Shown here: piece by piece, positions 1-64,000 of the stretch
Numbering within the stretch: position 1 is the stretch's first letter
Layout of the letters: the number at the start of each line of letters is the position of its first letter
Source of the DNA: a virus
Length of the DNA: 64,000 nucleotides
IMG/VR virus record: IMGVR_UViG_3300043419_000787
Location: 1-64,000 of that record
Reading direction: 5' to 3' (one strand)
Made by a program: the position numbers and the translations under genes
Notes under the pieces: generated by a model
The model's input: only the letters and a program-made list of their open reading frames with translations
Told to the model about the DNA's origin: nothing
Database searches by the model: none

Positions 1-525
1 AGAAACGGATGCGATTGCTGGAATATCCCAATGTACCGCACATCCATTATTTCCGCAATATTGATTTGTATTATATGTACCCCACCCGTTTCCGGTTGTA
101 GGCAATGCATTAACCGTCGGGTTAGGAATTAAATTAGTTGTTGGTTGACTATTAACAAAACTAGAAGTATGTGCAGCGTCCATACTTAAAACTAGACCAT
201 TTGTTACTATATTTTCAATTGGTTTATTTAATACAACATGAGTTGCTTGACTTGCAAACCAATTTAATGCAGCACTTGCACTGCCAACGTTAGCACCTAA
301 ACCATTAGCTTTACCAACCAATTGGGTTTCGTTTGCCGCAGCATAGACTCCATTAGGGCTATAGATTGTATAACCTCCAGATGGTATATTAGCGCCATTA
401 TAGAAACCAGTTACCGAACTTGGTCCATCTCCTATATTGTTTGGAGTTGTATCAATTGCCCAGTTACCTTTAAAGATAGAATTAGGCTCTGAACCTGTTT
501 TATTATATTTGAATTTATTTGGCAT
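1..525 (-). CDS. Partial paralog of the downstream fibre-like gene; N-terminal part, continues beyond window
   Basis: Start region at ~500-525 is near-identical at DNA level to the start of ORF 547..2583 (same MPNKFKYNKTG N-terminus). N/G/S/T-rich reading frame is open to the window edge. Similarity between 180-520 and 2240-2580. Confidence 0.5.
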   Translation of the reverse strand, partial: MPNKFKYNKTGSEPNSIFKGNWAIDTTPNNIGDGPSSVTGFYNGANIPSGGYTIYSPNGVYAAANETQLVGKANGLGANVGSASAALNWFASQATHVVLNKPIENIVTNGLVLSMDAAHTSSFVNSQPTTNLIPNPTVNALPTTGNGWGTYNTNQYCGNNGCAVHWDIPAIASVS

Positions 526-546
526 TACAATATTTATCGATTATTT

Positions 547-2583
547 TTATATTCCAAATCTATTTCGTTGAGCATTGAAATTTTGTGTTACTTGGTCTTG
601 ATTCATTGTGATATAATTAATTTGAACGCTTGCAATACTACCATCAAATGATGATCCTGCCCAAGAACGACCAATTACATCTATTGCATTTGATGAACTT
701 AATTGTGCATCTATAGTAGAATCAAATACGCCATCAACATATAAATTCATATTACCATTTCCTATATTTGCCCATGTCAACAGATGCCATTTATTATCAT
801 TCACTGTTTTAAGACCCCGATGTGTTTGCCATGAATTATTATAATGTGTATATGCAATACGACCATTATTAACTTGAAGGTTTGAGTAAACTGGACCGCC
901 GTTTGAATTAGAAAGAATTCCACCACCATACTCAACTGCTGCTGTTGTAGTTGTTTTAATCCAGGCGTTAACAGTCCAGTTAACATTCTGGTTTAAGCTA
1001 AATGAATAAAGTGATCCTTCAATAAAAATAGCATCGTCAGAACCGTCGAATGTCCAATGACCGCCATTAGCTTTATTAAAGCCAACTCCGTTTGTAAGAG
1101 TTGCATATTTAGAACCTGCTAAATTATATGCTGTCGTAGATCCAGATTCATAAGAAACTAAATTACCAGCGTCCCACATATAAGTTAAACCTGATGTTAC
1201 TATTGGACCTTTGTAATAATTTTGAGGAATTTCGGTTGAGGATAATACTCGGTTATATACTTGAATTGATGATATCGATCCTGCCATTTGTCCTAAAGTC
1301 CATGTAGCACCTTGTCCTGATGGAGTAGATGTATTATTAGGACCGGCTGAGTTTCCTATTAAAATTCCGTTTTTATAAATTTGTCTAAGACCTGTAGAAT
1401 TATCAAACAAATATGTTAAATGATTCCATCCTGTACCTCCAATATAACCACTTCCGTATGTGTAATAATCATTGGCACCTCCATTTAAATATAAAAGAGG
1501 TCCAGCATTATACCAATCAGCGGCAACTCCATTATTTAATCCATTAGGTCCTATAATATATTGAGGACCACCAGTACCCGCATTTAATTTAACTAAAGCA
1601 GTCACAGACCATACCTGACTTAAATTAGATTGATTTAATGGATTTAAAATTGAAATATAATCATCATTACCGTCAAATACGATATATCCATTAGAGTTAA
1701 ATGTAGGTCCGTTTGTTAAAGTTCCGTGTTTGTTATTACCTGATAAATCATATAATGGCGAACTTTGCGTTCTTGTACCATTCACAAATGCAGTAACATA
1801 AGATTTTTGCTCTACCTGAGGATTAAATAAAGTTACTGATCCTCTTGATGAAAGATCAATATCTAAGAAATAATAAGGACCATCATAAGTTGGTCGAGAT
1901 GAATAACCTGCTAGTCTTCCGGATTGTTGGCTAGAAGAATTAACACCGGTTATTCCAACATCGCACCAATCAAACCATATAGTTCCATATAAATTTTCAA
2001 AATATACGCTACATGCATAAGTTGCTCCATTTATAAGACTTGCTTGGTTAGTGTATAATCTTATAGTAGTTGCTCCTGCACCATTATTTACAAATCTAAA
2101 TTTACCACCTCCTAAGTCTGTTTTGCTACAGTTTCCGTAGATGTCTCCTGCTCCATTTGTGAAATTTACAGCGCCTGAACTATATAGCAAATTTACAGTT
2201 GGTTCATTATCAACAAAACTAGAAATATTTGAAGCATCAACGTTTAAAACTAAGTTACTTGTTACTATATTTTCAAAATTCTTATTTAAGACAATATATG
2301 TAGATTGACTTGACAACCAAGATAATGCGCCATTAACGCTTCCGGTCTCTCCTCCTAATTGACTAACTATAGCCAATAACTGAGTATCGTCAGCCGCAGT
2401 AAAAACCTTAGTAGGACTGTATATTGTATAACCACCAGCTGGGATATTAGCGCCATGGTAGAAACTTGTTGATGAAGTTGGTCCACCGCCTGTATTTGCT
2501 GGAGTAGTATCTATCGCCCAATTCCCTTTAAAAATAGAATTGGCTTCTGATCCAGTCTTATTATATTTGAATTTATTTGGCAT
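547..2583 (-). CDS. Tail fibre / receptor-binding-like protein with two concanavalin-A/LamG-like domains
   Basis: 678 aa, N/G/S/T-rich. Two FDG(S/N)DD(A/Y)I(F/S)I motifs (NGYIVFDGNDDYISI, WTFDGSDDAIFIEG) typical of LamG jelly-rolls. Upstream ATATATAA late-like motif. Confidence 0.55.
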   Translation of the reverse strand: MPNKFKYNKTGSEANSIFKGNWAIDTTPANTGGGPTSSTSFYHGANIPAGGYTIYSPTKVFTAADDTQLLAIVSQLGGETGSVNGALSWLSSQSTYIVLNKNFENIVTSNLVLNVDASNISSFVDNEPTVNLLYSSGAVNFTNGAGDIYGNCSKTDLGGGKFRFVNNGAGATTIRLYTNQASLINGATYACSVYFENLYGTIWFDWCDVGITGVNSSSQQSGRLAGYSSRPTYDGPYYFLDIDLSSRGSVTLFNPQVEQKSYVTAFVNGTRTQSSPLYDLSGNNKHGTLTNGPTFNSNGYIVFDGNDDYISILNPLNQSNLSQVWSVTALVKLNAGTGGPQYIIGPNGLNNGVAADWYNAGPLLYLNGGANDYYTYGSGYIGGTGWNHLTYLFDNSTGLRQIYKNGILIGNSAGPNNTSTPSGQGATWTLGQMAGSISSIQVYNRVLSSTEIPQNYYKGPIVTSGLTYMWDAGNLVSYESGSTTAYNLAGSKYATLTNGVGFNKANGGHWTFDGSDDAIFIEGSLYSFSLNQNVNWTVNAWIKTTTTAAVEYGGGILSNSNGGPVYSNLQVNNGRIAYTHYNNSWQTHRGLKTVNDNKWHLLTWANIGNGNMNLYVDGVFDSTIDAQLSSSNAIDVIGRSWAGSSFDGSIASVQINYITMNQDQVTQNFNAQRNRFGI

Positions 2584-2666
2584 TATGCGGTAATATCCTA
2601 TTTTTAAATTTATATATTTTCAATTTTATTTAAAAATCGGCGCATTCAATGCCTTTTAGGATTATT

Positions 2667-2909
2667 TTAGTCTACTGTGTCGTATTTTTTAAGCTTGTAT
2701 TTTTTTAAATACGTTGCTATACAACTTTCACCAACACAGACTTCATCAAAAACGTACTCATACGGTAACAGCGGTTTTCTCTTTTCTGTTGTAATAATAT
2801 CATCAACCAAATGGTTTTTGAATACAACCATCTTATGTGTCTTTGCTCTCTCCGATACTCGATAAACGACTATCACTGGAGGTTTGCTGTTCTTTTCTGA
2901 AATGCTCAT
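2667..2909 (-). CDS. Hypothetical small protein
   Basis: 80 aa ORF co-oriented with neighbours. Overlapping plus-strand ORF 2677..2865 judged less likely. Confidence 0.3.
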   Translation of the reverse strand: MSISEKNSKPPVIVVYRVSERAKTHKMVVFKNHLVDDIITTEKRKPLLPYEYVFDEVCVGESCIATYLKKYKLKKYDTVD

Positions 2910-2962
2910 GATTTTGTTTTGTAATCCATTTTGGTTCGTCCCAATAACAAAAGTACCAGCCG

Positions 2963-3583
2963 TTATTTTCCGGCTGGGGTTCCAAAAGATTCTGCAATAA
3001 GGGATTTTCCACGACGGATACGATTTTTGATAGTTTGCAAAGGCAAATTGTACTTATCGGCTAAGTCTTCGTACTTAACTTTATTGATTAAACGATCAAC
3101 TATGATTTCACGATAGATTGGTTTTAATTTCTCCATTGCTTTTAAACAATTATCATAACGTGCTTGTAACTCATTATCTTCGTCAATCAAATCCATTTCT
3201 GTACGGAAATCTAATTCTTCAACCAATGCTCCAATAGTTTCTACCACGACAGTACCACCATCATTAATTTCCAAACCATACTCTTGAAGACGAGTTAAAG
3301 AAGTCTTTTTGTTACGTTCATTGATATAACCTAAACATTCGTTGAATGCAATACGATATAACCAAGTTGTAATTTGGTATTGTGGATCGTATTGGTCAAT
3401 TTTAGTCCAAAGTTTAGTCAAAGTATTAACAACAATATCTTCAGTTGCTTCAGAATCTTTAACGATCTTATTGATATAAGAACGCAATCCTGGTTTAACT
3501 TTACGGTAAAGGGCTGTGAAATCTTTTTCAGATTTAGTTGCTAAGTAGTTTTCTGTTAATTCTCTGTAAGTTAATTTTGTCAT
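2963..3583 (-). CDS. Sigma-70 family (ECF-like) RNA polymerase sigma factor
   Basis: 206 aa. Region-2-like segment (ITTWLYRIAFNECLGYINER) and C-terminal region-4 HTH (EDLADKYNLPLQTIKNRIRRGKSLI). Confidence 0.75.
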   Translation of the reverse strand: MTKLTYRELTENYLATKSEKDFTALYRKVKPGLRSYINKIVKDSEATEDIVVNTLTKLWTKIDQYDPQYQITTWLYRIAFNECLGYINERNKKTSLTRLQEYGLEINDGGTVVVETIGALVEELDFRTEMDLIDEDNELQARYDNCLKAMEKLKPIYREIIVDRLINKVKYEDLADKYNLPLQTIKNRIRRGKSLIAESFGTPAGK

Positions 3584-3607
3584 GATGAGTTATTGTTTTA
3601 ATTAATG

Positions 3608-3690
3608 ATATGTAAATATAAACATAATTTTTCAAACGGTAAAACTTTTTTGTGATTATTTCAAAAAAGTTATTAACATTTTCACAACTA
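3608..3690 (-). promoter_or_regulatory. Tripartite repeated promoter-like element (type A), upstream of the sigma factor gene
   Basis: Plus-strand boxes TATGTAAATATAAACA, TTTTCAAACGGTAAAACTTTT and GTGATTATTTCAAAAAAGTTATTAACA. Near-identical copies at 10609, 14780, 15909, 17605; partial at 21294. Confidence 0.55.
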
Positions 3691-3691
3691 G

Positions 3692-4216
3692 TTAACTCTC
3701 AATATCATTAAAAAGATCCATTATAGAATCTAAAGACTTAGGCTTGTAGCTCCAGAAGTCACAGGAAACATTGACCATTCTCTTCTTGTGGTCTGTTTTG
3801 TATTTCTTATTAGGATAACCAAAGAAATGGTAATATCCTTTGCTCTTTCCAGGCCATTCATGGAGAGGCCAGTATGAAAGAGATATTTTGTCAGCCGATG
3901 AACTAAAAAGAGGTTCAATCAGGGCTGCATGATGTGGCATAACTTTACGTTTAGTCAAATCAACTATGGCATTATCATGTTCTCCTTGAACAAAAATAAT
4001 TGTACCATTTAGTTTTTTAATAACGTCTTCGGCTGTAGTAGGATCCCATGCAAAATTACCTAACACATAGACAATATCGTCAAGTTTAACAGTTGAATTC
4101 CATGAAGCAATTAGAGATTGATTCATGTCCTCAACATTCTCGAATGGTCGTGCAAAATCACGAATAGCGCTTGGTCGACCAAACTGCTGGTTAGATGTAA
4201 AATATATTGTTGGCAT
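3692..4216 (-). CDS. Hypothetical protein, possible small phosphoesterase-like
   Basis: 174 aa. Weak GNF..D / VQGEHD motifs reminiscent of a calcineurin-like fold, but not convincing. Confidence 0.3.
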   Translation of the reverse strand: MPTIYFTSNQQFGRPSAIRDFARPFENVEDMNQSLIASWNSTVKLDDIVYVLGNFAWDPTTAEDVIKKLNGTIIFVQGEHDNAIVDLTKRKVMPHHAALIEPLFSSSADKISLSYWPLHEWPGKSKGYYHFFGYPNKKYKTDHKKRMVNVSCDFWSYKPKSLDSIMDLFNDIES

Positions 4217-4755
4217 TAAACTACTATAAATTTGATATTGAAATTATCCCATAAATTTTCTAAGAATTTCTCTTCAGAAATTCCAGTTTTTGCATTCTTA
4301 ATTCTGTTGTCGTCTGAGCAATCAATAAACATGTAAATAATAAAATCGTAAACGGTAGAATAAACTAAACTTTGACCAAATCCAGCACGTAAATCAGATC
4401 CTCGGTCTCCACGTTTAATTTCAATTGCAATTTTAACTCCGCTGTACTCAATACTCATATCTGGTCGATTTGAAGTACCCATGAAAATCATGTTATGTAC
4501 TGTAGTATTGACGTTACCTTCCCATTTTAACAATGATTTAGCTTTTTCTCTAGCTAAAGATTTGTCCATGTCTTTTTTCTCGGCAATAAAATTACCTAGA
4601 CTTTCGACTAGATGTGGGTAGATAAATTGCTTAATTTTATCTTCTGACTGTTTTTTATAATTGATAGTTCCGAAGACATCTTTGGTAGAAATGCCTTCGG
4701 AAATAATATCAACTAATTCGATTCTATTCTTTGATTTACTTGCTAGTTTCATCAA
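4216..4755 (-). CDS. Hypothetical protein, possible PD-(D/E)XK nuclease-like core
   Basis: 179 aa. RPDMSIEYSGVKIAIEIKRG has a PD...ExK spacing. Confidence 0.3.
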   Translation of the reverse strand: MMKLASKSKNRIELVDIISEGISTKDVFGTINYKKQSEDKIKQFIYPHLVESLGNFIAEKKDMDKSLAREKAKSLLKWEGNVNTTVHNMIFMGTSNRPDMSIEYSGVKIAIEIKRGDRGSDLRAGFGQSLVYSTVYDFIIYMFIDCSDDNRIKNAKTGISEEKFLENLWDNFNIKFIVV

Positions 4756-5314
4756 TTAATTCTTGAGCTGGTTCTTCAACAACAGGCTCTTCAGCAGGAA
4801 GTTCAAAATCAGCAATTCTTTTATCTAGTTCTCCTAGTTCAGCATGTAGAGCTTGAACTTTTTTGTTCTCTTCAGCCATTTCTTTCATAGCTTCTGAAAT
4901 TTGAGCACCGATGTTTGTTAACAATTTAATGTAGTTACGAGCTGACTCGATTCCAGTACTTTGTACGCTTAACAAAGATTGGTACAATGTATTTAGGTCA
5001 ATTGGCTTTAAATAGATTGTTGAAGCCTCTCCAGCTTCTAGTTCACGTTTTTCTTGTTTAGCAGCATTTTCTTCAAGAGTAAGTCTTTGCTTTTCAACTT
5101 TTAAGTTGTCATTAAGATTTACCAATAGTGCTGCATTTTTAGAACTCCAAGCAACGTCTTTATTTAAGTGGTTAATAACTTTAGTGATGTTTTGAGTTGA
5201 TTCAAAATCAATTGCAAATTCTTTCTGAGCCAATTCAGTTTGAAAATCTGCAACATTCACTTCTAATTCATTACGAAGAGTTTTCAATTCTTCTAGAGTT
5301 GTTTCTTTTGCCAT
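4736..5314 (-). CDS. Hypothetical coiled-coil protein
   Basis: 192 aa, charged and helical composition, no recognisable catalytic motif. Confidence 0.4.
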   Translation of the reverse strand: MAKETTLEELKTLRNELEVNVADFQTELAQKEFAIDFESTQNITKVINHLNKDVAWSSKNAALLVNLNDNLKVEKQRLTLEENAAKQEKRELEAGEASTIYLKPIDLNTLYQSLLSVQSTGIESARNYIKLLTNIGAQISEAMKEMAEENKKVQALHAELGELDKRIADFELPAEEPVVEEPAQELIDETSK

Positions 5315-5338
5315 GTGTAATTATTTATGTTTTATATA

Positions 5339-5818
5339 TTAAAATTTTGGGTTGTTTATCCGGCAGTCGTAGTTTGTAAAACCTTCGTACTGTTTCTCAT
5401 CTGCTGCAATTCTGCGTTCCCATGGATCGTGAGTATCTCCACGTCCTGCTAAACGCTCAGCTCTTACTTCAAATGGTATATCTAAGTAAATAACAAAACA
5501 TCTTTGACGATATTCGTCTGGTAGCATCGCTAGACCTTCGACATTAAGAATCATTGAATCGCAACGTTCAAATTCGTCTTTATGAATTCCATAATAGAAT
5601 CCAACGAACTCTTGCCATTCAACCAACTGATCACTGTCGATCATCTTCTTGAACTCTTCAACGGTGGTGAAATGATAATCAACACCATCTACTTCTCCAA
5701 CCCTAGGTGGTCGGGTAGTGTGGGAGACACCATATTTAAATCCTCTATCAATTAATATTTTTCGGAAATGATCTTTGCCTGAAGCGGCCTTACCTACTAA
5801 TACGATTTTACTATCCAT
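5339..5818 (-). CDS. Guanylate-kinase-like nucleoside monophosphate kinase
   Basis: P-loop GKAASGKD and HTTRPPRVGEVDGVDYHF, matching the Gmk TTRxPRxGExDGxDYxF signature. Confidence 0.7.
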   Translation of the reverse strand: MDSKIVLVGKAASGKDHFRKILIDRGFKYGVSHTTRPPRVGEVDGVDYHFTTVEEFKKMIDSDQLVEWQEFVGFYYGIHKDEFERCDSMILNVEGLAMLPDEYRQRCFVIYLDIPFEVRAERLAGRGDTHDPWERRIAADEKQYEGFTNYDCRINNPKF

Positions 5819-5847
5819 ACTTATTATATTGGGTTATTTGTTTTTGT

Positions 5848-6645
5848 TTAATTCCATTTTGGGTCATACCAAAATCTACGACCTTTTCCATTGTTATCAA
5901 TCATGGTTGCCATTGTAGGATTTCCATAACATAACATGAATTCTTTCCATCCTTGTCTAACATCTTCAACCGTTTCAAATATAAATGGGTTCTTCCAATC
6001 TTTGAGTTCTCCACCACCAAGTAGGTAAGCTGTTTCTGGAATAGTTCTACACAAACTGAAAATGTTGGTGTGTTTGGTTAAAGCTTCTCTTGCTGACATG
6101 AAAGGATTAATATCCATTCGATACAAGATTTCAGCTCTAAGATAATTACCAATTCCATTGAACCATTTTTGATTCATTAGTACTTCACAAATTGGTTTGT
6201 CAAAATCTTTTTTATGTAGATTTGCTTTTACGTTTCTGACAAAATCTTGAAATTGTTGAGTTGGATCTGGACCTCTATTGTCCGACCAATCTTCAACTAG
6301 TTTCCATTTACCAAATCGACGAACATCTACAAAATCAAGCGATCCGTCTGCGGATTGAAATCTTAAATGTGAATGCTTTGAAATGACTCCAGGTTCGACC
6401 CAATTAAAATGACCAGACATTCCCATTGTCATTAACAATTTAACTTGATGTTGTGAATTAACTTGTGTTAAGGTTAACATTAACTCTTTACCACGGCTTT
6501 CGGCAGAAATAGTAAAACCATTGAATGGAATTTCTACCTCCTTGCCTTTATGGACTGGATTCTTTTTAACGCTGGTAAAAACTCGATTTTGAGCTTCTTG
6601 ATTAATATAATCAGCGGTTAGTCTAAGTTCTGCTAATTCTGGCAT
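5848..6645 (-). CDS. Nei/Fpg-family DNA glycosylase/AP lyase (endonuclease VIII-like), zinc-less C-terminus
   Basis: MPELAEL N-terminus (Pro2/Glu3 catalytic arrangement). H2TH motif NGIGNYLRAEILYRMDINP. 265 aa. No C-terminal C4 zinc finger. Confidence 0.75.
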   Translation of the reverse strand: MPELAELRLTADYINQEAQNRVFTSVKKNPVHKGKEVEIPFNGFTISAESRGKELMLTLTQVNSQHQVKLLMTMGMSGHFNWVEPGVISKHSHLRFQSADGSLDFVDVRRFGKWKLVEDWSDNRGPDPTQQFQDFVRNVKANLHKKDFDKPICEVLMNQKWFNGIGNYLRAEILYRMDINPFMSAREALTKHTNIFSLCRTIPETAYLLGGGELKDWKNPFIFETVEDVRQGWKEFMLCYGNPTMATMIDNNGKGRRFWYDPKWN

Positions 6646-6646
6646 A

Positions 6647-6871
6647 TTATTTTTTTGGGTTTATTAGTCCTACAATAACATAAACTAATGCAATCGGCCA
6701 AATTAGACAGATAATAGTTCTCTCGTAATTTGTCAAGCGATACTCTTCAGCACTAATTGAACTAATCATTAAATCAGCAATTAGATTAACTAATATACCA
6801 ATTCCAATATACATTACTAAATCATTAAAAATATTCATGCGGAGTTTCCTTTGGTTTCCACCAGTCTTCAA
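6647..6871 (-). CDS. Small membrane protein (2 TM)
   Basis: 74 aa with two hydrophobic helices. Confidence 0.4.
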   Translation of the reverse strand: MKTGGNQRKLRMNIFNDLVMYIGIGILVNLIADLMISSISAEEYRLTNYERTIICLIWPIALVYVIVGLINPKK

Positions 6872-7256
6872 ATATTGCTACTATGTTTTTTTCTTCAAAT
6901 GCTTTTTCAGCACAAGGTTTACAGCAAGTTGTAATCCATCCTCTGGTTCGGCCAATCTGTTCTTTAGTTCCACAAGTTTCACAAATGTCATAAGAATCTC
7001 CTTCGGCTTTTTGAATTATATTCCAGATTGTTTCATTACCTGAACCAATATAGAATCTCAATCCACCAAATTTCTCTTTAGACTGGTGAAGTTCTCCATC
7101 CCATCCAGCAGCTAAACAATCTTTAATTAATTGGGCAGTTAAATCATACCAACCCTCGCTAAATGAAAAGAAATATGCAGAGTCTATTCTCCTTCCATTC
7201 CAACCTGTTAGAGTAACTTCATTCTGTAAGAAGTTATCAAATTCCTCTCTAGTCAT
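6825..7256 (-). CDS. Hypothetical Cys-rich (zinc-binding?) protein
   Basis: 143 aa, CETCG...CCKPC cysteine cluster. Confidence 0.4.
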   Translation of the reverse strand: MTREEFDNFLQNEVTLTGWNGRRIDSAYFFSFSEGWYDLTAQLIKDCLAAGWDGELHQSKEKFGGLRFYIGSGNETIWNIIQKAEGDSYDICETCGTKEQIGRTRGWITTCCKPCAEKAFEEKNIVAIFEDWWKPKETPHEYF

Positions 7257-7687
7257 ATTGAATTATTTAATATAGTCTTATATTCGTCAGACGTTATTTG
7301 TTTACTACCAAGTGTGATCCGCTTCATTGTAACTGCACGTTCATATATTCTATCAATCACTAATTGGTTAGCCTCATTGGTTCCATGCCAATCCTGGTAT
7401 AACTCCAGTCGACCATTTAGTCGTTCATCATTCCATTCGATATTTGCAGCAAATTCTCGGTTTAATAACTCTTGCCGGAGCTGATCGAATCTGGAATGAA
7501 TATATTTCAGCTTATTATAAAAGAACTTAACATGTCCTGTTCCTAATGTGAATTGCTTAGGTAACTTTGACGGGTCGACTGGATTCTTTGTAGCCAACGC
7601 TGTAGTTCTTAATATCTCTCGATATTCGGCTACAAGGTGTTGGTCACAAAGAGCAGCAGGTGGAATTGTTGCGTTAATTCTAGTCAT
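7253..7687 (-). CDS. denV: Pyrimidine-dimer DNA glycosylase (T4 endonuclease V / DenV family)
   Basis: N-terminus MTRINATIPPAALCDQHLVAEYREI closely parallels T4 endoV [23 protein letters not shown]. 144 aa, matching the ~138 aa family size. Confidence 0.85.
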   Translation of the reverse strand: MTRINATIPPAALCDQHLVAEYREILRTTALATKNPVDPSKLPKQFTLGTGHVKFFYNKLKYIHSRFDQLRQELLNREFAANIEWNDERLNGRLELYQDWHGTNEANQLVIDRIYERAVTMKRITLGSKQITSDEYKTILNNSI

Positions 7688-8031
7688 TAGATTTTACCTA
7701 AGGTTCTACGATAATTTGTAGCTGCTCTGTAGATAATATCCATACGATCTTCATGGTTCGATACTAGAATACGTTCTGTTTTTGTAGAACTATAAAGATT
7801 TCCATCCCATCCAGTATATGTTATTGGAACTTGTCTAGTTTTATTCAACTGATAAACGGTGTTAATCACATTACCACGCCAATTTCTACCAGAATATTTA
7901 CGACGAACATAACCACTTTCATAACTCATATAATCGCAATTTGCAATTGGGTCATAGAAACATACGGTTCCGTTGTCAGCTTGTCTTTGACTTGTTACTT
8001 CAATTAATCTAAGTGATTGTGCTTTGTTCAT
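7687..8031 (-). CDS. Hypothetical protein
   Basis: 114 aa ORF, tightly packed with neighbours. Confidence 0.4.
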   Translation of the reverse strand: MNKAQSLRLIEVTSQRQADNGTVCFYDPIANCDYMSYESGYVRRKYSGRNWRGNVINTVYQLNKTRQVPITYTGWDGNLYSSTKTERILVSNHEDRMDIIYRAATNYRRTLGKI

Positions 8032-8037
8032 GATATT

Positions 8038-8298
8038 TTATTTTTCGTTAATAATTACTTGACCTTCCATTACTCCGTAACCTGATTTCTCAGTGAAATA
8101 ATAAGTAGTTGCTTTAGTGGTATCTTTTTTGGTTAAAATCCAAAGACTTGCATCTTTACCTTTCCAAGTAACATTTACTAAACGACTACCAGGTTCTAAG
8201 TTAATAACTTCTGTTCCTCCAAATGATCTTGCCATTTGATTGTCGGTACATGATGCTAATGAGATAACTGCAATTGCAATAATAAATAATTTTTTCAT
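8038..8298 (-). CDS. Lipoprotein (signal peptide + lipobox)
   Basis: MKKLFIIAIAVISLASC lipobox. 86 aa. Confidence 0.55.
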   Translation of the reverse strand: MKKLFIIAIAVISLASCTDNQMARSFGGTEVINLEPGSRLVNVTWKGKDASLWILTKKDTTKATTYYFTEKSGYGVMEGQVIINEK

Positions 8299-8318
8299 TT
8301 TGTTAATGTTTTAATGTT

Positions 8319-8375
8319 ATATGTAAATATAAACAAAAAACTCGACATAAAAAAATGCCGAGTGATTTATTTTAA
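8319..8375 (-). promoter_or_regulatory. Repeated promoter-like element, type B variant
   Basis: TATGTAAATATAAACAA ... CTCGACATAAAAAAA ... GAGTGATTTATTTT. Same proximal and distal boxes as type A; middle box replaced. Sibling at 37817. Confidence 0.45.
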
Positions 8376-8377
8376 AT

Positions 8378-8935
8378 TTATTTTACATCTTTCAATTCAG
8401 TTCTTAATCGACCAATTGCAGCATCAAGAGTGTTATAAACCGGAATGTTGTATCGGCTACAAACAATATCTACGTTACCTTTACGCCAAAATCCATCAGG
8501 ACAACAAACAATCATTTTACCAGAATTAGCGTATAAGCCAAGTTCTAATAAGCTAATTGGACTCTTAGTTTCTGGTGAAAAGTACATAAAGATAATATCA
8601 CATACATCTAGCATATTCATTTCCCAATTTACCTGTTTGCTAAATTGTGGATTTGATTCTTTCTGCTCCCAACTAGAATCCCAATCATCTCGACGTGGAT
8701 TTAAGAATGTCAATTTATTTCGATCATTAAACAATTCAGGTATTACTGATTGCCAATCTTCAGCAGCTCCCATTTCAATAGAACCTGCTAAGAAAACTGA
8801 TGTGTCTGTACTAAGATCCCATGTTGGAATACAAGGTGCTTTTACTACTTCCATTACTTTTCTAATTTTTTTGAGATAAACATAAGACCATTCCATGTTA
8901 ATTTTAAAATCATCATAAGCCAAAAGAATGGCCAT
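8378..8935 (-). CDS. Nucleoside 2-deoxyribosyltransferase-like (NDT/DNPH1/Rcl fold) protein
   Basis: VFLAGSIEMG and ISLLELGLYANSGKMIVCC resemble the NDT/Rcl active-site and AxALGKPV regions. Confidence 0.5.
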   Translation of the reverse strand: MAILLAYDDFKINMEWSYVYLKKIRKVMEVVKAPCIPTWDLSTDTSVFLAGSIEMGAAEDWQSVIPELFNDRNKLTFLNPRRDDWDSSWEQKESNPQFSKQVNWEMNMLDVCDIIFMYFSPETKSPISLLELGLYANSGKMIVCCPDGFWRKGNVDIVCSRYNIPVYNTLDAAIGRLRTELKDVK

Positions 8936-9099
8936 GCAAAACTCATAGATACATAAGCTTCTGAATTTGATTCATAATCATCAGGCCATTTATTTTGTGG
9001 ATCTGTATCATAATCATCGATATCTAATTGCCTTTTAAAGGTATGCATCGCCCAAAGCGATGCAAAATACCCTATAATATAGATTGCTAAGAAAATCAT
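8854..9099 (-). CDS. Small membrane protein
   Basis: 81 aa, two hydrophobic segments. Confidence 0.35.
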   Translation of the reverse strand: MIFLAIYIIGYFASLWAMHTFKRQLDIDDYDTDPQNKWPDDYESNSEAYVSMSFAWPFFWLMMILKLTWNGLMFISKKLEK

Positions 9100-9101
9100 G
9101 G

Positions 9102-10583
9102 TTATTTTAATTTTGCGCGAATTGCAGTTAAAGTAGTTTGATTTCCAAAAGTACCATTTTCATAGATACATCTCATATCAGTTGCTTTCTCTCCAGACCA
9201 AGTTTGTTGATCGACTAATTTATAACCATCTTCTCCAGTTGTAATTCTTAGCAAACCTTTTGCAGATTTTTTAACACCGTCATCAGTGATTGGATCTTTA
9301 AAGATTTCACGACCTTCTCCATTAACTTCTACATAGGTTGCTTTCATTGCAAAACCAAATGTATCTCTAGTGTTATATTGGTAAGTGAAACTTCCAACTC
9401 CTAATACGATATTTGTACTTGCAAATCCTTTAGCTTCTAATCTTGTAAAGATTTGTTCAGCTCGGTCTAATGTAATTGAATCTCCATAGATTGCTCCAAT
9501 ATGTGGATCTAATACTTTGTAACCTTGTTCGTTGATTGTTCCACCGAATACATCCCAAAGTAATTCAATAACTCCTTTCCATTCGGGTTTATCCTCGGAA
9601 GGAAAATCGTTCCTGTTTAGTGATTCATTGATACCTTGTCTCGAATTGATACCACAAATAATATCCACCGGGTCACCAGAATCAGGACGAATAACTACTT
9701 TACCATCTCTTGCAAGAATCTCTTCTTTAAGAGTTACTAAGTGTTCAGTACAAACTTTCCATAAATCCCAAGTGTCTGACACGATAGAAAGAATTCCTGT
9801 TGGATATGTTTCCATTAAGTTTCGGAATGTTCCAATCTCATCTTCTTTAGATCCAGCACACATAACTGAATGTTCAGTTGCATTCACCGATCCAGCTACA
9901 AATTCAGTTTCATTGTAGAATTTACGGGCTCCAAAGATTGCTGGTAAACTATCAGAACCTGAGAAACTTGTTAAGTGACCAAGACCTGAAGAGATAGTTG
10001 CATCAATTGAATCTAGACCTCTCATTGAGAAATCATGTGCTTGCCAATCTACGAACCAGCTTTTTTCAGCATCAGTTTTCTCTTGCCATGTTGTAAATAA
10101 TTTACGGTAAGCATGTGCAATAGTTGCAGAAGTCATTGGTTTCCATAACAAGTTAGAAATAACTGTCTCTAGATAATTTGTTATCCAATAGAAATCAGGA
10201 TGTGTATTGTAAATTGTTAGGACTGGAACCTTCATTGGAACCAGAGCTCCTTCTTCAATTGCTTTAACATTAATAGGCAAGTAACCTAAATCATGAAGAG
10301 CTTCAAAATGACTAACATCATAATCAGTGTTTAAGTACATTGATAATTCTCGTTTCATTTCTCCACAAACTTCGTCTTTTGGACGGCTAAAGAAATCTTT
10401 TTGGAATGCCTCGTGGATTTGTTTAATTACCATTTGTTGTCCAAATGATACTAATTCGTCACAACCTTTCGGTGCGTACTTGTTACTTCTAGGAGTAAAG
10501 TTTGAATAAACCAACGTAGTTCCTTTTGGATATTGTTGGTGATGTCCTGTTTTGTAACCGTCTGTTAAAAATAATGGATTCAT
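9102..10583 (-). CDS. nadV: Nicotinamide phosphoribosyltransferase (NAMPT/NadV family; alternatively Namat-like)
   Basis: ~494 aa from MNPLFLTDGYKTGHHQQYP (NAMPT N-terminal signature). ORF-track N-extension MFIFTY... is translation of the repeated promoter element, so start trimmed to Met at 10583. Confidence 0.85.
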   Translation of the reverse strand: MNPLFLTDGYKTGHHQQYPKGTTLVYSNFTPRSNKYAPKGCDELVSFGQQMVIKQIHEAFQKDFFSRPKDEVCGEMKRELSMYLNTDYDVSHFEALHDLGYLPINVKAIEEGALVPMKVPVLTIYNTHPDFYWITNYLETVISNLLWKPMTSATIAHAYRKLFTTWQEKTDAEKSWFVDWQAHDFSMRGLDSIDATISSGLGHLTSFSGSDSLPAIFGARKFYNETEFVAGSVNATEHSVMCAGSKEDEIGTFRNLMETYPTGILSIVSDTWDLWKVCTEHLVTLKEEILARDGKVVIRPDSGDPVDIICGINSRQGINESLNRNDFPSEDKPEWKGVIELLWDVFGGTINEQGYKVLDPHIGAIYGDSITLDRAEQIFTRLEAKGFASTNIVLGVGSFTYQYNTRDTFGFAMKATYVEVNGEGREIFKDPITDDGVKKSAKGLLRITTGEDGYKLVDQQTWSGEKATDMRCIYENGTFGNQTTLTAIRAKLK

Positions 10584-10608
10584 ATATTGTATCTTTGTTA
10601 ATTTGTTA

Positions 10609-10684
10609 TATGTAAATATAAACAATGTTTTTCAATCGGGAAAACATTTAGTGAGTTATTTTCTAAAAAGTTATTAACATTTTT
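10609..10684 (-). promoter_or_regulatory. Tripartite repeated promoter-like element (type A), upstream of NAMPT gene
   Basis: ATATGTAAATATAAACA / TTTTCAATCGGGAAAACATTT / AGTGAGTTATTTTCTAAAAAGTTATTAACA. Confidence 0.55.
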
Positions 10685-11898
10685 TGTAAGGTGTCAATTG
10701 CTCCTTCTGAACTGTCTGGATTCATTAAACATGCATTTTGAACATTACACATCGAAGTCTCCATATCGAATGGGATTGCAATGTCTTTATCATAGAACAT
10801 TGTTAAGTATTCATTAATCTCAGCATTCGTTGCAAATCCAATTTCTTTAATAACATCAATTCTACCTGGTCTTAATAGGGCAGGATCTAATTGTTCAACA
10901 TGATTTGTTGTAAATATAACCAATACGTTGTTTAGACTAATTGCGCCGTCTAATGCATTTAATAAACCGCTAAAGGTTATTTTTGATTTTTTATTAATTA
11001 CATCTCGTCCATTAAAGAAAGCATCAATATCTTCAAATAATAAAATTGAGCCTGGATTAATTTCAGAAAACATTGAAACCATATCATTGTCTCCATCAAT
11101 ATTATTTAGGTTAACGTTATAAACGTCCATTTCATATTCTATTGCAATTGCTCTAGACAAAGTAGTTTTTCCAGTGCCTGGAGGACCAAAATAACAATGT
11201 CCTCTTTTATGTGGAATTCCTCTTCTGATATATTCTTCTCTAGAATCTCTCCAATTACTAATATCATTTAAGATTTCGTCTTTTAATTTCTTATTGATAA
11301 CGACTTGGCTTAATGGTTTACCAGAGATATTTTGCATGTATGAAAACCAATCACCTTTTGAAATATAAAAGCGTGGATCTTTTTTAACATTCCCGTAATT
11401 CTCATTAATTTCTTTAATCAGTCTTCTAATTGAGCGAGATGCAAAGATTCCCTTAAACACATAATGCTTTAAATAAACTGATTTTAAATTATTTGCATTT
11501 TCAAGTTTATCACGACCAAAAGAAATACGAATCCAACTTGCATATTTTCTTAAATAGAAAAAATCTTCAATTGGTATTTCTTTAATATCTTTTGCCTTTT
11601 TACCTCGAGAGTTTGGTAAATCATCATCGTCATCAGCGGATCTAGTAGTGTATTCAACGTTTCTAGCCTTGCTTTTATGATTATCACGAATCCAATATGT
11701 GATATAATCGTATAACTCGTCAGTTTGATAAATCGTAACTTTATAAGATATTAAAGTCATTATCCTTTCCCATATCGAGCTAGGAACTCCTTTTAAAGAA
11801 GCAAAAATGGCTGCTGCAATTGATGCAAATGCAGCAGCACCAAAAAATTGATTGGTTTGAATTTGTTGTTCTACCCAAACATAAATGTCATGTATCAT
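10663..11898 (-). CDS. BCS1-like AAA+ ATPase with N-terminal membrane anchor
   Basis: Walker A GPPGTGKTTL, Walker B ILLFEDID, N-terminal hydrophobic segment. 411 aa. Confidence 0.8.
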   Translation of the reverse strand: MIHDIYVWVEQQIQTNQFFGAAAFASIAAAIFASLKGVPSSIWERIMTLISYKVTIYQTDELYDYITYWIRDNHKSKARNVEYTTRSADDDDDLPNSRGKKAKDIKEIPIEDFFYLRKYASWIRISFGRDKLENANNLKSVYLKHYVFKGIFASRSIRRLIKEINENYGNVKKDPRFYISKGDWFSYMQNISGKPLSQVVINKKLKDEILNDISNWRDSREEYIRRGIPHKRGHCYFGPPGTGKTTLSRAIAIEYEMDVYNVNLNNIDGDNDMVSMFSEINPGSILLFEDIDAFFNGRDVINKKSKITFSGLLNALDGAISLNNVLVIFTTNHVEQLDPALLRPGRIDVIKEIGFATNAEINEYLTMFYDKDIAIPFDMETSMCNVQNACLMNPDSSEGAIDTLQKMLITF

Positions 11899-11903
11899 TT
11901 ATT

Positions 11904-12122
11904 TTATTTTAAAAACCAGTCAAATGCTGATTTAATAATTGTAAGATTTACTTCATGAAAAATAAACCACTTAATCCAGGCCAACGGCCAAAATATAAAA
12001 TCCATTATAGCCCAAAATCCACTTGAATGAATTTGATAACCTATCATTGCTGTTGGAAGCGAAAATATAATTGTTGGAATTGTGATAGGTTTCCACGTAA
12101 ATGTAACTTTCTTATTTTCCAT
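11904..12122 (-). CDS. Small membrane protein
   Basis: 72 aa, two TM helices. Confidence 0.4.
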   Translation of the reverse strand: MENKKVTFTWKPITIPTIIFSLPTAMIGYQIHSSGFWAIMDFIFWPLAWIKWFIFHEVNLTIIKSAFDWFLK

Positions 12123-12523
12123 TATCCAACTATGAATTTAAATGTGTAAAATAATTGAGCGTAATGTAGAACTTGGTCAAGTCCAATAATTGTAAATGCT
12201 CCTAAGTTTGGAATTGGACTACCATAATATCCATCTTTAAATCTTTTACTAACAATTCGGCTAGTAACATAATCAGTTGCAAAGTGTGCAATAAATGTTA
12301 CGACTGAAAAGAATAAAGCGTTAAAGATATACCATTCAGTAGATTCTAGAGGCCTCTCGATTCCTAGTAAAATACAAGATGCAAATAACCAAAGTAGGGA
12401 ATAAGTTCCAACATGGTTAAATAATGCTAAGTTACTTTTACTTTTATTTGTTGCCCATTCTTCAGCTTGAAAAATGAAATCGGCGATGAAGTGGATTACC
12501 ACAATTGCTAATGCTATTCCCAT
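12122..12523 (-). CDS. Integral membrane protein (~4 TM) with conserved His/Asp motifs
   Basis: 133 aa. HFIADFIFQ and HFATDY motifs in TM helices. Confidence 0.45.
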   Translation of the reverse strand: MGIALAIVVIHFIADFIFQAEEWATNKSKSNLALFNHVGTYSLLWLFASCILLGIERPLESTEWYIFNALFFSVVTFIAHFATDYVTSRIVSKRFKDGYYGSPIPNLGAFTIIGLDQVLHYAQLFYTFKFIVG

Positions 12524-12535
12524 TAATTATACTTT

Positions 12536-13063
12536 TTATTCTGGTTTATAAATTACTACCGTAACGTTGCAATCTTTTAATTCTTTTTGGATAATTGGTC
12601 TGATTAATTCCCAATCTCCTCCGGCTAAATGCGATCCGATTTGAGGTAAACCAATTCGTTTTCCTGCAAAAACATGATTCATCTTTCTCATACATAATGT
12701 AAATGCGTCATAGTCAAATGGTTTCAATTCAGTACCCCATTGATATTGTGTGTACGCATTAACAACAGTCAAATCAAATTCAGTGATGTTCTCTTCATCA
12801 GTACCATACGCTAATGTTACTGCTTGATAATCAATTTGTCCTAACTTGTTAAAATCACCAGTGTATTTCTCATCTTCTAATGGAAATTTGTCACAACCAA
12901 ATGCTTGTGCTATTTGTGGAGCAATTCCACGTTTCATTCGACAGAAACAATTGCAACCATGTGCAATAACGTCGAACCTTCCTAAATTGGCTAACTTAAT
13001 TAAGTCGCCTTCTACTTCTTGATAGTTCATAATTGATTTTAAAAATGCGTTTAATTGTCCCAT
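12536..13063 (-). CDS. Macro-domain protein (ADP-ribose binding/processing)
   Basis: FDVIAHGCNCFCRMKRGIAPQIAQAFG matches the macro-domain D-x-I-V-N-A-A-N...GGGV region. Confidence 0.65.
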   Translation of the reverse strand: MGQLNAFLKSIMNYQEVEGDLIKLANLGRFDVIAHGCNCFCRMKRGIAPQIAQAFGCDKFPLEDEKYTGDFNKLGQIDYQAVTLAYGTDEENITEFDLTVVNAYTQYQWGTELKPFDYDAFTLCMRKMNHVFAGKRIGLPQIGSHLAGGDWELIRPIIQKELKDCNVTVVIYKPE

Positions 13064-13064
13064 A

Positions 13065-13565
13065 CTATGCTAGTTTAAATCGTTTTAAAAATTCTCGTAG
13101 GAATATGATTTGTTCTGCTTCTTTTTCAGTTTCGGCAAATTTCATCTTCCATTCATAATAATCCATTTCAATTGGAGTAACCCCATCAATATAGTATGGT
13201 CCAACATAATCAGGCCAATGTTTTTTATCAAAAACTCGGTCATCGACTAGGAAAACTACAGCCGTCATTTGGTCTCCCAGGTCTGGTTCATGGAACTCTC
13301 CAACTTGAATACCTCGGTCGGTTAATTCAAAATAGTTTTGTTGGAGTGTTCCTAATCTCATGTTATTATCATTGGTTGTTCCACCATTTAAGATAATAAA
13401 TGTCTTGTCTCTTCTGGCCCATTCTTGATATGCTGGAGTTGCAAAGAATTCAAGTCCATATTCAACAACAGCGTGACCAAATTGGATGCCTTGTTGGATT
13501 GGACTTAAATTATAAGGAACCAATCCATACATTCGATATTCTCTTATGTAAATCGGTTGTTCCAT
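13065..13565 (-). CDS. Hypothetical protein in NAD/ADP-ribose gene neighbourhood
   Basis: 166 aa, no motif recognised. Confidence 0.4.
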   Translation of the reverse strand: MEQPIYIREYRMYGLVPYNLSPIQQGIQFGHAVVEYGLEFFATPAYQEWARRDKTFIILNGGTTNDNNMRLGTLQQNYFELTDRGIQVGEFHEPDLGDQMTAVVFLVDDRVFDKKHWPDYVGPYYIDGVTPIEMDYYEWKMKFAETEKEAEQIIFLREFLKRFKLA

Positions 13566-13680
13566 TATTCTTCCTCTTCTTTTGTTATTTCTTCTAATTT
13601 AATTTCTTGCAAAACATAACGAGATCCTAGAATTGGGTCATGTTGCAATACGATAACTTGTGCTGTTTCTTCCTTAGCCA

Positions 13681-13893
13681 TTATATTAGTTTTAAATATT
13701 TTAGTTCTTCGACTGCCGCATCAAATGCGTCTTGCCATGTTCGGTATAAAAACCACTCTTGTACATTAATTAATTCATAATTCCCAAAATGCTCATATTT
13801 GTATATGTCAAATGCATATTTAGGAGTACTCGTTCGGTCTAGAGATATTTCTACGACATATCCTAGAGTTGCTAATGAATCAATGGTGTACAT
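13681..13893 (-). CDS. Hypothetical small protein
   Basis: 70 aa ORF. Confidence 0.3.
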   Translation of the reverse strand: MYTIDSLATLGYVVEISLDRTSTPKYAFDIYKYEHFGNYELINVQEWFLYRTWQDAFDAAVEELKYLKLI

Positions 13894-14759
13894 TAATATA
13901 CGTTAAAAGTCTTGGTCTTAGTTTTTACTTCGTACTCGTCATCTGCAACTTCTCTAACACTGTTAGTACAGAAGATACCATTAAAATATTGAGTCAATGT
14001 TTCAAAACCAGCACTGAAAATACCGTGAGTTACAATCAAATAGATTTCGGCGTTTGGACGTTGTTCTTTAATAACTTTAGCCAATTCAACGAATGTTCTA
14101 CCACCATCACAAATATCGTCAACAATAACATATTTAAGGTCTTGATTTTCTGGTAAATTTGGAACTTCAGTTCTAAGAATGTTGCCAGATTTTAGGTCTC
14201 TGACCTTGTTTGCTGTAACAATATTTTCAATGTTGAATTCTTTAGCAACATCGAAGATTTTCTTGTAAGCTCCAGCATCTGGACTTACTAAGCAAATTCG
14301 GTCTTGTGCGTTGTCTTTATTATCAATTTCTTTCAATGCAAATTTAACTAGAGCAAAGTTTGGTGCTTTTTCATATCGATCAATACAAGCTTCTAGAACG
14401 TCGCTATGTGGATCTAATGTAATTACAACATCAAATTTCTGAGAATTGATAATTGGACAAATAACTTCTTTTAGATAATTGACACTACCAAATTCAAATC
14501 GACGATCTGAACGAGAACCTAAGAAGTAGGGTACATGTAAACCAATTGCTCCAGCTCCAACATTTCTTAATGCTTGATTTGCACAAATAATTAATTCAAG
14601 GTCTTTAAAAGAATTGAATCGAGAATCAATAAGAACCTGTTGTAAGTCTTCAGGAGATGAAGGTGGTAAGATTGAAATTGATTGTTGTCCATCAGGAAAT
14701 CTGTGGATTTGATATTTAATATCAGATTTTTCTAGGTCTACTAAATTTAAATGCTTCAT
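13893..14759 (-). CDS. prs: Ribose-phosphate pyrophosphokinase family (Prs; alternatively ADPR-PP synthetase Adps-like)
   Basis: PRPP-synthetase signatures DPHSDVLEACIDRY and the PRPP-binding loop VIVDDICDGGRTF. Confidence 0.85.
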   Translation of the reverse strand: MKHLNLVDLEKSDIKYQIHRFPDGQQSISILPPSSPEDLQQVLIDSRFNSFKDLELIICANQALRNVGAGAIGLHVPYFLGSRSDRRFEFGSVNYLKEVICPIINSQKFDVVITLDPHSDVLEACIDRYEKAPNFALVKFALKEIDNKDNAQDRICLVSPDAGAYKKIFDVAKEFNIENIVTANKVRDLKSGNILRTEVPNLPENQDLKYVIVDDICDGGRTFVELAKVIKEQRPNAEIYLIVTHGIFSAGFETLTQYFNGIFCTNSVREVADDEYEVKTKTKTFNVY

Positions 14760-14779
14760 GTATCTAATTGTTTAATGTT

Positions 14780-14850
14780 ATATGTAAATATAAACAAAAG
14801 TTTTCAAACGGAGAAACTTTTAGTGAATTAATTTGAAAATTTATTAACAA
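14780..14850 (-). promoter_or_regulatory. Tripartite repeated promoter-like element (type A), upstream of prs-like gene
   Basis: ATATGTAAATATAAACA / TTTTCAAACGGAGAAACTTTT / AGTGAATTAATTTGAAAATTTATTAACA. Confidence 0.55.
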
Positions 14851-15220
14851 TTAACCTTCCTGTGATTTGAGTTCCAGTAGGAGTATCTTGAGTCATCCAC
14901 TCGATAAGATCGCTTTTCATAATCTCTTCACAGATTTCTCGTTTAATTCCCATCTTAATAGTATCTAATGCAAAGTTAGTACCTCGTGAAACATCGGCAC
15001 CATACAACATTTCCATATTAGACATGCTTTTAGTGCTTCTAATTTGTATAGGATTCCCTACTTTAGTATCATATTTAAATACCTTTCCGGTTTCAAATTG
15101 ATTTTTAGGCTTTCTATTAAAAAAAGATGAGAAAGGAAATAATATACTTAATATTTCTCTCCATTCAAAATCTTTTAACTTTGCGTCCATTTGGTCGCAC
15201 CATTCGTTAAATCTTTTCAT
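14828..15220 (-). CDS. Hypothetical protein
   Basis: 130 aa ORF. Confidence 0.4.
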   Translation of the reverse strand: MKRFNEWCDQMDAKLKDFEWREILSILFPFSSFFNRKPKNQFETGKVFKYDTKVGNPIQIRSTKSMSNMEMLYGADVSRGTNFALDTIKMGIKREICEEIMKSDLIEWMTQDTPTGTQITGRLIVNKFSN

Positions 15221-15654
15221 TAGCTTCTGTATCTTAATTCTTTTTGACGATAAACACTTAGGACTGAACCTTGACCATGTGTGATTGCAAATTGATAACC
15301 ATAATAGTCATAAACAGCAGACGGAAAGTTCTCAGTTAAACCATCGATTGGTTCGATTTCAACTCCTTTGAGAGATGCAATTTCCCACATCAAATTCATG
15401 ATATGCAAAGCACGATCAGTATAAGTGTCATAGTGACGCGCATCATACTTCTCTTGCTTCTCTAAAATATCTAACATTAAATAATCAAAAGTAGAATCGT
15501 CGCAGACTCCATACCTTTGCAATAGCTTTTCTGCTCGTCCAATTAGGATTTGTTCACGTTCCATTAATTTACGGAAATAGTCTACCATTGTCTTTTCTCC
15601 CTCAGGAGTTTCTAGAAATTCTAGTAATTTTTTTGCTCCGTCCATATTATGCAT
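15220..15654 (-). CDS. Hypothetical protein
   Basis: 144 aa ORF. Confidence 0.4.
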   Translation of the reverse strand: MHNMDGAKKLLEFLETPEGEKTMVDYFRKLMEREQILIGRAEKLLQRYGVCDDSTFDYLMLDILEKQEKYDARHYDTYTDRALHIMNLMWEIASLKGVEIEPIDGLTENFPSAVYDYYGYQFAITHGQGSVLSVYRQKELRYRS

Positions 15655-15892
15655 GTTTAGCCATTAATTCATTTTCAGTACAACGGAATCTCTTTCCAGT
15701 AGAAAGGTCAACATAAGTTTGAGGTTTTTCAAGCTCTTCACTTAATTTACTAACACTCTTGATTTTATCTAAACCAGCTTGGTGTGCTGATTCCTCAGTT
15801 GCGTTGTTACTGTACTTCATATGAAACTCATAAGAAGTTTTGTAGAGTACCTTGTTAATTCCCGATAATGTGTTTAAAAATTCTACGTTCAT
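15647..15892 (-). CDS. Hypothetical protein
   Basis: 81 aa ORF immediately downstream of a type A element. Confidence 0.4.
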   Translation of the reverse strand: MNVEFLNTLSGINKVLYKTSYEFHMKYSNNATEESAHQAGLDKIKSVSKLSEELEKPQTYVDLSTGKRFRCTENELMAKHA

Positions 15893-15908
15893 TTTGTTAT
15901 TGTTTTAA

Positions 15909-15985
15909 TTAATGATATGTAAATATAAACATAATTTCTCAAACGGAAAAACTTTTATGCAATTATTTTCAAAAAGTTATTAACA
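15909..15985 (-). promoter_or_regulatory. Tripartite repeated promoter-like element (type A)
   Basis: ATATGTAAATATAAACA / TTTCTCAAACGGAAAAACTTTT / ATGCAATTATTTTCAAAAAGTTATTAACA. Confidence 0.55.
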
Positions 15986-16069
15986 AAATAGTATAGAGAT
16001 TGTAATAATCAATGCAAACCACATGATTACTCCAACTGTTACGGCGATGTCTTGTTTTTTATTGTTCAT
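15980..16069 (-). CDS. Possible 29-aa hydrophobic micro-protein (MNNKKQDIAVTVGVIMWFALIITISILFC)
   Basis: ATG-initiated ORF with one TM-like segment. Its stop overlaps the AAAAAGTTATTAACA box. Confidence 0.2.
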   Translation of the reverse strand: MNNKKQDIAVTVGVIMWFALIITISILFC

Positions 16070-16193
16070 TTTCTTCGTTTTGTTCGATTACTAAATAGTT
16101 TAATCCATCAATTTGTTTTACTTGCCCTGATTTGATTAGTTCTTGGGCAAAGGCTTGGTTCTGTTGAGCAATTAAAATCATTGTCTGCTCCAT
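16062..16193 (-). CDS. Possible 43-aa small protein (MEQTMILIAQQNQAFAQELIKSGQVKQIDGLNYLVIEQNEENEQ)
   Basis: ATG ORF immediately downstream of the NTase gene stop. Its stop overlaps the start of the 29-aa ORF. Confidence 0.2.
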
Positions 16194-16204
16194 ATAGATT
16201 ATTT

Positions 16205-16942
16205 TCATAATTCAAAAGTTGGTTTTAACCATAGACCACGTCCAAATACCAACTTTGTAAATCCTGGTACAATTTCACGGTCAACAGCAGTTAACATTTT
16301 AAGAGTTTTAACAGTGTCGTGCTTCATCATTTTAAAAACTTCTTCTCTGATTCGCTCAGCGCTAACAACTAACTCTAATTTTTCAAGAATATCTGGTTGT
16401 TTCATAGCCAATAGAATATCATGACTAATATCAAACTCTTTTGTAATAGAAAATCTCAATGCTCTTAAGATTCGTAATGGATCGTCCATCATAGTCTGTT
16501 CTGCTGGAAGAGGTGTAACCAAAATCTTCTCACGAATATGTTGAACTCCGTTAAATGGATCAATTAGAACTCCATGCTCATCTTCGGCAATTGCATTGAC
16601 TGTAAAATCTCGACGAAGTAAATCATCATGCAGTGTACCAAGTTCTAGAATTGGCTGACGAGTTCCTTCAACATATCCAACCTCTTTTCTTGCCATTACG
16701 AAATCGGCAACAAGTCCAGTAAATTGATGGTCCTTTGGAAAACGGGCACGAATAGTAAAGCAAGAAGGTGTACTCAAAAAGATTTCAAATCCTCTTTCAG
16801 TCATCCAATCAGTCATGATTTGAAATCCTTGCTCTACTGTCTGGTCTAGTTCATCTAGAACAAAAGTAAAATCTATGTCTTTTGAGTCAAGGCCAAGGAA
16901 TTTATCCCTAACGCAACCTCCTACTTTAAATATCTGTGGCAT
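16205..16942 (-). CDS. Pol-beta-type nucleotidyltransferase, CCA-adding enzyme / poly(A) polymerase head-domain family
   Basis: N-terminal GGCVRDKFLGLDSKDIDF matches the GGxVRD...DxD tRNA-NTase signature. Only 245 aa (head+neck, no HD domain). Confidence 0.6.
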   Translation of the reverse strand: MPQIFKVGGCVRDKFLGLDSKDIDFTFVLDELDQTVEQGFQIMTDWMTERGFEIFLSTPSCFTIRARFPKDHQFTGLVADFVMARKEVGYVEGTRQPILELGTLHDDLLRRDFTVNAIAEDEHGVLIDPFNGVQHIREKILVTPLPAEQTMMDDPLRILRALRFSITKEFDISHDILLAMKQPDILEKLELVVSAERIREEVFKMMKHDTVKTLKMLTAVDREIVPGFTKLVFGRGLWLKPTFEL

Positions 16943-16956
16943 ACTAATTATATTAC

Positions 16957-17280
16957 TTAATTTAAATTTGATTCAATTTGGCACAATGGCATTGGTTTTC
17001 CAATGTTGTACATTAAACTTGCAAAGAATTTAAAACCTTTATAAGAGGTTCCATCTGCTCGGCCAATAGCTCCCATTAAATCATTATTGACAAATGATCG
17101 GACGAAACTACCGCCTTCATAACCAACTTTCCATTTAGTACAAAGAATTGATGTACCAATTTCGATGATGTGGTTCTTTTCAGACTCTCCAAGGTTCGCA
17201 ACTCCTGTATATTCTGCGTTCTGGTTGAAATGGTTAACTACTTCTTTCTTAACGATTTCGATTTGATTTTGTACGTTCAT
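16957..17280 (-). CDS. Hypothetical protein
   Basis: 107 aa ORF. Confidence 0.4.
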   Translation of the reverse strand: MNVQNQIEIVKKEVVNHFNQNAEYTGVANLGESEKNHIIEIGTSILCTKWKVGYEGGSFVRSFVNNDLMGAIGRADGTSYKGFKFFASLMYNIGKPMPLCQIESNLN

Positions 17281-17300
17281 AATTGTATTTTTAAAATTTA

Positions 17301-17582
17301 TTAAATAGCTTCAGTTAAACTAAGAGGAGCAGAGATAAGACTAATTTTACCAGCTTCTCTCAAATGTACTTTAGTACGGTTAATTTTAACAACTTCAAAT
17401 GTTTTACCAGCTGCTTGAGGATGGTTAACTTTAACGGTCATACCAACTTCAAGTGATCTCTTAACCATACGAGCATCTTGTCTACGACGTAATTTGATAA
17501 TATCAATTAGGTCTTGGTTAAGCTGAGAAAGTTCAGCAGTTGAAAGGTTGTTAATTTCTGAAAGGATTTTTGAATAGTTCAT
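17301..17582 (-). CDS. Hypothetical protein
   Basis: 93 aa ORF downstream of a type A element. Confidence 0.4.
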   Translation of the reverse strand: MNYSKILSEINNLSTAELSQLNQDLIDIIKLRRRQDARMVKRSLEVGMTVKVNHPQAAGKTFEVVKINRTKVHLREAGKISLISAPLSLTEAI

Positions 17583-17604
17583 GTTGTTATTGTTTTAATT
17601 AATG

Positions 17605-17686
17605 ATATGTAAATATAAACATAATTTTTCAAACGGTAAAACTTTTTCACAATTATTTTCACTTTTTTTCAAAAAGTTATTAACAT
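17605..17686 (-). promoter_or_regulatory. Tripartite repeated promoter-like element (type A)
   Basis: ATATGTAAATATAAACA / TTTTCAAACGGTAAAACTTTTT / CACAATTATTTTCACTTTTTTTCAAAAAGTTATTAACA. Confidence 0.55.
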
Positions 17687-17690
17687 TTCA

Positions 17691-17722
17691 CAAAAAAGGG
17701 TCCTGATTAATCAGGACCCTTT
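17691..17722 (-). terminator. Intrinsic terminator downstream of SPFH gene
   Basis: Perfect hairpin AAAGGGTCCTGA-TTAA-TCAGGACCCTTT followed on the minus strand by TTTTTTG. Confidence 0.7.
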
Positions 17723-17742
17723 ACTTGGTTTATTATAGGTGG

Positions 17743-18660
17743 TTAATTCATTCCTTTGTACAATTGAGGTGCAGTTCCATAAACAGGTAACTTACCATCC
17801 CATTTGTTAATCCATTCTAATTGTAACAACATTGGAGTAATAGTTTTCTGCTTCAAACTATTTGCTTCGGCTTCAGCTTTTGCAGCAGTTAACATTGCTT
17901 GAGCATTACCATTTGCAGTTGCAATTTTAATTTTGGCTTGTGCTTCGGCTGTTTTAACTTCATTCTCTGCTCTCAAAGCTGATTGGACTGCGTTATTCTT
18001 AGCTTCAATAGATTTCTTAAATGTTTCAGGATAGATTAGATTCGATGTGAATTGATTAATAATAAATCCTTCTTTAAGTAATTGACTTTCCAATAATCTT
18101 CGTACTTCTACTTCAAATACTGCTCTATTAGAAATTAACTCGTCTGCTGTATATTTATTAGTTGCTAAACGGAACGCATCATAAACTGCAGTCTTTAAGA
18201 AACCTTCTTCAATTTCTGGAAGAGATCTACGATATTTAGCAAAGATTGCAGGTACCTTTTCACGTTGAACCGAATAGTTCATAATTGGTGAAACTTGGAA
18301 TTCACTACCATCTTTAGAGTTTACAACAAATGAGTTGTCAACATCTTCAGTTTTCTTGTATTCTTTATGTTGAATAAAGGTTGGAAACTCATAAATTTTT
18401 GTAGAGATTGGATTGTAAAATACCATTCCTGTACATTCTGTTACATCGTCAACTCCCTTTCCACTTCCATACAAATTAACTTTTACACCGACATGACCTG
18501 CGTCGATTCTTTCGCATGATTGAAACATCACGATTAGCGCAATAAATGCTGCAATTCCAATTAGGATTCTTTTTACCATTTTTTTAATTTTTAATTGTTG
18601 ATTTTGTTTTTCTTGTTCACGTTCTTCTTGCTGGATTTCCCAGTAGCTTTTTTCTGACAT
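17743..18660 (-). CDS. SPFH/band-7 (prohibitin/flotillin-like) membrane protein
   Basis: N-terminal TM helix then SPFH-like core and long A/E/K-rich coiled coil. Alternative start MVKRIL at 18579 removes the overlap with the upstream ORF. Confidence 0.7.
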   Translation of the reverse strand: MSEKSYWEIQQEEREQEKQNQQLKIKKMVKRILIGIAAFIALIVMFQSCERIDAGHVGVKVNLYGSGKGVDDVTECTGMVFYNPISTKIYEFPTFIQHKEYKKTEDVDNSFVVNSKDGSEFQVSPIMNYSVQREKVPAIFAKYRRSLPEIEEGFLKTAVYDAFRLATNKYTADELISNRAVFEVEVRRLLESQLLKEGFIINQFTSNLIYPETFKKSIEAKNNAVQSALRAENEVKTAEAQAKIKIATANGNAQAMLTAAKAEAEANSLKQKTITPMLLQLEWINKWDGKLPVYGTAPQLYKGMN

Positions 18661-18875
18661 TCTGTATTTGGTTTTACTTGTTTATAAATTGATTGCGACA
18701 ACATGAATATTCCATATCCTAGTCCAGCTCCTCCAATAAACATTGCGACTGGTCCTAAATAAGCTAGTGAATTTGGTAGATTCATTAATTGTGCTACTCC
18801 GTCAAATAATGGAATTGCTAATGTTAATAATGCAATAATTCCAATTGCGGCTCCTGCTATTTTTCTGTGGTTCAT
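18591..18875 (-). CDS. Small membrane protein (possible SPFH partner, NfeD-like role?)
   Basis: 94 aa, 2-3 TM helices, directly upstream of the SPFH gene. Confidence 0.4.
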   Translation of the reverse strand: MNHRKIAGAAIGIIALLTLAIPLFDGVAQLMNLPNSLAYLGPVAMFIGGAGLGYGIFMLSQSIYKQVKPNTECQKKATGKSSKKNVNKKNKINN

Positions 18876-18927
18876 ATTGATTAAATTTGTAGATTATATG
18901 ATAAAAATGAAAATTGTTTAATAATTT

Positions 18928-19641
18928 CTAGAGTATTGTGTTTTCAACTCTTCGCTCCCATCCAATATGTCGAACATATCCGTCTTGGTCATTCATGGTC
19001 ATACTAACAACTCTATATCCAAGGTCTCGGTAGTAATGGTCGATTAGGTGTTCTTTACCGAATTGTGTATAGCCTCCAGAACCTAATTTAAAATAGTCTC
19101 TAGTTCTTTTAAGACCTGGATTGTATGAGAATCCCATATAGTTCATAACAGTTTCCTTGTCGCCATTTTCAAGAACCTTTCCAGTGTAAAAACTTGCTGG
19201 CATTACTGTTCGGAATGGAACACCAACTGACGTGTAGAATACTTCGGCTCCAATCTTATTTAAGATACCATCAGATTTTGGTCGAATCCAAGCTTGTAGA
19301 ACTTCAGGTCTCTCTTCTAAAAGTTGTAATGATTTCTCAATAAAACCTCCAGCATAGAATTCCCAATCATCTTCGCAATGAAATATGTAAGGAGTTTCAA
19401 CTAATGAGTATGCTAAATCAATTGACCGGCTTTGTCCTAACTTAGGCTTATTAAAGATGAATGTTAATTTGTTCTCAAATAGTTGATTCAACCTATCACA
19501 CTTCTCTTCTATCCCTGGCTCTTCAGAGTCTTCTGTTATGATAAACTTCTCAATTGGAAATTTATTAAATTTAAAAAAGCTGTGGAGTGTCTTTTCCAAA
19601 AGGTCTAGACGTCCACAGCTTGTAAGTATAAATGTTACCAT
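18928..19641 (-). CDS. GT-A fold (family-2-like) glycosyltransferase
   Basis: N-terminal FILTSCGRLDLLEKTLHSF and an acidic DxD-like CEDDWEF motif. Confidence 0.5.
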   Translation of the reverse strand: MVTFILTSCGRLDLLEKTLHSFFKFNKFPIEKFIITEDSEEPGIEEKCDRLNQLFENKLTFIFNKPKLGQSRSIDLAYSLVETPYIFHCEDDWEFYAGGFIEKSLQLLEERPEVLQAWIRPKSDGILNKIGAEVFYTSVGVPFRTVMPASFYTGKVLENGDKETVMNYMGFSYNPGLKRTRDYFKLGSGGYTQFGKEHLIDHYYRDLGYRVVSMTMNDQDGYVRHIGWERRVENTIL

Positions 19642-19642
19642 A

Positions 19643-20278
19643 CTAATCCCACCATCCTTTTAAACCTGAACCATCAAACCATTTGTAATATTGGTCAGTT
19701 TCCTTCTTTTGTTCTTCAGTTAAAGTTTTCTCAAACTTCTTATAATCTTTATGATTTTGGCCATGTAGAAGACTAAAAAGTTCTTTCCATTCTTGTTCTT
19801 CAATTTGACGAGCTCGATTAAAAACTTTACGATTATGTTTCCTTTCGGCTGGAGTATCATGGTCGACAAGTCTAGAATATCCAGGTTTGTCTGGTACTTC
19901 TTCAAATTCCCAAGGATGATGAACTATTTCTCCTAATTCAGCTTCAGCCATTTCAATATAGTTGCTTTCATTATAGTTTCTAATGATTTCAACTGCACGT
20001 TTCATTGCAGCAACTTTTTTCATTCTTGGTAATTCAATCTCCATCCCATGCTTTTCAAGATTTTCAGCCATATTACTAATTCCAATCTCAAGAAATTGTA
20101 AAGTTCCATGATGATCCCACCAGTAGTAGTTAGCTAATGCCTTTCTAAATCTCCAAACATTTTTAATAAAACGTTTGATGTCATATCTAAAAAATGCATA
20201 AAACTTATAGATTCGACTCTCATGCCAAATCAATCGTTTAAGACTTTTACTAAATGTGTCTGCAAAATTAACTTCCAT
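19643..20278 (-). CDS. Hypothetical protein
   Basis: 211 aa ORF. Confidence 0.4.
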   Translation of the reverse strand: MEVNFADTFSKSLKRLIWHESRIYKFYAFFRYDIKRFIKNVWRFRKALANYYWWDHHGTLQFLEIGISNMAENLEKHGMEIELPRMKKVAAMKRAVEIIRNYNESNYIEMAEAELGEIVHHPWEFEEVPDKPGYSRLVDHDTPAERKHNRKVFNRARQIEEQEWKELFSLLHGQNHKDYKKFEKTLTEEQKKETDQYYKWFDGSGLKGWWD

Positions 20279-20283
20279 AATTT

Positions 20284-20991
20284 CTAGTTTAAAAATGTTA
20301 TTTCATTTGTTTTTGGATCCCAATCAAATGTAACTGGTTTATTTACATATTCGTATCTTTCATTTAGAATGGAAGCATTAAAATAATGAGTTCCATTATG
20401 GAACTTATAACCGTATCCACCATGAATATGTCCGCATACATGTATTTTCGGGGGTTGTTCATCTAATTTTTCTCTTAATAAGGCACAGCCTAAATTTGGT
20501 TCGTTATACGGTGGTCCACTCATATCTAAATGTCCTTGTGCTGGACCATGTGTGATTAGAATATCAGTGTCCTTTGGAATTGCTTCCCATTTTGACATTA
20601 GACCAGGTCCGCCTTTCGGTAGGTTAAATGCCCAATTATAGAATTCTGGTTGCCAAGGACTACCGTAGATTTTAGCAGTTTCCTTATCGTCTCCAACTTC
20701 TATAAAGCTGTCTTGTAAATAATCAATCCACTTATATGAATTAACTATTTCCATTGCTTGTTCTGGTTTATCTTCAAATTTTCTATCGTGATTTCCAGCA
20801 ATAAAGACTTTATGGTCATATTGTTCTAATTCATTGAACCATTTACAAAAGCGTGTAATGTCATTTGAATTATATCCCGAATTCATAAGGTCACCAGCAT
20901 GAATTAACAAGTCTCCGCCTGGAAGATCTGTTTTATCCCACATAAGTTCTTCATGCTTAGTGTGAGTATCTGATATTAAAGTTATTCTCAT
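20284..20991 (-). CDS. Calcineurin-like metallophosphoesterase
   Basis: Canonical motifs DTH (ISDTHTKH), GDLMNSG, GNHD, THGP, CGHIHGGYG. Confidence 0.85.
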   Translation of the reverse strand: MRITLISDTHTKHEELMWDKTDLPGGDLLIHAGDLMNSGYNSNDITRFCKWFNELEQYDHKVFIAGNHDRKFEDKPEQAMEIVNSYKWIDYLQDSFIEVGDDKETAKIYGSPWQPEFYNWAFNLPKGGPGLMSKWEAIPKDTDILITHGPAQGHLDMSGPPYNEPNLGCALLREKLDEQPPKIHVCGHIHGGYGYKFHNGTHYFNASILNERYEYVNKPVTFDWDPKTNEITFLN

Positions 20992-21034
20992 AATTATACT
21001 TATATTTTAGTTATATACTTCTTTCTGAAAAAGT

Positions 21035-21283
21035 TTAAATATAACAGAATTCAATCAACTTTGGTGCTATAGTGTTAAAGTATACATCGTCTTCACTTTC
21101 AGCAACCTTAATTAAATGGTCTATAATATCATGTACCTCTGTATCTTCGTTGACAGGAGTGACTCCCATTATCTCAGAAAGATGTATCAATGGATCGGTA
21201 TGTCCATTATAAAGTGCTAGGACTGCAAATTGTTCAATTGTCATTTTTAATCTTTGTCCTACTATTAATGATGTTGCTCCCAT
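21035..21283 (-). CDS. Hypothetical protein
   Basis: Start set at MGATSLIV; ORF-track extension MFIFTYQIRI is translation of the repeat element. Confidence 0.4.
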   Translation of the reverse strand: MGATSLIVGQRLKMTIEQFAVLALYNGHTDPLIHLSEIMGVTPVNEDTEVHDIIDHLIKVAESEDDVYFNTIAPKLIEFCYI

Positions 21284-21293
21284 AATTCTAATT

Positions 21294-21345
21294 TGATATG
21301 TAAATATAAACAATTATTTTCAAACGGTAAAACTTTTTGTGATAT
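21294..21345 (-). promoter_or_regulatory. Repeated promoter-like element, partial type A copy
   Basis: ATATGTAAATATAAACA / TTTTCAAACGGTAAAACTTTTT / GTGATATTTTTTTG; lacks the full distal box. Confidence 0.45.
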
Positions 21346-21401
21346 TTTTTTGAATGATTGAAAATAAATAACAAAACCCTTAAAAATATTTTACATTCAT
21401 C

Positions 21402-21533
21402 ATGGCAAAAGGTTCTAAAGGCGCTTCAAATTCAATGAAAGTTCAATTTGGAAAAAGAAAAAGCGGTAAAGCTTCTAAAGGTAAAAACAAACATGCCCGA
21501 AAAGTTAGTAAATATCGTGGTCAAGGTCGCTAA
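21402..21533 (+). CDS. Small (43 aa) highly basic Lys-rich protein (MAKGSKGASNSMKVQFGKRKSGKASKGKNKHARKVSKYRGQGR)
   Basis: ATG..TAA ORF on the plus strand, unlike its neighbours, immediately followed by a strong terminator. Confidence 0.4.
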   Translation: MAKGSKGASNSMKVQFGKRKSGKASKGKNKHARKVSKYRGQGR

Positions 21534-21536
21534 ATT

Positions 21537-21567
21537 AAAAAAGCTCTTCTATAGAAGAGCTTTTTTT
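21537..21567. terminator. Bidirectional intrinsic terminator
   Basis: AAAAAGCTCTTCT-ATAG-AGAAGAGCTTTTTTT flanked by A-run and T-run. Sits between convergent genes 21402..21533 (+) and 21589..22347 (-). Confidence 0.7.
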
Positions 21568-21588
21568 ATCAAGTGGTGCCAGTTGATT

Positions 21589-22347
21589 TTAATCTATTTT
21601 GCTTCCGCAGTTTGGACAGAATTTCCAAGTTTGTTTCTTCATTCTAGTTCCACAATCAGAACAATAATTTCTAATATCTGAAACTTCGATTGGTTTATTA
21701 GATTCTGCCATAATTTTCATTATAACAGTTTCGCATGGATAATTTTCAAAATCCATATCAATTGTTCCAAAATCTTGATTGGAACTTGCTCCCATTTCAA
21801 CTCTTCCAGTTTCAAAACTTTTTAAACTTGCATTGCTAGTATAAGATACAGATCCAGCAATTGAAGCTGATCCAGTTGAACTGTAAAATGCGGTATTTGT
21901 ACTGTAAGTAATTGGATTTCCTGTTGTACCAAAATAAGGGTACTGTGTTGTTGTAATAAATGGTCCACGAGGAATTGGGTAACTTGGTGGAGTTTGTTTG
22001 ATTTTTTCTCTGTAGAAAATAACCTTTACATATCCATTGTCTTCAATTGCTTTTAAAACTTCTTTATTTTTACCATCAACATCGTAAGTTCTAAAAACAA
22101 ATTTGTTGTTAGTGTCAATATAACGTTCTAAAAAGAAGTGTTGACCTGGTCTAAGAACTAGACCACTTTGTGAAATTACTGTACCATTCATATAGATCTT
22201 TGCAAGAACTGGATATGATTTTGGGTTAAATAATTCGATTTGGAATTCGTCTTCATCTTTAAGATAAAATACGTCTTCATTGTTGCCTTTATAGGCTTTT
22301 AGTCGGTTGTTTTTGACAGCAATAGCCGCCATTTTTTGTGTACTCAT
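21589..22347 (-). CDS. Hypothetical protein with C-terminal zinc ribbon
   Basis: C-terminal CSDCGTRMKKQTWKFCPNCG. Confidence 0.45.
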   Translation of the reverse strand: MSTQKMAAIAVKNNRLKAYKGNNEDVFYLKDEDEFQIELFNPKSYPVLAKIYMNGTVISQSGLVLRPGQHFFLERYIDTNNKFVFRTYDVDGKNKEVLKAIEDNGYVKVIFYREKIKQTPPSYPIPRGPFITTTQYPYFGTTGNPITYSTNTAFYSSTGSASIAGSVSYTSNASLKSFETGRVEMGASSNQDFGTIDMDFENYPCETVIMKIMAESNKPIEVSDIRNYCSDCGTRMKKQTWKFCPNCGSKID

Positions 22348-22443
22348 GTGATTTTCCTTTTGTTTTAAAACCCTTTTACTACCTTTATGATAGTTCCAAA
22401 GCCATTATTGACTCAGGGCCTCAAGTGTTTGGCACCACTTTTG

Positions 22444-22528
22444 CGGAAGATGTAGGATTCGAACCTACGGTACCTTGCAGTACAACAGTTTTCAAGACTG
22501 CCGCGATCGACCACTCTGCCAATCTTCC
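22444..22528 (-). tRNA. tRNA-Ser-like (anticodon UGA), type II with long variable arm
   Basis: Reverse complement gives GGAAGAU...AUCUUCC acceptor stem (7 bp), anticodon stem GCAGU/ACUGU, loop CUUGAAA, variable arm GUAC-UGCAA-GGUAC, T-arm GUAGG-UUCGAAU-CCUAC, discriminator G. No encoded CCA. D-stem imperfect. Confidence 0.75.
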
Positions 22529-22573
22529 TAATATTTCTTATATAACTTTTTCAGAAATTGTTTAAAATCAGAA

Positions 22574-25500
22574 TTAATCGTCCTTTACTGTAAGTACAAT
22601 GCTAGTTAACATTCTTTCTAATTGAGCAAGTGTAATTCCAGGTTTCGAATCTGCTGGATTTGGTTTTCCAGCCGGTGCAGCGGCTACAGGTCCTGTAGCT
22701 CCTTTAACTGCTGTAGTGTTAGGAACTGTTGATGTTGTTGGTGGCGGAGGTGGAGTAGCAACTGATTTCTTAAATTCTTCAATCATTGATGTTAATTGTT
22801 TGATTGAATCATTAAGTGCAGCACTCATTTGATTAATTGAACCAGCTCCTTTATAACCAGAAAGATATGCAAGTCCTTGGAACATATCACTTGTAAATTT
22901 CAAGTTAACTTTGTCAAACGCGTTTAAGGTATCTTTAAGTCTACCCATATCATCGACATACTTCTTGAAATTATCTACAAATTTAACCCATGGATCGATA
23001 TTTTCTGCAATCATTTTCATTTTGTCTGCAACATTTCCTAAGACAATAACAAATGATTCTTGTTGTTCTGCGTTTTCTCCAGCACTTGAAAGAGCACCAG
23101 TCATACCGCTAATAACTCCTTGAATTTTAGCATTTAATGCAACAGGATCAACATTAGTTTCCATAAATGTTTTAGCAGCATCCGCAATTTTCTTAATTGG
23201 ATCTGCAAAACTTGTTACAATTTCAACACCATCTTCGATTTTAGAAGAACCAAACCAACCCCAATCATTTTGAGCATCTGGATTATTTCCAATCTCTCCC
23301 ATAACTCCTGTTATTGCAACGACAAGAGATCTGATATTACTAGTAACTTTTGTTACAGCATCGGCACCCATTGATTCGTAACCAACGATTTTACCATCTT
23401 TATAGATTGGAATCTTAAGGTCAGCCATTGCTTGAACTCCTTTGGCAATTTCAGCAACTGCACCGCCCATACCTTGAACTGCTCCAATACCATCAGTAAC
23501 TGGATTACCGCCTCCTCCAAAAATCATATTAAGGAAGCTCTTCTGACCACCAGGATACTGAAGACCAATTTCGCCAAATACATCTGCTAAAGAACCAACA
23601 ATATTTCTAATATTACCCTTTAATCTATCAAATGCACCAGAATCTAGAGTATTATAACCAACAATTTTAGTTCCTTGATAAATTGGGAACTTAAGGTCAG
23701 CCATAGCTTGAACTCCACCAGCAATAGAAGTTAAAACATCTCCCATACCCATAACAGCGGCAATACCATCTGCTACTGGAGATTGTTTTCCACTTCCAAA
23801 AACACTAGAAAGGAAACCTGCTTTACCTCCAGGATATTTAAGTCCTAGTTCACCAAAGGTTGTACTTAGTGAACCAACAATTAAATTGATATTATCATTA
23901 ACCTTTTTAAAGGTGTCACTAGATAGTGTGTAGTAACCTGTGATTTTAGTTCCTGAGTATATTGGGAACTTTAAGTCAGCCATAGATTGAACTCCTTGAG
24001 CAATAGAAGATAAAGCATCTCCCATTCCTAAACAAGCATCAATACCATCAGCGACAGCAGATTGAGAACCACCTCCAAAAATACTACTTAATACGCTTTT
24101 TCTACCTCCAGGAAATTGTGTTCCAATTGCTCCAAAGGCTCCAGCTAAAACTGTAACTAATTTACCAATTTGATCTGGTAAAACATCATAATTAATTTTT
24201 AAATCTTGTACTTTTTTAATTCCATAAGCAACTGTTGCTAATGCAACTCCAACCATAACCATAGCCGGTGCAGTAGCATACATTGACATAATTGAAAGAG
24301 GATTAAGAGTAAATGAACGAGCAATTGATAACATCAACCACTCCATATTACTCATCATTCTTCCACCACCAAATCCCATAAATCCTTCAGTTTCATGTCC
24401 TGAATCTCCAAGCATTTTGGTCATATCAGTACTACTGAATAACTTAGCCATTGCAGCAGCTCCTAAAGAAACAAATACTAATGCAAGTCCAGCAACAATC
24501 ATTGCTGCGGCTCCAGCAAGTATAAAAGGTGCTGCGGCTCCAGCAAGTCCCATAACAAGACCAACACCAGTAACCAATGCTCCAATTTGACCGATTGTAA
24601 TCCAACCAGCTTCATCTGGAGTAATAGATGCTGCAAATATAGAAACTGCAACTCCTAATAATATAATTGGGATTGCAGCAAATATCATAACAAGAGAACC
24701 TAATAATATCTCTTTAGCAAATTTACCAGCTAACCAGAATACAACTGCAACTCCAACAACCATTCCAGCAATCATTAACATTGTCATTGCAGGATCGTCC
24801 ATCGCTTGATACATTGTATCTACTAATAAGAATGCAAGTCCTAATAAAACGATAGCTCCGGCAGCGAACATTAATCCAACACTGATTCGTTTCATTGATT
24901 TATCAACTCCCATTTTATCTAGTAAAAAGAAGAGTCCTCCAATTGCTAATAATGAAATTACAATATATGGTAATGCAGACATTCCAGCCGGGTAAATTAC
25001 CGTTGCTAAAACTAATGCAACTCCAAATAATAGAATTGCTTTTGCAACATCACCCATTGCAATTAATGCCTGTTGTGTTTTCGGATCTGATAGTGGTTTT
25101 GACGCCATTTGTAAAACTTTTGTTATAACAAATAGAGCTAGCCCAAATAATGGGGCTGCTATCATACCAACTATTAATAGAGGTGTTGCCAAGAATAAAT
25201 AACCGGCAAATTTAAGAATTGCTGGTCCAATTTTTGAAATAGCATCAATTGTAAGTACTAAGGCTTCTGCCTTTTCTTTAAATTGTTTACCACTTCCTTT
25301 CATAGATTCAATTGCTTCAACAATTGCAGCTAATCCTTTACCAATACCTTCAAGTCCTTTACCACCAACTATTTTTAGGGCAATTGCATTACCAATACCC
25401 ATTCCTCCGCCACCGCCAGAATTTCCACCGGATTGTTTACCAGAATTTGCAGTATTTTTAGCAATGGTTTTTAATAATCGAACCATCTCTTCAACCTTAC

Positions 25501-25612
25501 CAAATAGTATTCCACCCGGACTAACTGCTTCTGCAGTAATCTGGGTGGATGTACTAATATATGTAAGATTATCGACTGATAGTCGTTCAAATGGACTTTT
25601 AAAGATACTCAA
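22574..25612 (-). CDS. Putative tail tape-measure protein
   Basis: 1012 aa downstream of sheath/tube/chaperone genes. Gly-rich N-terminus, ~300 aa multi-TM Ala/Gly-rich segment, three tandem ~95-aa repeats (PGG...VADGI...MGMGD...ADLKFPIY.GTKI.GY), proline-rich C-terminus. Apparent TTG start. Confidence 0.5.
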   Translation of the reverse strand: MSIFKSPFERLSVDNLTYISTSTQITAEAVSPGGILFGKVEEMVRLLKTIAKNTANSGKQSGGNSGGGGGMGIGNAIALKIVGGKGLEGIGKGLAAIVEAIESMKGSGKQFKEKAEALVLTIDAISKIGPAILKFAGYLFLATPLLIVGMIAAPLFGLALFVITKVLQMASKPLSDPKTQQALIAMGDVAKAILLFGVALVLATVIYPAGMSALPYIVISLLAIGGLFFLLDKMGVDKSMKRISVGLMFAAGAIVLLGLAFLLVDTMYQAMDDPAMTMLMIAGMVVGVAVVFWLAGKFAKEILLGSLVMIFAAIPIILLGVAVSIFAASITPDEAGWITIGQIGALVTGVGLVMGLAGAAAPFILAGAAAMIVAGLALVFVSLGAAAMAKLFSSTDMTKMLGDSGHETEGFMGFGGGRMMSNMEWLMLSIARSFTLNPLSIMSMYATAPAMVMVGVALATVAYGIKKVQDLKINYDVLPDQIGKLVTVLAGAFGAIGTQFPGGRKSVLSSIFGGGSQSAVADGIDACLGMGDALSSIAQGVQSMADLKFPIYSGTKITGYYTLSSDTFKKVNDNINLIVGSLSTTFGELGLKYPGGKAGFLSSVFGSGKQSPVADGIAAVMGMGDVLTSIAGGVQAMADLKFPIYQGTKIVGYNTLDSGAFDRLKGNIRNIVGSLADVFGEIGLQYPGGQKSFLNMIFGGGGNPVTDGIGAVQGMGGAVAEIAKGVQAMADLKIPIYKDGKIVGYESMGADAVTKVTSNIRSLVVAITGVMGEIGNNPDAQNDWGWFGSSKIEDGVEIVTSFADPIKKIADAAKTFMETNVDPVALNAKIQGVISGMTGALSSAGENAEQQESFVIVLGNVADKMKMIAENIDPWVKFVDNFKKYVDDMGRLKDTLNAFDKVNLKFTSDMFQGLAYLSGYKGAGSINQMSAALNDSIKQLTSMIEEFKKSVATPPPPPTTSTVPNTTAVKGATGPVAAAPAGKPNPADSKPGITLAQLERMLTSIVLTVKDD

Positions 25613-25647
25613 AATCTATGAATCTTATTTTTTACTATATATCAAGC

Positions 25648-26019
25648 TTAGAACTTAGGAGTCTTGAAACTTGGTGTTTTGAATGATGGAGCTTTCATAT
25701 TAGGCATTTTAGCTTTTGCCATTTTTTGAGGATCTCCATATTTGTCCATTGCACCTTCTTCTTGACCTTTTTGTCCGTCATTCTGTCTCTTAATATAATC
25801 TGCAAGGTCTTTAACGATATACCAATATTCGTAATATTCAAGTTTATCGATCTCAGATGGTTGTAAATGCAGATGATACATGAGATAGAACTTCGTCTTA
25901 AAGAAGTTCTCCAGCGATATCTTGAACAACGAAAAGAGATTTGATCCCGTCACGAAAGCCGATAGTAACGAGAACCTCCTCATCCTCGTGTGGTACCAAC
26001 ATTTCAGGTTGAACCCCAA
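25648..26019 (-). CDS. ORF overlapping the 3' end of 25898..26863 in the +1 frame; candidate frameshift extension of tail assembly chaperone, or independent ~77-aa protein from Met at 25881
   Basis: Overlap contains GAA CUU CUU UAA G, a prfB-like +1 slip site on CUU followed by a stop. Confidence 0.35.
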   Translation of the reverse strand: MGFNLKCWYHTRMRRFSLLSAFVTGSNLFSLFKISLENFFKTKFYLMYHLHLQPSEIDKLEYYEYWYIVKDLADYIKRQNDGQKGQEEGAMDKYGDPQKMAKAKMPNMKAPSFKTPSFKTPKF

Positions 26020-26863
26020 TTCTCATCTTTTCTGCAAGTCTATAGACTAATGAATATTTTTGTGTGTTCCAACTGTGGAACTCGATTTCACCTTTAAAGA
26101 TTTTCTCATCGTTAAATCCTCTCCAATCTAAAGTTAGGTAAGGAATGATTTGTAAATAAGATTGATCCCAAGCTTTTTTCTCAACTTGACGAACTTTAAT
26201 GTAATTTGTTACTGCTTCCATAACACCAATTGAAGGTGGTCTCATAAGAATTGTACCAAAGCTTTTAGTTTGAATTGCAAATGCACGTTTTTCATCGTCA
26301 TAATATTTTGCAATTTCATCTGGAACTTGAGACAATTGGAAATATCTAGCTGAAAGTTCAGCATCGAATTCTTCACCGTCTTTAGTTGTTGCTTTAATAG
26401 TTAATTTAGATTCTGGTTCAGGGAATGTTAGGTCTCTGATTGATAATAGAATATAAATTCTATCCTCTTCTAAGATGTCTTTGTACGATAGTACTTTTGC
26501 ACCGCATTGGAATCTAACACAGTTTTTTACAATGTGATTTAATTTGTCCTCAATATCTAATAAGTTACCTTCATCGATAGTTGAGAAATGACGTACTTCA
26601 GCTACTTGAGCTGGTCTGATTGCCATTTTAGCATCACTTGGATAGAATCTTCCACCTGATGGTAATCCAGAAATATCAATTGAATGATAACCTAAGTGCA
26701 AATCTGGGTCTAATGCAGTTTGTGTTGCATAACGGTCCATGTTTACTTTTCCTAAGTCAACTCTTTCTTCTACTTGATTTTCTTGAGCTTCTTTAGCTTC
26801 TACCATTTTACGGTACTGTTCTTCCATGTTTGTTTCGTCGTTTTGATTCTTGTTGTTTGCCAT
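25898..26863 (-). CDS. Putative tail assembly chaperone
   Basis: 321 aa, acidic N-terminus, positioned between tube and tape-measure genes. Confidence 0.4.
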   Translation of the reverse strand: MANNKNQNDETNMEEQYRKMVEAKEAQENQVEERVDLGKVNMDRYATQTALDPDLHLGYHSIDISGLPSGGRFYPSDAKMAIRPAQVAEVRHFSTIDEGNLLDIEDKLNHIVKNCVRFQCGAKVLSYKDILEEDRIYILLSIRDLTFPEPESKLTIKATTKDGEEFDAELSARYFQLSQVPDEIAKYYDDEKRAFAIQTKSFGTILMRPPSIGVMEAVTNYIKVRQVEKKAWDQSYLQIIPYLTLDWRGFNDEKIFKGEIEFHSWNTQKYSLVYRLAEKMRIGVQPEMLVPHEDEEVLVTIGFRDGIKSLFVVQDIAGELL

Positions 26864-26864
26864 A

Positions 26865-27083
26865 TTACTTTGATTTTAAGTGTTTAACTTTTGTTTTGTC
26901 CCATTCTTTATTTAAATCGGGACGTCGATCAATTTCTCGTCTTATTAGTTCTCTAATAAACGCAGAAACCGAAATAGGTCTTTGTTCAGCTTCTAATGCA
27001 TCATTTAAAATGATTATATTGAGAGCTTGGACTTCTTCGTCAGTAATTAATACCTGAAGTTTCCGGGTTAGTTTGTTTGACAT
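26865..27083 (-). CDS. Small ribbon-helix-helix-like (CopG/Arc-type) protein
   Basis: 72 aa. Predicted beta-strand LQVLITDEEVQAL followed by helix SAFIRELIRREI. Confidence 0.35.
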   Translation of the reverse strand: MSNKLTRKLQVLITDEEVQALNIIILNDALEAEQRPISVSAFIRELIRREIDRRPDLNKEWDKTKVKHLKSK

Positions 27084-27121
27084 AGATTATCTTAATAATA
27101 TATTATATATTCTTTACAAAA

Positions 27122-27150
27122 AGAAGGGATGACTCTCGTCATCCCTTTTG
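27122..27150 (-). terminator. Intrinsic terminator downstream of tail tube gene
   Basis: AGGGATGAC-TCTC-GTCATCCCT followed by T-rich tract. Confidence 0.6.
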
Positions 27151-27162
27151 TAAAATTTTAAA

Positions 27163-27717
27163 TTACGCTAATACTTCTTTAAAAGTATCGCACTTCCAAG
27201 TTACTTCGATAGTAGCAGGATCTGTTGAGTCATAACTTAATTCGTTAGTAAACGGTAATCCTGATTTAATAAAGCAATCTTCTAAAGTGATTGTTCTGTA
27301 AATATCTCCAGCTCTATTGAACTGAACGATAACTAAAGTTCCAGTGTAATCTTTCTTCAAACCCATTAAACCTGTTTGAGGATCGTATTGTAAATTATAC
27401 CATTCTCTTAGAGTTTTATATAGGTAAGCTTGATTTGAATCATTTAAGTTCAAAGAGAAATTGATATTGATGTCCAATGAAGTATTGTCCGGCATACCAG
27501 CGTAAGAACGAGTAGCGAATTTGTACTTTTGTTGAACTTCAGAAACTTCTCTATATAGATCCAAACCACCGATGCTATTAACATGTTGTAATAACAATGG
27601 AGAACCTTTTACACCTGCAGGTGGAATAACAGTAACTTCAAAGAGGTTACTTTGTACCGGTTCCCATTGAGAACCTTTTCTGCTTGTCTGGTCTTGTGAA
27701 TAATGTGGTAAAGCCAT
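27163..27717 (-). CDS. Tail tube protein (T4 gp19-like)
   Basis: 184 aa. SNLFEVTVIPP near N-terminus resembles the gp19 PNLFQVEI region. Immediately downstream of sheath gene; late-type motif upstream. Confidence 0.55.
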   Translation of the reverse strand: MALPHYSQDQTSRKGSQWEPVQSNLFEVTVIPPAGVKGSPLLLQHVNSIGGLDLYREVSEVQQKYKFATRSYAGMPDNTSLDININFSLNLNDSNQAYLYKTLREWYNLQYDPQTGLMGLKKDYTGTLVIVQFNRAGDIYRTITLEDCFIKSGLPFTNELSYDSTDPATIEVTWKCDTFKEVLA

Positions 27718-27750
27718 CTTGTTTTTTATTGTTTTTTTATATATCTAATT

Positions 27751-30612
27751 TTAGCTGAAGTTTCCAGTTTGAATTTCGCCAGTATTTAATACTGTAGTTC
27801 TATGAACAACGATTTCTAAACCTTTAACTGGTTCAACGAAAGTATCTAAGATACCAATGTTGTTGTCGATAACTTCATTAGTGTTATTTGATTGATCGAT
27901 AACGTTCTTAAAGTCATAAACACCTTGATCTGCTTTAACTGATTCCATAAAGGCATCTGCTAAAGTTTTGATTTCAAGTCTTGTTTGTGCTGTATTAAAT
28001 TCAAAAACATAACCTTTAAGAATGTTAGCTAAACCTTCTTGGATGTGGATCAATACTTCTCTTACGTGTGCAGAAGAAAGTGCTGATTTAACTGATTGTT
28101 GACCAGTTTTGTTACCAAGGATGGTTAAACCTACTCCTCTTTGGAAAACGATTGGATTGATACCAAATGGTTCGATTACGTCTCTATCATTTTTATCAAA
28201 AGCGTATTCAACTCCAACAACTCCAGTTCCAGATACAACTCCTCTTCTTGGACCAGCAATAATTGACCAAGGTAATGCGGTTGAATATTTATCGATGTAG
28301 TTATTAGATACGTAAGCAGCTGGTGGTACAACGATGTCCTTTCCGTTCTCTCTGATTAATAAACCAGGTCCATAATAGAAACCATAGTTAGCTCCATCAC
28401 TGATTGAAGGAAGTGTATAGAATGCAGTTGGATTTTTATCCAAGTTTCCACCATCTTTCAAATACATTGCATCAAATGCTCCACTTCCATCGGTAAATGA
28501 TGGGTTAGTTGATTTTTTGAAATCAGCAATTGTTGGTGCATTTAAGATAGCTGCAGCATTTTGTCTTTCGTGTGCTAAATAAGAAAGTTCTTTCTTATTT
28601 TGTAAACCTTCAACAGTATCATAAGAACCAAAAGTATCAACGATATATCTGTAAAGAATTAAATCTTTGTCAGCTAATGCGTCAAATAAGTTAGTTCCGC
28701 TAAGTGCTAATAAACAATCTGCGATTGATTTATCACCAACAGAAGCTTTAGCTAAAATGAATGGTACATATACATCAGTTGCTTCTTCGAAAGAAACAAT
28801 ATATTTTCCACCAAATACGCTAGGTACAGTAGAATCACAAGTTACTGTTACGGTTGTAGTTCCGCCAGCTACTGATTTAGCTACTGATTTAATTTTAGCA
28901 AGTCTTCCAGCAGTTGCAGAAGGAACATATTGTCCTTTCTTAAGCGTTACTGTTGAAATTGGAGATGCATAAGTAAATTTAAAGATACCACCACCTAAGT
29001 TTTCATAAGTTGCAGTAACATTACCACTTCCTGCTAAGTTCAATTCAGTACCGTTGTAAGTGATAACTCTCTTAGTTGTAATTGCATATTTTTTAAATGA
29101 AGTTAAACCACCTAATGCAATTTTAACAGGTCCATCACATGTGATAGTTGTTTTGTCAGCAGCATATGAAACTCCAGTTACTTCAACATATTCTCCTGTA
29201 GCTTGAGCTTCAATAAATGTACCAACCGCGATCAATGAAGTTAAATCAACATGATGTGCATATAATTTATTAACATCTCCGCCTGTTCCAACTTCAGTTA
29301 CTGCAGGATTAAATGTTCCATAAGGAATATTATTATTAGCAACCAATGAAGTATAAGCAGATGCAAATACAGTTCCAGTAATTGTTACTTGAGTATATGG
29401 TTCAGCACCAGTTACGTAAGTAGATCCAGTGATGATACCCCAAGTAGAAGCACCAGTTTTAAGATATTTAGAAGTTGTAAAATCTCCAGATAAGTTAGTT
29501 GTAGAATAAATCTTCAATACTGAACCTGAAGCAGTAATTCCAGAAGCTGTTAAAGTAGGAACAGTAAGTAAACTTGTAGTTGCTTGGTCAACGTGACCAG
29601 CTCCTAAAGAAACTGTAGTACCAGATGCTGGACTTAAATCTTGGTTTACTTTATAAGATAATAGATCGTAATTTTGATCTTTATCGTAAACGTGTCCAAC
29701 TAAATCAACATTAGTTCCTGTTTCTTCTTGTACGTTATCTTCATCAACAGCACAGAATAAACCAGTTCTTCTAGCTTCTGCGTTAATCATTGTTTCAACA
29801 TACATGTTTCTACCTTCAAGATCTTTGAAGTTAGGAATTAATGAACCAGTGTATTGAGCAATTAAAGAAACTTGTCTCAAATTAGAGAAAGCTGATAATT
29901 GGTCTTTTAATAAACCAGATGTGTTAAAGTAGTTTTTGTAAACCGGGTCAGTTGCTAAAGTAGCAGCATCGAATTCACCTTTGAAAACGAAAACGTCTAC
30001 CATAAAATCTGACAAATAATCTTTATCATTTAAGAATGCAGGAACATTACCTTCTCCGTACCACTCTCTAGCAGTAACTTCGAATGTAGCAACGTCTTGT
30101 GCTTTTCTTACAAAAATAGTAATTGGCTCTTGTTTAATGTTAATGAAATTAATCATTCTGTTGTTATCTGTACCAATTGTTGAGATAACAGCTGCATCGC
30201 TTGGATACCAGAATTTATCAGTGTCGAAAAACTTAGTGTATTCATCACTTCCTGATTCAGCAATTGCAGTGTGGTCGCTACCATTGGTAACGGGTGCTAC
30301 ATAACTGATTTCATCAGAAGCTTCGAATGTTGCTAAGTTTAAGGCAAGGATCGGACCTCTAGTAAGAGCTGCAAATGCAGATCTGTGAAAGAAGATACCC
30401 TTCTTCTCTAGGTTTCTATCAATACCACCGAAGATTGCGTTGAAATCTTCTGTAGACTGAATAAGAACTGGAGTATTGTAAGGGCCCTTTTTAGAGTGAC
30501 CAACTACCAATCTGATAGTCTCTGTCGCAAAGTTCGTTGTTTGTGATTTATCGAATTCTAGACGATAAACACCTGAACTCTTAAATTGCAATAGTTGAGG
30601 ACTTAGTGCCAT
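27751..30612 (-). CDS. Contractile tail sheath protein (gp18-like) with inserted domains
   Basis: N-terminal LSPQLLQFKSSGVYRLEFDKS resembles the sheath SPGV..E.D start. C-terminal GINPIVFQRGVGLTILGNKTGQ...SALSSAHVREVLIHI matches the conserved sheath C-domain. 953 aa. Confidence 0.8.
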   Translation of the reverse strand: MALSPQLLQFKSSGVYRLEFDKSQTTNFATETIRLVVGHSKKGPYNTPVLIQSTEDFNAIFGGIDRNLEKKGIFFHRSAFAALTRGPILALNLATFEASDEISYVAPVTNGSDHTAIAESGSDEYTKFFDTDKFWYPSDAAVISTIGTDNNRMINFINIKQEPITIFVRKAQDVATFEVTAREWYGEGNVPAFLNDKDYLSDFMVDVFVFKGEFDAATLATDPVYKNYFNTSGLLKDQLSAFSNLRQVSLIAQYTGSLIPNFKDLEGRNMYVETMINAEARRTGLFCAVDEDNVQEETGTNVDLVGHVYDKDQNYDLLSYKVNQDLSPASGTTVSLGAGHVDQATTSLLTVPTLTASGITASGSVLKIYSTTNLSGDFTTSKYLKTGASTWGIITGSTYVTGAEPYTQVTITGTVFASAYTSLVANNNIPYGTFNPAVTEVGTGGDVNKLYAHHVDLTSLIAVGTFIEAQATGEYVEVTGVSYAADKTTITCDGPVKIALGGLTSFKKYAITTKRVITYNGTELNLAGSGNVTATYENLGGGIFKFTYASPISTVTLKKGQYVPSATAGRLAKIKSVAKSVAGGTTTVTVTCDSTVPSVFGGKYIVSFEEATDVYVPFILAKASVGDKSIADCLLALSGTNLFDALADKDLILYRYIVDTFGSYDTVEGLQNKKELSYLAHERQNAAAILNAPTIADFKKSTNPSFTDGSGAFDAMYLKDGGNLDKNPTAFYTLPSISDGANYGFYYGPGLLIRENGKDIVVPPAAYVSNNYIDKYSTALPWSIIAGPRRGVVSGTGVVGVEYAFDKNDRDVIEPFGINPIVFQRGVGLTILGNKTGQQSVKSALSSAHVREVLIHIQEGLANILKGYVFEFNTAQTRLEIKTLADAFMESVKADQGVYDFKNVIDQSNNTNEVIDNNIGILDTFVEPVKGLEIVVHRTTVLNTGEIQTGNFS

Positions 30613-30667
30613 GTTATTTTGATCTTTTTTTCTTTATTCTATATATCTGTTTCTATCTCTGATTTTA

Positions 30668-32485
30668 TTAACTTAATAAATCGTAGATGTCATATTGCAA
30701 GTCTCCTTGGGACTGGTTGTCCTTGTAGAGTGTTGCTTCCATGAAATCATGTAATTTTTCGTCAATAACATCTAAGATTTCTTCAATAAAATCGGCGTAA
30801 TCGGTTGTTCCAAAAAACTCAGTTGAAATAATTGCTGACATAATTAAGTCATCATGACCCATTTGTGCTGAATAATTTCCGCTCTTGTTAACACCAAATA
30901 ATGAAGCTTCGTTAACTGTTTCAACTTCATTAATATTTATCCTATTTCCTTCGATTAGTTTCTTGAAATTTTGGCAAAATACCGCTTTATTATCAGATCG
31001 TAACCTAAGTCCTGGTTTTACTCCTTTAGAATCATGTCGATGTTTGAAACGAAGAATCATATCTTCATCGAAATCATTACGTTGAGGGAATACCGTCTGT
31101 AAATATTTTAATAGAATTGTTCCGTATGTATTAAATTCAATTAGCATTTTAACGTTCTCAGAGTTGAAGACATCAATAGCAAGTGTATATAATATTTTTG
31201 AGAAATCTTCGATTGGATGCTCATTACTTTTAAATACTGCAACCTGATCTAATTTAAAGAAATCATACATTGCACCTGGATTTTCAGAAGCTTCAATTTC
31301 CTTTTTAGACATTGCAATAACTTCAAACACATTAATTACTGAGTAATCTCGACCCGAACCTTCGGCAATATCGATTGTAAATAACCAATATTTACCCTCT
31401 TCTTTAACGGTTTCAATGTCGAATCCTGGCTTGAATCCTAGGAATCCCTTTACGTCAATATGTATATTATCAAAGTCTTCTAGTTCATGAAAAACAAACT
31501 TACCTGAGTTCTTTCTTAACTTACCAAGAGATCCTGGTGAAAGTAATAGAGAAGACGAACTTACGAATTCATTACCATATTGTCGGTTAAATGCCTCTTC
31601 TGAACCTAAGTTCTCTAATTCTCGTTTGTACCATGCTTCATCTCGGTCTGGATGTTGGAACCAGTCGATTCGCATTGGAGTGTATGCATTCTTTCCATTA
31701 ATTGCGGCTGCCCAAATTTCATAGAATTTATTAAATCCATTTGGAGTTGATGTAATATTAATCCTAGATATTTTCGAAGATGATAACGTTGGATAAACGT
31801 TTTCATAGAATACATCAACAATATTTGGATGGATGTGTGCAAACTCATCTAAGTATAGATTATGAATGGTAAAACCAATACCGGCTTTTGCAGTAGTTGA
31901 TTGTCCTACTAGACGGCAACCATTATCACATCGAACGTTCATAACGTCGTACTTAATAATTCCTGGTTTCATAAAGAATGGCAAATGTTCAATTACAACT
32001 TTTGCTTTATCAATAATCTCTTTGGTAGTTTCTCCCTTATTGGCTAAAAGTAGAGTATTCTTGTCCACATTAAAACAAATAAACCAAGCGTTAAAAATTG
32101 ACGCTGTTACCGTTTTACCCATCTGTCTGGATGCTAGAACAATATTAAATCGATTATGTTGAAAGTTTCTCAACATATCTTTTTGGTATTCACGAAGTTT
32201 TACCTTTTGAATCCCCTCATCGGTCATTACAACCGCATATTTCTCAGCAAAGTACACAATATCATGCGCGCATTTTGCAATTTCTGTAATTTCGGCATCG
32301 GTGTATTCAAATACAATATTACCTCGTTTCAAATGTTGTTTACCTTCATAGAAGGGCATTGAAACCTGAGGACGATAACCTTTATCTAAAGCGACTGTTA
32401 AATCATTAATTGCTTTAGTTGACCATACTACCTTGGTTGACTGTGTTTCATCGGAATCTTTAGGAATCCATATATTATCACTCAT
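30668..32485 (-). CDS. Terminase large subunit
   Basis: ATPase Walker A VLASRQMGKT, Walker B-like LYLDEF, C-terminal RNase-H-like nuclease region. 605 aa. Confidence 0.85.
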   Translation of the reverse strand: MSDNIWIPKDSDETQSTKVVWSTKAINDLTVALDKGYRPQVSMPFYEGKQHLKRGNIVFEYTDAEITEIAKCAHDIVYFAEKYAVVMTDEGIQKVKLREYQKDMLRNFQHNRFNIVLASRQMGKTVTASIFNAWFICFNVDKNTLLLANKGETTKEIIDKAKVVIEHLPFFMKPGIIKYDVMNVRCDNGCRLVGQSTTAKAGIGFTIHNLYLDEFAHIHPNIVDVFYENVYPTLSSSKISRINITSTPNGFNKFYEIWAAAINGKNAYTPMRIDWFQHPDRDEAWYKRELENLGSEEAFNRQYGNEFVSSSSLLLSPGSLGKLRKNSGKFVFHELEDFDNIHIDVKGFLGFKPGFDIETVKEEGKYWLFTIDIAEGSGRDYSVINVFEVIAMSKKEIEASENPGAMYDFFKLDQVAVFKSNEHPIEDFSKILYTLAIDVFNSENVKMLIEFNTYGTILLKYLQTVFPQRNDFDEDMILRFKHRHDSKGVKPGLRLRSDNKAVFCQNFKKLIEGNRININEVETVNEASLFGVNKSGNYSAQMGHDDLIMSAIISTEFFGTTDYADFIEEILDVIDEKLHDFMEATLYKDNQSQGDLQYDIYDLLS

Positions 32486-33158
32486 TTTCTTCTGGGTTTA
32501 TTTCAATCACATCAAGATTCTCATCTTCGCCAGATTGATTAATTCCCATTTGAATCATTCTCATTAGGTCCTTTGTACCTCTTTGGATATTTGGATCTTT
32601 AGAATCTCCTCCAACTTCCTCAATCTGAGTTGTATTTGTGTTTTTACGGTAAACTTCAATATCTCTAGCAATTCTCTTGTTAGATTCTTCAGTTGCCATC
32701 AAATACATTGTTTGTGATTTTATAATGTCGAGCATTGACTTTTGTAAAGTTGCCAATACCTCGAACATTCTTGGAGATAACTCTCCATCTTCAATAGTTT
32801 CTAATAATAATGTTAGAGCTCTTTCACCAGCTTGAAGCTGATAAACCAGAGACGACATTGTCATTTCGTCCATTTTCTTTTTTGCCTTAACATACTCATC
32901 ATTCTCGATAATATCTGCATCGAGATAGAATTTCATTAATGCTGTAATAGTTTTCTTAGCTTGAGCTTCTGAACTAGATTTTAAATTAGTATATGAAACT
33001 GCAGGGCTTTTATGTGCCGGTGGGACAGATGGCAATGGTGTATCTGTATCGACTAAATCTGTTAAAGATTCCTCATCACCAATTAACCATTCTAATTCTT
33101 TACGAATATCCTCTGCCTGGTCACGAATTGGCCTATTCTTATCTTTTTCTTCTGACAT
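32478..33158 (-). CDS. Possible terminase small subunit
   Basis: 226 aa acidic protein immediately upstream of and overlapping the terminase large-subunit gene. By position only. Confidence 0.3.
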   Translation of the reverse strand: MSEEKDKNRPIRDQAEDIRKELEWLIGDEESLTDLVDTDTPLPSVPPAHKSPAVSYTNLKSSSEAQAKKTITALMKFYLDADIIENDEYVKAKKKMDEMTMSSLVYQLQAGERALTLLLETIEDGELSPRMFEVLATLQKSMLDIIKSQTMYLMATEESNKRIARDIEVYRKNTNTTQIEEVGGDSKDPNIQRGTKDLMRMIQMGINQSGEDENLDVIEINPEENE

Positions 33159-33195
33159 AATATGATATTATTTATAGAATATGTATCCCAATAAA

Positions 33196-35145
33196 TTATT
33201 GTGCACTTCTGAATTTCTGGAATCCAAGAGACGGGATAGCATTATCTATAATAGTTGCAAGTTGATTATCGCGAACAACGTATTGATTTAATACGTTACT
33301 ATGTTGCTCTACTTCAACTGGAATATGAAATAATCGTATGTTGGTTATTTTTAACAATCCACCTTTAAGTGAGTATTTAGATTCAGGAATATCCCATGAT
33401 ATATTATAAACCTGATTTCTAGTCTGCTCAAATACTTTTACTAAATCATTTGATGCTGATTGTGGTAATCCAACTGTATTATTATTTGGATCTAATGAAT
33501 ATAAGGTAACTGATAATTGATTGAATTGCTTATTACCATTAATAACAAGGCCATACCATCTATCTGTTCCCATAATAACATTTGTAGTAAATGTGTACGT
33601 GTTAGCATTGATGTATACTTTTATATTTTGACCAGATACTGTAACCTTAAGTCCTTTATTGATTGTGCTATTTCCAAATAACCAATAATCAGTTGTTGAA
33701 TTAAAATTAAATTCTGGAGAGAACCAACATGTTAATCCAAATCCTGTTGATGATTTAACAGGTGCAGTATATTCGATTGCTGCGAAACCTGTATTAACAG
33801 GACCAAGATTGTAATAATTTTTAGAAACCGTAGTCCATCTGTTTTTAATTTCACTATCAACAATTTTTAAATCAGTTGATACAAAATTTCTAATACCATC
33901 TAAATAAGCTGTAGAAACAGTTTGGAAAATATCAGGCTTAGTATTCTTGATGTACTCATCTTTAATCTCAGCACCAAATATTTCATCAACATCAGTAACT
34001 AATGAATCTGTTAAAGTTTCAAAACTATTTTTAAGTACAGCAGTATCATTTTGATATTTAGTCAACATCACTTTCCAATATGTGATTGTCTCATTAAAAC
34101 GATCTCCTAAAGAAACCGAATTAATCATATACATTTTATTAATAATTGGAATGAACATGTAATCATGCTCACGTGGTCTTTTACCTTGTCCAAAAACAGT
34201 CTGGAATTCTTGTTGTGTAATATGGATTTCAAAATCTTCAAATTCCATACCAAACATATCGAAGTTAGTTGTAGATTCTTGAGGAAACTCATTATCTGGA
34301 ACCAAGATTTTAACAACATCCTGATCAACGACATTATGTAATGAATATTCCATTAAGATAACGTCTTTTGTTCTCATATCAGGTTCAGTTCTAAAATAAG
34401 TAACCTGATGACCAAAGATATTTTTAACAATATTTGCTAATTGTATATATGTTTGTTGGGATCTAAATTGTCGGTATGGTTGAAATAAAGCATTTGGATC
34501 TGAGCAAGTTGCTTCAATTGTTGCGCATCCTGAATAAATGAAAGGATCTGTACATGTTGTACAGAATTGTGGACATGATTCAATAGTACCAGCAACTGTT
34601 TCAACTGTTAACGTTGCTGAAATAAATGTTAATTTAGCTCCAGTATTTAATGCTGATACCTCTGCTCCAAAATCTATTAATACATCAGCGCCTGAATTCC
34701 ATAAATAAGATTTAATATCTCCAGGTAGAACATTTGTATTTAATTCAGAGAATTCACTAAAAGTTTTACCTTTATCAGTTGAAAGTCTAAAAGTGTAGTC
34801 GAATTTATTATTGGCATCAACTGGTCGATAGAATGTAAATCCAGATCCAGAAAAATTAACTGGAAGTGTTAGTACTAATGTTGTACTATTAGTTACGCTT
34901 GCGATTTCTAAAACTCTGTTTCCAACAATAATAAAATGTGAATTTTGGAAAAGTCTGGTAAAATCAGTACCAGTTCCATAAACAATAGTAGAACCACTAG
35001 TAAAACTAAGAGTTCCTAATGTTGAAATATCTGATACTCCAGAAAGTATGTCCCATGTCATAACTTTCTTTAAGTTTAAATATGGGGTCTTGATTGATGC
35101 AATTAGAAAATCGCCGTATGCTGTTGCAATACTACCTGTAACCAT
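33196..35145 (-). CDS. Virion structural protein with C-terminal LamG/ConA-like domain (baseplate or fibre component?)
   Basis: 649 aa. C-terminal jelly-roll signature (TDYWLFGN...NIKVYINANTYTF...DRWYGLVING). Late-type motif upstream. Confidence 0.4.
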   Translation of the reverse strand: MVTGSIATAYGDFLIASIKTPYLNLKKVMTWDILSGVSDISTLGTLSFTSGSTIVYGTGTDFTRLFQNSHFIIVGNRVLEIASVTNSTTLVLTLPVNFSGSGFTFYRPVDANNKFDYTFRLSTDKGKTFSEFSELNTNVLPGDIKSYLWNSGADVLIDFGAEVSALNTGAKLTFISATLTVETVAGTIESCPQFCTTCTDPFIYSGCATIEATCSDPNALFQPYRQFRSQQTYIQLANIVKNIFGHQVTYFRTEPDMRTKDVILMEYSLHNVVDQDVVKILVPDNEFPQESTTNFDMFGMEFEDFEIHITQQEFQTVFGQGKRPREHDYMFIPIINKMYMINSVSLGDRFNETITYWKVMLTKYQNDTAVLKNSFETLTDSLVTDVDEIFGAEIKDEYIKNTKPDIFQTVSTAYLDGIRNFVSTDLKIVDSEIKNRWTTVSKNYYNLGPVNTGFAAIEYTAPVKSSTGFGLTCWFSPEFNFNSTTDYWLFGNSTINKGLKVTVSGQNIKVYINANTYTFTTNVIMGTDRWYGLVINGNKQFNQLSVTLYSLDPNNNTVGLPQSASNDLVKVFEQTRNQVYNISWDIPESKYSLKGGLLKITNIRLFHIPVEVEQHSNVLNQYVVRDNQLATIIDNAIPSLGFQKFRSAQ

Positions 35146-35174
35146 TACAATGAGTTAATTTTGTTTATATATTC

Positions 35175-35855
35175 TCAGTAATCGGTGACTAGTAGGACTT
35201 CTGGATTATCGCCACCTAGTTTTGGATCACTCATCATATCCAACATGATAGAAATTGTATCTACAACATCCATCTCATTGTCTGAAAGTTCTTTGATTTT
35301 TCCTTTATCAGCAACCATTAACCAACGGTCTAAACGATCTAATAAGTCATTTAGTTTTAGTCTTTTATACGGAACACCTTCATCTAGGATCCGTTGCTCA
35401 TGTAGAACTTTATTAAAAATAACAACTTCGTCTTTATCAAAGATTTCAAATGTCTTTAATGTTAAATGAAGTATTTTAAATCCGAATTTAATTGTATCAT
35501 GACCTCCTTCGTCTTTGGTCAATCTGGTGTAGATTCTATTCTTATTAAGAGTCAATTTGATCCATCTAAGATGTTTCATTTGTGTAAGAAGTTTAGTAAT
35601 AAAGAAGATTGAATTAACCTCTTTATGCATTACTTCAAATCCAACTGAATTAAATAAATTAATCTCATTTGGGAATTCTCTTTCAATAAAATCTAGAAGC
35701 TGATCTTTAGTAACAATTATTGAATTTTTATCAGGACTAAGAAACTCTATTTTGTTTCTAATTCCAGTCCAAAGTTTATTATCGTTATAATTGTATTTAA
35801 AAAGCACGATATCAACAACATCGGCAGCATCATACATTGAGAAATCATCTTGCAT
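35175..35855 (-). CDS. Hypothetical protein
   Basis: 226 aa ORF. Confidence 0.4.
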   Translation of the reverse strand: MQDDFSMYDAADVVDIVLFKYNYNDNKLWTGIRNKIEFLSPDKNSIIVTKDQLLDFIEREFPNEINLFNSVGFEVMHKEVNSIFFITKLLTQMKHLRWIKLTLNKNRIYTRLTKDEGGHDTIKFGFKILHLTLKTFEIFDKDEVVIFNKVLHEQRILDEGVPYKRLKLNDLLDRLDRWLMVADKGKIKELSDNEMDVVDTISIMLDMMSDPKLGGDNPEVLLVTDY

Positions 35856-36283
35856 TAATAAACTTTTATATTTTCATCAAGTCTTTTAAGTTCTTCGAGT
35901 GTTTCTTTTTTGAAAAACTTTAAAGCTTCATTGTATTCTCTTTTACCAATCTCATTCTTTTTCATATAGAATTCGATTGCCTCTTGACTAGGTATGTATT
36001 CTTTTTTATCGACAGGTGCCGATTCAGATTTCTTAGTTTTTGTGTAGATCCATGGTGGAACCGCAGAAAAACGTTGAGCTACTAGAGCCCAACTGTCAAT
36101 AACTGCTAGTCCATTAATACCATTGATATTGAATGCTTGCGCATTTGCAGGAAACTTAATTGAGAAAAAACGATTAATCATAAAATGATGACGCTTCTTA
36201 TTAAAGTCCTTGATATTCTTATAGTCTTTTGGCTTTGTAAACATAATTTTAACAAAGTCAAATAATTTAGTTTCGTCTAGCAT
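35855..36283 (-). CDS. Hypothetical protein
   Basis: 142 aa ORF. Confidence 0.4.
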   Translation of the reverse strand: MLDETKLFDFVKIMFTKPKDYKNIKDFNKKRHHFMINRFFSIKFPANAQAFNINGINGLAVIDSWALVAQRFSAVPPWIYTKTKKSESAPVDKKEYIPSQEAIEFYMKKNEIGKREYNEALKFFKKETLEELKRLDENIKVY

Positions 36284-36299
36284 ATTTTTGTTTTAATTA

Positions 36300-36416
36300 A
36301 TCCATCCACTTACCGTGCTTACGCAAATGCCAAAATCTGTGTTGCAATACTGCAATAACAATACCAAACAAGGTATCTGCTTCATATACGCCTTCTTTTA
36401 CTATTAATTTCATATA
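36300..36416 (-). CDS. Possible 38-aa small protein (MKLIVKEGVYEADTLFGIVIAVLQHRFWHLRKHGKWMD)
   Basis: ATG ORF in an otherwise unassigned gap; small hydrophobic core. Confidence 0.2.
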
Positions 36417-36417
36417 G

Positions 36418-36570
36418 TTTTATTTTATCCAATCATTATAAGCATGTATATATGCTTGTTCTATTGAAAGACTTGGGTCCTGAGACATGTGGCTTTCGGC
36501 GAATACCTTTACCTCATATTCAAGACCCCATTCTTTTGCTTCTTGTAAGATTTCTTCTACGATTTCTGTC
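36418..36570 (-). CDS. Possible 50-aa small protein (MTEIVEEILQEAKEWGLEYEV...)
   Basis: ATG ORF; its start abuts the RNase H gene stop. Confidence 0.2.
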
Positions 36571-36571
36571 A

Positions 36572-37792
36572 TTAAAATAATTTAATAGTTGTAGATGAAT
36601 CTTTGTCTTTTGTTTCATTTTCGTCTAATCCGGCGAATGCATCAAAATCAACTGGTGTTTGATTGGCTTTTTTCAACCAACTAGATCCTTCAAGTATCTT
36701 TTCCATTTGAGAAAGAACCATAATTGCTGGTTCAGTTTCTTTATCTCGATCAATTACTTTAGTAATTTCTTGTTGAATTGGTTCTGGTATTGTATTGTAG
36801 TGAAGTAACATCAAATCTAGATTTTGATTAAATCTATTAAGGATATTTACTTGAGTGTCATGACCAATAATGCGGTAAATCAGGTTAACAATCTTATCAA
36901 CTTGTGTTTTGTTAAACATGTGGTCAATAACAAATTCGCCTTCTTCTTTAATGTATTGTTCTAAGATAGCTTCTGCCTGTTTGTCAGTAATTGAGAATGT
37001 ACGATCTTTACCATTTTTCATAGGTTTTTGGTACGTAACAACTGATTTAATATTATCAGATTTGTCGCCCATTAGAATCTTTTGGAAAACGAAACGATCA
37101 CAATTGATTTCTTCGACTTCAATAGAATTCTTTTTCATCCAATCAATCATTTCATTTTTGATACGATCACTTTGATGACTTGGACTATCCATGTTGAATA
37201 ATAAATCATCATTTGAGATTTCTAATTCAGTGGTGTTACTGAAAATATCATTGAATCCTTCGAATGCAATTAACTTACGTTTGGTGTTATAGTACCATAG
37301 AGAATAACCATCGGTTGCTTTTGAGTAATCAACTAATTGAATCATATCACGGTCACCAGTCCAAATAATGCAATTCTTACCTTGTGTATTTAAATAAGTT
37401 GACCATGCAAATAGAATATCATCTGCTTCTGCACCTTTAACTTGATTTACAATAACACCTTTTTTAGCAAGGATTAATTTAAATTCGTCATATACTTCAT
37501 AAACAGCTGACCAATCAACTGAACTATCTTGAGTACGTGTACCTTTGTATTGTGCTTCAGGAAATAGATCCTTACGCCAGGATTTTGAATCAACAGCAAA
37601 AACGATTTGATTAACAAAAGGAGTCATTTTTCGAACTTCTGATGCAAAGTCGATTGCAAGTTTTCGAATGAATTGTCCTTTGCTCGCATCATCACCAAGC
37701 AGAGCACCGCTTTTAGGTCTTGGTAGAACGAACAATCTACTATGAATGAAATAGTTACCATCAATAAGTAGTGTATGATTTCCGAGCTTCAT
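36572..37792 (-). CDS. rnh: RNase H / 5'-3' flap exonuclease (T4 rnh, FEN-1 family)
   Basis: Motifs AEADDILFAW, IIWTGDRDMIQL, KILMGDKSDNIKSV parallel T4 RNase H acidic clusters and the H3TH region. C-terminal extension (406 aa). Confidence 0.8.
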   Translation of the reverse strand: MKLGNHTLLIDGNYFIHSRLFVLPRPKSGALLGDDASKGQFIRKLAIDFASEVRKMTPFVNQIVFAVDSKSWRKDLFPEAQYKGTRTQDSSVDWSAVYEVYDEFKLILAKKGVIVNQVKGAEADDILFAWSTYLNTQGKNCIIWTGDRDMIQLVDYSKATDGYSLWYYNTKRKLIAFEGFNDIFSNTTELEISNDDLLFNMDSPSHQSDRIKNEMIDWMKKNSIEVEEINCDRFVFQKILMGDKSDNIKSVVTYQKPMKNGKDRTFSITDKQAEAILEQYIKEEGEFVIDHMFNKTQVDKIVNLIYRIIGHDTQVNILNRFNQNLDLMLLHYNTIPEPIQQEITKVIDRDKETEPAIMVLSQMEKILEGSSWLKKANQTPVDFDAFAGLDENETKDKDSSTTIKLF

Positions 37793-37816
37793 ATATTATT
37801 TCTTTAATTTGTTTCT

Positions 37817-37872
37817 TATGTAAATATAAACAATTTTCTTGACATAAAAAACTGTTTAGTGAATTATTTTTG
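37817..37872 (-). promoter_or_regulatory. Repeated promoter-like element, type B variant
   Basis: TATGTAAATATAAACAA / TTTTCTTGACATAAAAAAC / TGTTTAGTGAATTATTTTTG. In coding orientation gives TTTACA-N17-AAATAAT roughly 10 nt before the rnh ATG. Confidence 0.45.
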
Positions 37873-37879
37873 AATTATT

Positions 37880-38830
37880 TTACGATCTTACGATCGTTTG
37901 TAATTCGTAAAAGCAGCTCAACATTGTAATGATTGGGTCGATAACATTAACTCTTTGAGCTTGATGTCTGGCAACACAGATTGCAATTTGAGGAATATGC
38001 TTGATACTGTTAGTCCTTTCAGCTTGTACATATTCAATGAAATCATTTCCTAGAGATTGTAGAATATCATCAACTCTATTTGAATAGTCACTAACTAAAA
38101 CTTTATAGTTCTTTGCAGGATCTGTTTCATTGAAAATTAATTCAAATGCATCTTTATAAACTGAGTTAAATTTCTTAACATCATCAATTGTGATATTTCC
38201 AGTTCCTTGTGTTTTATAACCTTGTAGTTTATTAAGAGTACTTCTTAAGTCTGGGAAGTTACGTTTAACAAATTCAACCAATGCTGGTTTTTCAATTGTC
38301 ATCTCTTCTTTACCACAGATTTCATAAACTCTCTTAATATACTTCTTAGTTAACTCGGTCTCTTCAGCTTTATCAAAGTCAAAATTGATAACTTCAAAAC
38401 GAGAAAGAATTGGATCTGGAATCTTATTAACATAATTACAAGTTGCAATAAAACGTGAGTTACTTGCAAATTGTTCCATGGTTGCACGTAATGCTTTAAA
38501 GAACTGATCAGATACTCCATCAACCTCATCTAAGATAACTACTTTGAATTTACCTTGGTCATCTAAGATTGACATTGTTGAACAGAAATCCGTAATTCTG
38601 GTACGGATAACTTCAACTGAAGTATCAGTCGATGCGTTAATGTAAATGTACGGCAAACCAAATTGATTAACAATTGCTTTTGCTGTAGATGTTTTACCAG
38701 TTCCTGGACTTCCAGCTAATAACATATTCTGTGTGATTCCATTTTCAAATTTGGACATTACACGATCTGGTAAGATTAATTCCGATAGATTCTTCGGACG
38801 ATATTTTTCTGTAAAAAGAGAGTGAACCAT
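37880..38830 (-). CDS. Clamp loader large subunit (gp44-like, RFC/AAA+)
   Basis: YRPKNLSELILPD, Walker A LLAGSPGTGKTSTAKA, DEVD Walker B, SRFEVINF sensor region. 316 aa vs T4 gp44 319 aa. Confidence 0.85.
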   Translation of the reverse strand: MVHSLFTEKYRPKNLSELILPDRVMSKFENGITQNMLLAGSPGTGKTSTAKAIVNQFGLPYIYINASTDTSVEVIRTRITDFCSTMSILDDQGKFKVVILDEVDGVSDQFFKALRATMEQFASNSRFIATCNYVNKIPDPILSRFEVINFDFDKAEETELTKKYIKRVYEICGKEEMTIEKPALVEFVKRNFPDLRSTLNKLQGYKTQGTGNITIDDVKKFNSVYKDAFELIFNETDPAKNYKVLVSDYSNRVDDILQSLGNDFIEYVQAERTNSIKHIPQIAICVARHQAQRVNVIDPIITMLSCFYELQTIVRS

Positions 38831-38904
38831 AAATTATTTTTTATACACTTTTAGTTTAATTTATATCAAGAATGCTCTTTTAGTTTCAAAAATAAATAAA
38901 CTAT

Positions 38905-39414
38905 ATGGCATTTAGAGTTAAATTTCCTAAGATAGTTCGGACAGGTGGACCCTTTCCATCTAATAAGTATGGTATCATATTAAAGTACCTATCCAGGCTG
39001 CAGAGAAGATTCTTGGCAGATCATCCGATTATCAAGGATAGAGCCAAAGACGATCAATTTGTACAAATATTATTAGAACTTACAAACTACTCGGTACAAC
39101 CATTCAAATATAAAGACCGTATGTATTACGACTGGTCAACAGGATCAATCGTAGAGAAATCAGAACTCTTAGACAATTATAACTCAATCCCTTGGGTTTG
39201 TGCCGTCAGTGGTAAGCCAATCACTTGCAGAACAGATGACTTTAGTATAGAAAACTTTATCCATCCAGAATACCATGACATACTAAAGGCTCCAATGGTC
39301 GATAGCCGAATTCTTAAATCATCAGTTGAATTCCGTAAATATGTAAAAAAGCTCCTGTTGAATGAACAACAAGAGCTTTTAAAATTGGCTAAAAAGAATT
39401 CTAAGGTTAATTAA
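38905..39414 (+). CDS. Opposite-strand ORF, possible mobile/homing-endonuclease-like or regulatory insertion
   Basis: 169 aa, plus strand within a long minus-strand block, between gp44 and head genes. Partial Cys/His pattern (PWVCAVSGKPITC...FIHPEYH), not a clear HNH or GIY-YIG motif. Confidence 0.3.
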   Translation: MAFRVKFPKIVRTGGPFPSNKYGIILKYLSRLQRRFLADHPIIKDRAKDDQFVQILLELTNYSVQPFKYKDRMYYDWSTGSIVEKSELLDNYNSIPWVCAVSGKPITCRTDDFSIENFIHPEYHDILKAPMVDSRILKSSVEFRKYVKKLLLNEQQELLKLAKKNSKVN

Positions 39415-40646
39415 CCTAGTAAAACTCTCATCCTATCAGCAACTGACATACTGAATTTAGATTCATTTAGTTTAATTTGATTATCTAATAAATTGATTTC
39501 GGCTTCAATAAGTCTACCTAATTCAGTACCTTCTAATTGCCAAGATTCTTTAGCAGAAACTTTATCAATTAAATCTTGTACTTTTTTAACTTTTTCTTCA
39601 TCTCCGGATTCTTTAGCTTTTGCTAACATATCTTTAAGACGTTCTAACTTACCATCTTTAGAGTTTTTCTTTTCTCTATCTGCTTTAGTTGCATCGTCTG
39701 CTCCATCGGCATCTTTTTTAGCGGCTTTATCAGCTTCAGCTTTATCAGCGGCTGCTTTATCATCTGCTGCTTTTTTATCGGCTTCAGCTTTGTCAGCTTC
39801 AGCTTTATCAGCGGCTGCTTTATCATCTGCTGCTTTTTTATCAGCTGCAATTGCATCTTCTTTTGCTTTTGCTGCTGCTTCTTCATCTTCTTTAGCTTTT
39901 GCGGCTTTATCAGCTTTAAGTTTTTCAGCTTCTGCTTTTTCTTCTGGAGTAGGCTCAGCTTTATCTTTTAAGTCTTTAACAGCTTCTTGTTCTTCTTTGT
40001 ATCTTGCTGCTAATTCTCTAGCAGAATCTGCCAAAGATTTTTTCTTAGCTGGATCATCTTCTTGACCTGATGCTCTTTTAACAAGATCCATTTGACCTTT
40101 AATTTTTTCAGTACTTAATACTTTTTGTACGTAAGATCCTCTTTCTTTTGCTTTATCGTCAACAGCAGATTGAAGGTCTTTAATTTGAGTATCTAATGTT
40201 GCCTTTTTAGTTGTAAGCATATCTTTTTTAGCCTTTTCAGGTGTACCTTCTTTACCACTTAAATTATCTGCAGTAAGTTTAATATCTAATGCATTCATTT
40301 TCATTTTATTGACTTTAGCCTGCATTGAACGATATTTAGGAGCAAATAAGAAATCTTTAACTTTGTCCATTGCTGTTTCTGTACCAGCTTCATTAATAAC
40401 TGAATCACCAATAGATTCTAATTCTTCTTTAACTTGAGTGCCTAATTGAGAAAGATGTGTCATGATAGTATCAATATCGTTCATGATTTCTTCTCTTGAA
40501 AAAGAAGGTGTGATTGAATCAACTTCTGGCCCAACAGATCCTGAGGTTTTTGTTTCAACTTCTGTTGTTGTAGTTGCGGTAGGTTCAGGCGTATTAACGG
40601 CTTCTAGAACTCTAGTGTACCAACTATTAAATTTTGATTGTTCCAT
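39411..40646 (-). CDS. Highly charged low-complexity coiled-coil protein (head-associated?)
   Basis: 411 aa, K/A/E/D-rich with two perfect 20-aa repeats (ADKKAADDKAAADKAEADKA) encoded by a 60-bp tandem DNA repeat. Downstream of the capsid gene. Confidence 0.5.
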   Translation of the reverse strand: MEQSKFNSWYTRVLEAVNTPEPTATTTTEVETKTSGSVGPEVDSITPSFSREEIMNDIDTIMTHLSQLGTQVKEELESIGDSVINEAGTETAMDKVKDFLFAPKYRSMQAKVNKMKMNALDIKLTADNLSGKEGTPEKAKKDMLTTKKATLDTQIKDLQSAVDDKAKERGSYVQKVLSTEKIKGQMDLVKRASGQEDDPAKKKSLADSARELAARYKEEQEAVKDLKDKAEPTPEEKAEAEKLKADKAAKAKEDEEAAAKAKEDAIAADKKAADDKAAADKAEADKAEADKKAADDKAAADKAEADKAAKKDADGADDATKADREKKNSKDGKLERLKDMLAKAKESGDEEKVKKVQDLIDKVSAKESWQLEGTELGRLIEAEINLLDNQIKLNESKFSMSVADRMRVLLG

Positions 40647-40703
40647 ATTCTTTTATGTTTATGTTTGGATATGGTTTATATATTTACTTTTCTTGGTAAA
40701 AAA

Positions 40704-40732
40704 GAAAAGGCTCTCCAATGGAGAGCCTTTTC
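40704..40732 (-). terminator. Intrinsic terminator downstream of major capsid gene
   Basis: AAAAGGCTCTCC-AAT-GGAGAGCCTTTTC. Confidence 0.6.
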
Positions 40733-40763
40733 ATATAAATCTAAGTTAGATTTTCAATACAGA

Positions 40764-42296
40764 TTAAACCAAGTTTAACAAGTTAGTGAATCTAGTAGTA
40801 CCTGAAGCACCTTTGTAGATTTCAAACGTTGCGTATTGAGTTTCTGGGTGGAAACCAGCTTCAACTAGAGCGAATCTAGATTTAACCGCGATTTTAGGAG
40901 CCATAGTTCCTTCAGCGATAGTTTGAACTGATTCAGCCATTAAGTAAGGCATGAAAACTAATCCAGGACCATTACCATCTCCTTTACGACCAACTAAAAC
41001 GGTTTGGTAGTTCCAAGCCCATTTTGGGTTAGTGTAAACTTGAATTCCAGCTACAGAACCTACAGGGTAGATAGCACCAGCAGCTTGAGAAATTGTATTA
41101 GCAAAAGGATTTGGTACGAAACCAGCAACAGATTGTAATACAGTAGCAACTTGTGGACCTACAACTGCAAAGTTACCAGCACCACGACGACCACGGTTAG
41201 CGATCAAGTTAGCAGCTGCTAAAACACCAGTTAAGATTTTTCTGTGCTCTGAACCTTCAGTTTGACCACCACTAAAAGAAGCAGCAGCAACTAAACGAAT
41301 ATTCAATGAATCAGAAGTGATTTCACCAGCAGCAGTCGCTTTAACGATATTTGCTAATCCTAAAGAACCAACGTTATTGATAATCAAATCGTTGATGTTT
41401 TGAGTTAATTCGTTAACTAAAACAGCTTCAACTTGAGCAACAGCGTCAACACCGAATTGTTTTAAATCTTGAACTTGCTCACGAGTTACTGCAGCTGCAA
41501 CTTGGAAAGTCTTAGCTTCAACAGCTTTAGAGAACAATGAAAGACCCATGATCTTCTCATTAGTTTGTTCTCCAACTCCTCTTGTGAAAGGCTCAGAAAT
41601 ATTAGAAGAGTTTTGTACTCCAGCGAATCCTGGTACGTGATCTTCTAAAGCTTTTACTAATTGTACATCAAGTGTAGCAGCATCAGTATCTGGAGAAAGA
41701 ACTGCGTTTACAGCTAACAATAAGTCAGCAGCAACGTTAGCAGCAATTGGGTTACCAGCTGCTTTAAAGATTGAATAACCATCGATACGAGATTTACCAA
41801 CGTAATCGTAAGCAACTGAAGTTGCAACAGCAGGAGAACCTGCAGTAGCCGCAGCTAAATCACTAGTTCCAGCGATTGGAGCAGCTTTGATGTAAGTTGG
41901 AGAAGTAGTACCTGCTAACTTACCACCTTCGTAAACGAAGTCTAAGTAAGATAAAAGACCCATTGGACCAGCCATAGGAATTACTGGTACTAAATCAAGA
42001 CCGATTGTTTGTGCAGCAACTTGCATTGCTAAAGGTAATAAAGTAGGAGCTTTGTCACCAGAACCTTTTGCAGTAGAACCACTATTGTAGAATCCACCAG
42101 GTAATGTTACAGCACCCATACCAAAGATGTTACCAGCAGTACCTAAAGCCATCATGTTTGCATCTTCATACAATTTATGATTGTGGCAGTACTCTGACAT
42201 CCAAGCTAGTTTAGAAGCTTCGTTGATTCCTGTAGCAGATTCGATGATCGGTGCCCAAGTTTCTCTGATTTCAGCTTCATTAATTAAATTTGCCAT
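40764..42296 (-). CDS. Major capsid protein (T4 gp23-like)
   Basis: 510 aa. Segment MQVAAQTIGLDLVPVIPMAGPMG resembles the conserved gp23 region (AQTIALDLVGVQPM). Downstream of protease/scaffold and portal; terminator follows. Confidence 0.75.
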   Translation of the reverse strand: MANLINEAEIRETWAPIIESATGINEASKLAWMSEYCHNHKLYEDANMMALGTAGNIFGMGAVTLPGGFYNSGSTAKGSGDKAPTLLPLAMQVAAQTIGLDLVPVIPMAGPMGLLSYLDFVYEGGKLAGTTSPTYIKAAPIAGTSDLAAATAGSPAVATSVAYDYVGKSRIDGYSIFKAAGNPIAANVAADLLLAVNAVLSPDTDAATLDVQLVKALEDHVPGFAGVQNSSNISEPFTRGVGEQTNEKIMGLSLFSKAVEAKTFQVAAAVTREQVQDLKQFGVDAVAQVEAVLVNELTQNINDLIINNVGSLGLANIVKATAAGEITSDSLNIRLVAAASFSGGQTEGSEHRKILTGVLAAANLIANRGRRGAGNFAVVGPQVATVLQSVAGFVPNPFANTISQAAGAIYPVGSVAGIQVYTNPKWAWNYQTVLVGRKGDGNGPGLVFMPYLMAESVQTIAEGTMAPKIAVKSRFALVEAGFHPETQYATFEIYKGASGTTRFTNLLNLV

Positions 42297-42441
42297 TTTT
42301 GAGAATGTTTTTGTTTTGTTTGTTTGTTTTTAGCGTAATGCTCGACATACTTTAGATTTTTGCTTCTTATCTAATTATCGTCGTTTTATTGTTTTATTAT
42401 ATATTCGCTTCTTTTTTCGAATTTTCTAAATTTTCAAAAAA

Positions 42442-44436
42442 TTACTTTTTGAATTTTTTAGCAAAAGCTTCTTTCATATCAGTTAAATCGTAACCTAATG
42501 TGTTTGCTTTTTCTTCGATTTTATTACTTTCGTTAACAACTTCGATTTTTTCCATTACTGGAGTAACCTCTCTAAGGTCTCTTTGTTGCCAGAAGTTTCT
42601 TACTTGATATTCAGTTTCTAATTTATGATATTTAGACTGTGCCAAGATTTGACTCTTTTTAGATTCAGATAAACCATTCCAAGTTTCTCTGTATTCTGAA
42701 GGCATTGCTTTAAGTACCATTGGTTCTTCAGAACTTCTTGTAGCTAATGCATTGTTCCATAGAGCATAGATTTGAGATTCAGTTAAGAATCCTTTTCCTT
42801 CAACTACAGAAACGATTTTGTTTTTATCTTCTTCAGAAAGAGTTTTGAATTCTTCTACTTTAGATTCAGAAATAAATTTAAAGAAGTTAGGCTCAGTAGC
42901 TACTTTTACAGTTGCTTTTTCAACCAATGCTTGTAATTTCTCAGTGATAGCTGCTTTATAAGCATCCATTCTGTCTACTTCTTCAGTTACTTCTTTACCA
43001 ACATCTTCTCCTTTAGTTGCTTTTGCAGCTTCTAAATCTTTATCTAATTCTTTAGAATCATCTTCAGCTCTGTCTTCAGCTTTAGCATATTTCTTACCAT
43101 CGCCATCAACTACTGCAGTTGTAACATCTTTAGAATCATCTTTAAGTTCTGTAGCTGGAGTACCAGTTAAACCGTCTGCTGCTTCAGTAACTTCTTTACC
43201 AACGTTTTCTCCGTCTACTTTAGAATCTTTAAGATCTTTTTCAAGGTCTTTAGCAGTATCTTCAATAGCATCTTCACCAGTTGCTACTTTTTTACCGTCA
43301 AATTCTACTTCTGGAGTTTTATCGTCAGACATTTTTTTGATTTTTTCAGCAGGAAGACCAGCTTCTTCACCATCAGCTTCAACAATTAAGTTTTTGTTAA
43401 CTGATTCAGCAATATACTCTGCGTATTCAGTAACTTTCTCTAAACTTTCTTTTAAGTAAGTTACATACTTTGTCATGTTTTCATGTGTTGCAGCACCATC
43501 ATTGAATGCTTCAGCTAAGTAATTAGAATATTCTTTTACTTTATTAACTGACTCTCCAATTTTTTCGCTGTATTGGATTGATTGATCCAATGTCTCAGCG
43601 ATATGATCGCCATGTTGAATTGAATCATCTAATTTTTCTGCTAAGTAATTGTTGTATTCAACAATTGAATTCATTTTCTCAGCAAGGTAACTAGAGTACT
43701 CTTTAAGATTCTCAACTTCTTTAGCAAAAGTGTCGTTATTCTTTTCAGTTAGAGACTCTTTTAAACCTTTGATTTCAGTAGCTAAATACTTAGAATACTT
43801 ATTGAAATCCTCAGTTGATACGAATCTTGATTGTTCCATTTTGTTTTCTTCTATAGTTTGTGTTTGATTGTTTTCTGTATTATTTATCTCATAAATCAAA
43901 ATGTCACCAGCGTCTTCAAAACCAAAAGACTCATTAACTCTTTTTAATTCAGCATTAGCAAATCCAGGATCTGCAACTAAATCATAAGTAAATAATTGTT
44001 TGATTTTAACTTGACCGTTAGATTCAACAGTACCAGCTGCTCTTGAAGAGATATGTAAAGGAACTCCAGCATCAACTAATGCTTTTGCTTGTCTACCAGC
44101 ATCTGTATCTAATAATCTGATTTTTCCCATTACCTGTTTAGTATCTTTATTATAAGATAATTCTTCGATAATGTGTGAAACATTCTTAAGAGAGATGTCG
44201 AAATTTTGTGGGTGGTCTAATTCACCTAATAGTTTAGATGATTGGATTTTTGCCTGAAGCGATTCGATTTGAGGAACATATTCAGCTTCCGTATAAATAC
44301 GATTGTTTCTGTTCTTTACACCAATTTCTCCAAAGCATCCTTCTAGTACATAAGATCCTGCACCGGATTCATCCTTGTTAAAAGATAGGGTATTCCCAGA
44401 TCTTTCTAGAATAAGTAATTTACTTTGTGTAGTCAT
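42442..44436 (-). CDS. Prohead protease fused to scaffold-like coiled-coil domain
   Basis: N-terminal ~180 aa with GELDHP (His) and HISSRAAG (Ser), as in gp21/U9-type prohead proteases. Remainder acidic with EYxxYLAE heptad-like repeats. Confidence 0.55.
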   Translation of the reverse strand: MTTQSKLLILERSGNTLSFNKDESGAGSYVLEGCFGEIGVKNRNNRIYTEAEYVPQIESLQAKIQSSKLLGELDHPQNFDISLKNVSHIIEELSYNKDTKQVMGKIRLLDTDAGRQAKALVDAGVPLHISSRAAGTVESNGQVKIKQLFTYDLVADPGFANAELKRVNESFGFEDAGDILIYEINNTENNQTQTIEENKMEQSRFVSTEDFNKYSKYLATEIKGLKESLTEKNNDTFAKEVENLKEYSSYLAEKMNSIVEYNNYLAEKLDDSIQHGDHIAETLDQSIQYSEKIGESVNKVKEYSNYLAEAFNDGAATHENMTKYVTYLKESLEKVTEYAEYIAESVNKNLIVEADGEEAGLPAEKIKKMSDDKTPEVEFDGKKVATGEDAIEDTAKDLEKDLKDSKVDGENVGKEVTEAADGLTGTPATELKDDSKDVTTAVVDGDGKKYAKAEDRAEDDSKELDKDLEAAKATKGEDVGKEVTEEVDRMDAYKAAITEKLQALVEKATVKVATEPNFFKFISESKVEEFKTLSEEDKNKIVSVVEGKGFLTESQIYALWNNALATRSSEEPMVLKAMPSEYRETWNGLSESKKSQILAQSKYHKLETEYQVRNFWQQRDLREVTPVMEKIEVVNESNKIEEKANTLGYDLTDMKEAFAKKFKK

Positions 44437-44498
44437 ATTTATTGACAGTATGTTTGTTTATATATCTGATTGATTTTTTGAATTTTTTAAAAAATAAA

Positions 44499-44840
44499 TT
44501 ATAACTCACCTAGGTCTGCTGTCGGATCGCTTGCTCCATCATCAGATTTTTTATCCTCTTTCTCAGTTTCTTCTTTATTTTCTTCTTCTTTAGTCTCATT
44601 ATAGTATTCTTTCAACTTAGACATATCACCGTCTTTGAATGCAGTTTGACCATATTGTGCAAAGAAATAGTCTTCAAATTCTTTTTCAGTAGCAGATGCT
44701 GCAATAGCTCCTAGAATTTCAGCAGCTTTAATAACTTCTCCGCTATCTAAAGACAGATCGTCAACATATACTTTAGAATCTTCAGCTTTTAAAGCTTCAG
44801 CTTCAGAAATGAATTGTTCAAATGTTTTAATAGTTTTCAT
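44499..44840 (-). CDS. Small acidic protein (prohead core/scaffold-like)
   Basis: 113 aa, E/K/D-rich C-terminus, between portal and protease genes like T4 gp67/gp68. Confidence 0.35.
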   Translation of the reverse strand: MKTIKTFEQFISEAEALKAEDSKVYVDDLSLDSGEVIKAAEILGAIAASATEKEFEDYFFAQYGQTAFKDGDMSKLKEYYNETKEEENKEETEKEDKKSDDGASDPTADLGEL

Positions 44841-44863
44841 TTATATTGATTTTTATTTTAAAA

Positions 44864-46465
44864 TTACATTCCTCCACCCATCATCGCCATTGGATCTACT
44901 TCTGGTTCTTCTGCTTTTTTAGCTTCAGCTCTTGCTTTATAAGCTTTATTAGCATCTTTGTCGTCTGGAGACATTTTTAAATATCTGTCAACCAAGAACT
45001 CAAGATCGAAGTAGTGGTCTTCTTCCATTGTTACTGGATTTGTAATCATTAAGTTCTGATTCATATTAGAGATAAAATCAAGACGTTTCTCCATTATCTC
45101 CATTTCCTTCAGTTCAGCGAACATGTTTTCTTCATTATATCTTAATGAAATTTGTGTTTTGAAAGCAGGATCATCTGAGAACTCAGGGTACTTAAGACAC
45201 ATTTGAATATAAAGTGGCTTAACAAGAATCTCTTGCCATGAACTTCTTAAACGATTAATAAATTTAGCAAATTTAATCTCGTCGCGAATCATACCATCAG
45301 CAGCGAGATTGAAATCTCCACCACCGTCTTCATACATAAATCTATTGTAAGGGATTTTAGAAACTGCTTTTAATTTATCAGTGAAGTATTTTAATGCTTC
45401 AGTATCTGATAATTCTGGACCATCTCCACCAAGAGTTTCAATTTCTGGTTGTTCTCCATCTTTAGATGGTAACCAATATTCTTTATTAAATTGTAGCATT
45501 GGTTTACCATTAGTTTTCAGCATACCTGAATCCCAATCGAAATCTACAACTTCTTTATAGTTATTCATTAATTGTGCTAACGATTGTTTAGCACGTGTTT
45601 TAGATTTACCTCCAACTGGTATAATGAATTTCATTCTATAAGAAGCATTGGTAACAGCCCAAATAACGCGTGTGTGTTCCATAACTCTCATTAAGTTAAA
45701 CGATCTAATTAAACGTTCAACATAAGAAATTCTTGATGCAGTTGTGATAGAAGAGTAAGAAATATAAATGATTTGAGAATCATATAACTTTCTCTCTTTA
45801 ATTGGATCATCTTTAAACTGGATCCAAACTTTTTTACCGTCTTCTTTATTATAACCAGGTACTAGAGTAACTGGATCAATTTCTTTAAAACCGATGATTT
45901 CCGTCATTTCTGGATTGTAGATAATCTCAAATGATAGATAACCATCAACTAACCATTTACGGAAATAGAACCAAGCTGATTGATCGGCTGCAAAACCAAA
46001 ATATTGATAGATGTTTCTATATGCTTTATTAAGATAACTATTAACCTCTTCAGAAACTTCCATACCGATAATATCGGGATTGGCGATAAAATTCTTCTCA
46101 TCGTATACAATAGCTTCATCACAAAGAATATCAAGAATGTCTTCAATCTCGTCATGCATTGAGAAGCCTCTTAACTCTTCTCTCTTTGTTTTATAATTCA
46201 TGTCGAAGAACGGAATGTTCTTACGCATGTTTGTATCAGCCATTGATAGAGCAGCAAATGCTCCATAAATATCATCATTGTCTGAACCCATCATGTTCAT
46301 TTGGCCGTAACCAAACTGATCTTCCATAGGTCCAATCGCTTGAGATTGTCTAAGTACTAAATCATCGTAGTACATACCAAACGACGATAACCTTTTCAAT
46401 CCATCACTTAGATTGAAAGGTCTCTTGGAACTAAAAGGTCCGTTTTTATTTACAAATCCCGCCAT
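44864..46465 (-). CDS. Portal protein (T4 gp20-like)
   Basis: 533 aa. DILCDEAIVYDE and C-terminal FAELKEMEIMEKRLDF resemble gp20 regions (SDAIVYEDD, YFAELKEAEILERR). Confidence 0.75.
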   Translation of the reverse strand: MAGFVNKNGPFSSKRPFNLSDGLKRLSSFGMYYDDLVLRQSQAIGPMEDQFGYGQMNMMGSDNDDIYGAFAALSMADTNMRKNIPFFDMNYKTKREELRGFSMHDEIEDILDILCDEAIVYDEKNFIANPDIIGMEVSEEVNSYLNKAYRNIYQYFGFAADQSAWFYFRKWLVDGYLSFEIIYNPEMTEIIGFKEIDPVTLVPGYNKEDGKKVWIQFKDDPIKERKLYDSQIIYISYSSITTASRISYVERLIRSFNLMRVMEHTRVIWAVTNASYRMKFIIPVGGKSKTRAKQSLAQLMNNYKEVVDFDWDSGMLKTNGKPMLQFNKEYWLPSKDGEQPEIETLGGDGPELSDTEALKYFTDKLKAVSKIPYNRFMYEDGGGDFNLAADGMIRDEIKFAKFINRLRSSWQEILVKPLYIQMCLKYPEFSDDPAFKTQISLRYNEENMFAELKEMEIMEKRLDFISNMNQNLMITNPVTMEEDHYFDLEFLVDRYLKMSPDDKDANKAYKARAEAKKAEEPEVDPMAMMGGGM

Positions 46466-46487
46466 GTAGCTTTAGTTTTTTATTGTT

Positions 46488-47168
46488 TTATATATTAAGA
46501 TTTTTATTGTCATTCTTTCCAGTGTTATCCTTAGGTGGCTTTATCACTTTCGGCTTATTGTTTTTATCAATATTATATTGTTTAAACTCATTCCGGATTT
46601 GAGTAACTGTGGCATTATGTATTTTTGCAAATTCACATATTGCTATTTTCGGCCAACTTTCATAACTTACAACTGCCTGATTTTTCTTTAAATTAGGTAA
46701 ATATCTTCTAATTGCAAATCCAAATCCATAACGATCTAAAAACATTTTAGCATTTTCATATTTAAGATCGAGTAAAGGACTTTGTTTCCTAGCATCATTT
46801 GCTCTAGCACCTTTTTCATTTGCTTTAATCTTACCTTGTAGTCTAGTATAAATAGCATCTAACATTTCCTGTCTAAATTTTGCGGGAAGTAGATTTAAAT
46901 TGATACCAATATCAGTATGGTCATGTGTGTCTAGCGCTAAGACAACAGGTGCTTTATCAAACCATTTCATTCTCTCTTCGGTAATTGGATGTTCATATTT
47001 AAAAACATAAATTTTACCGGGTTCAAATCTTTTTCTGGTAGGTTTGGCTTCCATTGCTTCTCTAGCATCTAATGAAGTTTTAAACCAATTAGTTGCCACA
47101 CTCTTAGCTTTGGCATATCCGCCATTGTCTTTGAACATTTCTTTTATTTGGTCTTTAATGTAACCCAT
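46488..47168 (-). CDS. Hypothetical protein
   Basis: 226 aa basic protein. Confidence 0.4.
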   Translation of the reverse strand: MGYIKDQIKEMFKDNGGYAKAKSVATNWFKTSLDAREAMEAKPTRKRFEPGKIYVFKYEHPITEERMKWFDKAPVVLALDTHDHTDIGINLNLLPAKFRQEMLDAIYTRLQGKIKANEKGARANDARKQSPLLDLKYENAKMFLDRYGFGFAIRRYLPNLKKNQAVVSYESWPKIAICEFAKIHNATVTQIRNEFKQYNIDKNNKPKVIKPPKDNTGKNDNKNLNI

Positions 47169-47640
47169 TAATTGTCTTTTCTGTTAAGATTTGAAAATTC
47201 CAATTTCGATTGGAACAGTATGATTTGGCTGCTATATATTTATCCAAATTTTTAGTGTACTGCTCGACCATGTACTTATAACTATTAAGTGACTTAGCCG
47301 AATTTTTCTTTGGGGGAAGTGGTTTTTTAAGCTGGTCTTCTGGCTTAATTTCTATAAGAATGTCTTTGGTTTTACCATCATCTTGTAAAACTCTAATAAA
47401 AAAGTCTGGATTGTATTTATGTTCTCTACCATCCAGTCTCCAAAAATATTTAATTTCAACAGGTTCGCTTGACCAATAAATAACCTTTTCATTTCGATCG
47501 CACCAAATCATGAATTTCCGCTCCCAAGAGGAACGGAAAATTACTGGTGATTGTCCAACATATTTACTTTGATTTTCGGGCTGATAATATCCTTGAACAA
47601 ATCCTGAATTCTTACTTGGTTTGACTTTCTTTATTGACAT
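47155..47640 (-). CDS. Hypothetical protein, possible PD-(D/E)XK nuclease fold
   Basis: NPDFFIRVLQDDGKTKDILIEIKPE has a PD...ExK pattern. Confidence 0.3.
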   Translation of the reverse strand: MSIKKVKPSKNSGFVQGYYQPENQSKYVGQSPVIFRSSWERKFMIWCDRNEKVIYWSSEPVEIKYFWRLDGREHKYNPDFFIRVLQDDGKTKDILIEIKPEDQLKKPLPPKKNSAKSLNSYKYMVEQYTKNLDKYIAAKSYCSNRNWNFQILTEKTINGLH

Positions 47641-48038
47641 TAGATACTATATATTCCTCCGCCACCTTCTCCGTCGCTATCACCATTACTGGTTCGGTCT
47701 AATGAGATGGTACCTTTGTACTTTAAAGGATGTAGTTTATTCCATCCTTTTGCATATCCTCTTTTAGCAATTTCTGTAAAATATGCAAATGCATTTGTGT
47801 ATTGGGGATTAAAGTTTCTCCAATATTTTAATAAATCTAGTATGGCAAATTGTAGACAATCCTGTCTATCATCATCGTTAACAAATCTTAATTTATTTAA
47901 AGCTTTTTCTGCTAATAGAATTAACATTTTTTCTGCATCTCTAGTTAATTTGTCTTGTTCTTTTGATTCAACTATTGCTGCATAAAAGTCTCTATTATTT
48001 AGATAGTTTTTATTTGCTCTTGGTTTTCTTTCAGCCAC
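47640..48038 (-). CDS. Late-transcription sigma factor (T4 gp55-like)
   Basis: 132 aa. KPRANKNYLNNRDFYAAIVESKE parallels the gp55 N-terminus ([20 protein letters not shown]). Central helix region alignable. Apparent GTG start. Confidence 0.65.
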   Translation of the reverse strand: MAERKPRANKNYLNNRDFYAAIVESKEQDKLTRDAEKMLILLAEKALNKLRFVNDDDRQDCLQFAILDLLKYWRNFNPQYTNAFAYFTEIAKRGYAKGWNKLHPLKYKGTISLDRTSNGDSDGEGGGGIYSI

Positions 48039-48094
48039 GATATTTCGTTATTTTTAGGTATTATATAGCCGATAATAGATTTGTTTATTAACTC

Positions 48095-48124
48095 AAAAAA
48101 GGGGACGCTTTGCGACCCCTTTTA
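48095..48124 (-). terminator. Intrinsic terminator
   Basis: AAAAAAGGGGACGC-TTT-GCGACCCCTTTT, one A-A mismatch in the stem. Confidence 0.55.
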
Positions 48125-48146
48125 GAATGTGTTATGTATAAAAATC

Positions 48147-48911
48147 TTAAGCGTTTAACTCAGCAATTTTAGCTTCCCAACCTTTAATCTCTTCATTGAT
48201 TAATTTATCAGCAGCTTTAATCTCTGGATTCTTTTTATCAGCATTTGCCAATAATTCTCTTTGCTCTTTTAAGAATACGATTGTAGATTCGTAAGCCATA
48301 ATAGTTTTTGCTTTTTCTGCAATTTCTACAGCTTCAACCTCTAAGAATTCTACTAAGAAAGCTGATGCATCTTGGCCAGTTTGTTCTTTAACATACTCTA
48401 ATGCAGAAGTTGCATTTTCAGCTTTAAAGAATTTAGCAATTCTATTTTCAGAATTAAATCTTGAAACGTAGATATTGTTTTCAACTTTCATTAAATCTAC
48501 TGTATTGTCTTTTTCTTCAAAACAAGATACGAAATCTAATTGAATAAAAGAATCTAGCATTGATGGTAAACTTTCAAATAATTCAGCAGTAATTTTGTGC
48601 TCATATTTAACAGCTCCGGCTGCAACAACATGATTAACAAATGATTCAGCTAAAATTTCTGAGTTACCCCAAGTAAATTTACCTTCGGCAATATTGTAGT
48701 TAAATCTTGCGGCACCGTAATACCATTTAACGTTCTCATTAGTGAATGTGAACGATTGAATAGCTCTGATTTTGTTGCCAAATTCAGGCGTAATTTGGTT
48801 ATGTTCTAATTCTTTTATTTCAGAACCAACCATCTCAAATACGCGTCCATTCAAATAGAATTGAACTCCGTTTTCGGTTTGATTAATTGGAGACAGAATG
48901 TTTTTAGTCAT
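48147..48911 (-). CDS. Hypothetical protein
   Basis: 254 aa; late-type motif upstream. Confidence 0.4.
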   Translation of the reverse strand: MTKNILSPINQTENGVQFYLNGRVFEMVGSEIKELEHNQITPEFGNKIRAIQSFTFTNENVKWYYGAARFNYNIAEGKFTWGNSEILAESFVNHVVAAGAVKYEHKITAELFESLPSMLDSFIQLDFVSCFEEKDNTVDLMKVENNIYVSRFNSENRIAKFFKAENATSALEYVKEQTGQDASAFLVEFLEVEAVEIAEKAKTIMAYESTIVFLKEQRELLANADKKNPEIKAADKLINEEIKGWEAKIAELNA

Positions 48912-48950
48912 TTTTTACTCTGGTTTTTTTCTTTTATTATATATCTAGTT

Positions 48951-49850
48951 CTATATATCGTTCTGATCGATAATATTAACGTCATCTTGCATAAAGCCTC
49001 TTTTAAATTCGGCTTGATTTTGTTCAGTAACAGTTGATCTGATTTCAAACATTCGGTTACCAATATGCATCTCAGTATTTCCTTGAGATTTCTTTCTCTT
49101 ACCTGTAACACCATTCGGTCTATTTATAGAACCATCTGAGTCAAGTCCTAAAACATCTGTTAAATCATATCCATCTCCTAAATCAAAGGCTGGTAAGAAC
49201 GAGTTCACTTCTAAAGTTAATGCAATTTTATATTTACCTTTACTTTCAAAAGTATATTCTATTGGTCTTTCTGGGCTATAATCATCTGGCATAGCATAGT
49301 ACGCTGCTATTTTATAAGTACCCTCATTAAGATGCCCAACTTCAGTGTAATAGTAATTAGACTTGTACATCTTTTTGATTAACATCTCTGTAATCTTTAA
49401 TGCATCTAGCTGAGAAGATACTAAAATTTCAACTGCAAAAGACATTGTAATCGGAATCATTTCAAATTCTGCAGTATATCCTTGCATTGAACCATTCTCA
49501 TCTAAACGAGTATATGCTCCTCTATTTCGACGATTAACTAATTTAGCCGAATCGATTTGAATTGATTCTAAATTAGCAACTCCTCTAGGAATTATTTCAT
49601 AATTACCATCTGCATAAGCTTTATTTGGTACGCAATCCGGACCAACTGCTGTAGTAAATAGGAAATTGTCCCTTAGGAAATCATCATCTCCTGTTACCGA
49701 GTAATAAAAAGGAACATCAATTACTGCTCTTTTATTCTCTTCTAATTGACGATAAAAATAAACTTTGTTATTTAAATCAGCTAAGAATCCGATAATAAGA
49801 TGTCGGATAACTGAATCGTCTGAATTGTATTTTACGTTATATGATGCCAT
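48951..49850 (-). CDS. Hypothetical protein (structural?)
   Basis: 299 aa; late-type motif upstream. Confidence 0.4.
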   Translation of the reverse strand: MASYNVKYNSDDSVIRHLIIGFLADLNNKVYFYRQLEENKRAVIDVPFYYSVTGDDDFLRDNFLFTTAVGPDCVPNKAYADGNYEIIPRGVANLESIQIDSAKLVNRRNRGAYTRLDENGSMQGYTAEFEMIPITMSFAVEILVSSQLDALKITEMLIKKMYKSNYYYTEVGHLNEGTYKIAAYYAMPDDYSPERPIEYTFESKGKYKIALTLEVNSFLPAFDLGDGYDLTDVLGLDSDGSINRPNGVTGKRKKSQGNTEMHIGNRMFEIRSTVTEQNQAEFKRGFMQDDVNIIDQNDI

Positions 49851-49860
49851 ACTCTATATA

Positions 49861-51534
49861 TTATTCGATGGACTCAATATCAAATCTTGAGAACCCGTTT
49901 TCTTTATATATGTGTATTTTTTTATCAAACATTTCGTGAGGTAGGACAGTGTGATTAATCACAAAAGTATTAATCTTACTCTCTTTAATAACCTGGCTTA
50001 AGATTTTTAAGATATTGTATATACCATCTTGGTCAACAGAACTTAATAACTCATCTAAAAATAACAAGTTTAATTGAGGGAATCTTAATTTAAGAATCTT
50101 GATAATTGCAATAATTACGATAAAATCTGCCTTCTTTCTCTCTCCAGTCGAAAGAGTCATTGGATTAATATTCTCTCCTAAGTGATTAATAATACAATCA
50201 AACTTCTCATCAAAACGAATATGGAATGGTAAGTGCATAGTTGCTGCCATGGCAGCAATATTTGCATTTAAACCTGGTAGAATTGTTTTGATTGCCAAGT
50301 TTTTAACACCATCTTCTCCTAATACCGATTCGATTGCTTCTAAGAAATTGTAATCAGAATTTAATGCTGCTTTTTGATTATCTTTTTCTGCTTCTTTATT
50401 TTCAAAATCTTGAATGATTTGTTTTAAATGGTCGAATTCTTTATTATCACTAAGGCTACTTTTAATTTTAAGTAACTCTGATTTAAGAGATTCAATTGAA
50501 ACATTCATACCAGAAACTCGATCTAAAACTTGACGTTCTTTGGCTCTTAAACCTGTAATCTCTTCACCAATATCTCTAACCTCATCTTCATGAATCTTCA
50601 TTTGATCTGGAATACCAGTACATTTATGTTCAATTTCATTCTTTCTTTCAATATGAAATTCAGTTGATAGAGGAGCTTCACATGTTGGACATGCATTCTT
50701 TTCGTACAACTTTAATTTTCTTTGAAGTTCTTCATATTCATATTTTAATTTTGAGTATGAAGATTTTGATGTATCTAGATCAGTTACTTTAGTACCAATA
50801 GATTTCTTAATTTTACCAATAGCCTCTTCAAGTTTCTTTTTATCATCATTCATACTAATTAATGATGCTTTCAACTCTTCGATTTTATCTTTACTTTTTT
50901 GGTCAGATTCCTCTAAAAGTTGATTTAATTTAATTTGAACTGAGATAACATTCTCGCTGATTTGTTTTAGCTCTCTTTCAAAAGCATCTAAATCGCTCTT
51001 GATATTCTTTCTCTCTTCTTTAATGGCTTTTTGCATATCATTTAAGATAGAGAATCCAAACATCTTATCGATGATCTGTTTCTTATCACCTGGTGTCATT
51101 GTTAAAAATGATTTAAAATCATTCACAGACAATATTATAATGTTCTTAAACACATGGTAGGGTATGCCGTATACTTCCTCTTCTAAGTAATCTTGTACCG
51201 ATCTTTTACCGGCTTTATCATACTCAACTCCATTAAGAGAAACAGTAAATATTGCAGGTGCTAGACCGCGTTCGATAATTACTTCGATATTTTTACATTG
51301 AATAACAATTCGAACCCATAGATTCTTATTAATTCTATTTGGTAAGTCAGCTAATTTAATACCTTCTAATTTACCATACAATGCGTATATAATGGCATTA
51401 GCGACAGTAGTTTTACCGTCGCCATTTTTACCAGTTGTTAAGTATAATTCAGAAGAATCTTCGGGTAAGGTTAGTTTTTGTACTTTATTACCGTAACTTG
51501 CGAAGTTCTTGAATTCAATTGATTTTATTTTCAT
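49861..51534 (-). CDS. Recombination/repair ATPase (T4 gp46, Rad50/SbcC-like)
   Basis: N-terminal FKNFASYGNK...GKNGDGKTT Walker A, long coiled coil, C-terminal LSTGERK signature and LLFLDE Walker B. Confidence 0.85.
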   Translation of the reverse strand: MKIKSIEFKNFASYGNKVQKLTLPEDSSELYLTTGKNGDGKTTVANAIIYALYGKLEGIKLADLPNRINKNLWVRIVIQCKNIEVIIERGLAPAIFTVSLNGVEYDKAGKRSVQDYLEEEVYGIPYHVFKNIIILSVNDFKSFLTMTPGDKKQIIDKMFGFSILNDMQKAIKEERKNIKSDLDAFERELKQISENVISVQIKLNQLLEESDQKSKDKIEELKASLISMNDDKKKLEEAIGKIKKSIGTKVTDLDTSKSSYSKLKYEYEELQRKLKLYEKNACPTCEAPLSTEFHIERKNEIEHKCTGIPDQMKIHEDEVRDIGEEITGLRAKERQVLDRVSGMNVSIESLKSELLKIKSSLSDNKEFDHLKQIIQDFENKEAEKDNQKAALNSDYNFLEAIESVLGEDGVKNLAIKTILPGLNANIAAMAATMHLPFHIRFDEKFDCIINHLGENINPMTLSTGERKKADFIVIIAIIKILKLRFPQLNLLFLDELLSSVDQDGIYNILKILSQVIKESKINTFVINHTVLPHEMFDKKIHIYKENGFSRFDIESIE

Positions 51535-52646
51535 TGTTCGATATCGTAGTTATATGCACATTGGTCATGTAATTGTTTTAGTCTACTTTTAATCTGTTGT
51601 TTCATTTCGTCGTCATGACTTAATCCATCAACATATAAATTACATAAGTGCAGAATATTATAATTTTTGTACAAGTCCTCAATTTCATCTAGATCGTAGA
51701 AATCTTTATCTAAGAAGTTTTCTTCGTCATAAATATTCGGTTCAATCTTTCGACTAATTTTTTGGATCTTATTAATCAATTTAGAAAGAGCATTTGAGGA
51801 TGCAATTTTAGCTGGAACATAAAGATCCACAAAATTGTTTTCGATTTCTTTCTTAAAGTCTCCTAATGGAGTATTATAAAGATTTGCTAAATTGTATTTA
51901 ACAAACTTTGGTGAGGTTTGATTTTCAAAGAATGTTTCGTTCATTGTTGCTAAATCAACCAAGTCAAATCCTTTAGGATTATTTGAATCTGATCGAGTTA
52001 ACTGGTATGGAGTACCTACCATTCTTAATTTACCCTTCTTTTGTCGGTAATGAATATGACCAGAATAGACTGCAGTATAACCGTTATAGGTTTCAATTGA
52101 ATTACCATGTTGATTATTAACCTTAGCGTTTAGTTTAATTCCTGTAACTTCAGAGTGACAGAACACTATGTCTATTTTAGAATACTTAGCTAGAGTTTCA
52201 GCTTCATGATTTGCATCTCTTCTCCATGGCATCAATAGAATATTCTTTCCACCCCAATTAAATGTTTTACATTTCTTATAAATACCAACATTTGGGATCC
52301 ATTTAAGAGTATCAATTGAAGTAACATCATTTGACTTCTTAGCCCAAATATCATGATTTCCGCAGATAACATGAGTTGGCATAATTTTACCAAGACGCTC
52401 AAATAAATCTACAGCATAGTGTAATACTTTTAAATTGATGCTTTGTCTATTGTCAAACACATCACCAACTTGTACTAGAACATCTCCTTCTTGATAATTT
52501 GCTTTCAATGTTGGAACAAAAACTTTATCGTAATATTCTTGTTGTATTTCTAGCCATTCTACAGAATTTGCTCTGACTCCTAAGTGCATATCACCAAGAA
52601 TCCAAATTCTTTTAACGGGTTGTTTTAGTGTTTTTTCGTCGATCAT
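51531..52646 (-). CDS. Recombination nuclease (T4 gp47, Mre11/SbcD-like)
   Basis: Phosphoesterase motifs ILGDMHLG, GDVFD, GNHD, GHIH. Confidence 0.85.
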   Translation of the reverse strand: MIDEKTLKQPVKRIWILGDMHLGVRANSVEWLEIQQEYYDKVFVPTLKANYQEGDVLVQVGDVFDNRQSINLKVLHYAVDLFERLGKIMPTHVICGNHDIWAKKSNDVTSIDTLKWIPNVGIYKKCKTFNWGGKNILLMPWRRDANHEAETLAKYSKIDIVFCHSEVTGIKLNAKVNNQHGNSIETYNGYTAVYSGHIHYRQKKGKLRMVGTPYQLTRSDSNNPKGFDLVDLATMNETFFENQTSPKFVKYNLANLYNTPLGDFKKEIENNFVDLYVPAKIASSNALSKLINKIQKISRKIEPNIYDEENFLDKDFYDLDEIEDLYKNYNILHLCNLYVDGLSHDDEMKQQIKSRLKQLHDQCAYNYDIEQ

Positions 52647-53089
52647 TAGAACAAACGGTTTATCTTTTTTCTTTTTAAAATATTAGTTCGTATATCAAGT
52701 TCTTGGATTAGGTCTTCTTTGAATTTATTTCCAAGTGATGAATAGAACTTAGTAGGATGGACATTAAAGTATTCGCAAGTTTCGCTAAACAATTCAATTA
52801 ATGAATACTTTCTAACTAGTTCACCAACTATAAATTCATAGACTTCGTTAATATCAATCTTTTTTAGTTTCTTAGTATCATGCATATCATCTAAGTCGTT
52901 GAAATGCTTGAATCTTGAACCTAAAATAGCAGAATGAATATCTCTACGTATCATTTCCAACTCTATCTTCTCATCTTCCGATCTGTCATCAGAATACTGT
53001 TTTGAAACTTCGAATGAAATCGAACCATTGAGTTCGAACTCAGAACTTTCAAAAGTATTATTGAATATTTTATCTACTTTTTGCGTCAT
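52646..53089 (-). CDS. Hypothetical protein
   Basis: 147 aa ORF. Confidence 0.4.
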   Translation of the reverse strand: MTQKVDKIFNNTFESSEFELNGSISFEVSKQYSDDRSEDEKIELEMIRRDIHSAILGSRFKHFNDLDDMHDTKKLKKIDINEVYEFIVGELVRKYSLIELFSETCEYFNVHPTKFYSSLGNKFKEDLIQELDIRTNILKRKKINRLF

Positions 53090-54393
53090 ATTGAGTGTAT
53101 GTTTGAGTTTGTTGTTTCATCGGTTTCAGTTAAACGCATATAAGTATAATTGATGTTTAATTTACACTTCATACCTTTTCCTTCTCCATCGCGAATTTTT
53201 AATACTTTAAGCCAGTATTCGTAACTTGCTCTCATTAAATCATCTTGAATAATACCTAACATAACATCGGCGGTATGAGAAAGACCAGCAGATTCTGATA
53301 CATCTCCCATTCCAATGTCAGTAGAATTATAACCGCTTCTTGTAATCTGTGTTGCTGTAACAATCAACCAATTATTTCTAACTCCCATTGCTCTTAAATC
53401 TTCAGCAATTTGCTTAATCTTTAAGTAAGTATTTTCAGAGTTTGGATTTCTATAATTAGATAAAATGTTAATGTAGTCAATTACAACAGCACCTAATTTA
53501 ATTTTACGTTCTTCTTCGATTTGTTTTAAATAAGCTTCGATATCTGGAACGGTTGCTTGTGATGTAGGAAACTGCTTAACAAATAATTGTCCGGGAGGGG
53601 TTAATCCGTCACCAACTCCTTCTAATCTTCTACGAATATAATCAGTTGCTTTTGATTTTTCATCATATTCAGCCATTGGAATTGTTAATAAATTCGAACC
53701 AATTCTTCGCATGAATTTATAAGCTGCCATCTCCGCAGTAATTACTGCTGTATTTGTACCCATTTTAACAAAATGAGCGGCGTCATTTGCTAAGAAAATA
53801 GATTTACCAATGTTCTGTTCTCCGACATAAACTGTTAAAGTACCAGATTTATCATAACCACCACCAAGAATTCTATCTAAGAAAACATAAGGTGTTGGGA
53901 ACTTAGAAGACTCATTATATTGGTGATGTTCTGGATTAAAGAAATCTAATCCAATATCAGAATTAAATACTAATGAGTTTCTATCATTGATTAATGTTTT
54001 AACTTTAGAAATGATTTGATCTGCATTTTCTGGAGTAACATTTGTAGATTTAATGTATTCAATCGTATCAACTAGGGTTGTATCGAAGTTTCTCCATTTA
54101 ATCCATGCTTCTGCCGTAGATGTTAACCACTCTTCGTCATATTGTTTTAAATCAGAATCATAAATCATATCGACCATATCTGGATCGATTTTCTTTGTAA
54201 TCTTCTGAGTTAATAATTTCATTTGCTCAGCACTTGGAGCTTCATGAAATCTTCCATAAAATTTAGTTGCAAGATAATGTAAGCTATCTATATCTTCCGA
54301 AGTATAGAATCCTTTTTTAATTGCTTCTAGATACTTTGGCTTCGATAACGATAGCTTAAAGAATATTTTTTCAAAATCTTGTCCGAAATTCAT
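53086..54393 (-). CDS. Replicative DNA helicase (T4 gp41, DnaB family)
   Basis: RecA-like core: Walker A GEQNIGKS, and DnaB-type motifs further C-terminal. Confidence 0.8.
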   Translation of the reverse strand: MNFGQDFEKIFFKLSLSKPKYLEAIKKGFYTSEDIDSLHYLATKFYGRFHEAPSAEQMKLLTQKITKKIDPDMVDMIYDSDLKQYDEEWLTSTAEAWIKWRNFDTTLVDTIEYIKSTNVTPENADQIISKVKTLINDRNSLVFNSDIGLDFFNPEHHQYNESSKFPTPYVFLDRILGGGYDKSGTLTVYVGEQNIGKSIFLANDAAHFVKMGTNTAVITAEMAAYKFMRRIGSNLLTIPMAEYDEKSKATDYIRRRLEGVGDGLTPPGQLFVKQFPTSQATVPDIEAYLKQIEEERKIKLGAVVIDYINILSNYRNPNSENTYLKIKQIAEDLRAMGVRNNWLIVTATQITRSGYNSTDIGMGDVSESAGLSHTADVMLGIIQDDLMRASYEYWLKVLKIRDGEGKGMKCKLNINYTYMRLTETDETTNSNIHSI

Positions 54394-54737
54394 ATGAATG
54401 GGTTTATAAGTATTGTATAAGACTCTTTGCCTTCTGTTTCACAAGTACAATCAATAAGTCCTAACTCGATTGCATGTTTCAATCCTCGTTCAGATTGTTC
54501 TTCTCTACCTTTTGCATGATAATTTATCAATGCTGCCTTGGTAAAAGATGAACCGTGGCGATCAGGATTTCTGATCGCTCGGTTTATAAAGGCGTAGACA
54601 ATGTCAAAGGCATCTGGGAAATCTGGAAATTCTTGTTCAATTCCTAAGATATATTTGATTGGCAACTTGTCTTCCTCTATTTTGTAGACATTTGGTTGCT
54701 GCATATTAATCTTCGTCTGAGTCGATAACATCATCAA
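54390..54737 (-). CDS. Hypothetical protein
   Basis: 115 aa between uvsX and the helicase, in the position of T4 gene 40. Confidence 0.35.
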   Translation of the reverse strand: MMMLSTQTKINMQQPNVYKIEEDKLPIKYILGIEQEFPDFPDAFDIVYAFINRAIRNPDRHGSSFTKAALINYHAKGREEQSERGLKHAIELGLIDCTCETEGKESYTILINPFI

Positions 54738-55830
54738 TGTCGAATCCTAAGTCTTCGCCTGCTGTGTTATAATTAAATAATGGTTGTATATGTTTCTCGA
54801 TTTTTTGAAGAACTTCAGTGTTAAAGACTTTATCAGTAAAGAAATCTTTGTTTGGTACTACTTCATCTAAATGCTGACATATCCAAGTTTTAGCAGTATC
54901 TTTTTTGATTTTCTCTTTTGTCTTAGGATCGATAATTCCTCTAGTTACTCCACAAATATCCCAAGTTGCATATTGCTCTAATCCAACATAACGATTCATT
55001 CCCTTAGTAAAATCTAAATGAAATTTAATTGCAGTTGGTTTGGCAAAACGATTCTTAGCAGGTTTTGCAGTTACAATAATACCAACTTTTTCTGCTCCAT
55101 CTTTTAATTGTGCTTTGTTTAACATCAACACAATAGATGCTGCATATTCAGGTCCAGTTCCACCACCTGCAATTTGTTGAGGTATGAATGACTGAGACTG
55201 GTAAGTGTGGTTTGTAAATAGGAAAGGAATCTTTAAATCAGCCATTGGAGTCATGATAATTCTAAAGATTGATTTTAGTACTTTAGAACGAGTCATATCT
55301 GCTTTATCAGATCCTGATGCTGCATCTTCGATTTCTTTTTGAGTTGCTAAGTTACCAGCAGAATCTAATACCATCATTATTTTTGGAATAGATGCTCCGC
55401 CTCTTTTAGCTTCTTGCATTTTCTTAGTGATTGATGTTACTGAAGTTCTAAACTCCTGTACAGTATTCACTGGTTGGTAACTGACTTTAGTTGTATCAAT
55501 ACCAAATTTTTTCATTAGGTCTTTATCAACTGCTGCTTCAGAGTCATAATAGATGACGCTGTAACCCATGTTGATTGCTTCTCGAACAGTATTTAACATT
55601 AGGAATGTTTTACCAGTTCCTGAAGGTCCTGCTACTGAACAAGATCGGTTGTTCGGCCATCCACCAAAAAGACTACCAGAAACACATGCATTTAAATGGT
55701 AGTTTCCTGTATCTAACCATTCAGTTACTTCAGAGAAATCTGAAGTTTCCATAATGGATCCTAGTGGGTTTAATTCTGCTAATTCAGCGTTGATGTCATC
55801 GAACGTGAATGATGTTACTTTTTTAGCCAT
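54706..55830 (-). CDS. uvsX: UvsX/RecA-family recombinase
   Basis: Walker A SVAGPSGTGKTF; RecA-fold core; 374 aa. Confidence 0.85.
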   Translation of the reverse strand: MAKKVTSFTFDDINAELAELNPLGSIMETSDFSEVTEWLDTGNYHLNACVSGSLFGGWPNNRSCSVAGPSGTGKTFLMLNTVREAINMGYSVIYYDSEAAVDKDLMKKFGIDTTKVSYQPVNTVQEFRTSVTSITKKMQEAKRGGASIPKIMMVLDSAGNLATQKEIEDAASGSDKADMTRSKVLKSIFRIIMTPMADLKIPFLFTNHTYQSQSFIPQQIAGGGTGPEYAASIVLMLNKAQLKDGAEKVGIIVTAKPAKNRFAKPTAIKFHLDFTKGMNRYVGLEQYATWDICGVTRGIIDPKTKEKIKKDTAKTWICQHLDEVVPNKDFFTDKVFNTEVLQKIEKHIQPLFNYNTAGEDLGFDIDDVIDSDED

Positions 55831-56017
55831 TGTTTTCTATATTTTTAAAAAGGTCTGCTTCTTTTACTCGAAGTTCGTTAATTTGATTAATTGAATCAGT
55901 AAGTTCTTGTTTCAACATTTCGATTCTTATTTTTAAAGAACCAACTTTACCGTAAATTTCACGGTATTTTTCAATAACTTCTAGTTGTTCCGGGGTTAGT
56001 TGTGATGTATCAATCAT
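55823..56017 (-). CDS. Hypothetical small coiled-coil protein
   Basis: 64 aa ORF. Confidence 0.3.
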   Translation of the reverse strand: MIDTSQLTPEQLEVIEKYREIYGKVGSLKIRIEMLKQELTDSINQINELRVKEADLFKNIENNG

Positions 56018-56018
56018 A

Positions 56019-57215
56019 TTAAAATAATGAAGTTGAGTAAATTAAGTTTCTGTTTAGAGTTTGTAATCCGATCGATTCTAATAAACGATTCAATGGATCA
56101 ATCATACTCTTTTCAAATTGTACTTCATAATCAATTGGTGGTGCTATTTCGTATGGATGGTCTCCAGGAAAATATGCGAACATTTCGCAAGTTTTGTGGT
56201 TACAATGATACAATCTTAGCTTTTCACCATTACCGATTAATTTGTACTTGTTCTTGTACTTTGGATTGTTGTTTAATAGATAATTGTAGAATCCTGCTGC
56301 TTTCACGTTAGGTGGACATTTAGAACCATATTGGAATTCGATATGGTCATCAACAATATATTTTTCAATATTATTTGTTCTCTTATTGAATGTAATATCA
56401 TCAATATTTGCCATCTTAAATTCTTTCTTAGTTTTCTTAAGAAATGTGACCATCTTACCAAGAGTTTCGGCATTTGGTTTTTCAGTAAACAAGATTTGAA
56501 TTGCTTCAGTTAATTTCTTACGAACAAAAGTAGGAGTTGAAGATTGAATTGAATCAAATCCAATAACTTTTACTTTCTTAAGTGAAGGGTATCTTTCATG
56601 TTCTTTTAACTTGTCTTCCCATGCAATATCTTGAATGTACTTCTTTTTAGCCATCCAAATTCCAGCATATGCAATCGATTCTAGTTCAAATTGTAAGAAG
56701 CTTTCTGTATTTCTATTTTCAGCATACTTATCTAATGACTTTGAAATATATTCTTTAATTCTAAGATTGTATATTGCTAAAATAAAAGTTGCAATATCCA
56801 TCTTTTCGCCAAGCCATTCAATAGAATCATACATCTCTTCAAACTGAACATAGTTCGAATCTGTATCAATGTAAATTACTGCTTCTTTGTAAATGTTGTT
56901 CTTGACTCTAATATTTAGTTTCTGATGAACATCTTTATCTTTAATAAAGAATTCTTGGAAATACTTATTTAGAATTTTTGCAGAATAAAGGATTGCATTT
57001 TGTCCTTGTAGTGTAATGGATTCAGCAATATCGATATTGAAAAAATGGAACCACTGGTTCCCAAAGGCTCCATAAATAGAGTTTAATGTTACTTTAACGG
57101 CTTGTTCATAAGCTGTAAACTTGGCAGACTCATTCTTAAAATGAGTCGCCAAGATTTCAAGCTCGTTTCTGGTAAGTTGCTCTTCAGGTTTATTTAGTAG
57201 TTCTTCGATTGTCAT
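56019..57215 (-). CDS. DNA polymerase (family B) C-terminal cistron (palm motifs B and C + thumb)
   Basis: Motif B KVTLNSIYGAFG and motif C YIDTDS. No exonuclease motifs or motif A (those are in 61107..62516). Confidence 0.85.
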   Translation of the reverse strand: MTIEELLNKPEEQLTRNELEILATHFKNESAKFTAYEQAVKVTLNSIYGAFGNQWFHFFNIDIAESITLQGQNAILYSAKILNKYFQEFFIKDKDVHQKLNIRVKNNIYKEAVIYIDTDSNYVQFEEMYDSIEWLGEKMDIATFILAIYNLRIKEYISKSLDKYAENRNTESFLQFELESIAYAGIWMAKKKYIQDIAWEDKLKEHERYPSLKKVKVIGFDSIQSSTPTFVRKKLTEAIQILFTEKPNAETLGKMVTFLKKTKKEFKMANIDDITFNKRTNNIEKYIVDDHIEFQYGSKCPPNVKAAGFYNYLLNNNPKYKNKYKLIGNGEKLRLYHCNHKTCEMFAYFPGDHPYEIAPPIDYEVQFEKSMIDPLNRLLESIGLQTLNRNLIYSTSLF

Positions 57216-57961
57216 TAATCAGCGGATTGGCAAGTTGCAATAGTTAATAAAGTAGCAGATTCAGTAGAACGTAATACTACGCGGTTACCGAATACGTAAG
57301 CTTTGTAGTCTTCTTTGTCAAGTAAACTCAAATACTTTTTATAAACTGTTACATTTGCTTTATCACCTTCAAATTCAGTACTTACTAATTTGCTGTATGA
57401 TTTACCACTAATTTTAACACCATCATCAGATGATGAGATACTAAATGTTTCATCTTTATCTAAGTTGAATAAAGATTTGATTTTTCCAGTTTCAACATTA
57501 CTTAATTCGAATACGAAATCAGATCCTTCAGTATTGAAGATTCCTTGTAATTGAGATTCTGTTAAATCTTTGTAACCTAAAGAAGGTTCTGAACAAGATA
57601 ATGTGATTTCCAAATCATCATTAAAGATTTTGAAACTTGTTGCTACACAATCTTCATCATTTTCAATGAATTCAATTTCGCCATGGATACCTTGGTAATC
57701 GAATTGTTTGAATGCTTCGATTAATTTAGCTGCATCAAAGAATGCAACTTTTAATTCTTTTTCAGGTGTTTCGCCTGATGTTACGAAAATCTCTCCTAGT
57801 GGAAGAGCGTTGTGCTTCACAGCATCTCGCTGTGGCAAGTAAGCTGAAGAAACTACTTGATCGCCTTTAATCTTAAAATAGATAAAAGAGTCAATAAGTT
57901 TCAATCGGTTTACGAAACCAATAAAATTGTTTTGGTCTACTTTGTCAATGTGTAATTTCAT
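57215..57961 (-). CDS. Hypothetical protein, possibly sliding clamp (gp45-like)
   Basis: 248 aa (gp45 is 228 aa), acidic, between the polymerase cistrons. Only weak N-terminal resemblance (MKL...). Confidence 0.3.
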   Translation of the reverse strand: MKLHIDKVDQNNFIGFVNRLKLIDSFIYFKIKGDQVVSSAYLPQRDAVKHNALPLGEIFVTSGETPEKELKVAFFDAAKLIEAFKQFDYQGIHGEIEFIENDEDCVATSFKIFNDDLEITLSCSEPSLGYKDLTESQLQGIFNTEGSDFVFELSNVETGKIKSLFNLDKDETFSISSSDDGVKISGKSYSKLVSTEFEGDKANVTVYKKYLSLLDKEDYKAYVFGNRVVLRSTESATLLTIATCQSAD

Positions 57962-58025
57962 GAATAAACTTTTTTTAGAAACGTTTGATATGATACTTAT
58001 ATGGAGTAATCAGTATTTGTTTCAT

Positions 58026-58063
58026 AAAAAAGGGCAGAGATAGTAGCGAACGTTTCTCTGCCC
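58026..58063 (-). terminator. Intrinsic terminator downstream of nrdA
   Basis: GGGCAGAGA-13 nt loop-TCTCTGCCC followed on the minus strand by TTTTTTATG. Confidence 0.55.
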
Positions 58064-58120
58064 AACCCGTTAACTATAACGGTCCTAAAATGTGTCTATA
58101 TAAATATAGACACCGGAATT

Positions 58121-59938
58121 TTATCCATCGCAACTCAAGCAATCAGGATCCATTGCTCTTTGTGCTATATCTCCTCTAAGTACTGATTCAGTTCTCATAT
58201 AATAAAGTGTTTTGATTCCTTGATTATAAGCTTCTAAATGCACTTGATTGATAAATTTAGGTTCGGCCTCATTTGGAAATGCTAAGTTTAATGAAACTGC
58301 TTGGTCAACATATTGTTGACGAAGTCCTGCTTGTTTAACTAATTCCATTTGATTAATTTCTTTAAATGTTCTATAAGCATCTTTCATTGGAATAAATTCT
58401 GATTTTTCCATATCAGTCATTTCGGCCAATTTGTCGATATGAACAGGTCGTCCTGCTTTCTCTTCTAATTTCTCTCCAATTTTTACAAAGTATTCATCCA
58501 TCCAATCTAAACCTTGGACTGAACCACCATCGGCTAGAATCTGATCCCATGTATCTTTGTTATTTTTCTTAACAAATGATAGAGCTTTTTCCAATGTTGG
58601 ATTCTTTCTAATAAAAGTACCTTTTGCTGTTTGTTCAGTAAATACGTTTGCTGCCCAAGGTTCAATACCTGCAGAAACATTGCCAGACAATTTAGAGTTA
58701 GAAACTGTAGGGGCAATTGCACGTAAATGTGAATTTCTCATTCCAGTTCCAACACACCAAAGTGGTTCTCCATATTCTGTCGCCATATCTCTACTTGCTC
58801 TTTCAGATTCAATTTTGATTTGACTAAAAATCTTTCTAGTTTCAAATTGAGCCATTAGAGAATCAAATGGAATATTACGATCTTGTAAATATGTGTGCCA
58901 TCCTAAAACTCCAAGTCCTAATGCTCTACCTTTTTCGGCAGAACGAACTGAGTTTTCAAATCCTCTCATGTATTTTGCACGACTAATAAATTCAGAAAGA
59001 ACTCCATCTAAAAATTGAGTTGATGTATATACTAAATCTGTATTTTTCCACTCGTCATATTTAGCCAAGTTCAATGAACTTAAACAACAAACAAATGAGT
59101 GATTCTCATCAGTGTGTAAAGTAATCTCTGAACAAATATTGGTCATATAAACTTTTAAACCATTTTGTTTGTATGCTTCAGGATTTGCTCGGTTAACATT
59201 TCCCTTGTACATTATATAAGGCTCTCCAGTTGATTTTCTTTTTCTAAGAACTGCAGCCCATCTTTTTCTTGCTTCTTTATCTCCAGCTTCTAATTTAGAC
59301 ATGAAACTATCTGAAACAACAACACACATGTGCATATTTAAAGATTGACGATTAACATCTCCTTTAGGTTCTCTAATTTCTAACCATTCCCAAAAATCAC
59401 CATGTTCAATATCAATATTTACTGATGCTGCTCCTCTTCTAACGGACCCTTGATTGGTTGCCAAAACTGAACTGTCGTAAATTTTAATGAAAGGAACTAC
59501 ACCATCTGATGTACCATTTTGAGAAATATTTGTACCTGCTGGACGAATTTGATTTACACCAATTCCAACTCCACCGCCGTGTTTTGCAAGTAACATCATT
59601 TCTAAATTTTTACCACCAATATCAGCAATAGAATCTGCAACGTCAATACCAAAACAAGAAATTGGTAATCCTCTTTCAGTACCTGTATTTGATAAAACTG
59701 GCGTAGCCAAGTTTAACCAACCTTTCCAAATATAATCGAAGAATTTGCTTGCCAATTCAGGCTTTCCTAATCTTTTTGCAATGCTTGTTGAAACTCTCCA
59801 ATAAGCATCTTTAGGTGTTTCACCTTTTAACAAATATCCTTTTGATATTGTTTTAACATAAATTTCTGTATTACCCCAAACTGGGAAATCTACTCCTAGT
59901 TCCCAGCCTTGTTGTTCTCCGTAATTAATTTGATCCAT
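58121..59938 (-). CDS. nrdA: Ribonucleotide reductase class I alpha subunit (NrdA), no ATP-cone
   Basis: Active-site NICSEITL (C-x-E) and C-terminal redox pair CLSCDG. 605 aa; N-terminus lacks the VxKRDG ATP-cone. Confidence 0.8.
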   Translation of the reverse strand: MDQINYGEQQGWELGVDFPVWGNTEIYVKTISKGYLLKGETPKDAYWRVSTSIAKRLGKPELASKFFDYIWKGWLNLATPVLSNTGTERGLPISCFGIDVADSIADIGGKNLEMMLLAKHGGGVGIGVNQIRPAGTNISQNGTSDGVVPFIKIYDSSVLATNQGSVRRGAASVNIDIEHGDFWEWLEIREPKGDVNRQSLNMHMCVVVSDSFMSKLEAGDKEARKRWAAVLRKRKSTGEPYIMYKGNVNRANPEAYKQNGLKVYMTNICSEITLHTDENHSFVCCLSSLNLAKYDEWKNTDLVYTSTQFLDGVLSEFISRAKYMRGFENSVRSAEKGRALGLGVLGWHTYLQDRNIPFDSLMAQFETRKIFSQIKIESERASRDMATEYGEPLWCVGTGMRNSHLRAIAPTVSNSKLSGNVSAGIEPWAANVFTEQTAKGTFIRKNPTLEKALSFVKKNNKDTWDQILADGGSVQGLDWMDEYFVKIGEKLEEKAGRPVHIDKLAEMTDMEKSEFIPMKDAYRTFKEINQMELVKQAGLRQQYVDQAVSLNLAFPNEAEPKFINQVHLEAYNQGIKTLYYMRTESVLRGDIAQRAMDPDCLSCDG

Positions 59939-59971
59939 CTAAAAATTTTAATTTGTATTGTTTATTTATTC

Positions 59972-60988
59972 TTATGAAAACATGTCGTCCTCGTCCCAAT
60001 TCTCATCTTCTCCTGCTTTTGAGTAGTCAGTTGGTCGAATTGCAAAGAAATCAGTGTGTGTATGTCCACCAGTTAAATGATAGAACCAGTCTAATTGACT
60101 AGCCATCGCTTCGCTATAATGGAAAATGCTTTCATATCCTAATTCGTTTAATTTCTCATTTGCTCTTTTCTTAATAAATTCTTTAAGGTCATTTGCTTGC
60201 ATGTTTTCAAGGTCTCCCATTTCAAACATTTTATCAATGAATTGGAATTCCATTTCAACCATAAGTTTTGCAGCTTCTTCAACTTGAGATTGAACTGCTT
60301 CTTTTAATTCAGGATATTCTTCACACATGTGACGGAAAAGTTGACAACCCATTTTAGAGTGTAAAGATTCATCTCTAACAGACCATTTCATTTGCTGACC
60401 AATACCTTTAAGTAGGTTACGCATCTGGAATGAATATAAAACAGCAAATGATGAATATAGTGAAACTCCTTCAGCAAACGCAGAGAAGATCGCAAGTGAT
60501 CGGGCAACGTCCTTTCTAGCATCTGAATTATGTTGCAAATCTAAATGAGTGTAATCATTATTAGTTTCAACTAGGAATTCAAATTTCTGAGAAGTTGCAG
60601 GTTCTTTAAGAAATGCTGCAAAATCTTCTAGACCTAATGTCTCATTTAAATACGAATATGCAACAGCATGTACTGTTTCGTTTGCACCAAAAGCCATCGC
60701 CATTTGTCTAATTTCGTGCTTTGGGAACCATTTAGTTACCATATTAGTCCAGTAATCTGAAACTGCACATTCGGTTTGAGCAAATCCTAATAATATATTT
60801 CCAACAAGATTCTTTTCAGAAGGAGTTAAATGCTCATTCCAATCTTTAAGATCGCCTTGCATTGAAATTTCAGTATGTAGCCAATGCGCTTGCATAACTG
60901 GAAGCCATCCTTCAGTATAGTACATTGGATATTCAAAGGGTTTGTACTCTACGCGTTCAACAAATAATGATGATTTTGAATTTTCCAT
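59972..60988 (-). CDS. nrdB: Ribonucleotide reductase class I beta subunit (NrdB)
   Basis: Di-iron ligand motifs (ANETVHAVAYSY = ExxH; FAEGVSLYSSF) and 338 aa length. Confidence 0.8.
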   Translation of the reverse strand: MENSKSSLFVERVEYKPFEYPMYYTEGWLPVMQAHWLHTEISMQGDLKDWNEHLTPSEKNLVGNILLGFAQTECAVSDYWTNMVTKWFPKHEIRQMAMAFGANETVHAVAYSYLNETLGLEDFAAFLKEPATSQKFEFLVETNNDYTHLDLQHNSDARKDVARSLAIFSAFAEGVSLYSSFAVLYSFQMRNLLKGIGQQMKWSVRDESLHSKMGCQLFRHMCEEYPELKEAVQSQVEEAAKLMVEMEFQFIDKMFEMGDLENMQANDLKEFIKKRANEKLNELGYESIFHYSEAMASQLDWFYHLTGGHTHTDFFAIRPTDYSKAGEDENWDEDDMFS

Positions 60989-61106
60989 TTTTTTAATTTT
61001 TTTTACTTTTTGTATAGACTAGAATGGCCTAGAGTTTTAAGTTCCAGGCCAATGTATTGGGATTTCTTTATATATTAAAGACAACCCAGCAGACATAGTC
61101 CGGAAG

Positions 61107-62516
61107 TTAATCTTTTTTCTTTTCTAATAACTTTTTGTAGTGTTCCGCTTTTGTATATAGATCGTAAGATGTAGACTTATATTGCTTTCTTTTTGAATAC
61201 AAATCTGTAAGAATCATTTTTAACATTGAATCTTCATTACGATAAACAACTCCATTTTCGCAAACAATAACATTTTTATCTGCTCTACGTTCTTCAATTT
61301 TTGAAAGTGGAACCTTTTCAACAAATGCATCTGGAGAGATATTGAATTGACGCATGATAGATGGATATAGAGATGCAAAGTCAAATGCACTTACACCGTG
61401 ATAGAAACCAACTTTAGGTTCTTTTACAAATGCACCAGCATATTGTGTATCTTTTTTACCATCAGATCTTTGTTCAGTTCCAATTCTAAAACCAGATTCT
61501 GCCATTTTACGGGCAATTAATGCTTCAGTTACGGCAACAGGGGATGCTGCTTTATAAAGAGGCATTTGTGTAATATTTGCAAGTGTTAGAAGTACATCCA
61601 TTGATTTTAGTTTCTGATCAATATAATATACTAACACACTATCGACTACGTTATAATAAACATATTTTTTAAAATCATCGCGATAAAGGTCTTGTAAACC
61701 TCCATTGTATTTGATTTTACCGAAACCTAGAACTTGACCTGCAACATATTCAAGAGCATTTGATTCTTTAACTTTTACAGATTTATCATATTTGTCATAT
61801 AATTGCATGTAATCAAGAATACCCATGTGAAGAGGTCTTGAATCTGTAGAATCTACTGCTTTTGTTAGTGCTGAATCTGCAATATCAATTTGTAATCTTT
61901 TACAACGATTAACAATATATTGCCAGTCATAGTTGATAAAGTTCCAACCTGACATCATTGGGAATTTAGGCATGAATTTATACAAGAACGTATAAACCAT
62001 ATCATACTCAGATTTAAACTTAATGTATTGAAAAGTCCAATCAGAATCTAATTGTTTGAAATACTCATTAGTATCTTTTTCAATTTGACTAATTTGTTCT
62101 GGTGAAAGGTCTTCTAATCCAAGAACAATTGTCTTTTTATTTGGAGTAATAATTGAGAACGTTAAGATTCTAGATTTAGCTTCTTCAGCTTTAGGGAATC
62201 CATCTACTATTTCAGTTTCAATATCGACAAAATAAGTCTTTGGCATATTGTATGCATAAATCTCTTCTTTGTCCTTTGCAGGAAGATTATCCATAAAATA
62301 TACCAAAGAAAACTTATTAAATTGTCTAGAAGCTCCTAATTTAACAGGACGATTATCCCAATTTTTAAATTGAGTACTTGCTTCACGATCTTTAGCATCA
62401 CAAACAAACCAGTTTTGGTATTGGTTGATTGGGTATCTTTTAAAAGCTACTTCTCCTTCTTTATTATAAAAGGAAACCATAACCTCTTTGTCTCTTTGTT
62501 CGATGTCTAATAACAT
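61107..62516 (-). CDS. DNA polymerase (family B) N-terminal cistron (3'-5' exonuclease + motif A)
   Basis: Exo I FVDIETE, Exo II SGWNFINYDWQY, Exo III YYNVVDSVLV, Pol motif A DFASLYPSI. ORF ends ~70 aa after motif A with a stop. No intein-like sequence. Confidence 0.9.
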   Translation of the reverse strand: MLLDIEQRDKEVMVSFYNKEGEVAFKRYPINQYQNWFVCDAKDREASTQFKNWDNRPVKLGASRQFNKFSLVYFMDNLPAKDKEEIYAYNMPKTYFVDIETEIVDGFPKAEEAKSRILTFSIITPNKKTIVLGLEDLSPEQISQIEKDTNEYFKQLDSDWTFQYIKFKSEYDMVYTFLYKFMPKFPMMSGWNFINYDWQYIVNRCKRLQIDIADSALTKAVDSTDSRPLHMGILDYMQLYDKYDKSVKVKESNALEYVAGQVLGFGKIKYNGGLQDLYRDDFKKYVYYNVVDSVLVYYIDQKLKSMDVLLTLANITQMPLYKAASPVAVTEALIARKMAESGFRIGTEQRSDGKKDTQYAGAFVKEPKVGFYHGVSAFDFASLYPSIMRQFNISPDAFVEKVPLSKIEERRADKNVIVCENGVVYRNEDSMLKMILTDLYSKRKQYKSTSYDLYTKAEHYKKLLEKKKD

Positions 62517-62983
62517 TAATATCCTCGTTTTTGGCGTTGCTTATTCTCTTCTGCTTTTGCAAAGTAGTAATTGTATGCTGTTTTGGCGTCTAGTCCAATT
62601 GAAGCAGCATAATTTATAAAGAAGTGTAGAATATCTACCCATTCCATATAAAGTTCTTTGCGATCATTTTCTGAAAGATCGGAAATTTTCAAGTTCTCAT
62701 ATTTAGTATGAGCTGTTTTCCAATATTTCCAAACTGCATTACCATCTCCATCTTTAATACCACCTAATGCATCAGTCATTTCATGAATCTCATCAACTAC
62801 TGCGTGAGTATTAACATGCCAGAAATTCATAATGTCTCTGATTGACATATTGTCAAAATCAAATCCATAAGTTTTTTCTTGCATTTCTTTTTGGTGATTC
62901 ATTATATCTGCCAAATGTGTGGTAGATTTATCATAGAAGTCATTTACTTCTAAATCTTTACATTCATTATCAATATTTGCCAT
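62516..62983 (-). CDS. All-alpha NTP pyrophosphohydrolase (MazG/dimeric dUTPase-like); candidate dCTPase (T4 gp56-like)
   Basis: 155 aa. Acidic helix motifs VVDEIHEMTDAL and ELYMEWVDILHFF. C-terminal AVWKYWK...ILHFFINY...RQKRGY resembles gp56 as I recall it; needs verification. Confidence 0.5.
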   Translation of the reverse strand: MANIDNECKDLEVNDFYDKSTTHLADIMNHQKEMQEKTYGFDFDNMSIRDIMNFWHVNTHAVVDEIHEMTDALGGIKDGDGNAVWKYWKTAHTKYENLKISDLSENDRKELYMEWVDILHFFINYAASIGLDAKTAYNYYFAKAEENKQRQKRGY

Positions 62984-63006
62984 ATACTATTTTATAGTTT
63001 TATTTG

Positions 63007-63420
63007 TTATTGTTTACTAAATTTGATGTAATCCTGAATATAATTTCTAATTCTGTCAGATCCAACAGGATTCATTGAATGTACTTCAAAACATGGAAAG
63101 TCTAATTTATTGTCGATACAATAATCAACTAACCATTTAGCACAGTCTAAACCTGTTTTTTCTTCAAATTCAGTTGGATAGTCAGCAACATCTCCACACA
63201 TTGCTGGACTATAATGCTCATCTGCTAAATCATGATCGAATGATACCATTTCAGGAAGACCATTTAAAGTAATCCATTTTGTAAATTCATCGTAATTTTT
63301 AACAATTGACCATTCTTGTTGAGTATACATTGCAGCATGCGTACCTATTCGGTATGGCATGTAACTCATACAGTCATGAGGATTCCTGAAGTCGTCTAAA
63401 AATAAATGAGTTGCTTTCAT
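63007..63420 (-). CDS. Hypothetical protein
   Basis: Start set at MKATHLFLDDFRNP to avoid overlap with upstream ORF; no motif recognised. Confidence 0.35.
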   Translation of the reverse strand: MKATHLFLDDFRNPHDCMSYMPYRIGTHAAMYTQQEWSIVKNYDEFTKWITLNGLPEMVSFDHDLADEHYSPAMCGDVADYPTEFEEKTGLDCAKWLVDYCIDNKLDFPCFEVHSMNPVGSDRIRNYIQDYIKFSKQ

Positions 63421-63430
63421 AATAGTTATA

Positions 63431-63922
63431 TTAGAAAAGCGAGTTTTGTTCAAAATTATTATTAAAAAAGTATTCCATAACCGAATCATCAGTTCTTGCT
63501 ACTTTTCGACGACTAATTAAATGCGGGTTATTTCTTAAGCGGTAATAAACTCCATACTGGCAAAGACCAACTTCGCAACCATAAGTTTTAAGGTCATCTT
63601 GTTCATGTTGGAAAACCTTCTTACCGTCAACATAAACATTATGTGTTGATTCATGTAATGGTATATCTCCAATAAGGTCTTTATAATTCTCACGGAACCA
63701 AATAACTCTATCTCCATAAGGAATTGTACAACCTTCGCCAAACATTAAGTCTAATGTATATCTAGCACCAGGTCCAGGTACGCAAAATCTTTCATCATGA
63801 TCTATATTAAGTCTTGGATTTACAGAGTTTGACGTTGAACAGTGATAACCGTAATAAGAACCAACACCTTCAATTTCTGTTAATATATTAAACATCTCAG
63901 ATAAAGAGTTAACCTGGGCCAT
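63431..63922 (-). CDS. Hypothetical Cys-rich protein
   Basis: 163 aa ORF. Confidence 0.4.
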   Translation of the reverse strand: MAQVNSLSEMFNILTEIEGVGSYYGYHCSTSNSVNPRLNIDHDERFCVPGPGARYTLDLMFGEGCTIPYGDRVIWFRENYKDLIGDIPLHESTHNVYVDGKKVFQHEQDDLKTYGCEVGLCQYGVYYRLRNNPHLISRRKVARTDDSVMEYFFNNNFEQNSLF

Positions 63923-64000
63923 TCTTGCTGTGATTCCTCGAGGTATAAAAGAAGCTACCCATAGAAGAATATTAACTTTATGAGCATCTCTTGGTTGATT

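Follow-up and report, generated by a model that had tools for sequence, protein, structure and literature searches.

A repeated intergenic element as a candidate pre-late promoter cassette in a phage probably infecting Bacteroidota

The analysed DNA (hereafter the window; 64,000 nucleotides, positions 1 to 64,000 of the IMG/VR record IMGVR_UViG_3300043419_000787) comes from a large T4-like phage and contains eight copies of an intergenic element, each of which is probably a pre-late (early or middle) promoter cassette, read by the host polymerase of a Bacteroidota (Flavobacteriales-type) cell together with its primary sigma factor. The feature is useful and fairly ordinary in kind, because many related uncultured phages share the cassette, as does a cultured phage of Chryseobacterium, and it holds no new biology unless a phage-encoded factor directs its use.

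Results

The exact 16-mer TGTTTATATTTACATA occurs eight times in the window, always on the minus strand (Table 1), and each full copy is a near-identical stretch of 65-100 bp in front of accessory genes. With up to three mismatches, 15 matches to the 16-mer were obtained, compared with 4.2 +/- 2.1 in shuffled sequences (none of 100 shuffles reached 15), and the middle box AAAAGTTTTACCGTTTGAAAA was found, at the same tolerance, in six copies against 0.01 expected. An nhmmer profile built solely from the copies of other phages recovered just these eight (38-45 bits, E <= 1e-10), while the runner-up in the window remained below 5 bits. The shuffles, the expected counts and the independent profile agree that the eight-copy repeat described in the sequence-only reading is real. 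All eight copies are intergenic, in a window of which 8.4% is non-coding, and lie in the orientation of the downstream gene with a minus-strand ATG 13-25 nt past the 16-mer. Seven of them fall within 3.6-21.3 kb. The genes behind the copies (sigma factor, NAMPT, prs-like, RNase H and small ORFans) are of early type, and the claim that no copy stands ahead of a structural gene was correct.

The element had been described as tripartite, with proximal and distal boxes in all copies, which is true of the 16-mer (8/8) and not of the distal box TGTTAATAAC, present in five copies: exactly in 3609, 10609, 15916 and 17606, and with two mismatches in 14781. It was not found in copies 8320, 21297 and 37817. 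The swap of the middle box reported for copies 8320 and 37817 was borne out, but their distal box is not retained; a duplicated AAAATAA(A/T)T box takes its place. The distal box of copy 17606 is shifted by about one helical turn. The distal box of copy 10609 is read through by the upstream AAA-ATPase ORF. The spurious MFIFTY N-terminal extensions noticed earlier are real and belong to the TTG-start ORFs 9102..10625 and 21035..21313.

Table 1. Positions of the eight copies, named after the start of the 16-mer, and of a neighbouring hairpin
Feature	Extent	Strand	Lies before	16-mer	Middle box	Distal box	Other parts
Copy 3609	3584..3682	-	ECF-type sigma gene 2963..3583	3609-3624	3629-3649 (putative -33 box)	3664-3678 (palindrome)	AAATAATCAC box; leader 25 nt
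Copy 8320	8299..8380	-	86-aa ORF 8038..8298	8320-8335	replaced by hairpin 8340-8363, CTCGGCAT-TTTTTT-ATGTCGAG + T-run		AAAATAAAT box twice
Copy 10609	10584..10683	-	NAMPT 9102..10583	10609-10624	10629-10649	10665-10679	
Copy 14781	14760..14853	-	prs-like gene 13893..14759	14781-14796	14801-14821	14835-14849 (degenerate)	
Copy 15916	15893..15989	-	81-aa ORF 15647..15892	15916-15931	15936-15956	15971-15985	
Copy 17606	17583..17689	-	93-aa ORF 17301..17582	17606-17621	17626-17646	17671-17685	
Separate strong terminator hairpin	17695..17722	-					abuts copy 17606 upstream; GGGTCCTGAT-TAAT-ATCAGGACCC + T6; -21.6 kcal/mol
Copy 21297	21284..21353	-	82-aa ORF 21035..21283	21297-21312	21317-21337	none	leader just 13 nt
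Copy 37817	37793..37873	-	RNase H / 5'-3' exonuclease gene 36572..37792	37817-37832	variant TTTTTTATGTCAAG (degenerate hairpin)		AAAATAATTCA box twice

The phage probably infects Bacteroidota, and within them probably Flavobacteriales: the nearest TerL relatives belong to phages of Tenacibaculum, Flavobacterium and Prevotella, and the best match of the sigma factor encoded in the window is the Bacteroidetes ECF family TIGR02985. A search of other phage genomes showed that IMG/VR contigs commonly carry the cassette; in MA9V-2, a cultured phage of Chryseobacterium, the same core and architecture appear about 16 times, always upstream of genes. None of 185,579 reference genomes of bacteria and archaea contained the exact element.

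The primary-sigma promoters of Bacteroidota consist of a -33 TTTG and a -7 TAnnTTTG element, the latter refined to TAHHTTTG in F. johnsoniae, with a nearly invariant G at -5 and a weak -33 box (PMC6847099). Within the 16-mer, TATATTTA would represent the -7 element, since it agrees with TAHHTTTG at T-12, A-11, T-8, T-7 and T-6, which are five of the six near-invariant positions, and has no G at -10 or -9, as this consensus demands. At -5, essentially all copies have an A where the host consensus has a G (the only two G-5 variants observed come from an IMG/VR relative and from MA9V-2), and this A is followed by an invariant CAT. An invariant TTTT, without the G of TTTG, precedes the 16-mer by 17-20 nt and TATATTTA by 20 nt; it would occupy the position of the -33 element, at about -36 to -33. 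The A at -5 and the G-less -33 mean that the element is not the canonical host consensus. Transcription would begin at base 1 or 2 past the 16-mer, 4-5 nt from the -7 element, giving an A-rich leader of 12-25 nt without a Shine-Dalgarno sequence, as is usual in Bacteroidota. The median distance from the 16-mer to the ATG was 21 nt in 100 unique copies taken from many phages, and in 89 leaders, likewise from many phages, there was no SD-like tetramer, 57% of the bases were A, and A stood at -3 in 63, in agreement with the F. johnsoniae rules (PMC6847099).

The promoter proposed in the sequence-only reading is thus indirectly supported, but its assignment to a sigma-70 type, with TTTACA as -35 and an A/T-rich hexamer 17 nt downstream as -10, fails on geometry. 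TTTACA does match TTGACA at five of six positions, and the sequence downstream of it is A/T-rich. However, counted from the beginning of the 16-mer, the start implied by TTTACA-N17 lies at about 43-45 nt and the ATGs lie at offsets 29-41, so that in all eight copies it falls at or past the start codon, and every transcript would lack it. Moreover, conservation is poor where the -10 box would lie, the only sigma-70-like readings are weak (TTTACC-N17-TATATT, 9/12 positions), and the region shows no excess of such sites (71 vs 87.9 +/- 11 in shuffles). The phage and host context is that of Bacteroidota, whose polymerase uses -33/-7 elements, and a sigma-70 promoter must be considered very improbable.

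Conservation over about 80 nt and a hairpin in some copies might also be expected if the sequence worked as RNA, either as a 5'-UTR regulatory element or as a small RNA made from a promoter further upstream. The swapped middle box of copy 8320 folds into a stable hairpin with a T-run behind it (-11.9 kcal/mol, z = -4.9). The seven other window copies lack stable structure (dG 0 to -3.7, z about 0). Within the window, the -33 region lies inside the loop of a terminator hairpin in copy 8320 only, the hairpin of copy 37817 being degenerate and the other six copies having none; elsewhere, at least a quarter of the copies show this arrangement. In the window and its relatives taken together, hairpins in a fixed register are found in 24 of 100 unique copies, all 24 with a T-run, and their stems covary (covariation score 0.269 vs 0.157 +/- 0.011 in shuffles, a value reached by 0 of 500; best slid control 0.166). 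A hairpin with such a T-run would terminate any transcript arriving from upstream. There was no Rfam match at gathering thresholds, and in related phages the element also precedes tRNA genes, standing 44 nt upstream of a tRNA-Glu gene within tRNA arrays, which argues for an action on transcription and not on translation. An RNA element is therefore hardly to be expected here. With a covarying stem and a T-run right before the 16-mer, the downstream transcript must start past the hairpin, in the 37-41 nt that contain the 16-mer and the leader. In the promoter reading, hairpin copies would act as a compact terminator-promoter unit at places where an upstream operon must end, with the -33 region in the hairpin loop and the U-tract running into the 16-mer.

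The boxes AAAATAAT and the palindrome GTTAATAAC, which lie further upstream than the 16-mer, occupy helically phased positions. GTTAATAAC starts at -43, -53/-54 or -64, TTTAACA at -45 and -34, and AAATAA at -37, -47 and -25, while GTTAnTAAC, a 9-bp palindrome, is centred near -65 or one helical turn to either side. Because of this phasing, the extra operator or activator site suggested earlier is plausible: the AAAATAAT-type boxes (about -53) and GTTAnTAAC may be UP-like or activator/operator sites on a single face of the helix. The region from -33 to -24 is also more conserved than reported for host -33 elements, as part of the box TTTTWYYRTKTSA spanning about -36 to -24, and this extra conservation could point to a phage-encoded specificity factor.

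In T4, MotA and AsiA act at middle promoters, and on this model the cassette might be a middle-class promoter at which a phage protein reprogrammes the host core polymerase. The candidates would be the ECF-type sigma factor, or an activator or appropriator acting at the -33/-26 box or at GTTAnTAAC. The non-canonical -7 box with A for the near-invariant G-5 and an invariant CAT, the conservation of the -36 to -24 segment, the phased upstream palindromes and the absence of the element from bacterial genomes are all consistent with such a factor, as is a sigma gene directly downstream of a copy in the window and in distant relatives. However, the sigma gene itself lies behind the element and must initially be switched on by something else. 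Furthermore, MA9V-2 shares the element, but the annotated sigma factor compared, one of its two sigma-like genes, has no clear homology to that of the window (E 6e-4 over 78 aa). Few other host-type promoters would be left for a true early class, intergenic TAHHTTTG occurring just three times in the window, and no MotA- or AsiA-like protein was found among the part of the ORFs that was screened. Dependence on a phage factor is, in our estimation, unlikely, if by no means negligible.

The structural genes bear a different motif, ATATATA[AG], with 15 intergenic and 3 coding occurrences, and none of the eight copies is found among them. The ORF 47640..48038 matches phrog_234 (late sigma factor; E 5e-12) and is thus a gp55-like late sigma gene. 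This late class, which like a T4-type late system has a short TATA-like box and a gp55-like sigma factor, is separate from the eight copies, and the timing of the latter would accordingly be pre-late if they are promoters.

The cassette was also compared with the promoter-early stem-loop (PeSL) cassettes of T4-type phages (Arbiol et al. 2010, PMC2839356; Comeau et al. 2014, PMC4122927), to which the sequence-only reading had likened it. The likeness extends to architecture, with a terminator hairpin and a promoter in a hyperplastic region (about half of the junctions at 3.6-21.3 kb are broken relative to relatives), and only weakly to function. If the main evolutionary role of the cassette were that of a PeSL-type recombination module, its copies would serve as crossover points for shuffling, inserting and deleting ORF cassettes, and architecture and location do resemble those of T4-type PeSLs (PMC4122927). 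The relative L119 (about 90% identity) differs by a 428-nt indel comprising one ORF and one element and by a 355-nt ORF insertion with TGTTAATAA at either flank; orthologous elements precede different genes in the relatives L099 and L041; and several relatives have single small ORFs bracketed by two elements 330-370 nt apart. The proximal halves of copies 17606 and 15916 are swapped between the window and L119 (five linked differences), and copies appear to have exchanged sequence. Nevertheless, no enrichment of synteny breaks was found at the elements, the breaks being no more frequent at junctions with (18/35) than without (100/210) one, and three indels between the window and L118/L119 lie away from elements. 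Occasional recombination is expected of any dispersed repeat, and promoter function alone explains the strict position and orientation relative to the ATGs. A primarily recombinational role seems rather improbable.

Discussion

The promoter reading yields a candidate pre-late consensus, TTTT-N20-TATATTTACAT with defined upstream boxes, for a large clade of T4-like and jumbo Flavobacteriales phages, most of them uncultured, beside which the late-type motif ATATATA(A/G) stands. In annotation, it would mark operon starts and mend spurious N-terminal extensions, and the temporal classes of metagenomic phages would become predictable. It may also be a source of compact parts, both strong promoters and terminator-promoter units, for work in Bacteroidota, a phylum with few genetic tools. 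MA9V-2 and Chryseobacterium indologenes are a cultured pair in which the cassette occurs, so that its reader, the A-for-G exchange at -5 and any binder of the palindrome are directly testable.

The significance would be different under a phage-specific transcription programme, which we hold to be a minor possibility. In that case, an ECF-like sigma factor, or an appropriator or activator, would redirect the host polymerase to the cassette, and the A at -5, the CAT at the start site, the TTTTWYYRTKTSA box and the phased GTTAnTAAC would be the marks of this factor. Hosts with -33/-7 promoters would thereby gain their first described middle system of a MotA/AsiA-like or sigma-switch kind, and the terminator-in-promoter design would link termination of one unit with the firing of the unit after it.

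Among known systems, the primary-sigma promoters of Bacteroidota share with the cassette T-12/A-11/T-8/T-7/T-6, the inferred start spacing of 4-5 nt, the A/T-rich flanks, and A-rich leaders without Shine-Dalgarno sequences and with A at -3. The cassette differs from them in A-5 with CAT and in the G-less TTTT at -33, and it is conserved over about 80 bp and was not found in bacterial genomes.

The promoters of T4 fall into early, middle (with a MotA box) and late (TATAAATA with gp55) classes. Similarly, two sharply distinct promoter classes would exist within the present genome: a pre-late class with extended upstream conservation and, as in the T4 late class, one with a short TATA-like box and a gp55-like sigma factor encoded in the window. 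The sequences and the type of host polymerase differ from those of T4, and, unlike in T4, a MotA or AsiA homologue was not found among the ORFs screened, which were part of the total.

The PeSLs are likewise dispersed, highly similar units that combine a stem-loop terminator and a strong pre-late promoter with A/T-rich upstream sequence; they cluster among small accessory ORFs where a T4-like genome is hyperplastic, seldom occur in structural modules, and are sometimes degraded to half-elements beside indels. PeSLs are further marked by indels and replacements that they preferentially bound in close relatives, and by mini-circles with the elements at their borders. They carry a sigma-70-like early promoter (TTGACA/TTTACW-N17-TATAAT-like), whereas that of the cassette is not of this type, lacks a Shine-Dalgarno sequence and has a Bacteroidota-type -7 box with A-5. 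Furthermore, the stem-loop is optional in the cassette (one of eight window copies; 24 of 100 unique copies in the fixed register) and overlaps the putative promoter so that its loop contains the -33 T-run, whereas the PeSL stem-loop lies just upstream, and the phased palindrome GTTAnTAAC is an addition of the cassette.

Results

The sequence-only reading had described eight copies of an intergenic repeat of about 80 bp, and this observation is confirmed by the exact count, by shuffled sequences and by an independent profile. The 16-mer TGTTTATATTTACATA has eight mismatch-free matches in the window (copies are named by the 16-mer start, e.g. c8320), all of them on the minus strand; nearly the whole window is coded on this strand. 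When up to three mismatches were allowed, 15 matches were obtained as against 4.2 ± 2.1 in shuffles; two of these, both within coding sequence, were dismissed as chance. Six copies have the middle box AAAAGTTTTACCGTTTGAAAA (0.01 expected). The distal box TGTTAATAACTTTTT is found without mismatch in four copies and with two mismatches in one more, and is absent from c8320, c21297 and c37817. The earlier claim that c8320 and c37817 keep this box was not borne out, as both carry a duplicated AAAATAA(A/T)T box in its place. The aligned copies have about 65-100 nt in common and end 13-25 nt before the ATG. A profile HMM, trained solely on copies from other phages, recovered exactly the eight window copies (38-45 bits), and a search of the window for further copies, weak or degenerate, gave no other match above 5 bits. 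Therefore, the element is a discrete class and not the top of a continuum. At gathering thresholds, Rfam returned only tRNAs from the window and related loci. A transposon or MITE reading was dropped, since the copies are without terminal inverted repeats or target duplications and keep a strict orientation and ATG distance.

The spurious N-terminal extensions noticed earlier on two genes were found again in TTG-start ORFs that translate the 16-mer as (M)FIFTY. At the opposite gene end, the BCS1-like AAA ATPase ORF and a 130-aa ORF both extend across the distal box of the next cassette, within which they stop, so that the regulatory repeat supplies the codons for their C-terminal residues. TGTCTATATTTATATA, a sequence close to the 16-mer, belongs to the perfect palindrome GTGTCTATA-TTT-TATAGACAC, behind which come a second G+C-rich hairpin and a T-run (GGGCAGAGA...TCTCTGCCC TTTTTT); it was not scored as an element by the profile.

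Coordinates of the features in the window
Feature	Position	Strand	Remark
16-mer copies	3609, 8320, 10609, 14781, 15916, 17606, 21297, 37817	-	mismatch-free
Chance 16-mer matches	10907, 28970		up to three mismatches
16-mer near-copy	~58097-58112	-	in intergenic 57962-58120
(M)FIFTY ORFs	9102..10625, 21035..21313		TTG start
ATATATA(A/G), intergenic	61075, 49861, 48958, 48944, 46495, 44465, 42404, 40683, 35172, 30646, 27744, 27110, 25642, 5339, 2617	-	candidate late promoter
ORF past sigma-gene hairpin	2667..2909
Hairpin past sigma gene	2910-2962	-
ECF sigma factor	2963..3583
Nucleoside 2-deoxyribosyltransferase-like gene	8378-8935
NAMPT	9102-10583	-
BCS1-like AAA ATPase ORF	10663-11898	-
prs-like phosphoribosyltransferase	13893-14759	-
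130-aa ORF	14828-15220	-
Basic ORF, 42 aa	21402-21530	+	MAKGSKGASNSMKVQFGKRKSGKASKGKNKHARKVSKYRGQGR
Palindromic terminator	~21535-21565
tRNA-Ser(UGA)	22443-22528
1012-aa ORF	22574-25612
Internal repeats of 1012-aa ORF	23329-24149
gp55-type sigma ORF	47640..48038	-	GTG start, 132 aa

The window is an A+T-rich (33% G+C) T4-like myovirus. Its genes include the large terminase, sheath protein, neck-like protein, RNase H, NAMPT, a prs-like enzyme and an AAA ATPase. Accessory functions, among them DNA glycosylases, guanylate kinase and a nucleotidyltransferase, are also encoded. When 20 kb of the window was run by megablast against GenBank phages, no match and hence no close nucleotide relative was obtained, and relationships were placed only by TerL protein comparison and short-query blastn with the element. 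TerL is nearest to uncultured huge phages, Tenacibaculum phage PTm1, phage PAU, Flavobacterium phage MaF61 and Lak phages. The sigma factor is of the ECF type, with the Bacteroidetes family TIGR02985 as best match, and a Shine-Dalgarno (SD) sequence was found in the leader of no window gene. These three features together point to a Bacteroidota host. NAMPT and the prs-like gene each lie directly behind their own cassette copy, which suggests an NAD salvage module; the deoxyribosyltransferase-like gene closes the NAMPT unit at the c8320 terminator. The basic ORF, among the few plus-strand genes of the window, is divergent from c21297 and is followed by a strong palindromic terminator; with just 3 nt between AATATTTTACATTC and the ATG, its transcript may have almost no leader. 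The window has a sole tRNA gene, and the 1012-aa ORF, without a Pfam match, contains internal repeats of ~270 nt (~70% identity), seen as offset self-similar matches against relatives L088 and L081.

The element extends well beyond this phage, as the sequence-only reading had proposed to check. An exact 16-mer scan of IMG/VR returned at least 118 loci, with several copies per contig in many contigs, and the same flank architecture was found in 85 of the 118 loci listed. From the distal end, it comprises a distal box (either TGTTAATAAC or a pair of TTTAACA boxes set 11 bp apart), a AAAATAAT(TCAC/GTGA) box, a segment in which TTTT is invariant and lies 17-20 nt ahead of the 16-mer, then the 16-mer itself, and an A-rich leader with the ATG. 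Some of the element-bearing contigs are clearly related to the window, with 65-98% nucleotide identity in conserved genes. Across relatives, 16-mer positions 0-3 and 15 are variable (TGAT, GGTT, TAGT, others) and TTATATTTACAT is essentially invariant. Short-query blastn against GenBank phages detected the architecture in two cultured Chryseobacterium phages, MA9V-1 and MA9V-2. For MA9V-2, the complete genome (218,539 bp) has 7 exact and about 9 one-mismatch copies of TATATTTACAT; its copies with typical flanks (TTTTCAnATGTCR-N11-TAWATTTACAT) are, every one, on the gene strand and upstream of an ATG. Matches in Flavobacterium phage 'immuto' were rejected, since they cover the A-rich leader only and not the core. 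The pattern TTTTW-N15-16-mer, scanned against 185,579 bacterial and archaeal genomes (hosts and prophages), gave only 7 matches, none of them element-like. The motif string was found in no paper, and the MA9V-1 and MA9V-2 genome papers are silent on promoters. Arrays of 8-23 tRNA genes occur in relatives L026, L038, L063, L091, L109 and L014, with a cassette between tRNA-Thr and tRNA-Glu.

In 24 of 100 unique copies, counted in a fixed register (off-register stems add more), the TTTT lies in the loop of a covarying 8-bp stem. The covariation score of 0.269 compares with 0.157 ± 0.011 in shuffles (0/500 reach 0.269) and 0.166 in the best slid control, and double-change cells number 101 against 49 expected. 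A T-run follows the stem in every hairpin copy. Covariation together with the constant T-run identifies the stem as a predicted intrinsic terminator. With a terminator ahead of the gene, downstream transcription would have to start past the hairpin, within the 16-mer and leader. In the window, c8320 is the only copy with a hairpin (-11.9 kcal/mol, z = -4.9); a separate terminator (-21.6 kcal/mol) lies immediately upstream of c17606, and the remaining copies are unstructured. Directly past the sigma gene, a hairpin CCAGCCG-GAAAATAA-CGGCTGG is followed by TACTTTTG, which matches the canonical host -7 box TAHHTTTG, as do just two other intergenic sites. This region could serve as a terminator, as a host-type promoter for the ORF that follows, or as both.

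Discussion

The interpretation of the element as a promoter is supported, indirectly, by its fit to a -7 element, its leaders, the covarying terminator hairpin and its position upstream of a tRNA gene. The assignment of the boxes has to be corrected. TTTACA had been read as a -35 box, with N17 and an A/T-rich -10, which implies a start about 43-45 nt past the first base of the 16-mer, while ATGs stand at offsets 29-41, so that the reading fails; moreover, sigma-70-type sites are not enriched (71 vs 87.9 ± 11 in shuffles). In F. johnsoniae the -7 element is TAHHTTTG, in which T-12, A-11, T-8, T-7, T-6 and G-5 are nearly invariant, and it lies 4-5 nt from the start site; promoters have a weak -33 box, A/T-rich flanking turns and leaders mostly >10 nt long (PMC6847099). 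TATATTTA, at 16-mer positions 4-11, matches 5/6 of the near-invariant positions, and this fit places the predicted start at the first or second base past the 16-mer. Window leaders would then measure 12-25 nt, and the invariant TTTT falls at -36 to -33. The 16-mer-to-ATG distance has a median of 21 nt (100 unique copies). An SD-like tetramer occurs in 0/89 leaders, which are 57% A and have A at -3 in 63/89; judged by sequence, these are the translation-initiation features described for the phylum. In related phages, the element also stands 44 nt upstream of tRNA-Glu within arrays of >20 tRNA genes, which argues against an action through translation.

The boxes further upstream keep a helical phase. 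GTTAATAAC, a 4+1+4 palindrome present in 34/103 copies (background 0.005 per 120 nt), starts at -43, -53/-54 or -64 from the 16-mer, i.e. in steps of one helical turn. TTTAACA is found at -45 and -34, and AAATAA at -37, -47 and -25; the distal box of c17606 is shifted by an 11-nt insertion that keeps the phase. Conservation on one face of the helix is expected for polymerase-contacting (UP-like) sites or sites bound by an activator or operator-binding protein, and the upstream boxes are candidates for either.

As to which polymerase reads the element, the unmodified host holoenzyme is favoured. In the window and in distant relatives, a copy of the element stands in front of the phage sigma gene itself, and no further candidate for an early class can be seen. 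Nor could a sigma factor shared between phages be invoked for the shared element, since the compared MA9V-2 sigma factor is without clear homology to that of the window, which likewise favours the host enzyme. A serious, though rather improbable, rival is a middle-class promoter dependent on a phage factor. It would account for the departures from the host consensus (A at -5, the invariant CAT and the strongly conserved -36 to -24 segment), and none of the three intergenic minus-strand matches to canonical TAHHTTTG in the window is at an element; the location of the phage sigma gene behind its own copy speaks against it. Whether read by the host holoenzyme, as preferred here, or otherwise, the element can be tested directly in a cultured phage-host pair.

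A second motif separates the late genes. Minus-strand matches to ATATATA[AG] comprise 15 in intergenic and 3 in coding sequence, in a window that is 91.6% coding, and the motif typically lies 25-47 nt ahead of structural-gene ATGs. It is a candidate late promoter, analogous to the T4 late promoter TATAAATA. One ORF has a match (E 5e-12) to phrog_234, the late sigma family of the T4 gp55 type, and adjoins head-closure and DNA-end-protector genes. A separate late motif and a gp55-type sigma suggest that the eight copies belong to the pre-late programme, and the genes behind them (sigma factor, NAMPT, prs-like gene, RNase H, small ORFans) fit this role.

The proposed likeness to the promoter-early stem-loops (PeSLs) of T4-type phages is partly supported. 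PeSLs join a stem-loop terminator to an early promoter; they lie in hyperplastic regions and have been implicated in the shuffling of modules (PMC4122927). The cassette differs from a strict PeSL, which combines a sigma-70 promoter with an obligatory stem-loop. With regard to function, the comparison is mixed. Gene adjacency, compared with all related loci, is broken at 18/35 element junctions and 100/210 junctions elsewhere, so mosaic boundaries are not enriched at elements, and several indels between the window and L118/L119 lie away from them. On the other side, the related locus L119 has a 428-nt insertion of one ORF with one element, and a 355-nt ORF insertion beside c17606 with TGTTAATAA on both flanks; in L099 and L041, the c8320-type element stands ahead of different genes. 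Compared with the window, L119 has the proximal halves of c17606 and c15916 interchanged, with five linked differences, which indicates exchange between copies. We conclude that the copies probably recombine occasionally, and that promoter function would explain their conservation. In architecture and location, the cassette is analogous to the PeSLs of T4-type phages.

Follow-up and report, generated by a model that had tools for sequence, protein, structure and literature searches.

Tail chaperones of the gpG/gpGT type are made by a programmed frameshift, as was reportedly described by Xu, Hendrix & Duda in 2004, and phages also carry out-of-frame overlapping genes that are expressed by coupling, such as the lysis gene of MS2 that lies over the coat gene. 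The programmed frameshift of the lambda gpG/gpGT-type tail assembly chaperones has been reviewed, and G-T frameshifting is held to be conserved in long-tailed phages "except T4" (PMC5009743). Bacterial ribosomes are known to be prone to +1 shifts at UUU_Ynn, and influenza PA-X uses the cassette UCC_UUU_CGU (PMC5009743). Here we describe a pair of overlapping genes, ORF1 and ORF2, on the minus strand of a 64,000-nucleotide stretch of viral DNA (positions 1 to 64,000 of IMG/VR virus record IMGVR_UViG_3300043419_000787), which is referred to throughout as the window.

The locus resembles lambda G/GT in that the two overlapping ORFs lie directly upstream of a tape-measure-like gene and downstream of the tube gene, in that the second ORF would be entered from the first in another frame near the 3' end, and in that a short product in abundance and an extended one in small amounts would be expected. 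Unlike lambda G/GT, the locus would use a +1 shift where a -1 shift on an X_XXY_YYZ heptamer is usual, its overlap extends over 18 codons with both frames conserved, ORF1 is a 321-aa member of the T4 gp26/gp51 family as opposed to a tail assembly chaperone (TAC) of 100-150 aa, and ORF2 is autonomous in some relatives.

The gene pair and its neighbours

On the minus strand the genes follow one another in the order sheath, tube, a 72-aa ORF, ORF1, ORF2 and a 1012-aa tape-measure-like ORF (Table 1). The last of these is probably the tape measure, judging by its size, its position and a weak match to PHROG 788 'tail protein' (E=1e-4), and in relatives a very large ORF is found 0-3 genes past ORF2. 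An alternative genetic code was considered and rejected: under code 11 no structural gene is disrupted, and ORF1 ends in TAA. The tRNA genes of the window, examined for a phage-encoded tRNA role, consist of tRNA-Ser(UGA) only. The +1 frame stays open between 26019 and 25648, for 41 codons ahead of the ORF1 stop and 83 codons beyond it. In the window 3% of ORF ends show a +1 overlap of 41 codons or more, and ORF1 alone among the 63 ATG-ORFs of at least 100 aa ends in CTT followed by a stop. The preliminary description had given the end of ORF1 as ...GCT GGA GAA CTT CTT TAA G, which is how the sequence reads, and its estimate of about 120 nt for the overlap in the +1 frame agrees with the 122 nt measured.

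Table 1. Features of the locus, with coordinates in the window
Feature	Coordinates	Strand	Details
ORF1, proposed 'G' part	25898..26863	minus	321 aa; T4 gp26/gp51-like baseplate-hub assembly protein
ORF2 frame, proposed 'T' part	25648..25953	minus	101 codons from GUG; 83 codons past ORF1 stop
Dual-coding overlap	25898..25953	minus	frame-0 ORF1 tail ...RDGIKSLFVVQDIAGELL*; +1 ORF2 N-terminal segment (V/M)TGSNLFSLFKISLENFF
Tape-measure-like gene	22574..25612	minus	1012 aa; hydrophobic segments and internal repeats
Tail tube gene	27163..27717	minus	PHROG matches 5.6e-39 and 9e-9; upstream of ORF1
Tail sheath gene	27751..30612	minus	PHROG match 4e-127; upstream of ORF1
GAGGAGG, purine-rich, Shine-Dalgarno-like	25975..25981	minus	conserved; ORF1 codons 295-297; 17 nt upstream of UUU
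UUU_CGU, proposed +1 slip site	25952..25957	minus	ORF1 codons 303-304
GUG in +1 frame, alternative entry	25951..25953	minus	start codon of 101-aa ORF2
CUU UAA, slip site of the preliminary description	25898..25903	minus	last CTT 25903..25901, TAA 25900..25898
First +1 ATG past ORF1 stop	25879..25881	minus	would start 77-aa product

The window ORF1 gave no Pfam match and did not reach the PF12322 threshold; the cut-off of 24.5 is passed by its homologues PAU gp93 (33.9 bits) and P0118 (26.7 bits), and precomputed PF12322 matches exist for about 12 other homologues. When its fold was searched with Foldseek against BFVD, many 'baseplate hub subunit / hub assembly protein, T4-like' models were returned (E 3e-9 to 3e-4, probability 1.00), and the similarity to the TAC fold was weak. 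The family match of its homologues and the fold are shared with T4 gp26/gp51 (PF12322), and ORF1 is probably a hub/tail assembly chaperone of that kind. The C-terminus of ORF1, G-[ILV]-K-x-[LI]-F...ELL*, also resembles the T4 sequence ...RGLKEFFELL*, and T4 gene 26 likewise yields two products (gp26 and gp26'), but gp26' is made by in-frame internal initiation and T4 is without ORF2, gene 25 coming next. The preliminary description had taken the pair for a G/GT tail chaperone; the location before a tape-measure-like gene and the weakly TAC-like fold of ORF1 are in keeping with this, but there is no -1 slippery heptamer.

ORF2 and the dual-coding overlap

ORF2 is a genuine and widely conserved gene, the arrangement being kept in more than 100 related loci that range from the Lak megaphages to Sphingomonas phage PAU. 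Its product combines a helix at the N-terminus, the motif QPSEI..YYEY, a long helix and a basic tail with (K)MPxxK repeats; the AF2 model has a pLDDT of 65, there is a match to PHROG 8286 (E=5e-5), and a Pfam search gave no match. Queries with MA9V-1 and PTm1 against IMG/VR yielded no additional loci. The public records of PAU, MA9V, PTm1, pT24 and MaF61 give ORF2 arbitrary internal starts.

The +1 frame across the ORF1 stop is open in 79 of 79 close loci and in all distant relatives, and the downstream ORF indicated in the preliminary description is confirmed as a conserved coding region whose frame runs through the stop. Directly past the stop K-[TVA]-K-F is found, with wobble variation present, and the substitutions beyond it fit +1 coding only, 334 being synonymous in +1 and nonsynonymous in frame 0 and 52 the other way round. 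Dual coding extends over the final ~18 codons of ORF1, on which ORF2 is overprinted in the +1 frame. In a 404-codon alignment the frame-0 third-position entropy of codons 307-321 is the lowest of any 15-codon window (0.15 vs 1.24 bits, p=1e-10), and the collapse of frame-0 synonymous variation is limited to codons 303/307-321. Frame-0-type and +1-type substitution events number 63 vs 12 upstream, 18 vs 42 in the overlap and 52 vs 334 past the stop; those in the overlap are mostly synonymous in +1, and selection is seen in both frames. RNA structure was considered as a cause of the synonymous constraint and rejected, RNAalifold giving -2.4 kcal/mol with a positive covariation penalty for 45 unique junctions, and a 7-bp hairpin in the window (GAACUUC/GAAGUUC around the ORF1 stop) is not conserved in relatives.

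ORF2 lies in the +1 frame in every lineage examined, the -1/+2 frame being interrupted by stops. The overlap is ancestral and the frame relation is thus locked by descent, so that its constancy was rejected as independent evidence for frameshifting. The N-terminal segment of ORF2 stands free downstream of ORF1 in L102, L104, L107, LR756501 and P0181/P0182, and in L104 and P0181/P0182 ORF2 is autonomous with an ATG start. In L104 and L102 the frame-0 reading of the free-standing segment is a decayed ORF1 tail, which points to a tandem duplication; in three lineages (L102, L104, L107) the overlap has been resolved in this way.

Entry into the second frame

The onset of the overlap coincides with a conserved UUU_CGY, with GUG one nucleotide later, and both the site and the +1 frame are conserved over a very broad phage clade. 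TTT is present in 71 of the 71 lineages that have Arg-Asp here (R-D lineages). Their Arg codon is CGT in 48 and CGC in 23 and never AGA, which makes up 74% of the Arg codons of the family, and the Asp that follows is GAC in 69 and GAT in two, GAT being 70% of family Asp codons. The third positions of codons 303, 304 and 305 are fixed. 'TTT C' is also present in PAU, pT24, Lak, LR756500/1/2, L096 and L102-L109 and is near-universal in distant lineages, which often have TTT CCC, where both tRNAs are able to re-pair +1; some lineages have CAA, CCA or CCT as the A-site codon, and L087 is an exception with TTC in place of TTT. Within their synonymous sets CGT accounts for 15% and CGC for 2% of Arg codons, and CCC for only 5% of Pro codons, figures that describe usage in this gene family and not host tRNA levels. 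In many lineages stops in the +1 frame at -21..-23 bound the entry point, the frame being open thereafter, and in L108, LR756501, LR756500 and L096 the conserved ORF2 segment is not preceded by any canonical start, the +1 frame opening only 1-2 codons before TTT. Further upstream, in the GAGGAGG element, codon 296 is GAG in 56 of 57 sequences though Glu is 72% GAA in the family; about 19 of 21 distant lineages have 'GAG GTC' in this position, the counterpart in PAU is GGGAGG-N6-ATG in the +1 frame, and L104, where ORF2 starts with an ATG of its own, has lost the element. At 17 nt from UUU the GAGG is too distant for the known Shine-Dalgarno (SD) stimulation of +1 shifts.

A +1 frameshift at UUU_CGU, about 55 nt before the ORF1 stop, that joins ORF1 and ORF2 into a 404-aa fusion is favoured because UUU, CGY and GAC are fixed even in 23 variants without a start before -10. 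The probability of such a fusion appears to us evenly balanced, entry by frameshift as opposed to initiation, and its efficiency, being inferred. The majority of ribosomes would read ORF1 through to UAA and give the 321-aa protein, while a minority would pause with tRNA-Phe on UUU (25957..25955) and the rare Arg codon CGU in the A site; tRNA-Phe would then re-pair one base forward, from UUU to UUC, and decoding would continue with GUG ACG GGA UCA... up to the ORF2 stop at 25648. The predicted fusion has 404 aa (about 46 kDa) with the junction ...VLVTIGF|VTGSNLFSLFKISLENFFKTKF... and would be a functional analogue of lambda gpGT encoded beside the tape-measure gene; the junction peptides to be expected are ...EEVLVTIGFVTGSNLFSLFK, VLVTIGFVTGSNLFSLFK, IGVQPEMLVPHEDEEVLVTIGFVTGSNLFSLFK and ...TIGFVTGSN.... 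The site is like the UUU_Ynn sites of E. coli argI, Yersinia YopN-TyeA and influenza A PA-X (UCC_UUU_CGU) in its core, UUU_CGU/CGC, with tRNA-Phe re-pairing on UUC, in the A-site Arg codon, rare by usage in this gene family, and in that neither a stop codon nor downstream structure is needed. It differs in that the host is bacterial, probably Bacteroidota, in that the E-site codon is variable, and in that the conserved GAGG 17 nt upstream has no counterpart in those systems. Against frameshifting count the GUG one nucleotide after the proposed slip (in 53 of the 57 unique sequences of the first set), the autonomous ORF2 of some lineages and the TTC of L087. Natural in-frame ORF1-ORF2 fusions were not found among the best 120 of 924 word-index matches, 34 ORF2 matches and the best 150 of 624 HMMER representatives, the exceptions being a contig with a 1-nt deletion (L100/P0001) and P0332, a fragment with two frame errors. 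The preliminary description had put forward a fusion of about 400 aa made by a +1 shift, and a fusion of 404 aa is the best single explanation, but the CUU_UAA site and the prfB-like mechanism proposed with it are not supported.

It may instead be that ORF2 is an independent gene expressed without recoding, starting at the +1 GUG 25953 (TTG 25929 in variants) to give a 101-aa protein and no fusion, with its translation possibly coupled to the translation or termination of ORF1; this, the chief rival, we consider fairly unlikely. The GTG at -18/-17 in those 53 of 57 sequences shifts by one codon between two subfamilies, tracking the onset of constraint, all 61 unique close-family sequences have either GTG (-18/-17) or TTG (-10/-5) upstream of the stop, and gene callers often begin ORF2 at GUG 25953. 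The ATG-started ORF2 of L104 and P0181/P0182, the canonical SD-N6-ATG of PAU upstream of the ORF2 segment and the lack of natural fusions among the 150 HMMER representatives also speak for independent initiation, and the MS2 lysis gene is similar in being a small +1-frame gene whose start lies within the 3' end of the strongly translated gene before it. Unlike the MS2 case, however, no start codon is conserved across the clade, GUG being found at the onset in the window and most close relatives and ATG in some relatives, and across ~22 lineages start codons are no commoner than chance. GCG replaces GTG in 23 further unique sequences without ATG/GTG/TTG before -10, in which UUU, CGC and GAC are still fixed upstream of the first start; GAT at the Asp codon, which would make an ATG at -17, is avoided (2/71) despite being the preferred Asp codon; and the conserved segment is without a preceding canonical start in the four lineages named above. 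The genes of the window start with ATG behind A-rich leaders and without SD, and the internal GUG, whose leader is not A-rich, therefore constitutes a poor initiation context. The N-terminal peptide predicted by GUG initiation is (f)MTGSNLFSLFK or (f)M/V-TGSNLFSLFK.

The shift proposed in the preliminary description, a prfB-like slip of tRNA-Leu on CUU at UAA (25903..25898), would also give a product of 404 aa, ORF1(1-321)-KTKF..., and is improbable. The junction had been written as ...GELL|FKTKF, but a prfB-type +1 slip adds no Phe and would read ...GELL-KTKF...; the peptides it predicts are ...DIAGELLK(TK) and SLFVVQDIAGELLK. As in E. coli prfB (RF2), CUU_UGA_C, there is a CUU directly before a stop with the ORF continuing in +1 (25903..25897), CUU_U being a classical +1 site; CUU UAA R is invariant in the 79 close loci, whose penultimate Leu codon varies, and the +1 frame is open from the ORF1 stop in every relative. 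In L104, whose +1 frame is closed upstream, a fusion of ORF1 and ORF2 would require a shift at the last codon, and the prfB of F. johnsoniae, which shifts at ~7% without SD help (PMC10798248), was also counted in favour. A slip at the stop codon nevertheless leaves unexplained the +1 selection over 15-18 codons upstream of the stop, and the fusion would miss the conserved N-terminal helix of ORF2. The last CTT is invariant because the +1 codons are TTC TTT (Phe Phe), then AAR. Of the conservation called for in the preliminary description, that of the overlap was borne out in relatives, but CUU is not kept in distant relatives, whose last sense codon is ATT, TTA, TCT, GAG, GAA, AAG, AAA or TTT, nor in the lineages with a resolved overlap, which have ATT, TTA or CTA. 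The stop context UAA-G is a strong one, unlike the weak UGA-C, and every close relative has UAA followed by G or A. A prfB-like SD was also considered and rejected: GGAG lies 5 nt upstream of the last CUU, as compared to 3 nt in prfB, in 45 of 57 unique relatives, and elsewhere the sequence is TCAG, GGCG or GACG. The locus differs from prfB in its UAA-G stop, in having no conserved SD at the 3-nt spacing and no autoregulatory logic, in that the overlapping frame accounts for the conserved CUU and in that +1 decoding begins upstream. A change of CUU to CUA would alter the +1 Phe to Tyr, a substitution found naturally.

Still less probable is a slip, by +1 or by -2, at the 'hinge' formed by the T-run CUU_UUC (25936..25931), which precedes the stop by 11 codons and would give the peptide GIKSL(F)SLFK: NTT TTC is widely conserved and a metagenomic contig (L100/P0001), which is L011 minus one T in the run, encodes the contiguous fusion GIKSL|SLFK, but UUC is not a slow codon, and the idea was downgraded because the +1 constraint starts on codons upstream of the hinge (TCA AAT CTC, from ATC AAA TCT) and the run is broken (TTA TTC, ATA TTC) in L051, L096, L103 and Lak. 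Least credible of all is that only a 77-aa protein is made from ATG 25881, the upstream +1 ORF being a chance open frame; this ATG is 17 nt past the ORF1 stop and 77-aa products are called by gene callers in the closest relatives (P0158-P0160), but in many lineages the stretch from the stop to the QPSE motif contains no ATG (e.g. KTKFHIYLKLHIQPSE), the +1 codons between the stop and ATG 25881 vary in a coding-type manner, and the dual-coding evidence, with coding conservation that starts well upstream, speaks against a separate protein from Met 25881, the outcome that the preliminary description had named as refuting its own proposal. The +1-frame peptides KTKFYL and SNLFSLFKISLENFF would not be expected if only the 77-aa product were made.

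Possible consequences for tail assembly and annotation

Whatever the mechanism, the locus is a clean natural case of long-lived overprinting over 18 codons, which some lineages have resolved by tandem duplication. A wider reading, in which a programmed +1 shift on UUU_CGY/UUU_CCC joins a gp26-like hub/tail chaperone to a 'T-like' module across jumbo phages and megaphages (Lak, the LR7565xx huge phages, PAU, the Tenacibaculum/Chryseobacterium/Flavobacterium jumbo phages and abundant aquatic relatives), is tentative, its probability falling a little short of even. If it is true, the PA-X-type shift site would be added to phage tail assembly, and the conserved GAGG 17 nt upstream would act in hosts whose ribosomes normally ignore Shine-Dalgarno sequences. 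The conserved internal GAGG, found in phages whose Bacteroidota hosts are Shine-Dalgarno-blind, offers a lead on how these phages use or alter host ribosomes. The gene pair is mis-called in essentially every public record examined, and the fusion, if real, would supply an annotation rule. Chaperone pairs made by frameshifting are a hallmark of long-tailed phages, to which T4-type tails are the stated exception; if the fusion is real the gp26 family would take that role, its proteins would be the missing G/GT-type chaperone of T4-like tails, and the function of gp26 would become testable.

The locus and its relatives

The genes around ORF1 and ORF2, the latter being the +1-frame ORF that overlaps the 3' end of ORF1, lie on the minus strand of the window. 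Upstream of ORF1 are a large terminase subunit, a 953-aa tail sheath, a tail tube and a 72-aa ORF, and downstream, in the tape-measure position, is a hydrophobic 1012-aa protein with repeats. The GC content of the window is 33%, all of its long ORFs have an ATG start and an A-rich leader, and SD-like 4-mers are present in 7/56, which is chance level; ATG starts and A-rich leaders without SD enrichment are the pattern of a Bacteroidota host. ORF1 is alone among 63 long ORFs in ending with CTT and a stop codon. The window sequence bears out the ORF ends, the open +1 frame and the CTT TAA G of the preliminary description.

Features of the ORF1/ORF2 region and its surroundings in the window
Feature	Position	Strand	Remarks
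ORF1	25898..26863	-	321 aa; 3' end GAT ATC GCT GGA GAA CTT CTT TAA G
+1 open frame	26019 to 25648	-	uninterrupted through ORF1 stop
SD-like GAGG(AGG)	25981..25975	-	inside ORF1; fixed at nucleotide level
UUU_CGU	25957..25952	-	within bounded entry interval
+1-frame GUG	25953..25951	-	one nucleotide past proposed UUU_CGU slip point
Hairpin GAACUUC-N8-GAAGUUC	25882..25912	-	perfect 7 bp; ORF1 stop in loop
First +1-frame ATG past ORF1 stop	25881	-	
72-aa ORF	26865..27083	-	between tube gene and ORF1; no family match found
tRNA-Ser (anticodon UGA)	22443..22528	-	directly downstream of tape-measure-like gene; sole tRNA in window
252-aa protein	21589..22347	-	downstream of tape-measure-like gene; C-terminal zinc ribbon (Pfam matches just below threshold)
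235-aa ORF	20284..20991	-	after zinc-ribbon gene; metallophosphoesterase-like by eye

Relatives of ORF1 occur in Prevotella Lak megaphages, the LR7565xx huge phages, Sphingomonas phage PAU (gp93), Chryseobacterium MA9V-1/2, Tenacibaculum PTm1 and pT24 and Flavobacterium MaF61, with at least 287 additional related loci in IMG/VR. The ORF1 protein of the window gave no Pfam match; its homologues PAU gp93 and P0118 exceed the threshold of PF12322 (T4_baseplate; T4 gp26), and many others carry a precomputed match to the same family. An AF2 model of ORF1 (pLDDT 82.6) matched 'baseplate hub subunit / hub assembly protein, T4-like' entries in BFVD with E down to 3e-9. The C-terminus of T4 gp26 (...RGLKEFFELL*) resembles that of ORF1 (...GIKSLF..ELL*), but in T4 gene 25 comes next after gene 26 and there is no ORF2, whilst gp26' is the product of in-frame internal initiation. 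In LR756500 (L001 5198..5740) a 180-aa ORF occupies the corresponding position and has the sequence of the 72-aa ORF as its C-terminal part; in most relatives the counterpart of the 72-aa ORF is 70-90 aa long.

Dual coding at the end of ORF1

In a codon-threaded alignment covering 57 unique ORF1+ORF2 sequences, the third positions of frame 0 had an entropy of 1-1.8 bits along ORF1, but codons 307-321 formed the lowest-entropy 15-codon window, with a mean of 0.15 versus 1.24 elsewhere (Mann-Whitney p=1e-10). Frame-0 first positions in the overlap are still variable (V/I/L, I/L/F, A/T/S); these are the wobble positions of the +1 frame, in which the changes are synonymous (TCN, TTR, AAR, CTK and also ATH, never ATG). 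Substitution events along a minimum spanning tree, classed as synonymous in frame 0 only versus +1 only, numbered 63 versus 12 in codons 294-302, 18 versus 42 in codons 307-321 (plus 20 nonsynonymous in both frames) and 52 versus 334 past the ORF1 stop. Right after the T of TAA the +1 frame reads K-[T/V/A]-K-F in all 79 usable close loci (identity 48-98%), with wobble variation (AAG/AAA, ACG/ACT/ACA, TTC/TTT), and it is likewise open through the stop in distant relatives. Judged by these sequence comparisons, ORF2 is real and is read across the ORF1 stop. An ATG is missing between that stop and the invariant QPSE motif in many lineages, which argues against a separate start at Met 25881, the case named beforehand as refuting a fusion.

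The ORF2 N-terminal segment is free-standing downstream of the ORF1 stop in L102, L104, L107, LR756501 and P0181/P0182 (for example SILSMFKINLENFFKAKL), and such copies in several lineages are, at the level of sequence, independent proof of dual coding. Read in frame 0, the downstream copy of L104 and L102 gives the remains of an ORF1 tail that has decayed (DKFGEFF*), so that a tandem duplication must have resolved the overlap. In the resolved lineages (L104 2190..2330; L102 2110..2260; L107 2200..2350; L091, which is LR756501, 3760..3900) the ORF1 tail lies in the upstream copy and the ORF2 N-terminal helix in the downstream one, the other frame of which has decayed into stops in L104 and L102. 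Third positions in the ORF1 tail of these lineages are relaxed, and the last ORF1 codon is ATT, TTA or CTA, not CTT.

That CTT-TAA does not vary within the window's own family thus follows from the +1 codons TTC TTT AAR (Phe Phe Lys), not from a slip-site requirement. The preliminary description had placed a prfB-like slip at CUU_UAA; the conservation that it sought holds for the open overlap frame, whereas the CTT is invariant in the window's own family but not kept in the resolved lineages, and its junction ELL-FKTKF is off by one residue, since a +1 slip there gives ELL-KTKF. That interpretation is supported in part: recoding as such is likely, but elsewhere and by another type of shift. 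A minor additional shift at CUU_UAA may occur, though nothing speaks for it specifically. The hairpin around the stop is broken by wobble changes in relatives and is therefore probably fortuitous.

Entry into the +1 frame

In many lineages +1-frame stops occur at -21 to -23 (codons counted from the ORF1 stop), so that entry is bounded to ORF1 codons about 302-305. A +1 frameshift at UUU_CGU within this interval would produce a 404-aa ORF1-ORF2 fusion with the junction ...VLVTIGF|VTGSNLFSLFK. The main rival is internal initiation at the +1-frame GUG, which lies in the entry interval, was kept in 53 of 57 sequences of the first data set and differs in position by one codon between two subfamilies, matching a like difference in the constraint. 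Further points in favour of initiation are that a GTG or TTG is found somewhere upstream of the stop in every close-family sequence, that ORF2 is autonomous with an ATG start in L104 and P0181/P0182, that PAU carries GGGAGG-N6-ATG in the +1 frame and that no natural in-frame ORF1-ORF2 fusion appeared among the matches listed.

A wider, pattern-independent sample of 71 unique Arg-Asp lineages altered this view of the GUG as conserved: codon 303 was TTT without exception, the Arg codon was CGT in 48 and CGC in 23 but never AGA (74% of the family's Arg codons), and the Asp codon was GAC in 69 although GAT makes up 70% of Asp codons; a GAT here would give rise to an ATG in +1 and is avoided. GCG replaces GUG in the 23 CGC sequences, which have no canonical start before a TTG at -10 and yet retain TTT, CGC and GAC. 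'TTT C' also occurs in PAU, pT24, Lak, LR756500/1/2, L096 and L102-L109, frequently as TTT CCC even though CCC accounts for just 5% of Pro codons, and there both tRNA-Phe and tRNA-Pro can re-pair in +1. In L108, LR756501, LR756500 and L096 the +1 frame opens 1-2 codons before TTT, with no ATG, GTG or TTG ahead of the conserved segment of ORF2, and across about 22 lineages we estimate that start codons occur in the entry interval at around chance frequency. Bacterial UUU_Ynn sites are described as particularly liable to +1 shifts, and the cassette of influenza PA-X is UCC_UUU_CGU (PMC5009743). On this pattern of codon conservation we favour frameshifting at UUU_CGU over GUG initiation, and both may be in operation.

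The GAGGAGG within ORF1 stands out in a phage whose other genes are without SD sequences, and its synonymous positions are fixed even among very distant relatives: 56/57 sequences have GAG as codon 296, and about 19/21 distant lineages share 'GAG GTC'. The motif is upstream of the UUU by 17 nt, more than the distance at which SD sequences are known to affect +1 shifts, and at 21 nt from the GUG it is too distant to serve that codon. L104, with its free-standing ATG-initiated ORF2, is the sole lineage of that kind, and there the element is lost. The F. johnsoniae prfB shift is ~7% without SD-ASD pairing (PMC10798248).

Known systems and ORF2 annotation

The proposed arrangement would work like the lambda G/GT tail assembly chaperone pair, but the direction of the shift, the type of site, the length of the overlap and the protein family are different; G-T shifting has been noted in long-tailed phages 'except T4' (PMC5009743). 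At locus L100 2656..2700 (JGI contig Ga0102867_1000377; protein P0001), one T is lost from the CTTTTC run in a sequence that otherwise matches L011 throughout the 150 nt of the junction that were compared, giving a contiguous 399-aa ORF1-ORF2 fusion; the loss may reflect either a sequencing error or natural variation.

Public annotations of ORF2 homologues begin at arbitrary internal codons (L003 PAU about 6850..6950; L002 5515; L005 4908; L006 4800; L004 4890), and the starts of PAU gp94, MA9V_007 and PTm1 ORF-023 lie inside or past the conserved QPSEI/PYYEY motif, better candidates in PAU being the GGGAGG-N6-ATG within gp93 and an AAGGAG-N4-ATG directly after the gp93 stop. The ORF2-frame continuation of Lak-B5 (L088 about 3856) contains an in-frame stop at a place where Lak-C1 has Glu. 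Lak phages reportedly recode TAG, and if the Lak-B5 stop codon is TAG it would fit such recoding.

Follow-up and report, generated by a model that had tools for sequence, protein, structure and literature searches.

Does a phage whose family-B DNA polymerase (PolB) is encoded by two separate cistrons build one enzyme from them, and if so, are the two polypeptides ever joined? The question is raised by a locus in a 64,000-nucleotide stretch of DNA (hereafter, the window) from a freshwater, T4-like jumbo phage, whose genome also encodes a T4-type replication core (gp41, gp44, gp45, gp46/47 and UvsX). An earlier note on this sequence described a polymerase in two cistrons with nrdB, nrdA, a terminator and a 248-aa ORF between them. 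We found this arrangement, and all of the ORFs at their positions on the minus strand, in the order PolB-N, nrdB, nrdA, terminator, clamp ORF, PolB-C (Table 1). With two cistrons 3,891 bp apart, the enzyme is not a single polypeptide of the T4/RB69 gp43 type. The split is genuine and conserved, and it is highly likely that the two polypeptides assemble non-covalently into one functional PolB of the T4/RB69 type.

Table 1. Features of the split-polymerase locus and the clamp-loader gene in the window
Feature	Coordinates	Strand	Description
NTP pyrophosphohydrolase / dUTPase-like gene	62516..62983	-	155 aa; phrog_173 9.5e-13, phrog_18650 'dUTPase' 3.3e-9 (PHROGs)
PolB-N	61107..62516	-	469 aa; Exo I-III and motif A
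Intergenic region PolB-N/nrdB	60989..61106	-	118 nt; stable hairpins
nrdB	59972..60988	-	338 aa; class I ribonucleotide reductase small subunit; Pfam PF00268 4.8e-59
nrdA	58121..59938	-	605 aa; class I ribonucleotide reductase large subunit; Pfam PF02867 and PF00317, 5.2e-88
Predicted intrinsic terminator 3' of nrdA	58026..58063	-	9-bp G+C-rich stem, then U6
Predicted sliding clamp (gp45/PCNA fold)	57215..57961	-	248 aa, acidic, pI 4.72
PolB-C	56019..57215	-	398 aa; motifs B and C
gp44-type clamp-loader large subunit	37880..38830	-	316 aa; Pfam AAA 5.9e-21, Gp44_lid 5.5e-12

The motifs are divided between the cistrons as the note had claimed. PolB-N, which matches the Pfam family DNA_pol_B_exo1 (PF03104, 1.8e-9), carries the exonuclease residues of Exo I (D98/E100), Exo II (N192/D197) and Exo III (Y288/D292), which are invariant or nearly so in our alignments (A2 and A3), and the motif A aspartate, D379. 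Its stop codon does follow motif A, but lies 90 residues from the aspartate rather than the claimed distance of about 70. PolB-C carries motif B (KVTLNSIYG), motif C (YIDTDS) and the KKKY motif. On the Pfam profile DNA_pol_B, PolB-N covers positions 21-137 (1.6e-17) and PolB-C positions 153-453 (8.6e-18), and the two halves together cover the polymerase profile fully, without overlap or loss. Likewise, they correspond to positions 94-500 and 494-843 of the full-length PHROGs family phrog_262, and to residues 71-490 and 539-819 of RB69 gp43. PHROGs also holds a separate family for each half: phrog_2062 matches PolB-N (2e-81) and phrog_1918 matches PolB-C (2e-70), both end to end. In terms of domains, PolB-N contains the N-terminal domain, the 3'-5' exonuclease, the motif A part of the palm and the first finger helix, with R/K residues equivalent to RB69 R482/K486. 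PolB-C contains the motif B-bearing second finger helix, the palm with motif C and KKKY, the thumb, and a C-terminal tail whose end (...NLIYSTSLF) is conserved.

We modelled the two halves with AF2, using as input the concatenated window sequence and database homologues. The resulting model has a pLDDT of 91.9, adopts the five-domain fold and superimposes on full-length RB69 gp43 with a TM of 0.78-0.83; as it is an artificial single chain, with 21 full-length homologues in its alignment, these values test the complementarity of the halves and not their association. The model falls below a pLDDT of 50 only at residues 467-475, i.e., at the junction. The profile comparisons and the model show that the halves are complementary, with nothing missing.

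The model also indicates where the chain is broken. The earlier note had placed the breakpoint in the palm. However, the predicted finger helices, of which residues 431-464 end PolB-N and residues 485-520 begin PolB-C, put the cut at the fingertip, in the loop between two antiparallel helices. PolB-N ends 26 residues past the finger Arg and PolB-C starts 40 residues ahead of the motif-B Lys; the corresponding distances in the split polymerase of Aeromonas phage 25 are 30 (gp43A) and 46 (gp43B), which places that break about 4-6 residues from the ends seen in the window. With a break at the fingertip, the dNTP-binding site and the catalytic Asp pair (motifs A and C) would each be built from both chains.

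One alternative is that a split intein ligates the two translated halves (protein trans-splicing), as happens in Nanoarchaeum PolB and in 'fractured genes'. Split inteins are indeed present in this gene in two relatives: in the uncultured phage LR756500, an intein at motif C (YIDTD/S ... VHN/S, slashes marking the junctions) is broken by a 567-aa endonuclease-like ORF, and gp239 of Tenacibaculum phage PTm1 is annotated as an 'intein-containing split DNA polymerase precursor'. However, both are located at motif C rather than at the fingertip, and are additional to the fingertip split. Neither PolB-N nor PolB-C has a Hint or intein match in Pfam, and the halves have neither a Cys/Ser-initiated N-fragment nor a C-fragment of the type ...HN followed by C, S or T. 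Beyond the finger helices, about 5 residues are left at the C-terminus of PolB-N and about 15 at the N-terminus of PolB-C. The note's statement that intein signatures are absent therefore holds, with the clear motif C intein of LR756500 as a positive control. Given the lack of an intein match, and of residues to spare at the two ends, trans-splicing is effectively refuted, and we consider it most improbable. In the absence of an intein, the two cistrons are best read as encoding a two-subunit enzyme.

A more trivial explanation is that a frameshift or a chimeric join, introduced in sequencing or assembly, has created the split. One related contig (L006) does contain a likely frameshift, but in nrdA. 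The synteny comparison that the note had proposed revealed the same structure in 23 or more contigs from independent assemblies (23 were read; the index lists 35 blocks of the collection), whose samples and assemblers (ENA, JGI, Logan) are unrelated to one another. It recurs in 30 IMG/VR relatives with 62-99% identity, all of which keep the order PolB-N, nrdB, nrdA, clamp, PolB-C, UvsX. The position of the PolB-N stop is conserved among relatives, and 3.9 kb of conserved, selected genes separate the halves. Given this recurrence, we rejected an artefact, whose probability is negligible.

It is also necessary to consider joining at the level of RNA, whether through splicing of an intron, through trans-splicing or through translational bypass. 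Group I introns do occur in T4-type phages, and gene 43B of Aeromonas phage 25 contains one. An Rfam E-value scan of positions 55500..63600 detected no intron family, its sole match being a chance microRNA. The interval consists of three independent conserved genes and a putative terminator, and both halves begin at a start codon of their own that overlaps the stop of the gene before it. Moreover, the halves are 130-280 kb apart in the megaphages LR756504, LR756502 and Lak-A2, and in the first two they lie on opposite strands, which excludes joining in cis. On the basis of the Rfam scan, the separate start codons and the opposite-strand halves, we rejected RNA-level joining; its chances are vanishingly small.

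A less remote alternative is that the halves form no single enzyme, and that one of them is a relic or has a separate role (e.g., PolB-N as a stand-alone exonuclease) while another polymerase replicates the genome. The window represents 64 kb of a genome of roughly 215-250 kb, and a polymerase of another family could lie elsewhere in it; PolB-N and PolB-C sit in different transcription units; and some jumbo phages of the group carry an extra PolIII-alpha-like protein, reported as an additional, split protein in group 2.2 jumbo phages (PMC7824862). However, purifying selection on both halves is strong (dN/dS 0.03-0.07), with values of 0.034-0.068 for PolB-N and 0.038-0.039 for PolB-C, which argues against a relic. 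The catalytic residues are all invariant in both halves, and for the polymerase residues among them, i.e., the motif A Asp of PolB-N and motifs B and C of PolB-C, this would be unexpected in a relic or in an enzyme that is solely an exonuclease. Each complete relative genome has one PolB-N match and one PolB-C locus, which in some is in two pieces, and within the 64-kb window we found neither a second PolB nor any other polymerase. The low dN/dS and the lack of a second PolB in the window led us to reject a decayed pseudogene accompanied by a second intact polymerase, and the alternative as a whole is quite improbable.

The genes between the halves are recognizable to different degrees. Both subunits of a class I ribonucleotide reductase (RNR) score above the curated NCBIfam cut-offs (nrdB: NF007186, 261 bits, cut-off 237; nrdA: NF006577, 635 bits, cut-off 620); nrdA is a short form in which no ATP-cone match was found. 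The predicted terminator, GGGCAGAGA...UCUCUGCCC followed by its U tract, was seen by reading and folding the sequence (positions 57985..58120: -37.5 kcal/mol, z-score -4.5), and was missed by a consensus terminator scan because its loop exceeds 8 nt. It would part a PolB-N/RNR unit from a clamp/PolB-C unit. With the halves in separate transcription units, their balanced expression is not guaranteed. The intergenic RNA between PolB-N and nrdB also folds stably (-28.3 kcal/mol, z-score -4.0). At the other end of PolB-N, the start codon overlaps the stop of the NTP pyrophosphohydrolase/dUTPase-like gene (TAATG); this gene is homologous to the dUTPase gp106 of Sphingomonas phage PAU, which lies just after PolB-N in that phage.

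The 248-aa ORF, which the earlier note had described as acidic and clamp-sized, was modelled as a monomer and identified solely by a fold search, which assigns it a two-domain clamp fold; we predict that it is a sliding clamp of the gp45/PCNA fold. By sequence it belongs to no described clamp family: no match was obtained in Pfam, PHROGs, NCBIfam or PDB sequences, and weak BLASTP similarity to PAU gp109 and to MA9V1_137 of Chryseobacterium phage MA9V-1 is the only likeness at this level. A cognate clamp loader is present in the source genome as a gp44-type AAA+ protein with a Gp44_lid domain. The stop codon of the clamp gene overlaps the start codon of PolB-C (TAATG). By analogy with RB69, PolB-C may bind the clamp via its tail (...SLF). 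A clamp profile search found no clamp within 6 kb of PolB-C in LR756504, LR756502 and Lak-A2, so clamp adjacency is not universal.

The earlier note regarded split polymerases as known from a few phages, and this does not hold: PAU, MA9V-1 and PTm1, which are cultured jumbo phages of the Bacteroidota type, carry the split in GenBank. Their halves (PAU gp105/gp110, MA9V-1 ORF135/138 and PTm1 gp236/gp239+gp241) are homologous to those in the window, with 28-34% identity and the same fingertip break, are covered by phrog_2062 and phrog_1918, and have a clamp homologue between them (PMC4889955). The remaining cargo differs: PAU has a dUTPase and small ORFs at this place, MA9V-1 and PTm1 have hypothetical ORFs, and our source phage has RNR; other metabolic genes occupy the interval among its relatives. 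In the literature that we searched on these three phages, the split is annotated, and we found no discussion of it. The fingertip split also occurs in LR756500, and the same split is present in huge phages (LR7565xx, Lak). Among the 150 best protein clusters, 115 contain N-half-only proteins. In one close pair, a 489-aa protein (P0224) is 61% identical to residues 1-488 of a 906-aa protein (P0259), and the split at the fingertip is the only difference. A rough tree implies at least 17 changes between the split and unsplit states. The split is thus the majority state in the group and is evolutionarily labile. The source lineage itself is very distant, with about 28% identity to T4-type gp43, and a megablast search of positions 55000..63500 against deposited phages returned no match, which indicates a lineage without a close cultured relative.

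A fingertip split into gp43A and gp43B has been described for Aeromonas phages 25, 31, 44RR and 65 and Acinetobacter phage 133 (Petrov et al. 2006, 2010, as cited in PMC3061061 and PMC2988022), and the two proteins of phage 25 are said to co-purify and to be active (Petrov 2010, as cited in PMC2988022). These phages share with ours the enzyme family, the break point, the N-to-C order on one strand and a T4-type replication core. However, what separates their halves is either a gene for a homing endonuclease or a short stretch of untranslated spacer DNA (2 bp to 3 kb), whereas the 3.9-kb interval in the window is occupied by the clamp and RNR genes, lacks an endonuclease ORF and leaves no space for one. 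Gene 45 of phage 25 is upstream of 43A, whereas here the clamp gene is inside the split and coupled to the C-half. Also, the gp43A/gp43B split is confined to a small subgroup, whereas the split is widespread in the group of our source phage.

More distant systems offer further comparisons. In the chimallivirus PhiKZ, the B-family polymerase is encoded by two genes, and DNAP-N and DNAP-C form a stable 1:1 complex that resembles RB69 gp43 and has a clamp-fold partner (PMC13648687); our source phage likewise has a two-gene B-family polymerase and a clamp-fold protein. PhiKZ is, however, split at a large palm insertion before the fingers, and it has no clamp loader, its Rhc being a monomeric RNase H-clamp fusion (PMC13648687). 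The source phage has neither that split nor that fusion, but rather a fingertip break, an ordinary two-domain clamp of gp45 size (248 aa) and a gp44-type loader. Among cellular enzymes, active two-piece PolB without protein splicing is represented by Methanothermobacter thermautotrophicus (Kelman et al. 1999) and by engineered Pfu polymerase, which is split near the fingertip, as in our phage, and is fully active (PMC3061061). The M. thermautotrophicus polymerase is instead cut in the palm, some 83 residues C-terminal of the Pfu site, and its genes are 85 kb apart.

The split polymerase studied here therefore belongs to an already known kind that is common in its phage group. It adds a further natural and strongly conserved case of a replicative PolB without a covalent fingertip, from a very distant, abundant group of jumbo phages that occur in the environment and the gut and are related to phages of Bacteroidota. 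Slightly beyond earlier descriptions are the predominance and lability of the split in the group, the position of the predicted clamp gene inside it, where in several lineages it is closely coupled to the C-half, and the apparent use of the interval as a cargo slot, with exchange of two different RNR types and of other metabolic genes. Annotation pipelines and polymerase phylogenies for this group should allow for two PolB genes in a genome, and in some cases three, and naturally split enzymes might be of use in polymerase engineering.

The note had asserted that the halves must work as a two-subunit polymerase. This is the best reading in view of conservation, complementarity and precedent, from which we infer both physical assembly and polymerase activity; the word "must" is too strong. 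In such an enzyme, PolB-N would supply the N-terminal and proofreading exonuclease domains, together with motif A of the palm and the first of the finger helices, and PolB-C would supply the motif B finger helix, the motif C palm, the thumb and the C-terminal tail. Synthesis of PolB-N would be translationally coupled, via TAATG, to that of the upstream NTP pyrophosphatase, with nrdB-nrdA and the terminator downstream, and synthesis of PolB-C would be coupled in the same way to that of the clamp encoded directly upstream. The 3.9-kb interval would act as a cargo slot that gathers nucleotide-supply genes.

It is tempting to go further and propose that the fingertip split is a selected, clade-wide holoenzyme design rather than a neutral scar, although we regard this as unlikely. 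One version is that PolB-C is co-translated with the clamp, giving a clamp-thumb-palm module that recruits PolB-N. Another is that an open fingertip relaxes nucleotide selection for hypermodified dNTPs or DNA, of which these phages seem to make use. The latter version is suggested by the heavily modified DNA of PAU, by the broadened substrate use of Pfu polymerase with an engineered fingertip split, and by a 5-hmdU-kinase-like gene and further modification-type genes that adjoin PolB-N.

The split of the polymerase gene is real. The earlier note had described a family-B DNA polymerase encoded in two cistrons (PolB-N and PolB-C), with the ribonucleotide reductase (RNR) genes and a clamp-sized gene between them, and this description is borne out by Pfam, PHROGs, alignments to RB69 gp43 and gene order (see the table). 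PolB-N matches the Pfam family DNA_pol_B_exo1 and positions 21-137 of the DNA_pol_B profile, while PolB-C matches positions 153-453 of the latter. In PHROGs, the halves fall into separate families, the N-half into phrog_2062 (502 positions) and the C-half into phrog_1918 (382 positions), both matched end-to-end; in the full-length family phrog_262, the halves span positions 94-500 and 494-843, respectively. When aligned to RB69 gp43, using solved structures, PolB-N corresponds to residues 71-490 and PolB-C to residues 539-819. Exo I-III, motif A and the equivalents of the RB69 finger residues R482 and K486 are all in PolB-N, and motifs B and C plus KKKY are in PolB-C.

Features of the polymerase region, in transcription order, followed by a divergent RNR pair from a relative (aa, amino acids)
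Feature	Positions	Strand	Remarks
NTP-pyrophosphatase / dUTPase-like gene	62516..62983	-	155 aa; first in transcription order
PolB-N	61107..62516	-	469 aa
Intergenic region PolB-N/nrdB	60989..61106	-	118 nt, structured
nrdB	59972..60988	-	338 aa
nrdA	58121..59938	-	605 aa
Intergenic region nrdA/clamp	57962..58120	-	159 nt, contains terminator
Sliding clamp	57215..57961	-	248 aa
PolB-C	56019..57215	-	398 aa
Small ORF	55823..56017	-	64 aa
UvsX	54706..55830	-	374 aa, RecA-type
Divergent RNR pair (example)	L015 5876..8493		between PolB-N and clamp

The location of the break differs from what had been supposed. To model the structure, the two window proteins were concatenated, and an alignment of database homologues was used (mean pLDDT 91.9, pTM 0.85). 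The sole stretch with pLDDT below 50 is residues 467-475, PolB-N ending at residue 469, and it is flanked by long helices (431-464 and 485-520). The position of the junction between these helices means that the cut is at the fingertip, and not in the palm as earlier proposed. The model matches full-length RB69 gp43 (TM 0.78-0.83), so the halves jointly make up a complete enzyme; because it is a single artificial chain with full-length homologues in its alignment, it shows complementarity of the halves, not their association.

We considered whether the split could be an artefact or a sign of decay. An assembly artefact is ruled out: the exact PolB-N protein occurs in at least 23 contigs (35 blocks in the index) that were assembled from different samples (ENA, JGI, Logan), and gene order is identical in all six such contigs compared. 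Moreover, 30 IMG/VR relatives (PolB-C identity 62-99%) retain the order PolB-N, nrdB, nrdA, clamp, PolB-C, UvsX, as well as the position of the PolB-N stop. On one otherwise identical contig (L006 12579..14395), nrdA is broken into ORFs of 476 and 126 aa, probably through a frameshift error or because the gene has recently become a pseudogene. For dN/dS, we used only unsaturated comparisons, namely the window versus two relatives, L011 and L013. The respective values for PolB-N are 0.034 and 0.068, those for PolB-C 0.038 and 0.039, and those for the clamp 0.035 and 0.11. The low values in both polymerase halves exclude a pseudogene.

Protein splicing was another possibility. Consistent with the absence of intein signatures noted previously, Pfam detects no intein domain in either half, and the concatenated model leaves no spare sequence at the end of either half next to the break. 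As a positive control, an intein is plainly recognisable at motif C (YIDTD|S ... VHN|S) in the C-half of the uncultured phage LR756500, where it is interrupted by an endonuclease-like ORF, and Tenacibaculum phage PTm1 is likewise annotated with an intein-containing split at motif C. These motif-C inteins represent the "fractured gene" arrangement (PMC2677866) and are additional to the fingertip split, so that PolB is in three genes in both phages. The re-broken C-halves are at L009 4784..8184 (LR756500.1 244000-268000) and L040 12522..15328 (PTm1), and the ORF between the intein halves is free-standing (567 aa in LR756500, "VSR endonuclease" in PTm1). Rfam finds no intron, there is no second PolB in the window, and complete genomes of relatives have one PolB-N locus each.

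Natural fingertip splits of gp43 are established (PMC3061061, PMC2988022) for Aeromonas phages 25, 31, 44RR and 65 and Acinetobacter phage 133. According to the same sources, the distance between the split cistrons of these phages ranges from 2 bp to 3 kb, and gp43A and gp43B of phage 25 co-purify and are active (Petrov 2006/2010, as summarised there). The cut is at nearly the same place: the N-subunit ends 30 residues past the finger Arg in phage 25 gp43A and 26 residues past it in PolB-N, and the C-subunit starts 46 residues before the motif-B Lys in gp43B and 40 residues before it in PolB-C. An engineered split of the Pfu enzyme near the fingertip leaves it fully active (PMC3061061). In contrast to the fingertip split in the window, that of Methanothermobacter is in the palm (PMC3061061) and that of PhiKZ is in a palm insertion (PMC13648687). 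The proposal of a two-subunit polymerase is thus essentially right, the split being of the gp43A/gp43B type and enclosing the clamp and RNR genes; the two chains are expected to assemble into an active enzyme.

This kind of split is common and labile in this group of phages, which is part of its interest. Among deposited sequences, huge uncultured phages are the nearest relatives (LR756500, 45% identity, then LR756502, LR756504 and LR756501), followed by Lak megaphages, Sphingomonas phage PAU, Chryseobacterium phages MA9V-1/MA9V-2 and Tenacibaculum phages PTm1/PTm5. The fingertip split is present in PAU (gp105, gp110), MA9V-1 (ORF135, ORF138), PTm1 (gp236, gp239+gp241) and LR756500, and in each case a few genes, one of them the clamp, separate the halves. 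Distances of 130-280 kb lie between the halves in LR756504, LR756502 and Lak-A2, and in the first two the strands differ as well. In Flavobacterium phage MaF61 the gene is unsplit (994 aa). With PolB-N as the query against 1.84 billion cluster representatives, we tallied the 150 best clusters. Of these, 115 are the size of an N-half (400-560 aa), none of which has motif B or C, and 24 are full length. N-half-sized clusters with a recognisable motif A end a median of 93 residues past its Asp, versus 91 for PolB-N by the same counting. In a rough neighbour-joining tree, split and unsplit forms are intermixed, with at least 17 state changes, a number that is merely indicative given the crude tree and possible gene-call errors. 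One split representative (P0224, 489 aa) matches an unsplit one (P0259, 906 aa) along its full length, with 61% identity to residues 1-488, and stops at the latter's fingertip. In the searchable literature, the split of this clade is annotated without analysis: a jumbo-phage review placing Lak and PTm1 in "group 2.2" calls PolB classic and leaves the split unmentioned, the MA9V-1 paper lists both ORFs uncommented, and a paper from 2026 on Jug phages of the gut reports frequent splitting of polymerase genes by endonucleases.

The acidic 248-aa ORF between the halves, previously described as clamp-sized, is a sliding clamp. It has weak, colinear similarity to PAU gp109 and MA9V1_137, both of which are immediately upstream of PolB-C, as is the ORF in the window. 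A profile that includes these two sequences finds PTm1 gp237 (7.9e-22), located between the PTm1 polymerase halves. Both polymerase cistrons start at a TAATG overlap, in which the ATG lies on the preceding TAA stop (NTP-pyrophosphatase/PolB-N and clamp/PolB-C), and the clamp-PolB-C spacing is about -1 to +4 nt across all relatives. That the clamp gene is coupled to PolB-C in this way is a second point of interest. A canonical intrinsic terminator (58026..58063; 9-bp G+C-rich stem, then U6; region fold z-score -4.5) is located 3' of nrdA, so the polymerase halves are probably on separate transcripts. Additional very stable hairpins are beside the RNR pair (60989..61106 and 58064..58120, e.g., GUGUCUAUAUUUAUAUAGACAC); the hairpin-bearing intergenic regions have fold z-scores of -4.0 and -4.5.

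A third point of interest is that the interval, with its RNR genes and clamp inside the split, acts as a cargo slot. The nrdB and nrdA genes of five relatives (L015, L018, L022, L023, L032) are only ~29% and ~37% identical to those of the window, while the flanking PolB-N and PolB-C are 72-79% identical. Since the RNR pair is divergent and its flanks are similar, the RNR cassette has apparently been swapped for one of another type at the same position. Extra ORFs are present between the halves of some relatives (L023 8114..9206, L037 8310..9203, L033 6248..6679, L039 8054..9138). By eye, some of these resemble 2OG-oxygenases or 2-hydroxyacid dehydrogenases; there is no homing endonuclease among them. 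Small interval ORFs of relatives begin MKHIKLFEQF.

Beyond UvsX are a gp41-type helicase and gp47/gp46. Elsewhere, the window encodes portal gp20, prohead protease gp21, capsid gp23, gp15, tail sheath, large terminase, RNase H and a gp44-type clamp loader, and this T4-type core assigns it to a T4-like myovirus. The window has ~33% G+C, and the same proteins on contigs of up to 215-256 kb point to a jumbo phage. Auxiliary metabolic genes in the window encode NAMPT (nicotinamide phosphoribosyltransferase; 9102..10625), a phosphoribosyl-transferase / PRPP-synthetase-like protein (13893..14759) and an SPFH/Band-7 protein (17743..18660). Directly upstream of the polymerase module (63007..64000) is an ORF with a cREC_REC domain, and an upstream ORF truncated by the window's end has a match to PF18723, the helical domain of 5-hmdU DNA kinase. 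The upstream genes continue in L003 (3332..9510), where matches beyond the window are to Methyltransf_21, a T4 glucosyltransferase-like protein (weak) and an inositol-1-phosphate-synthase-like protein. Together, the upstream matches suggest a DNA hypermodification cluster.
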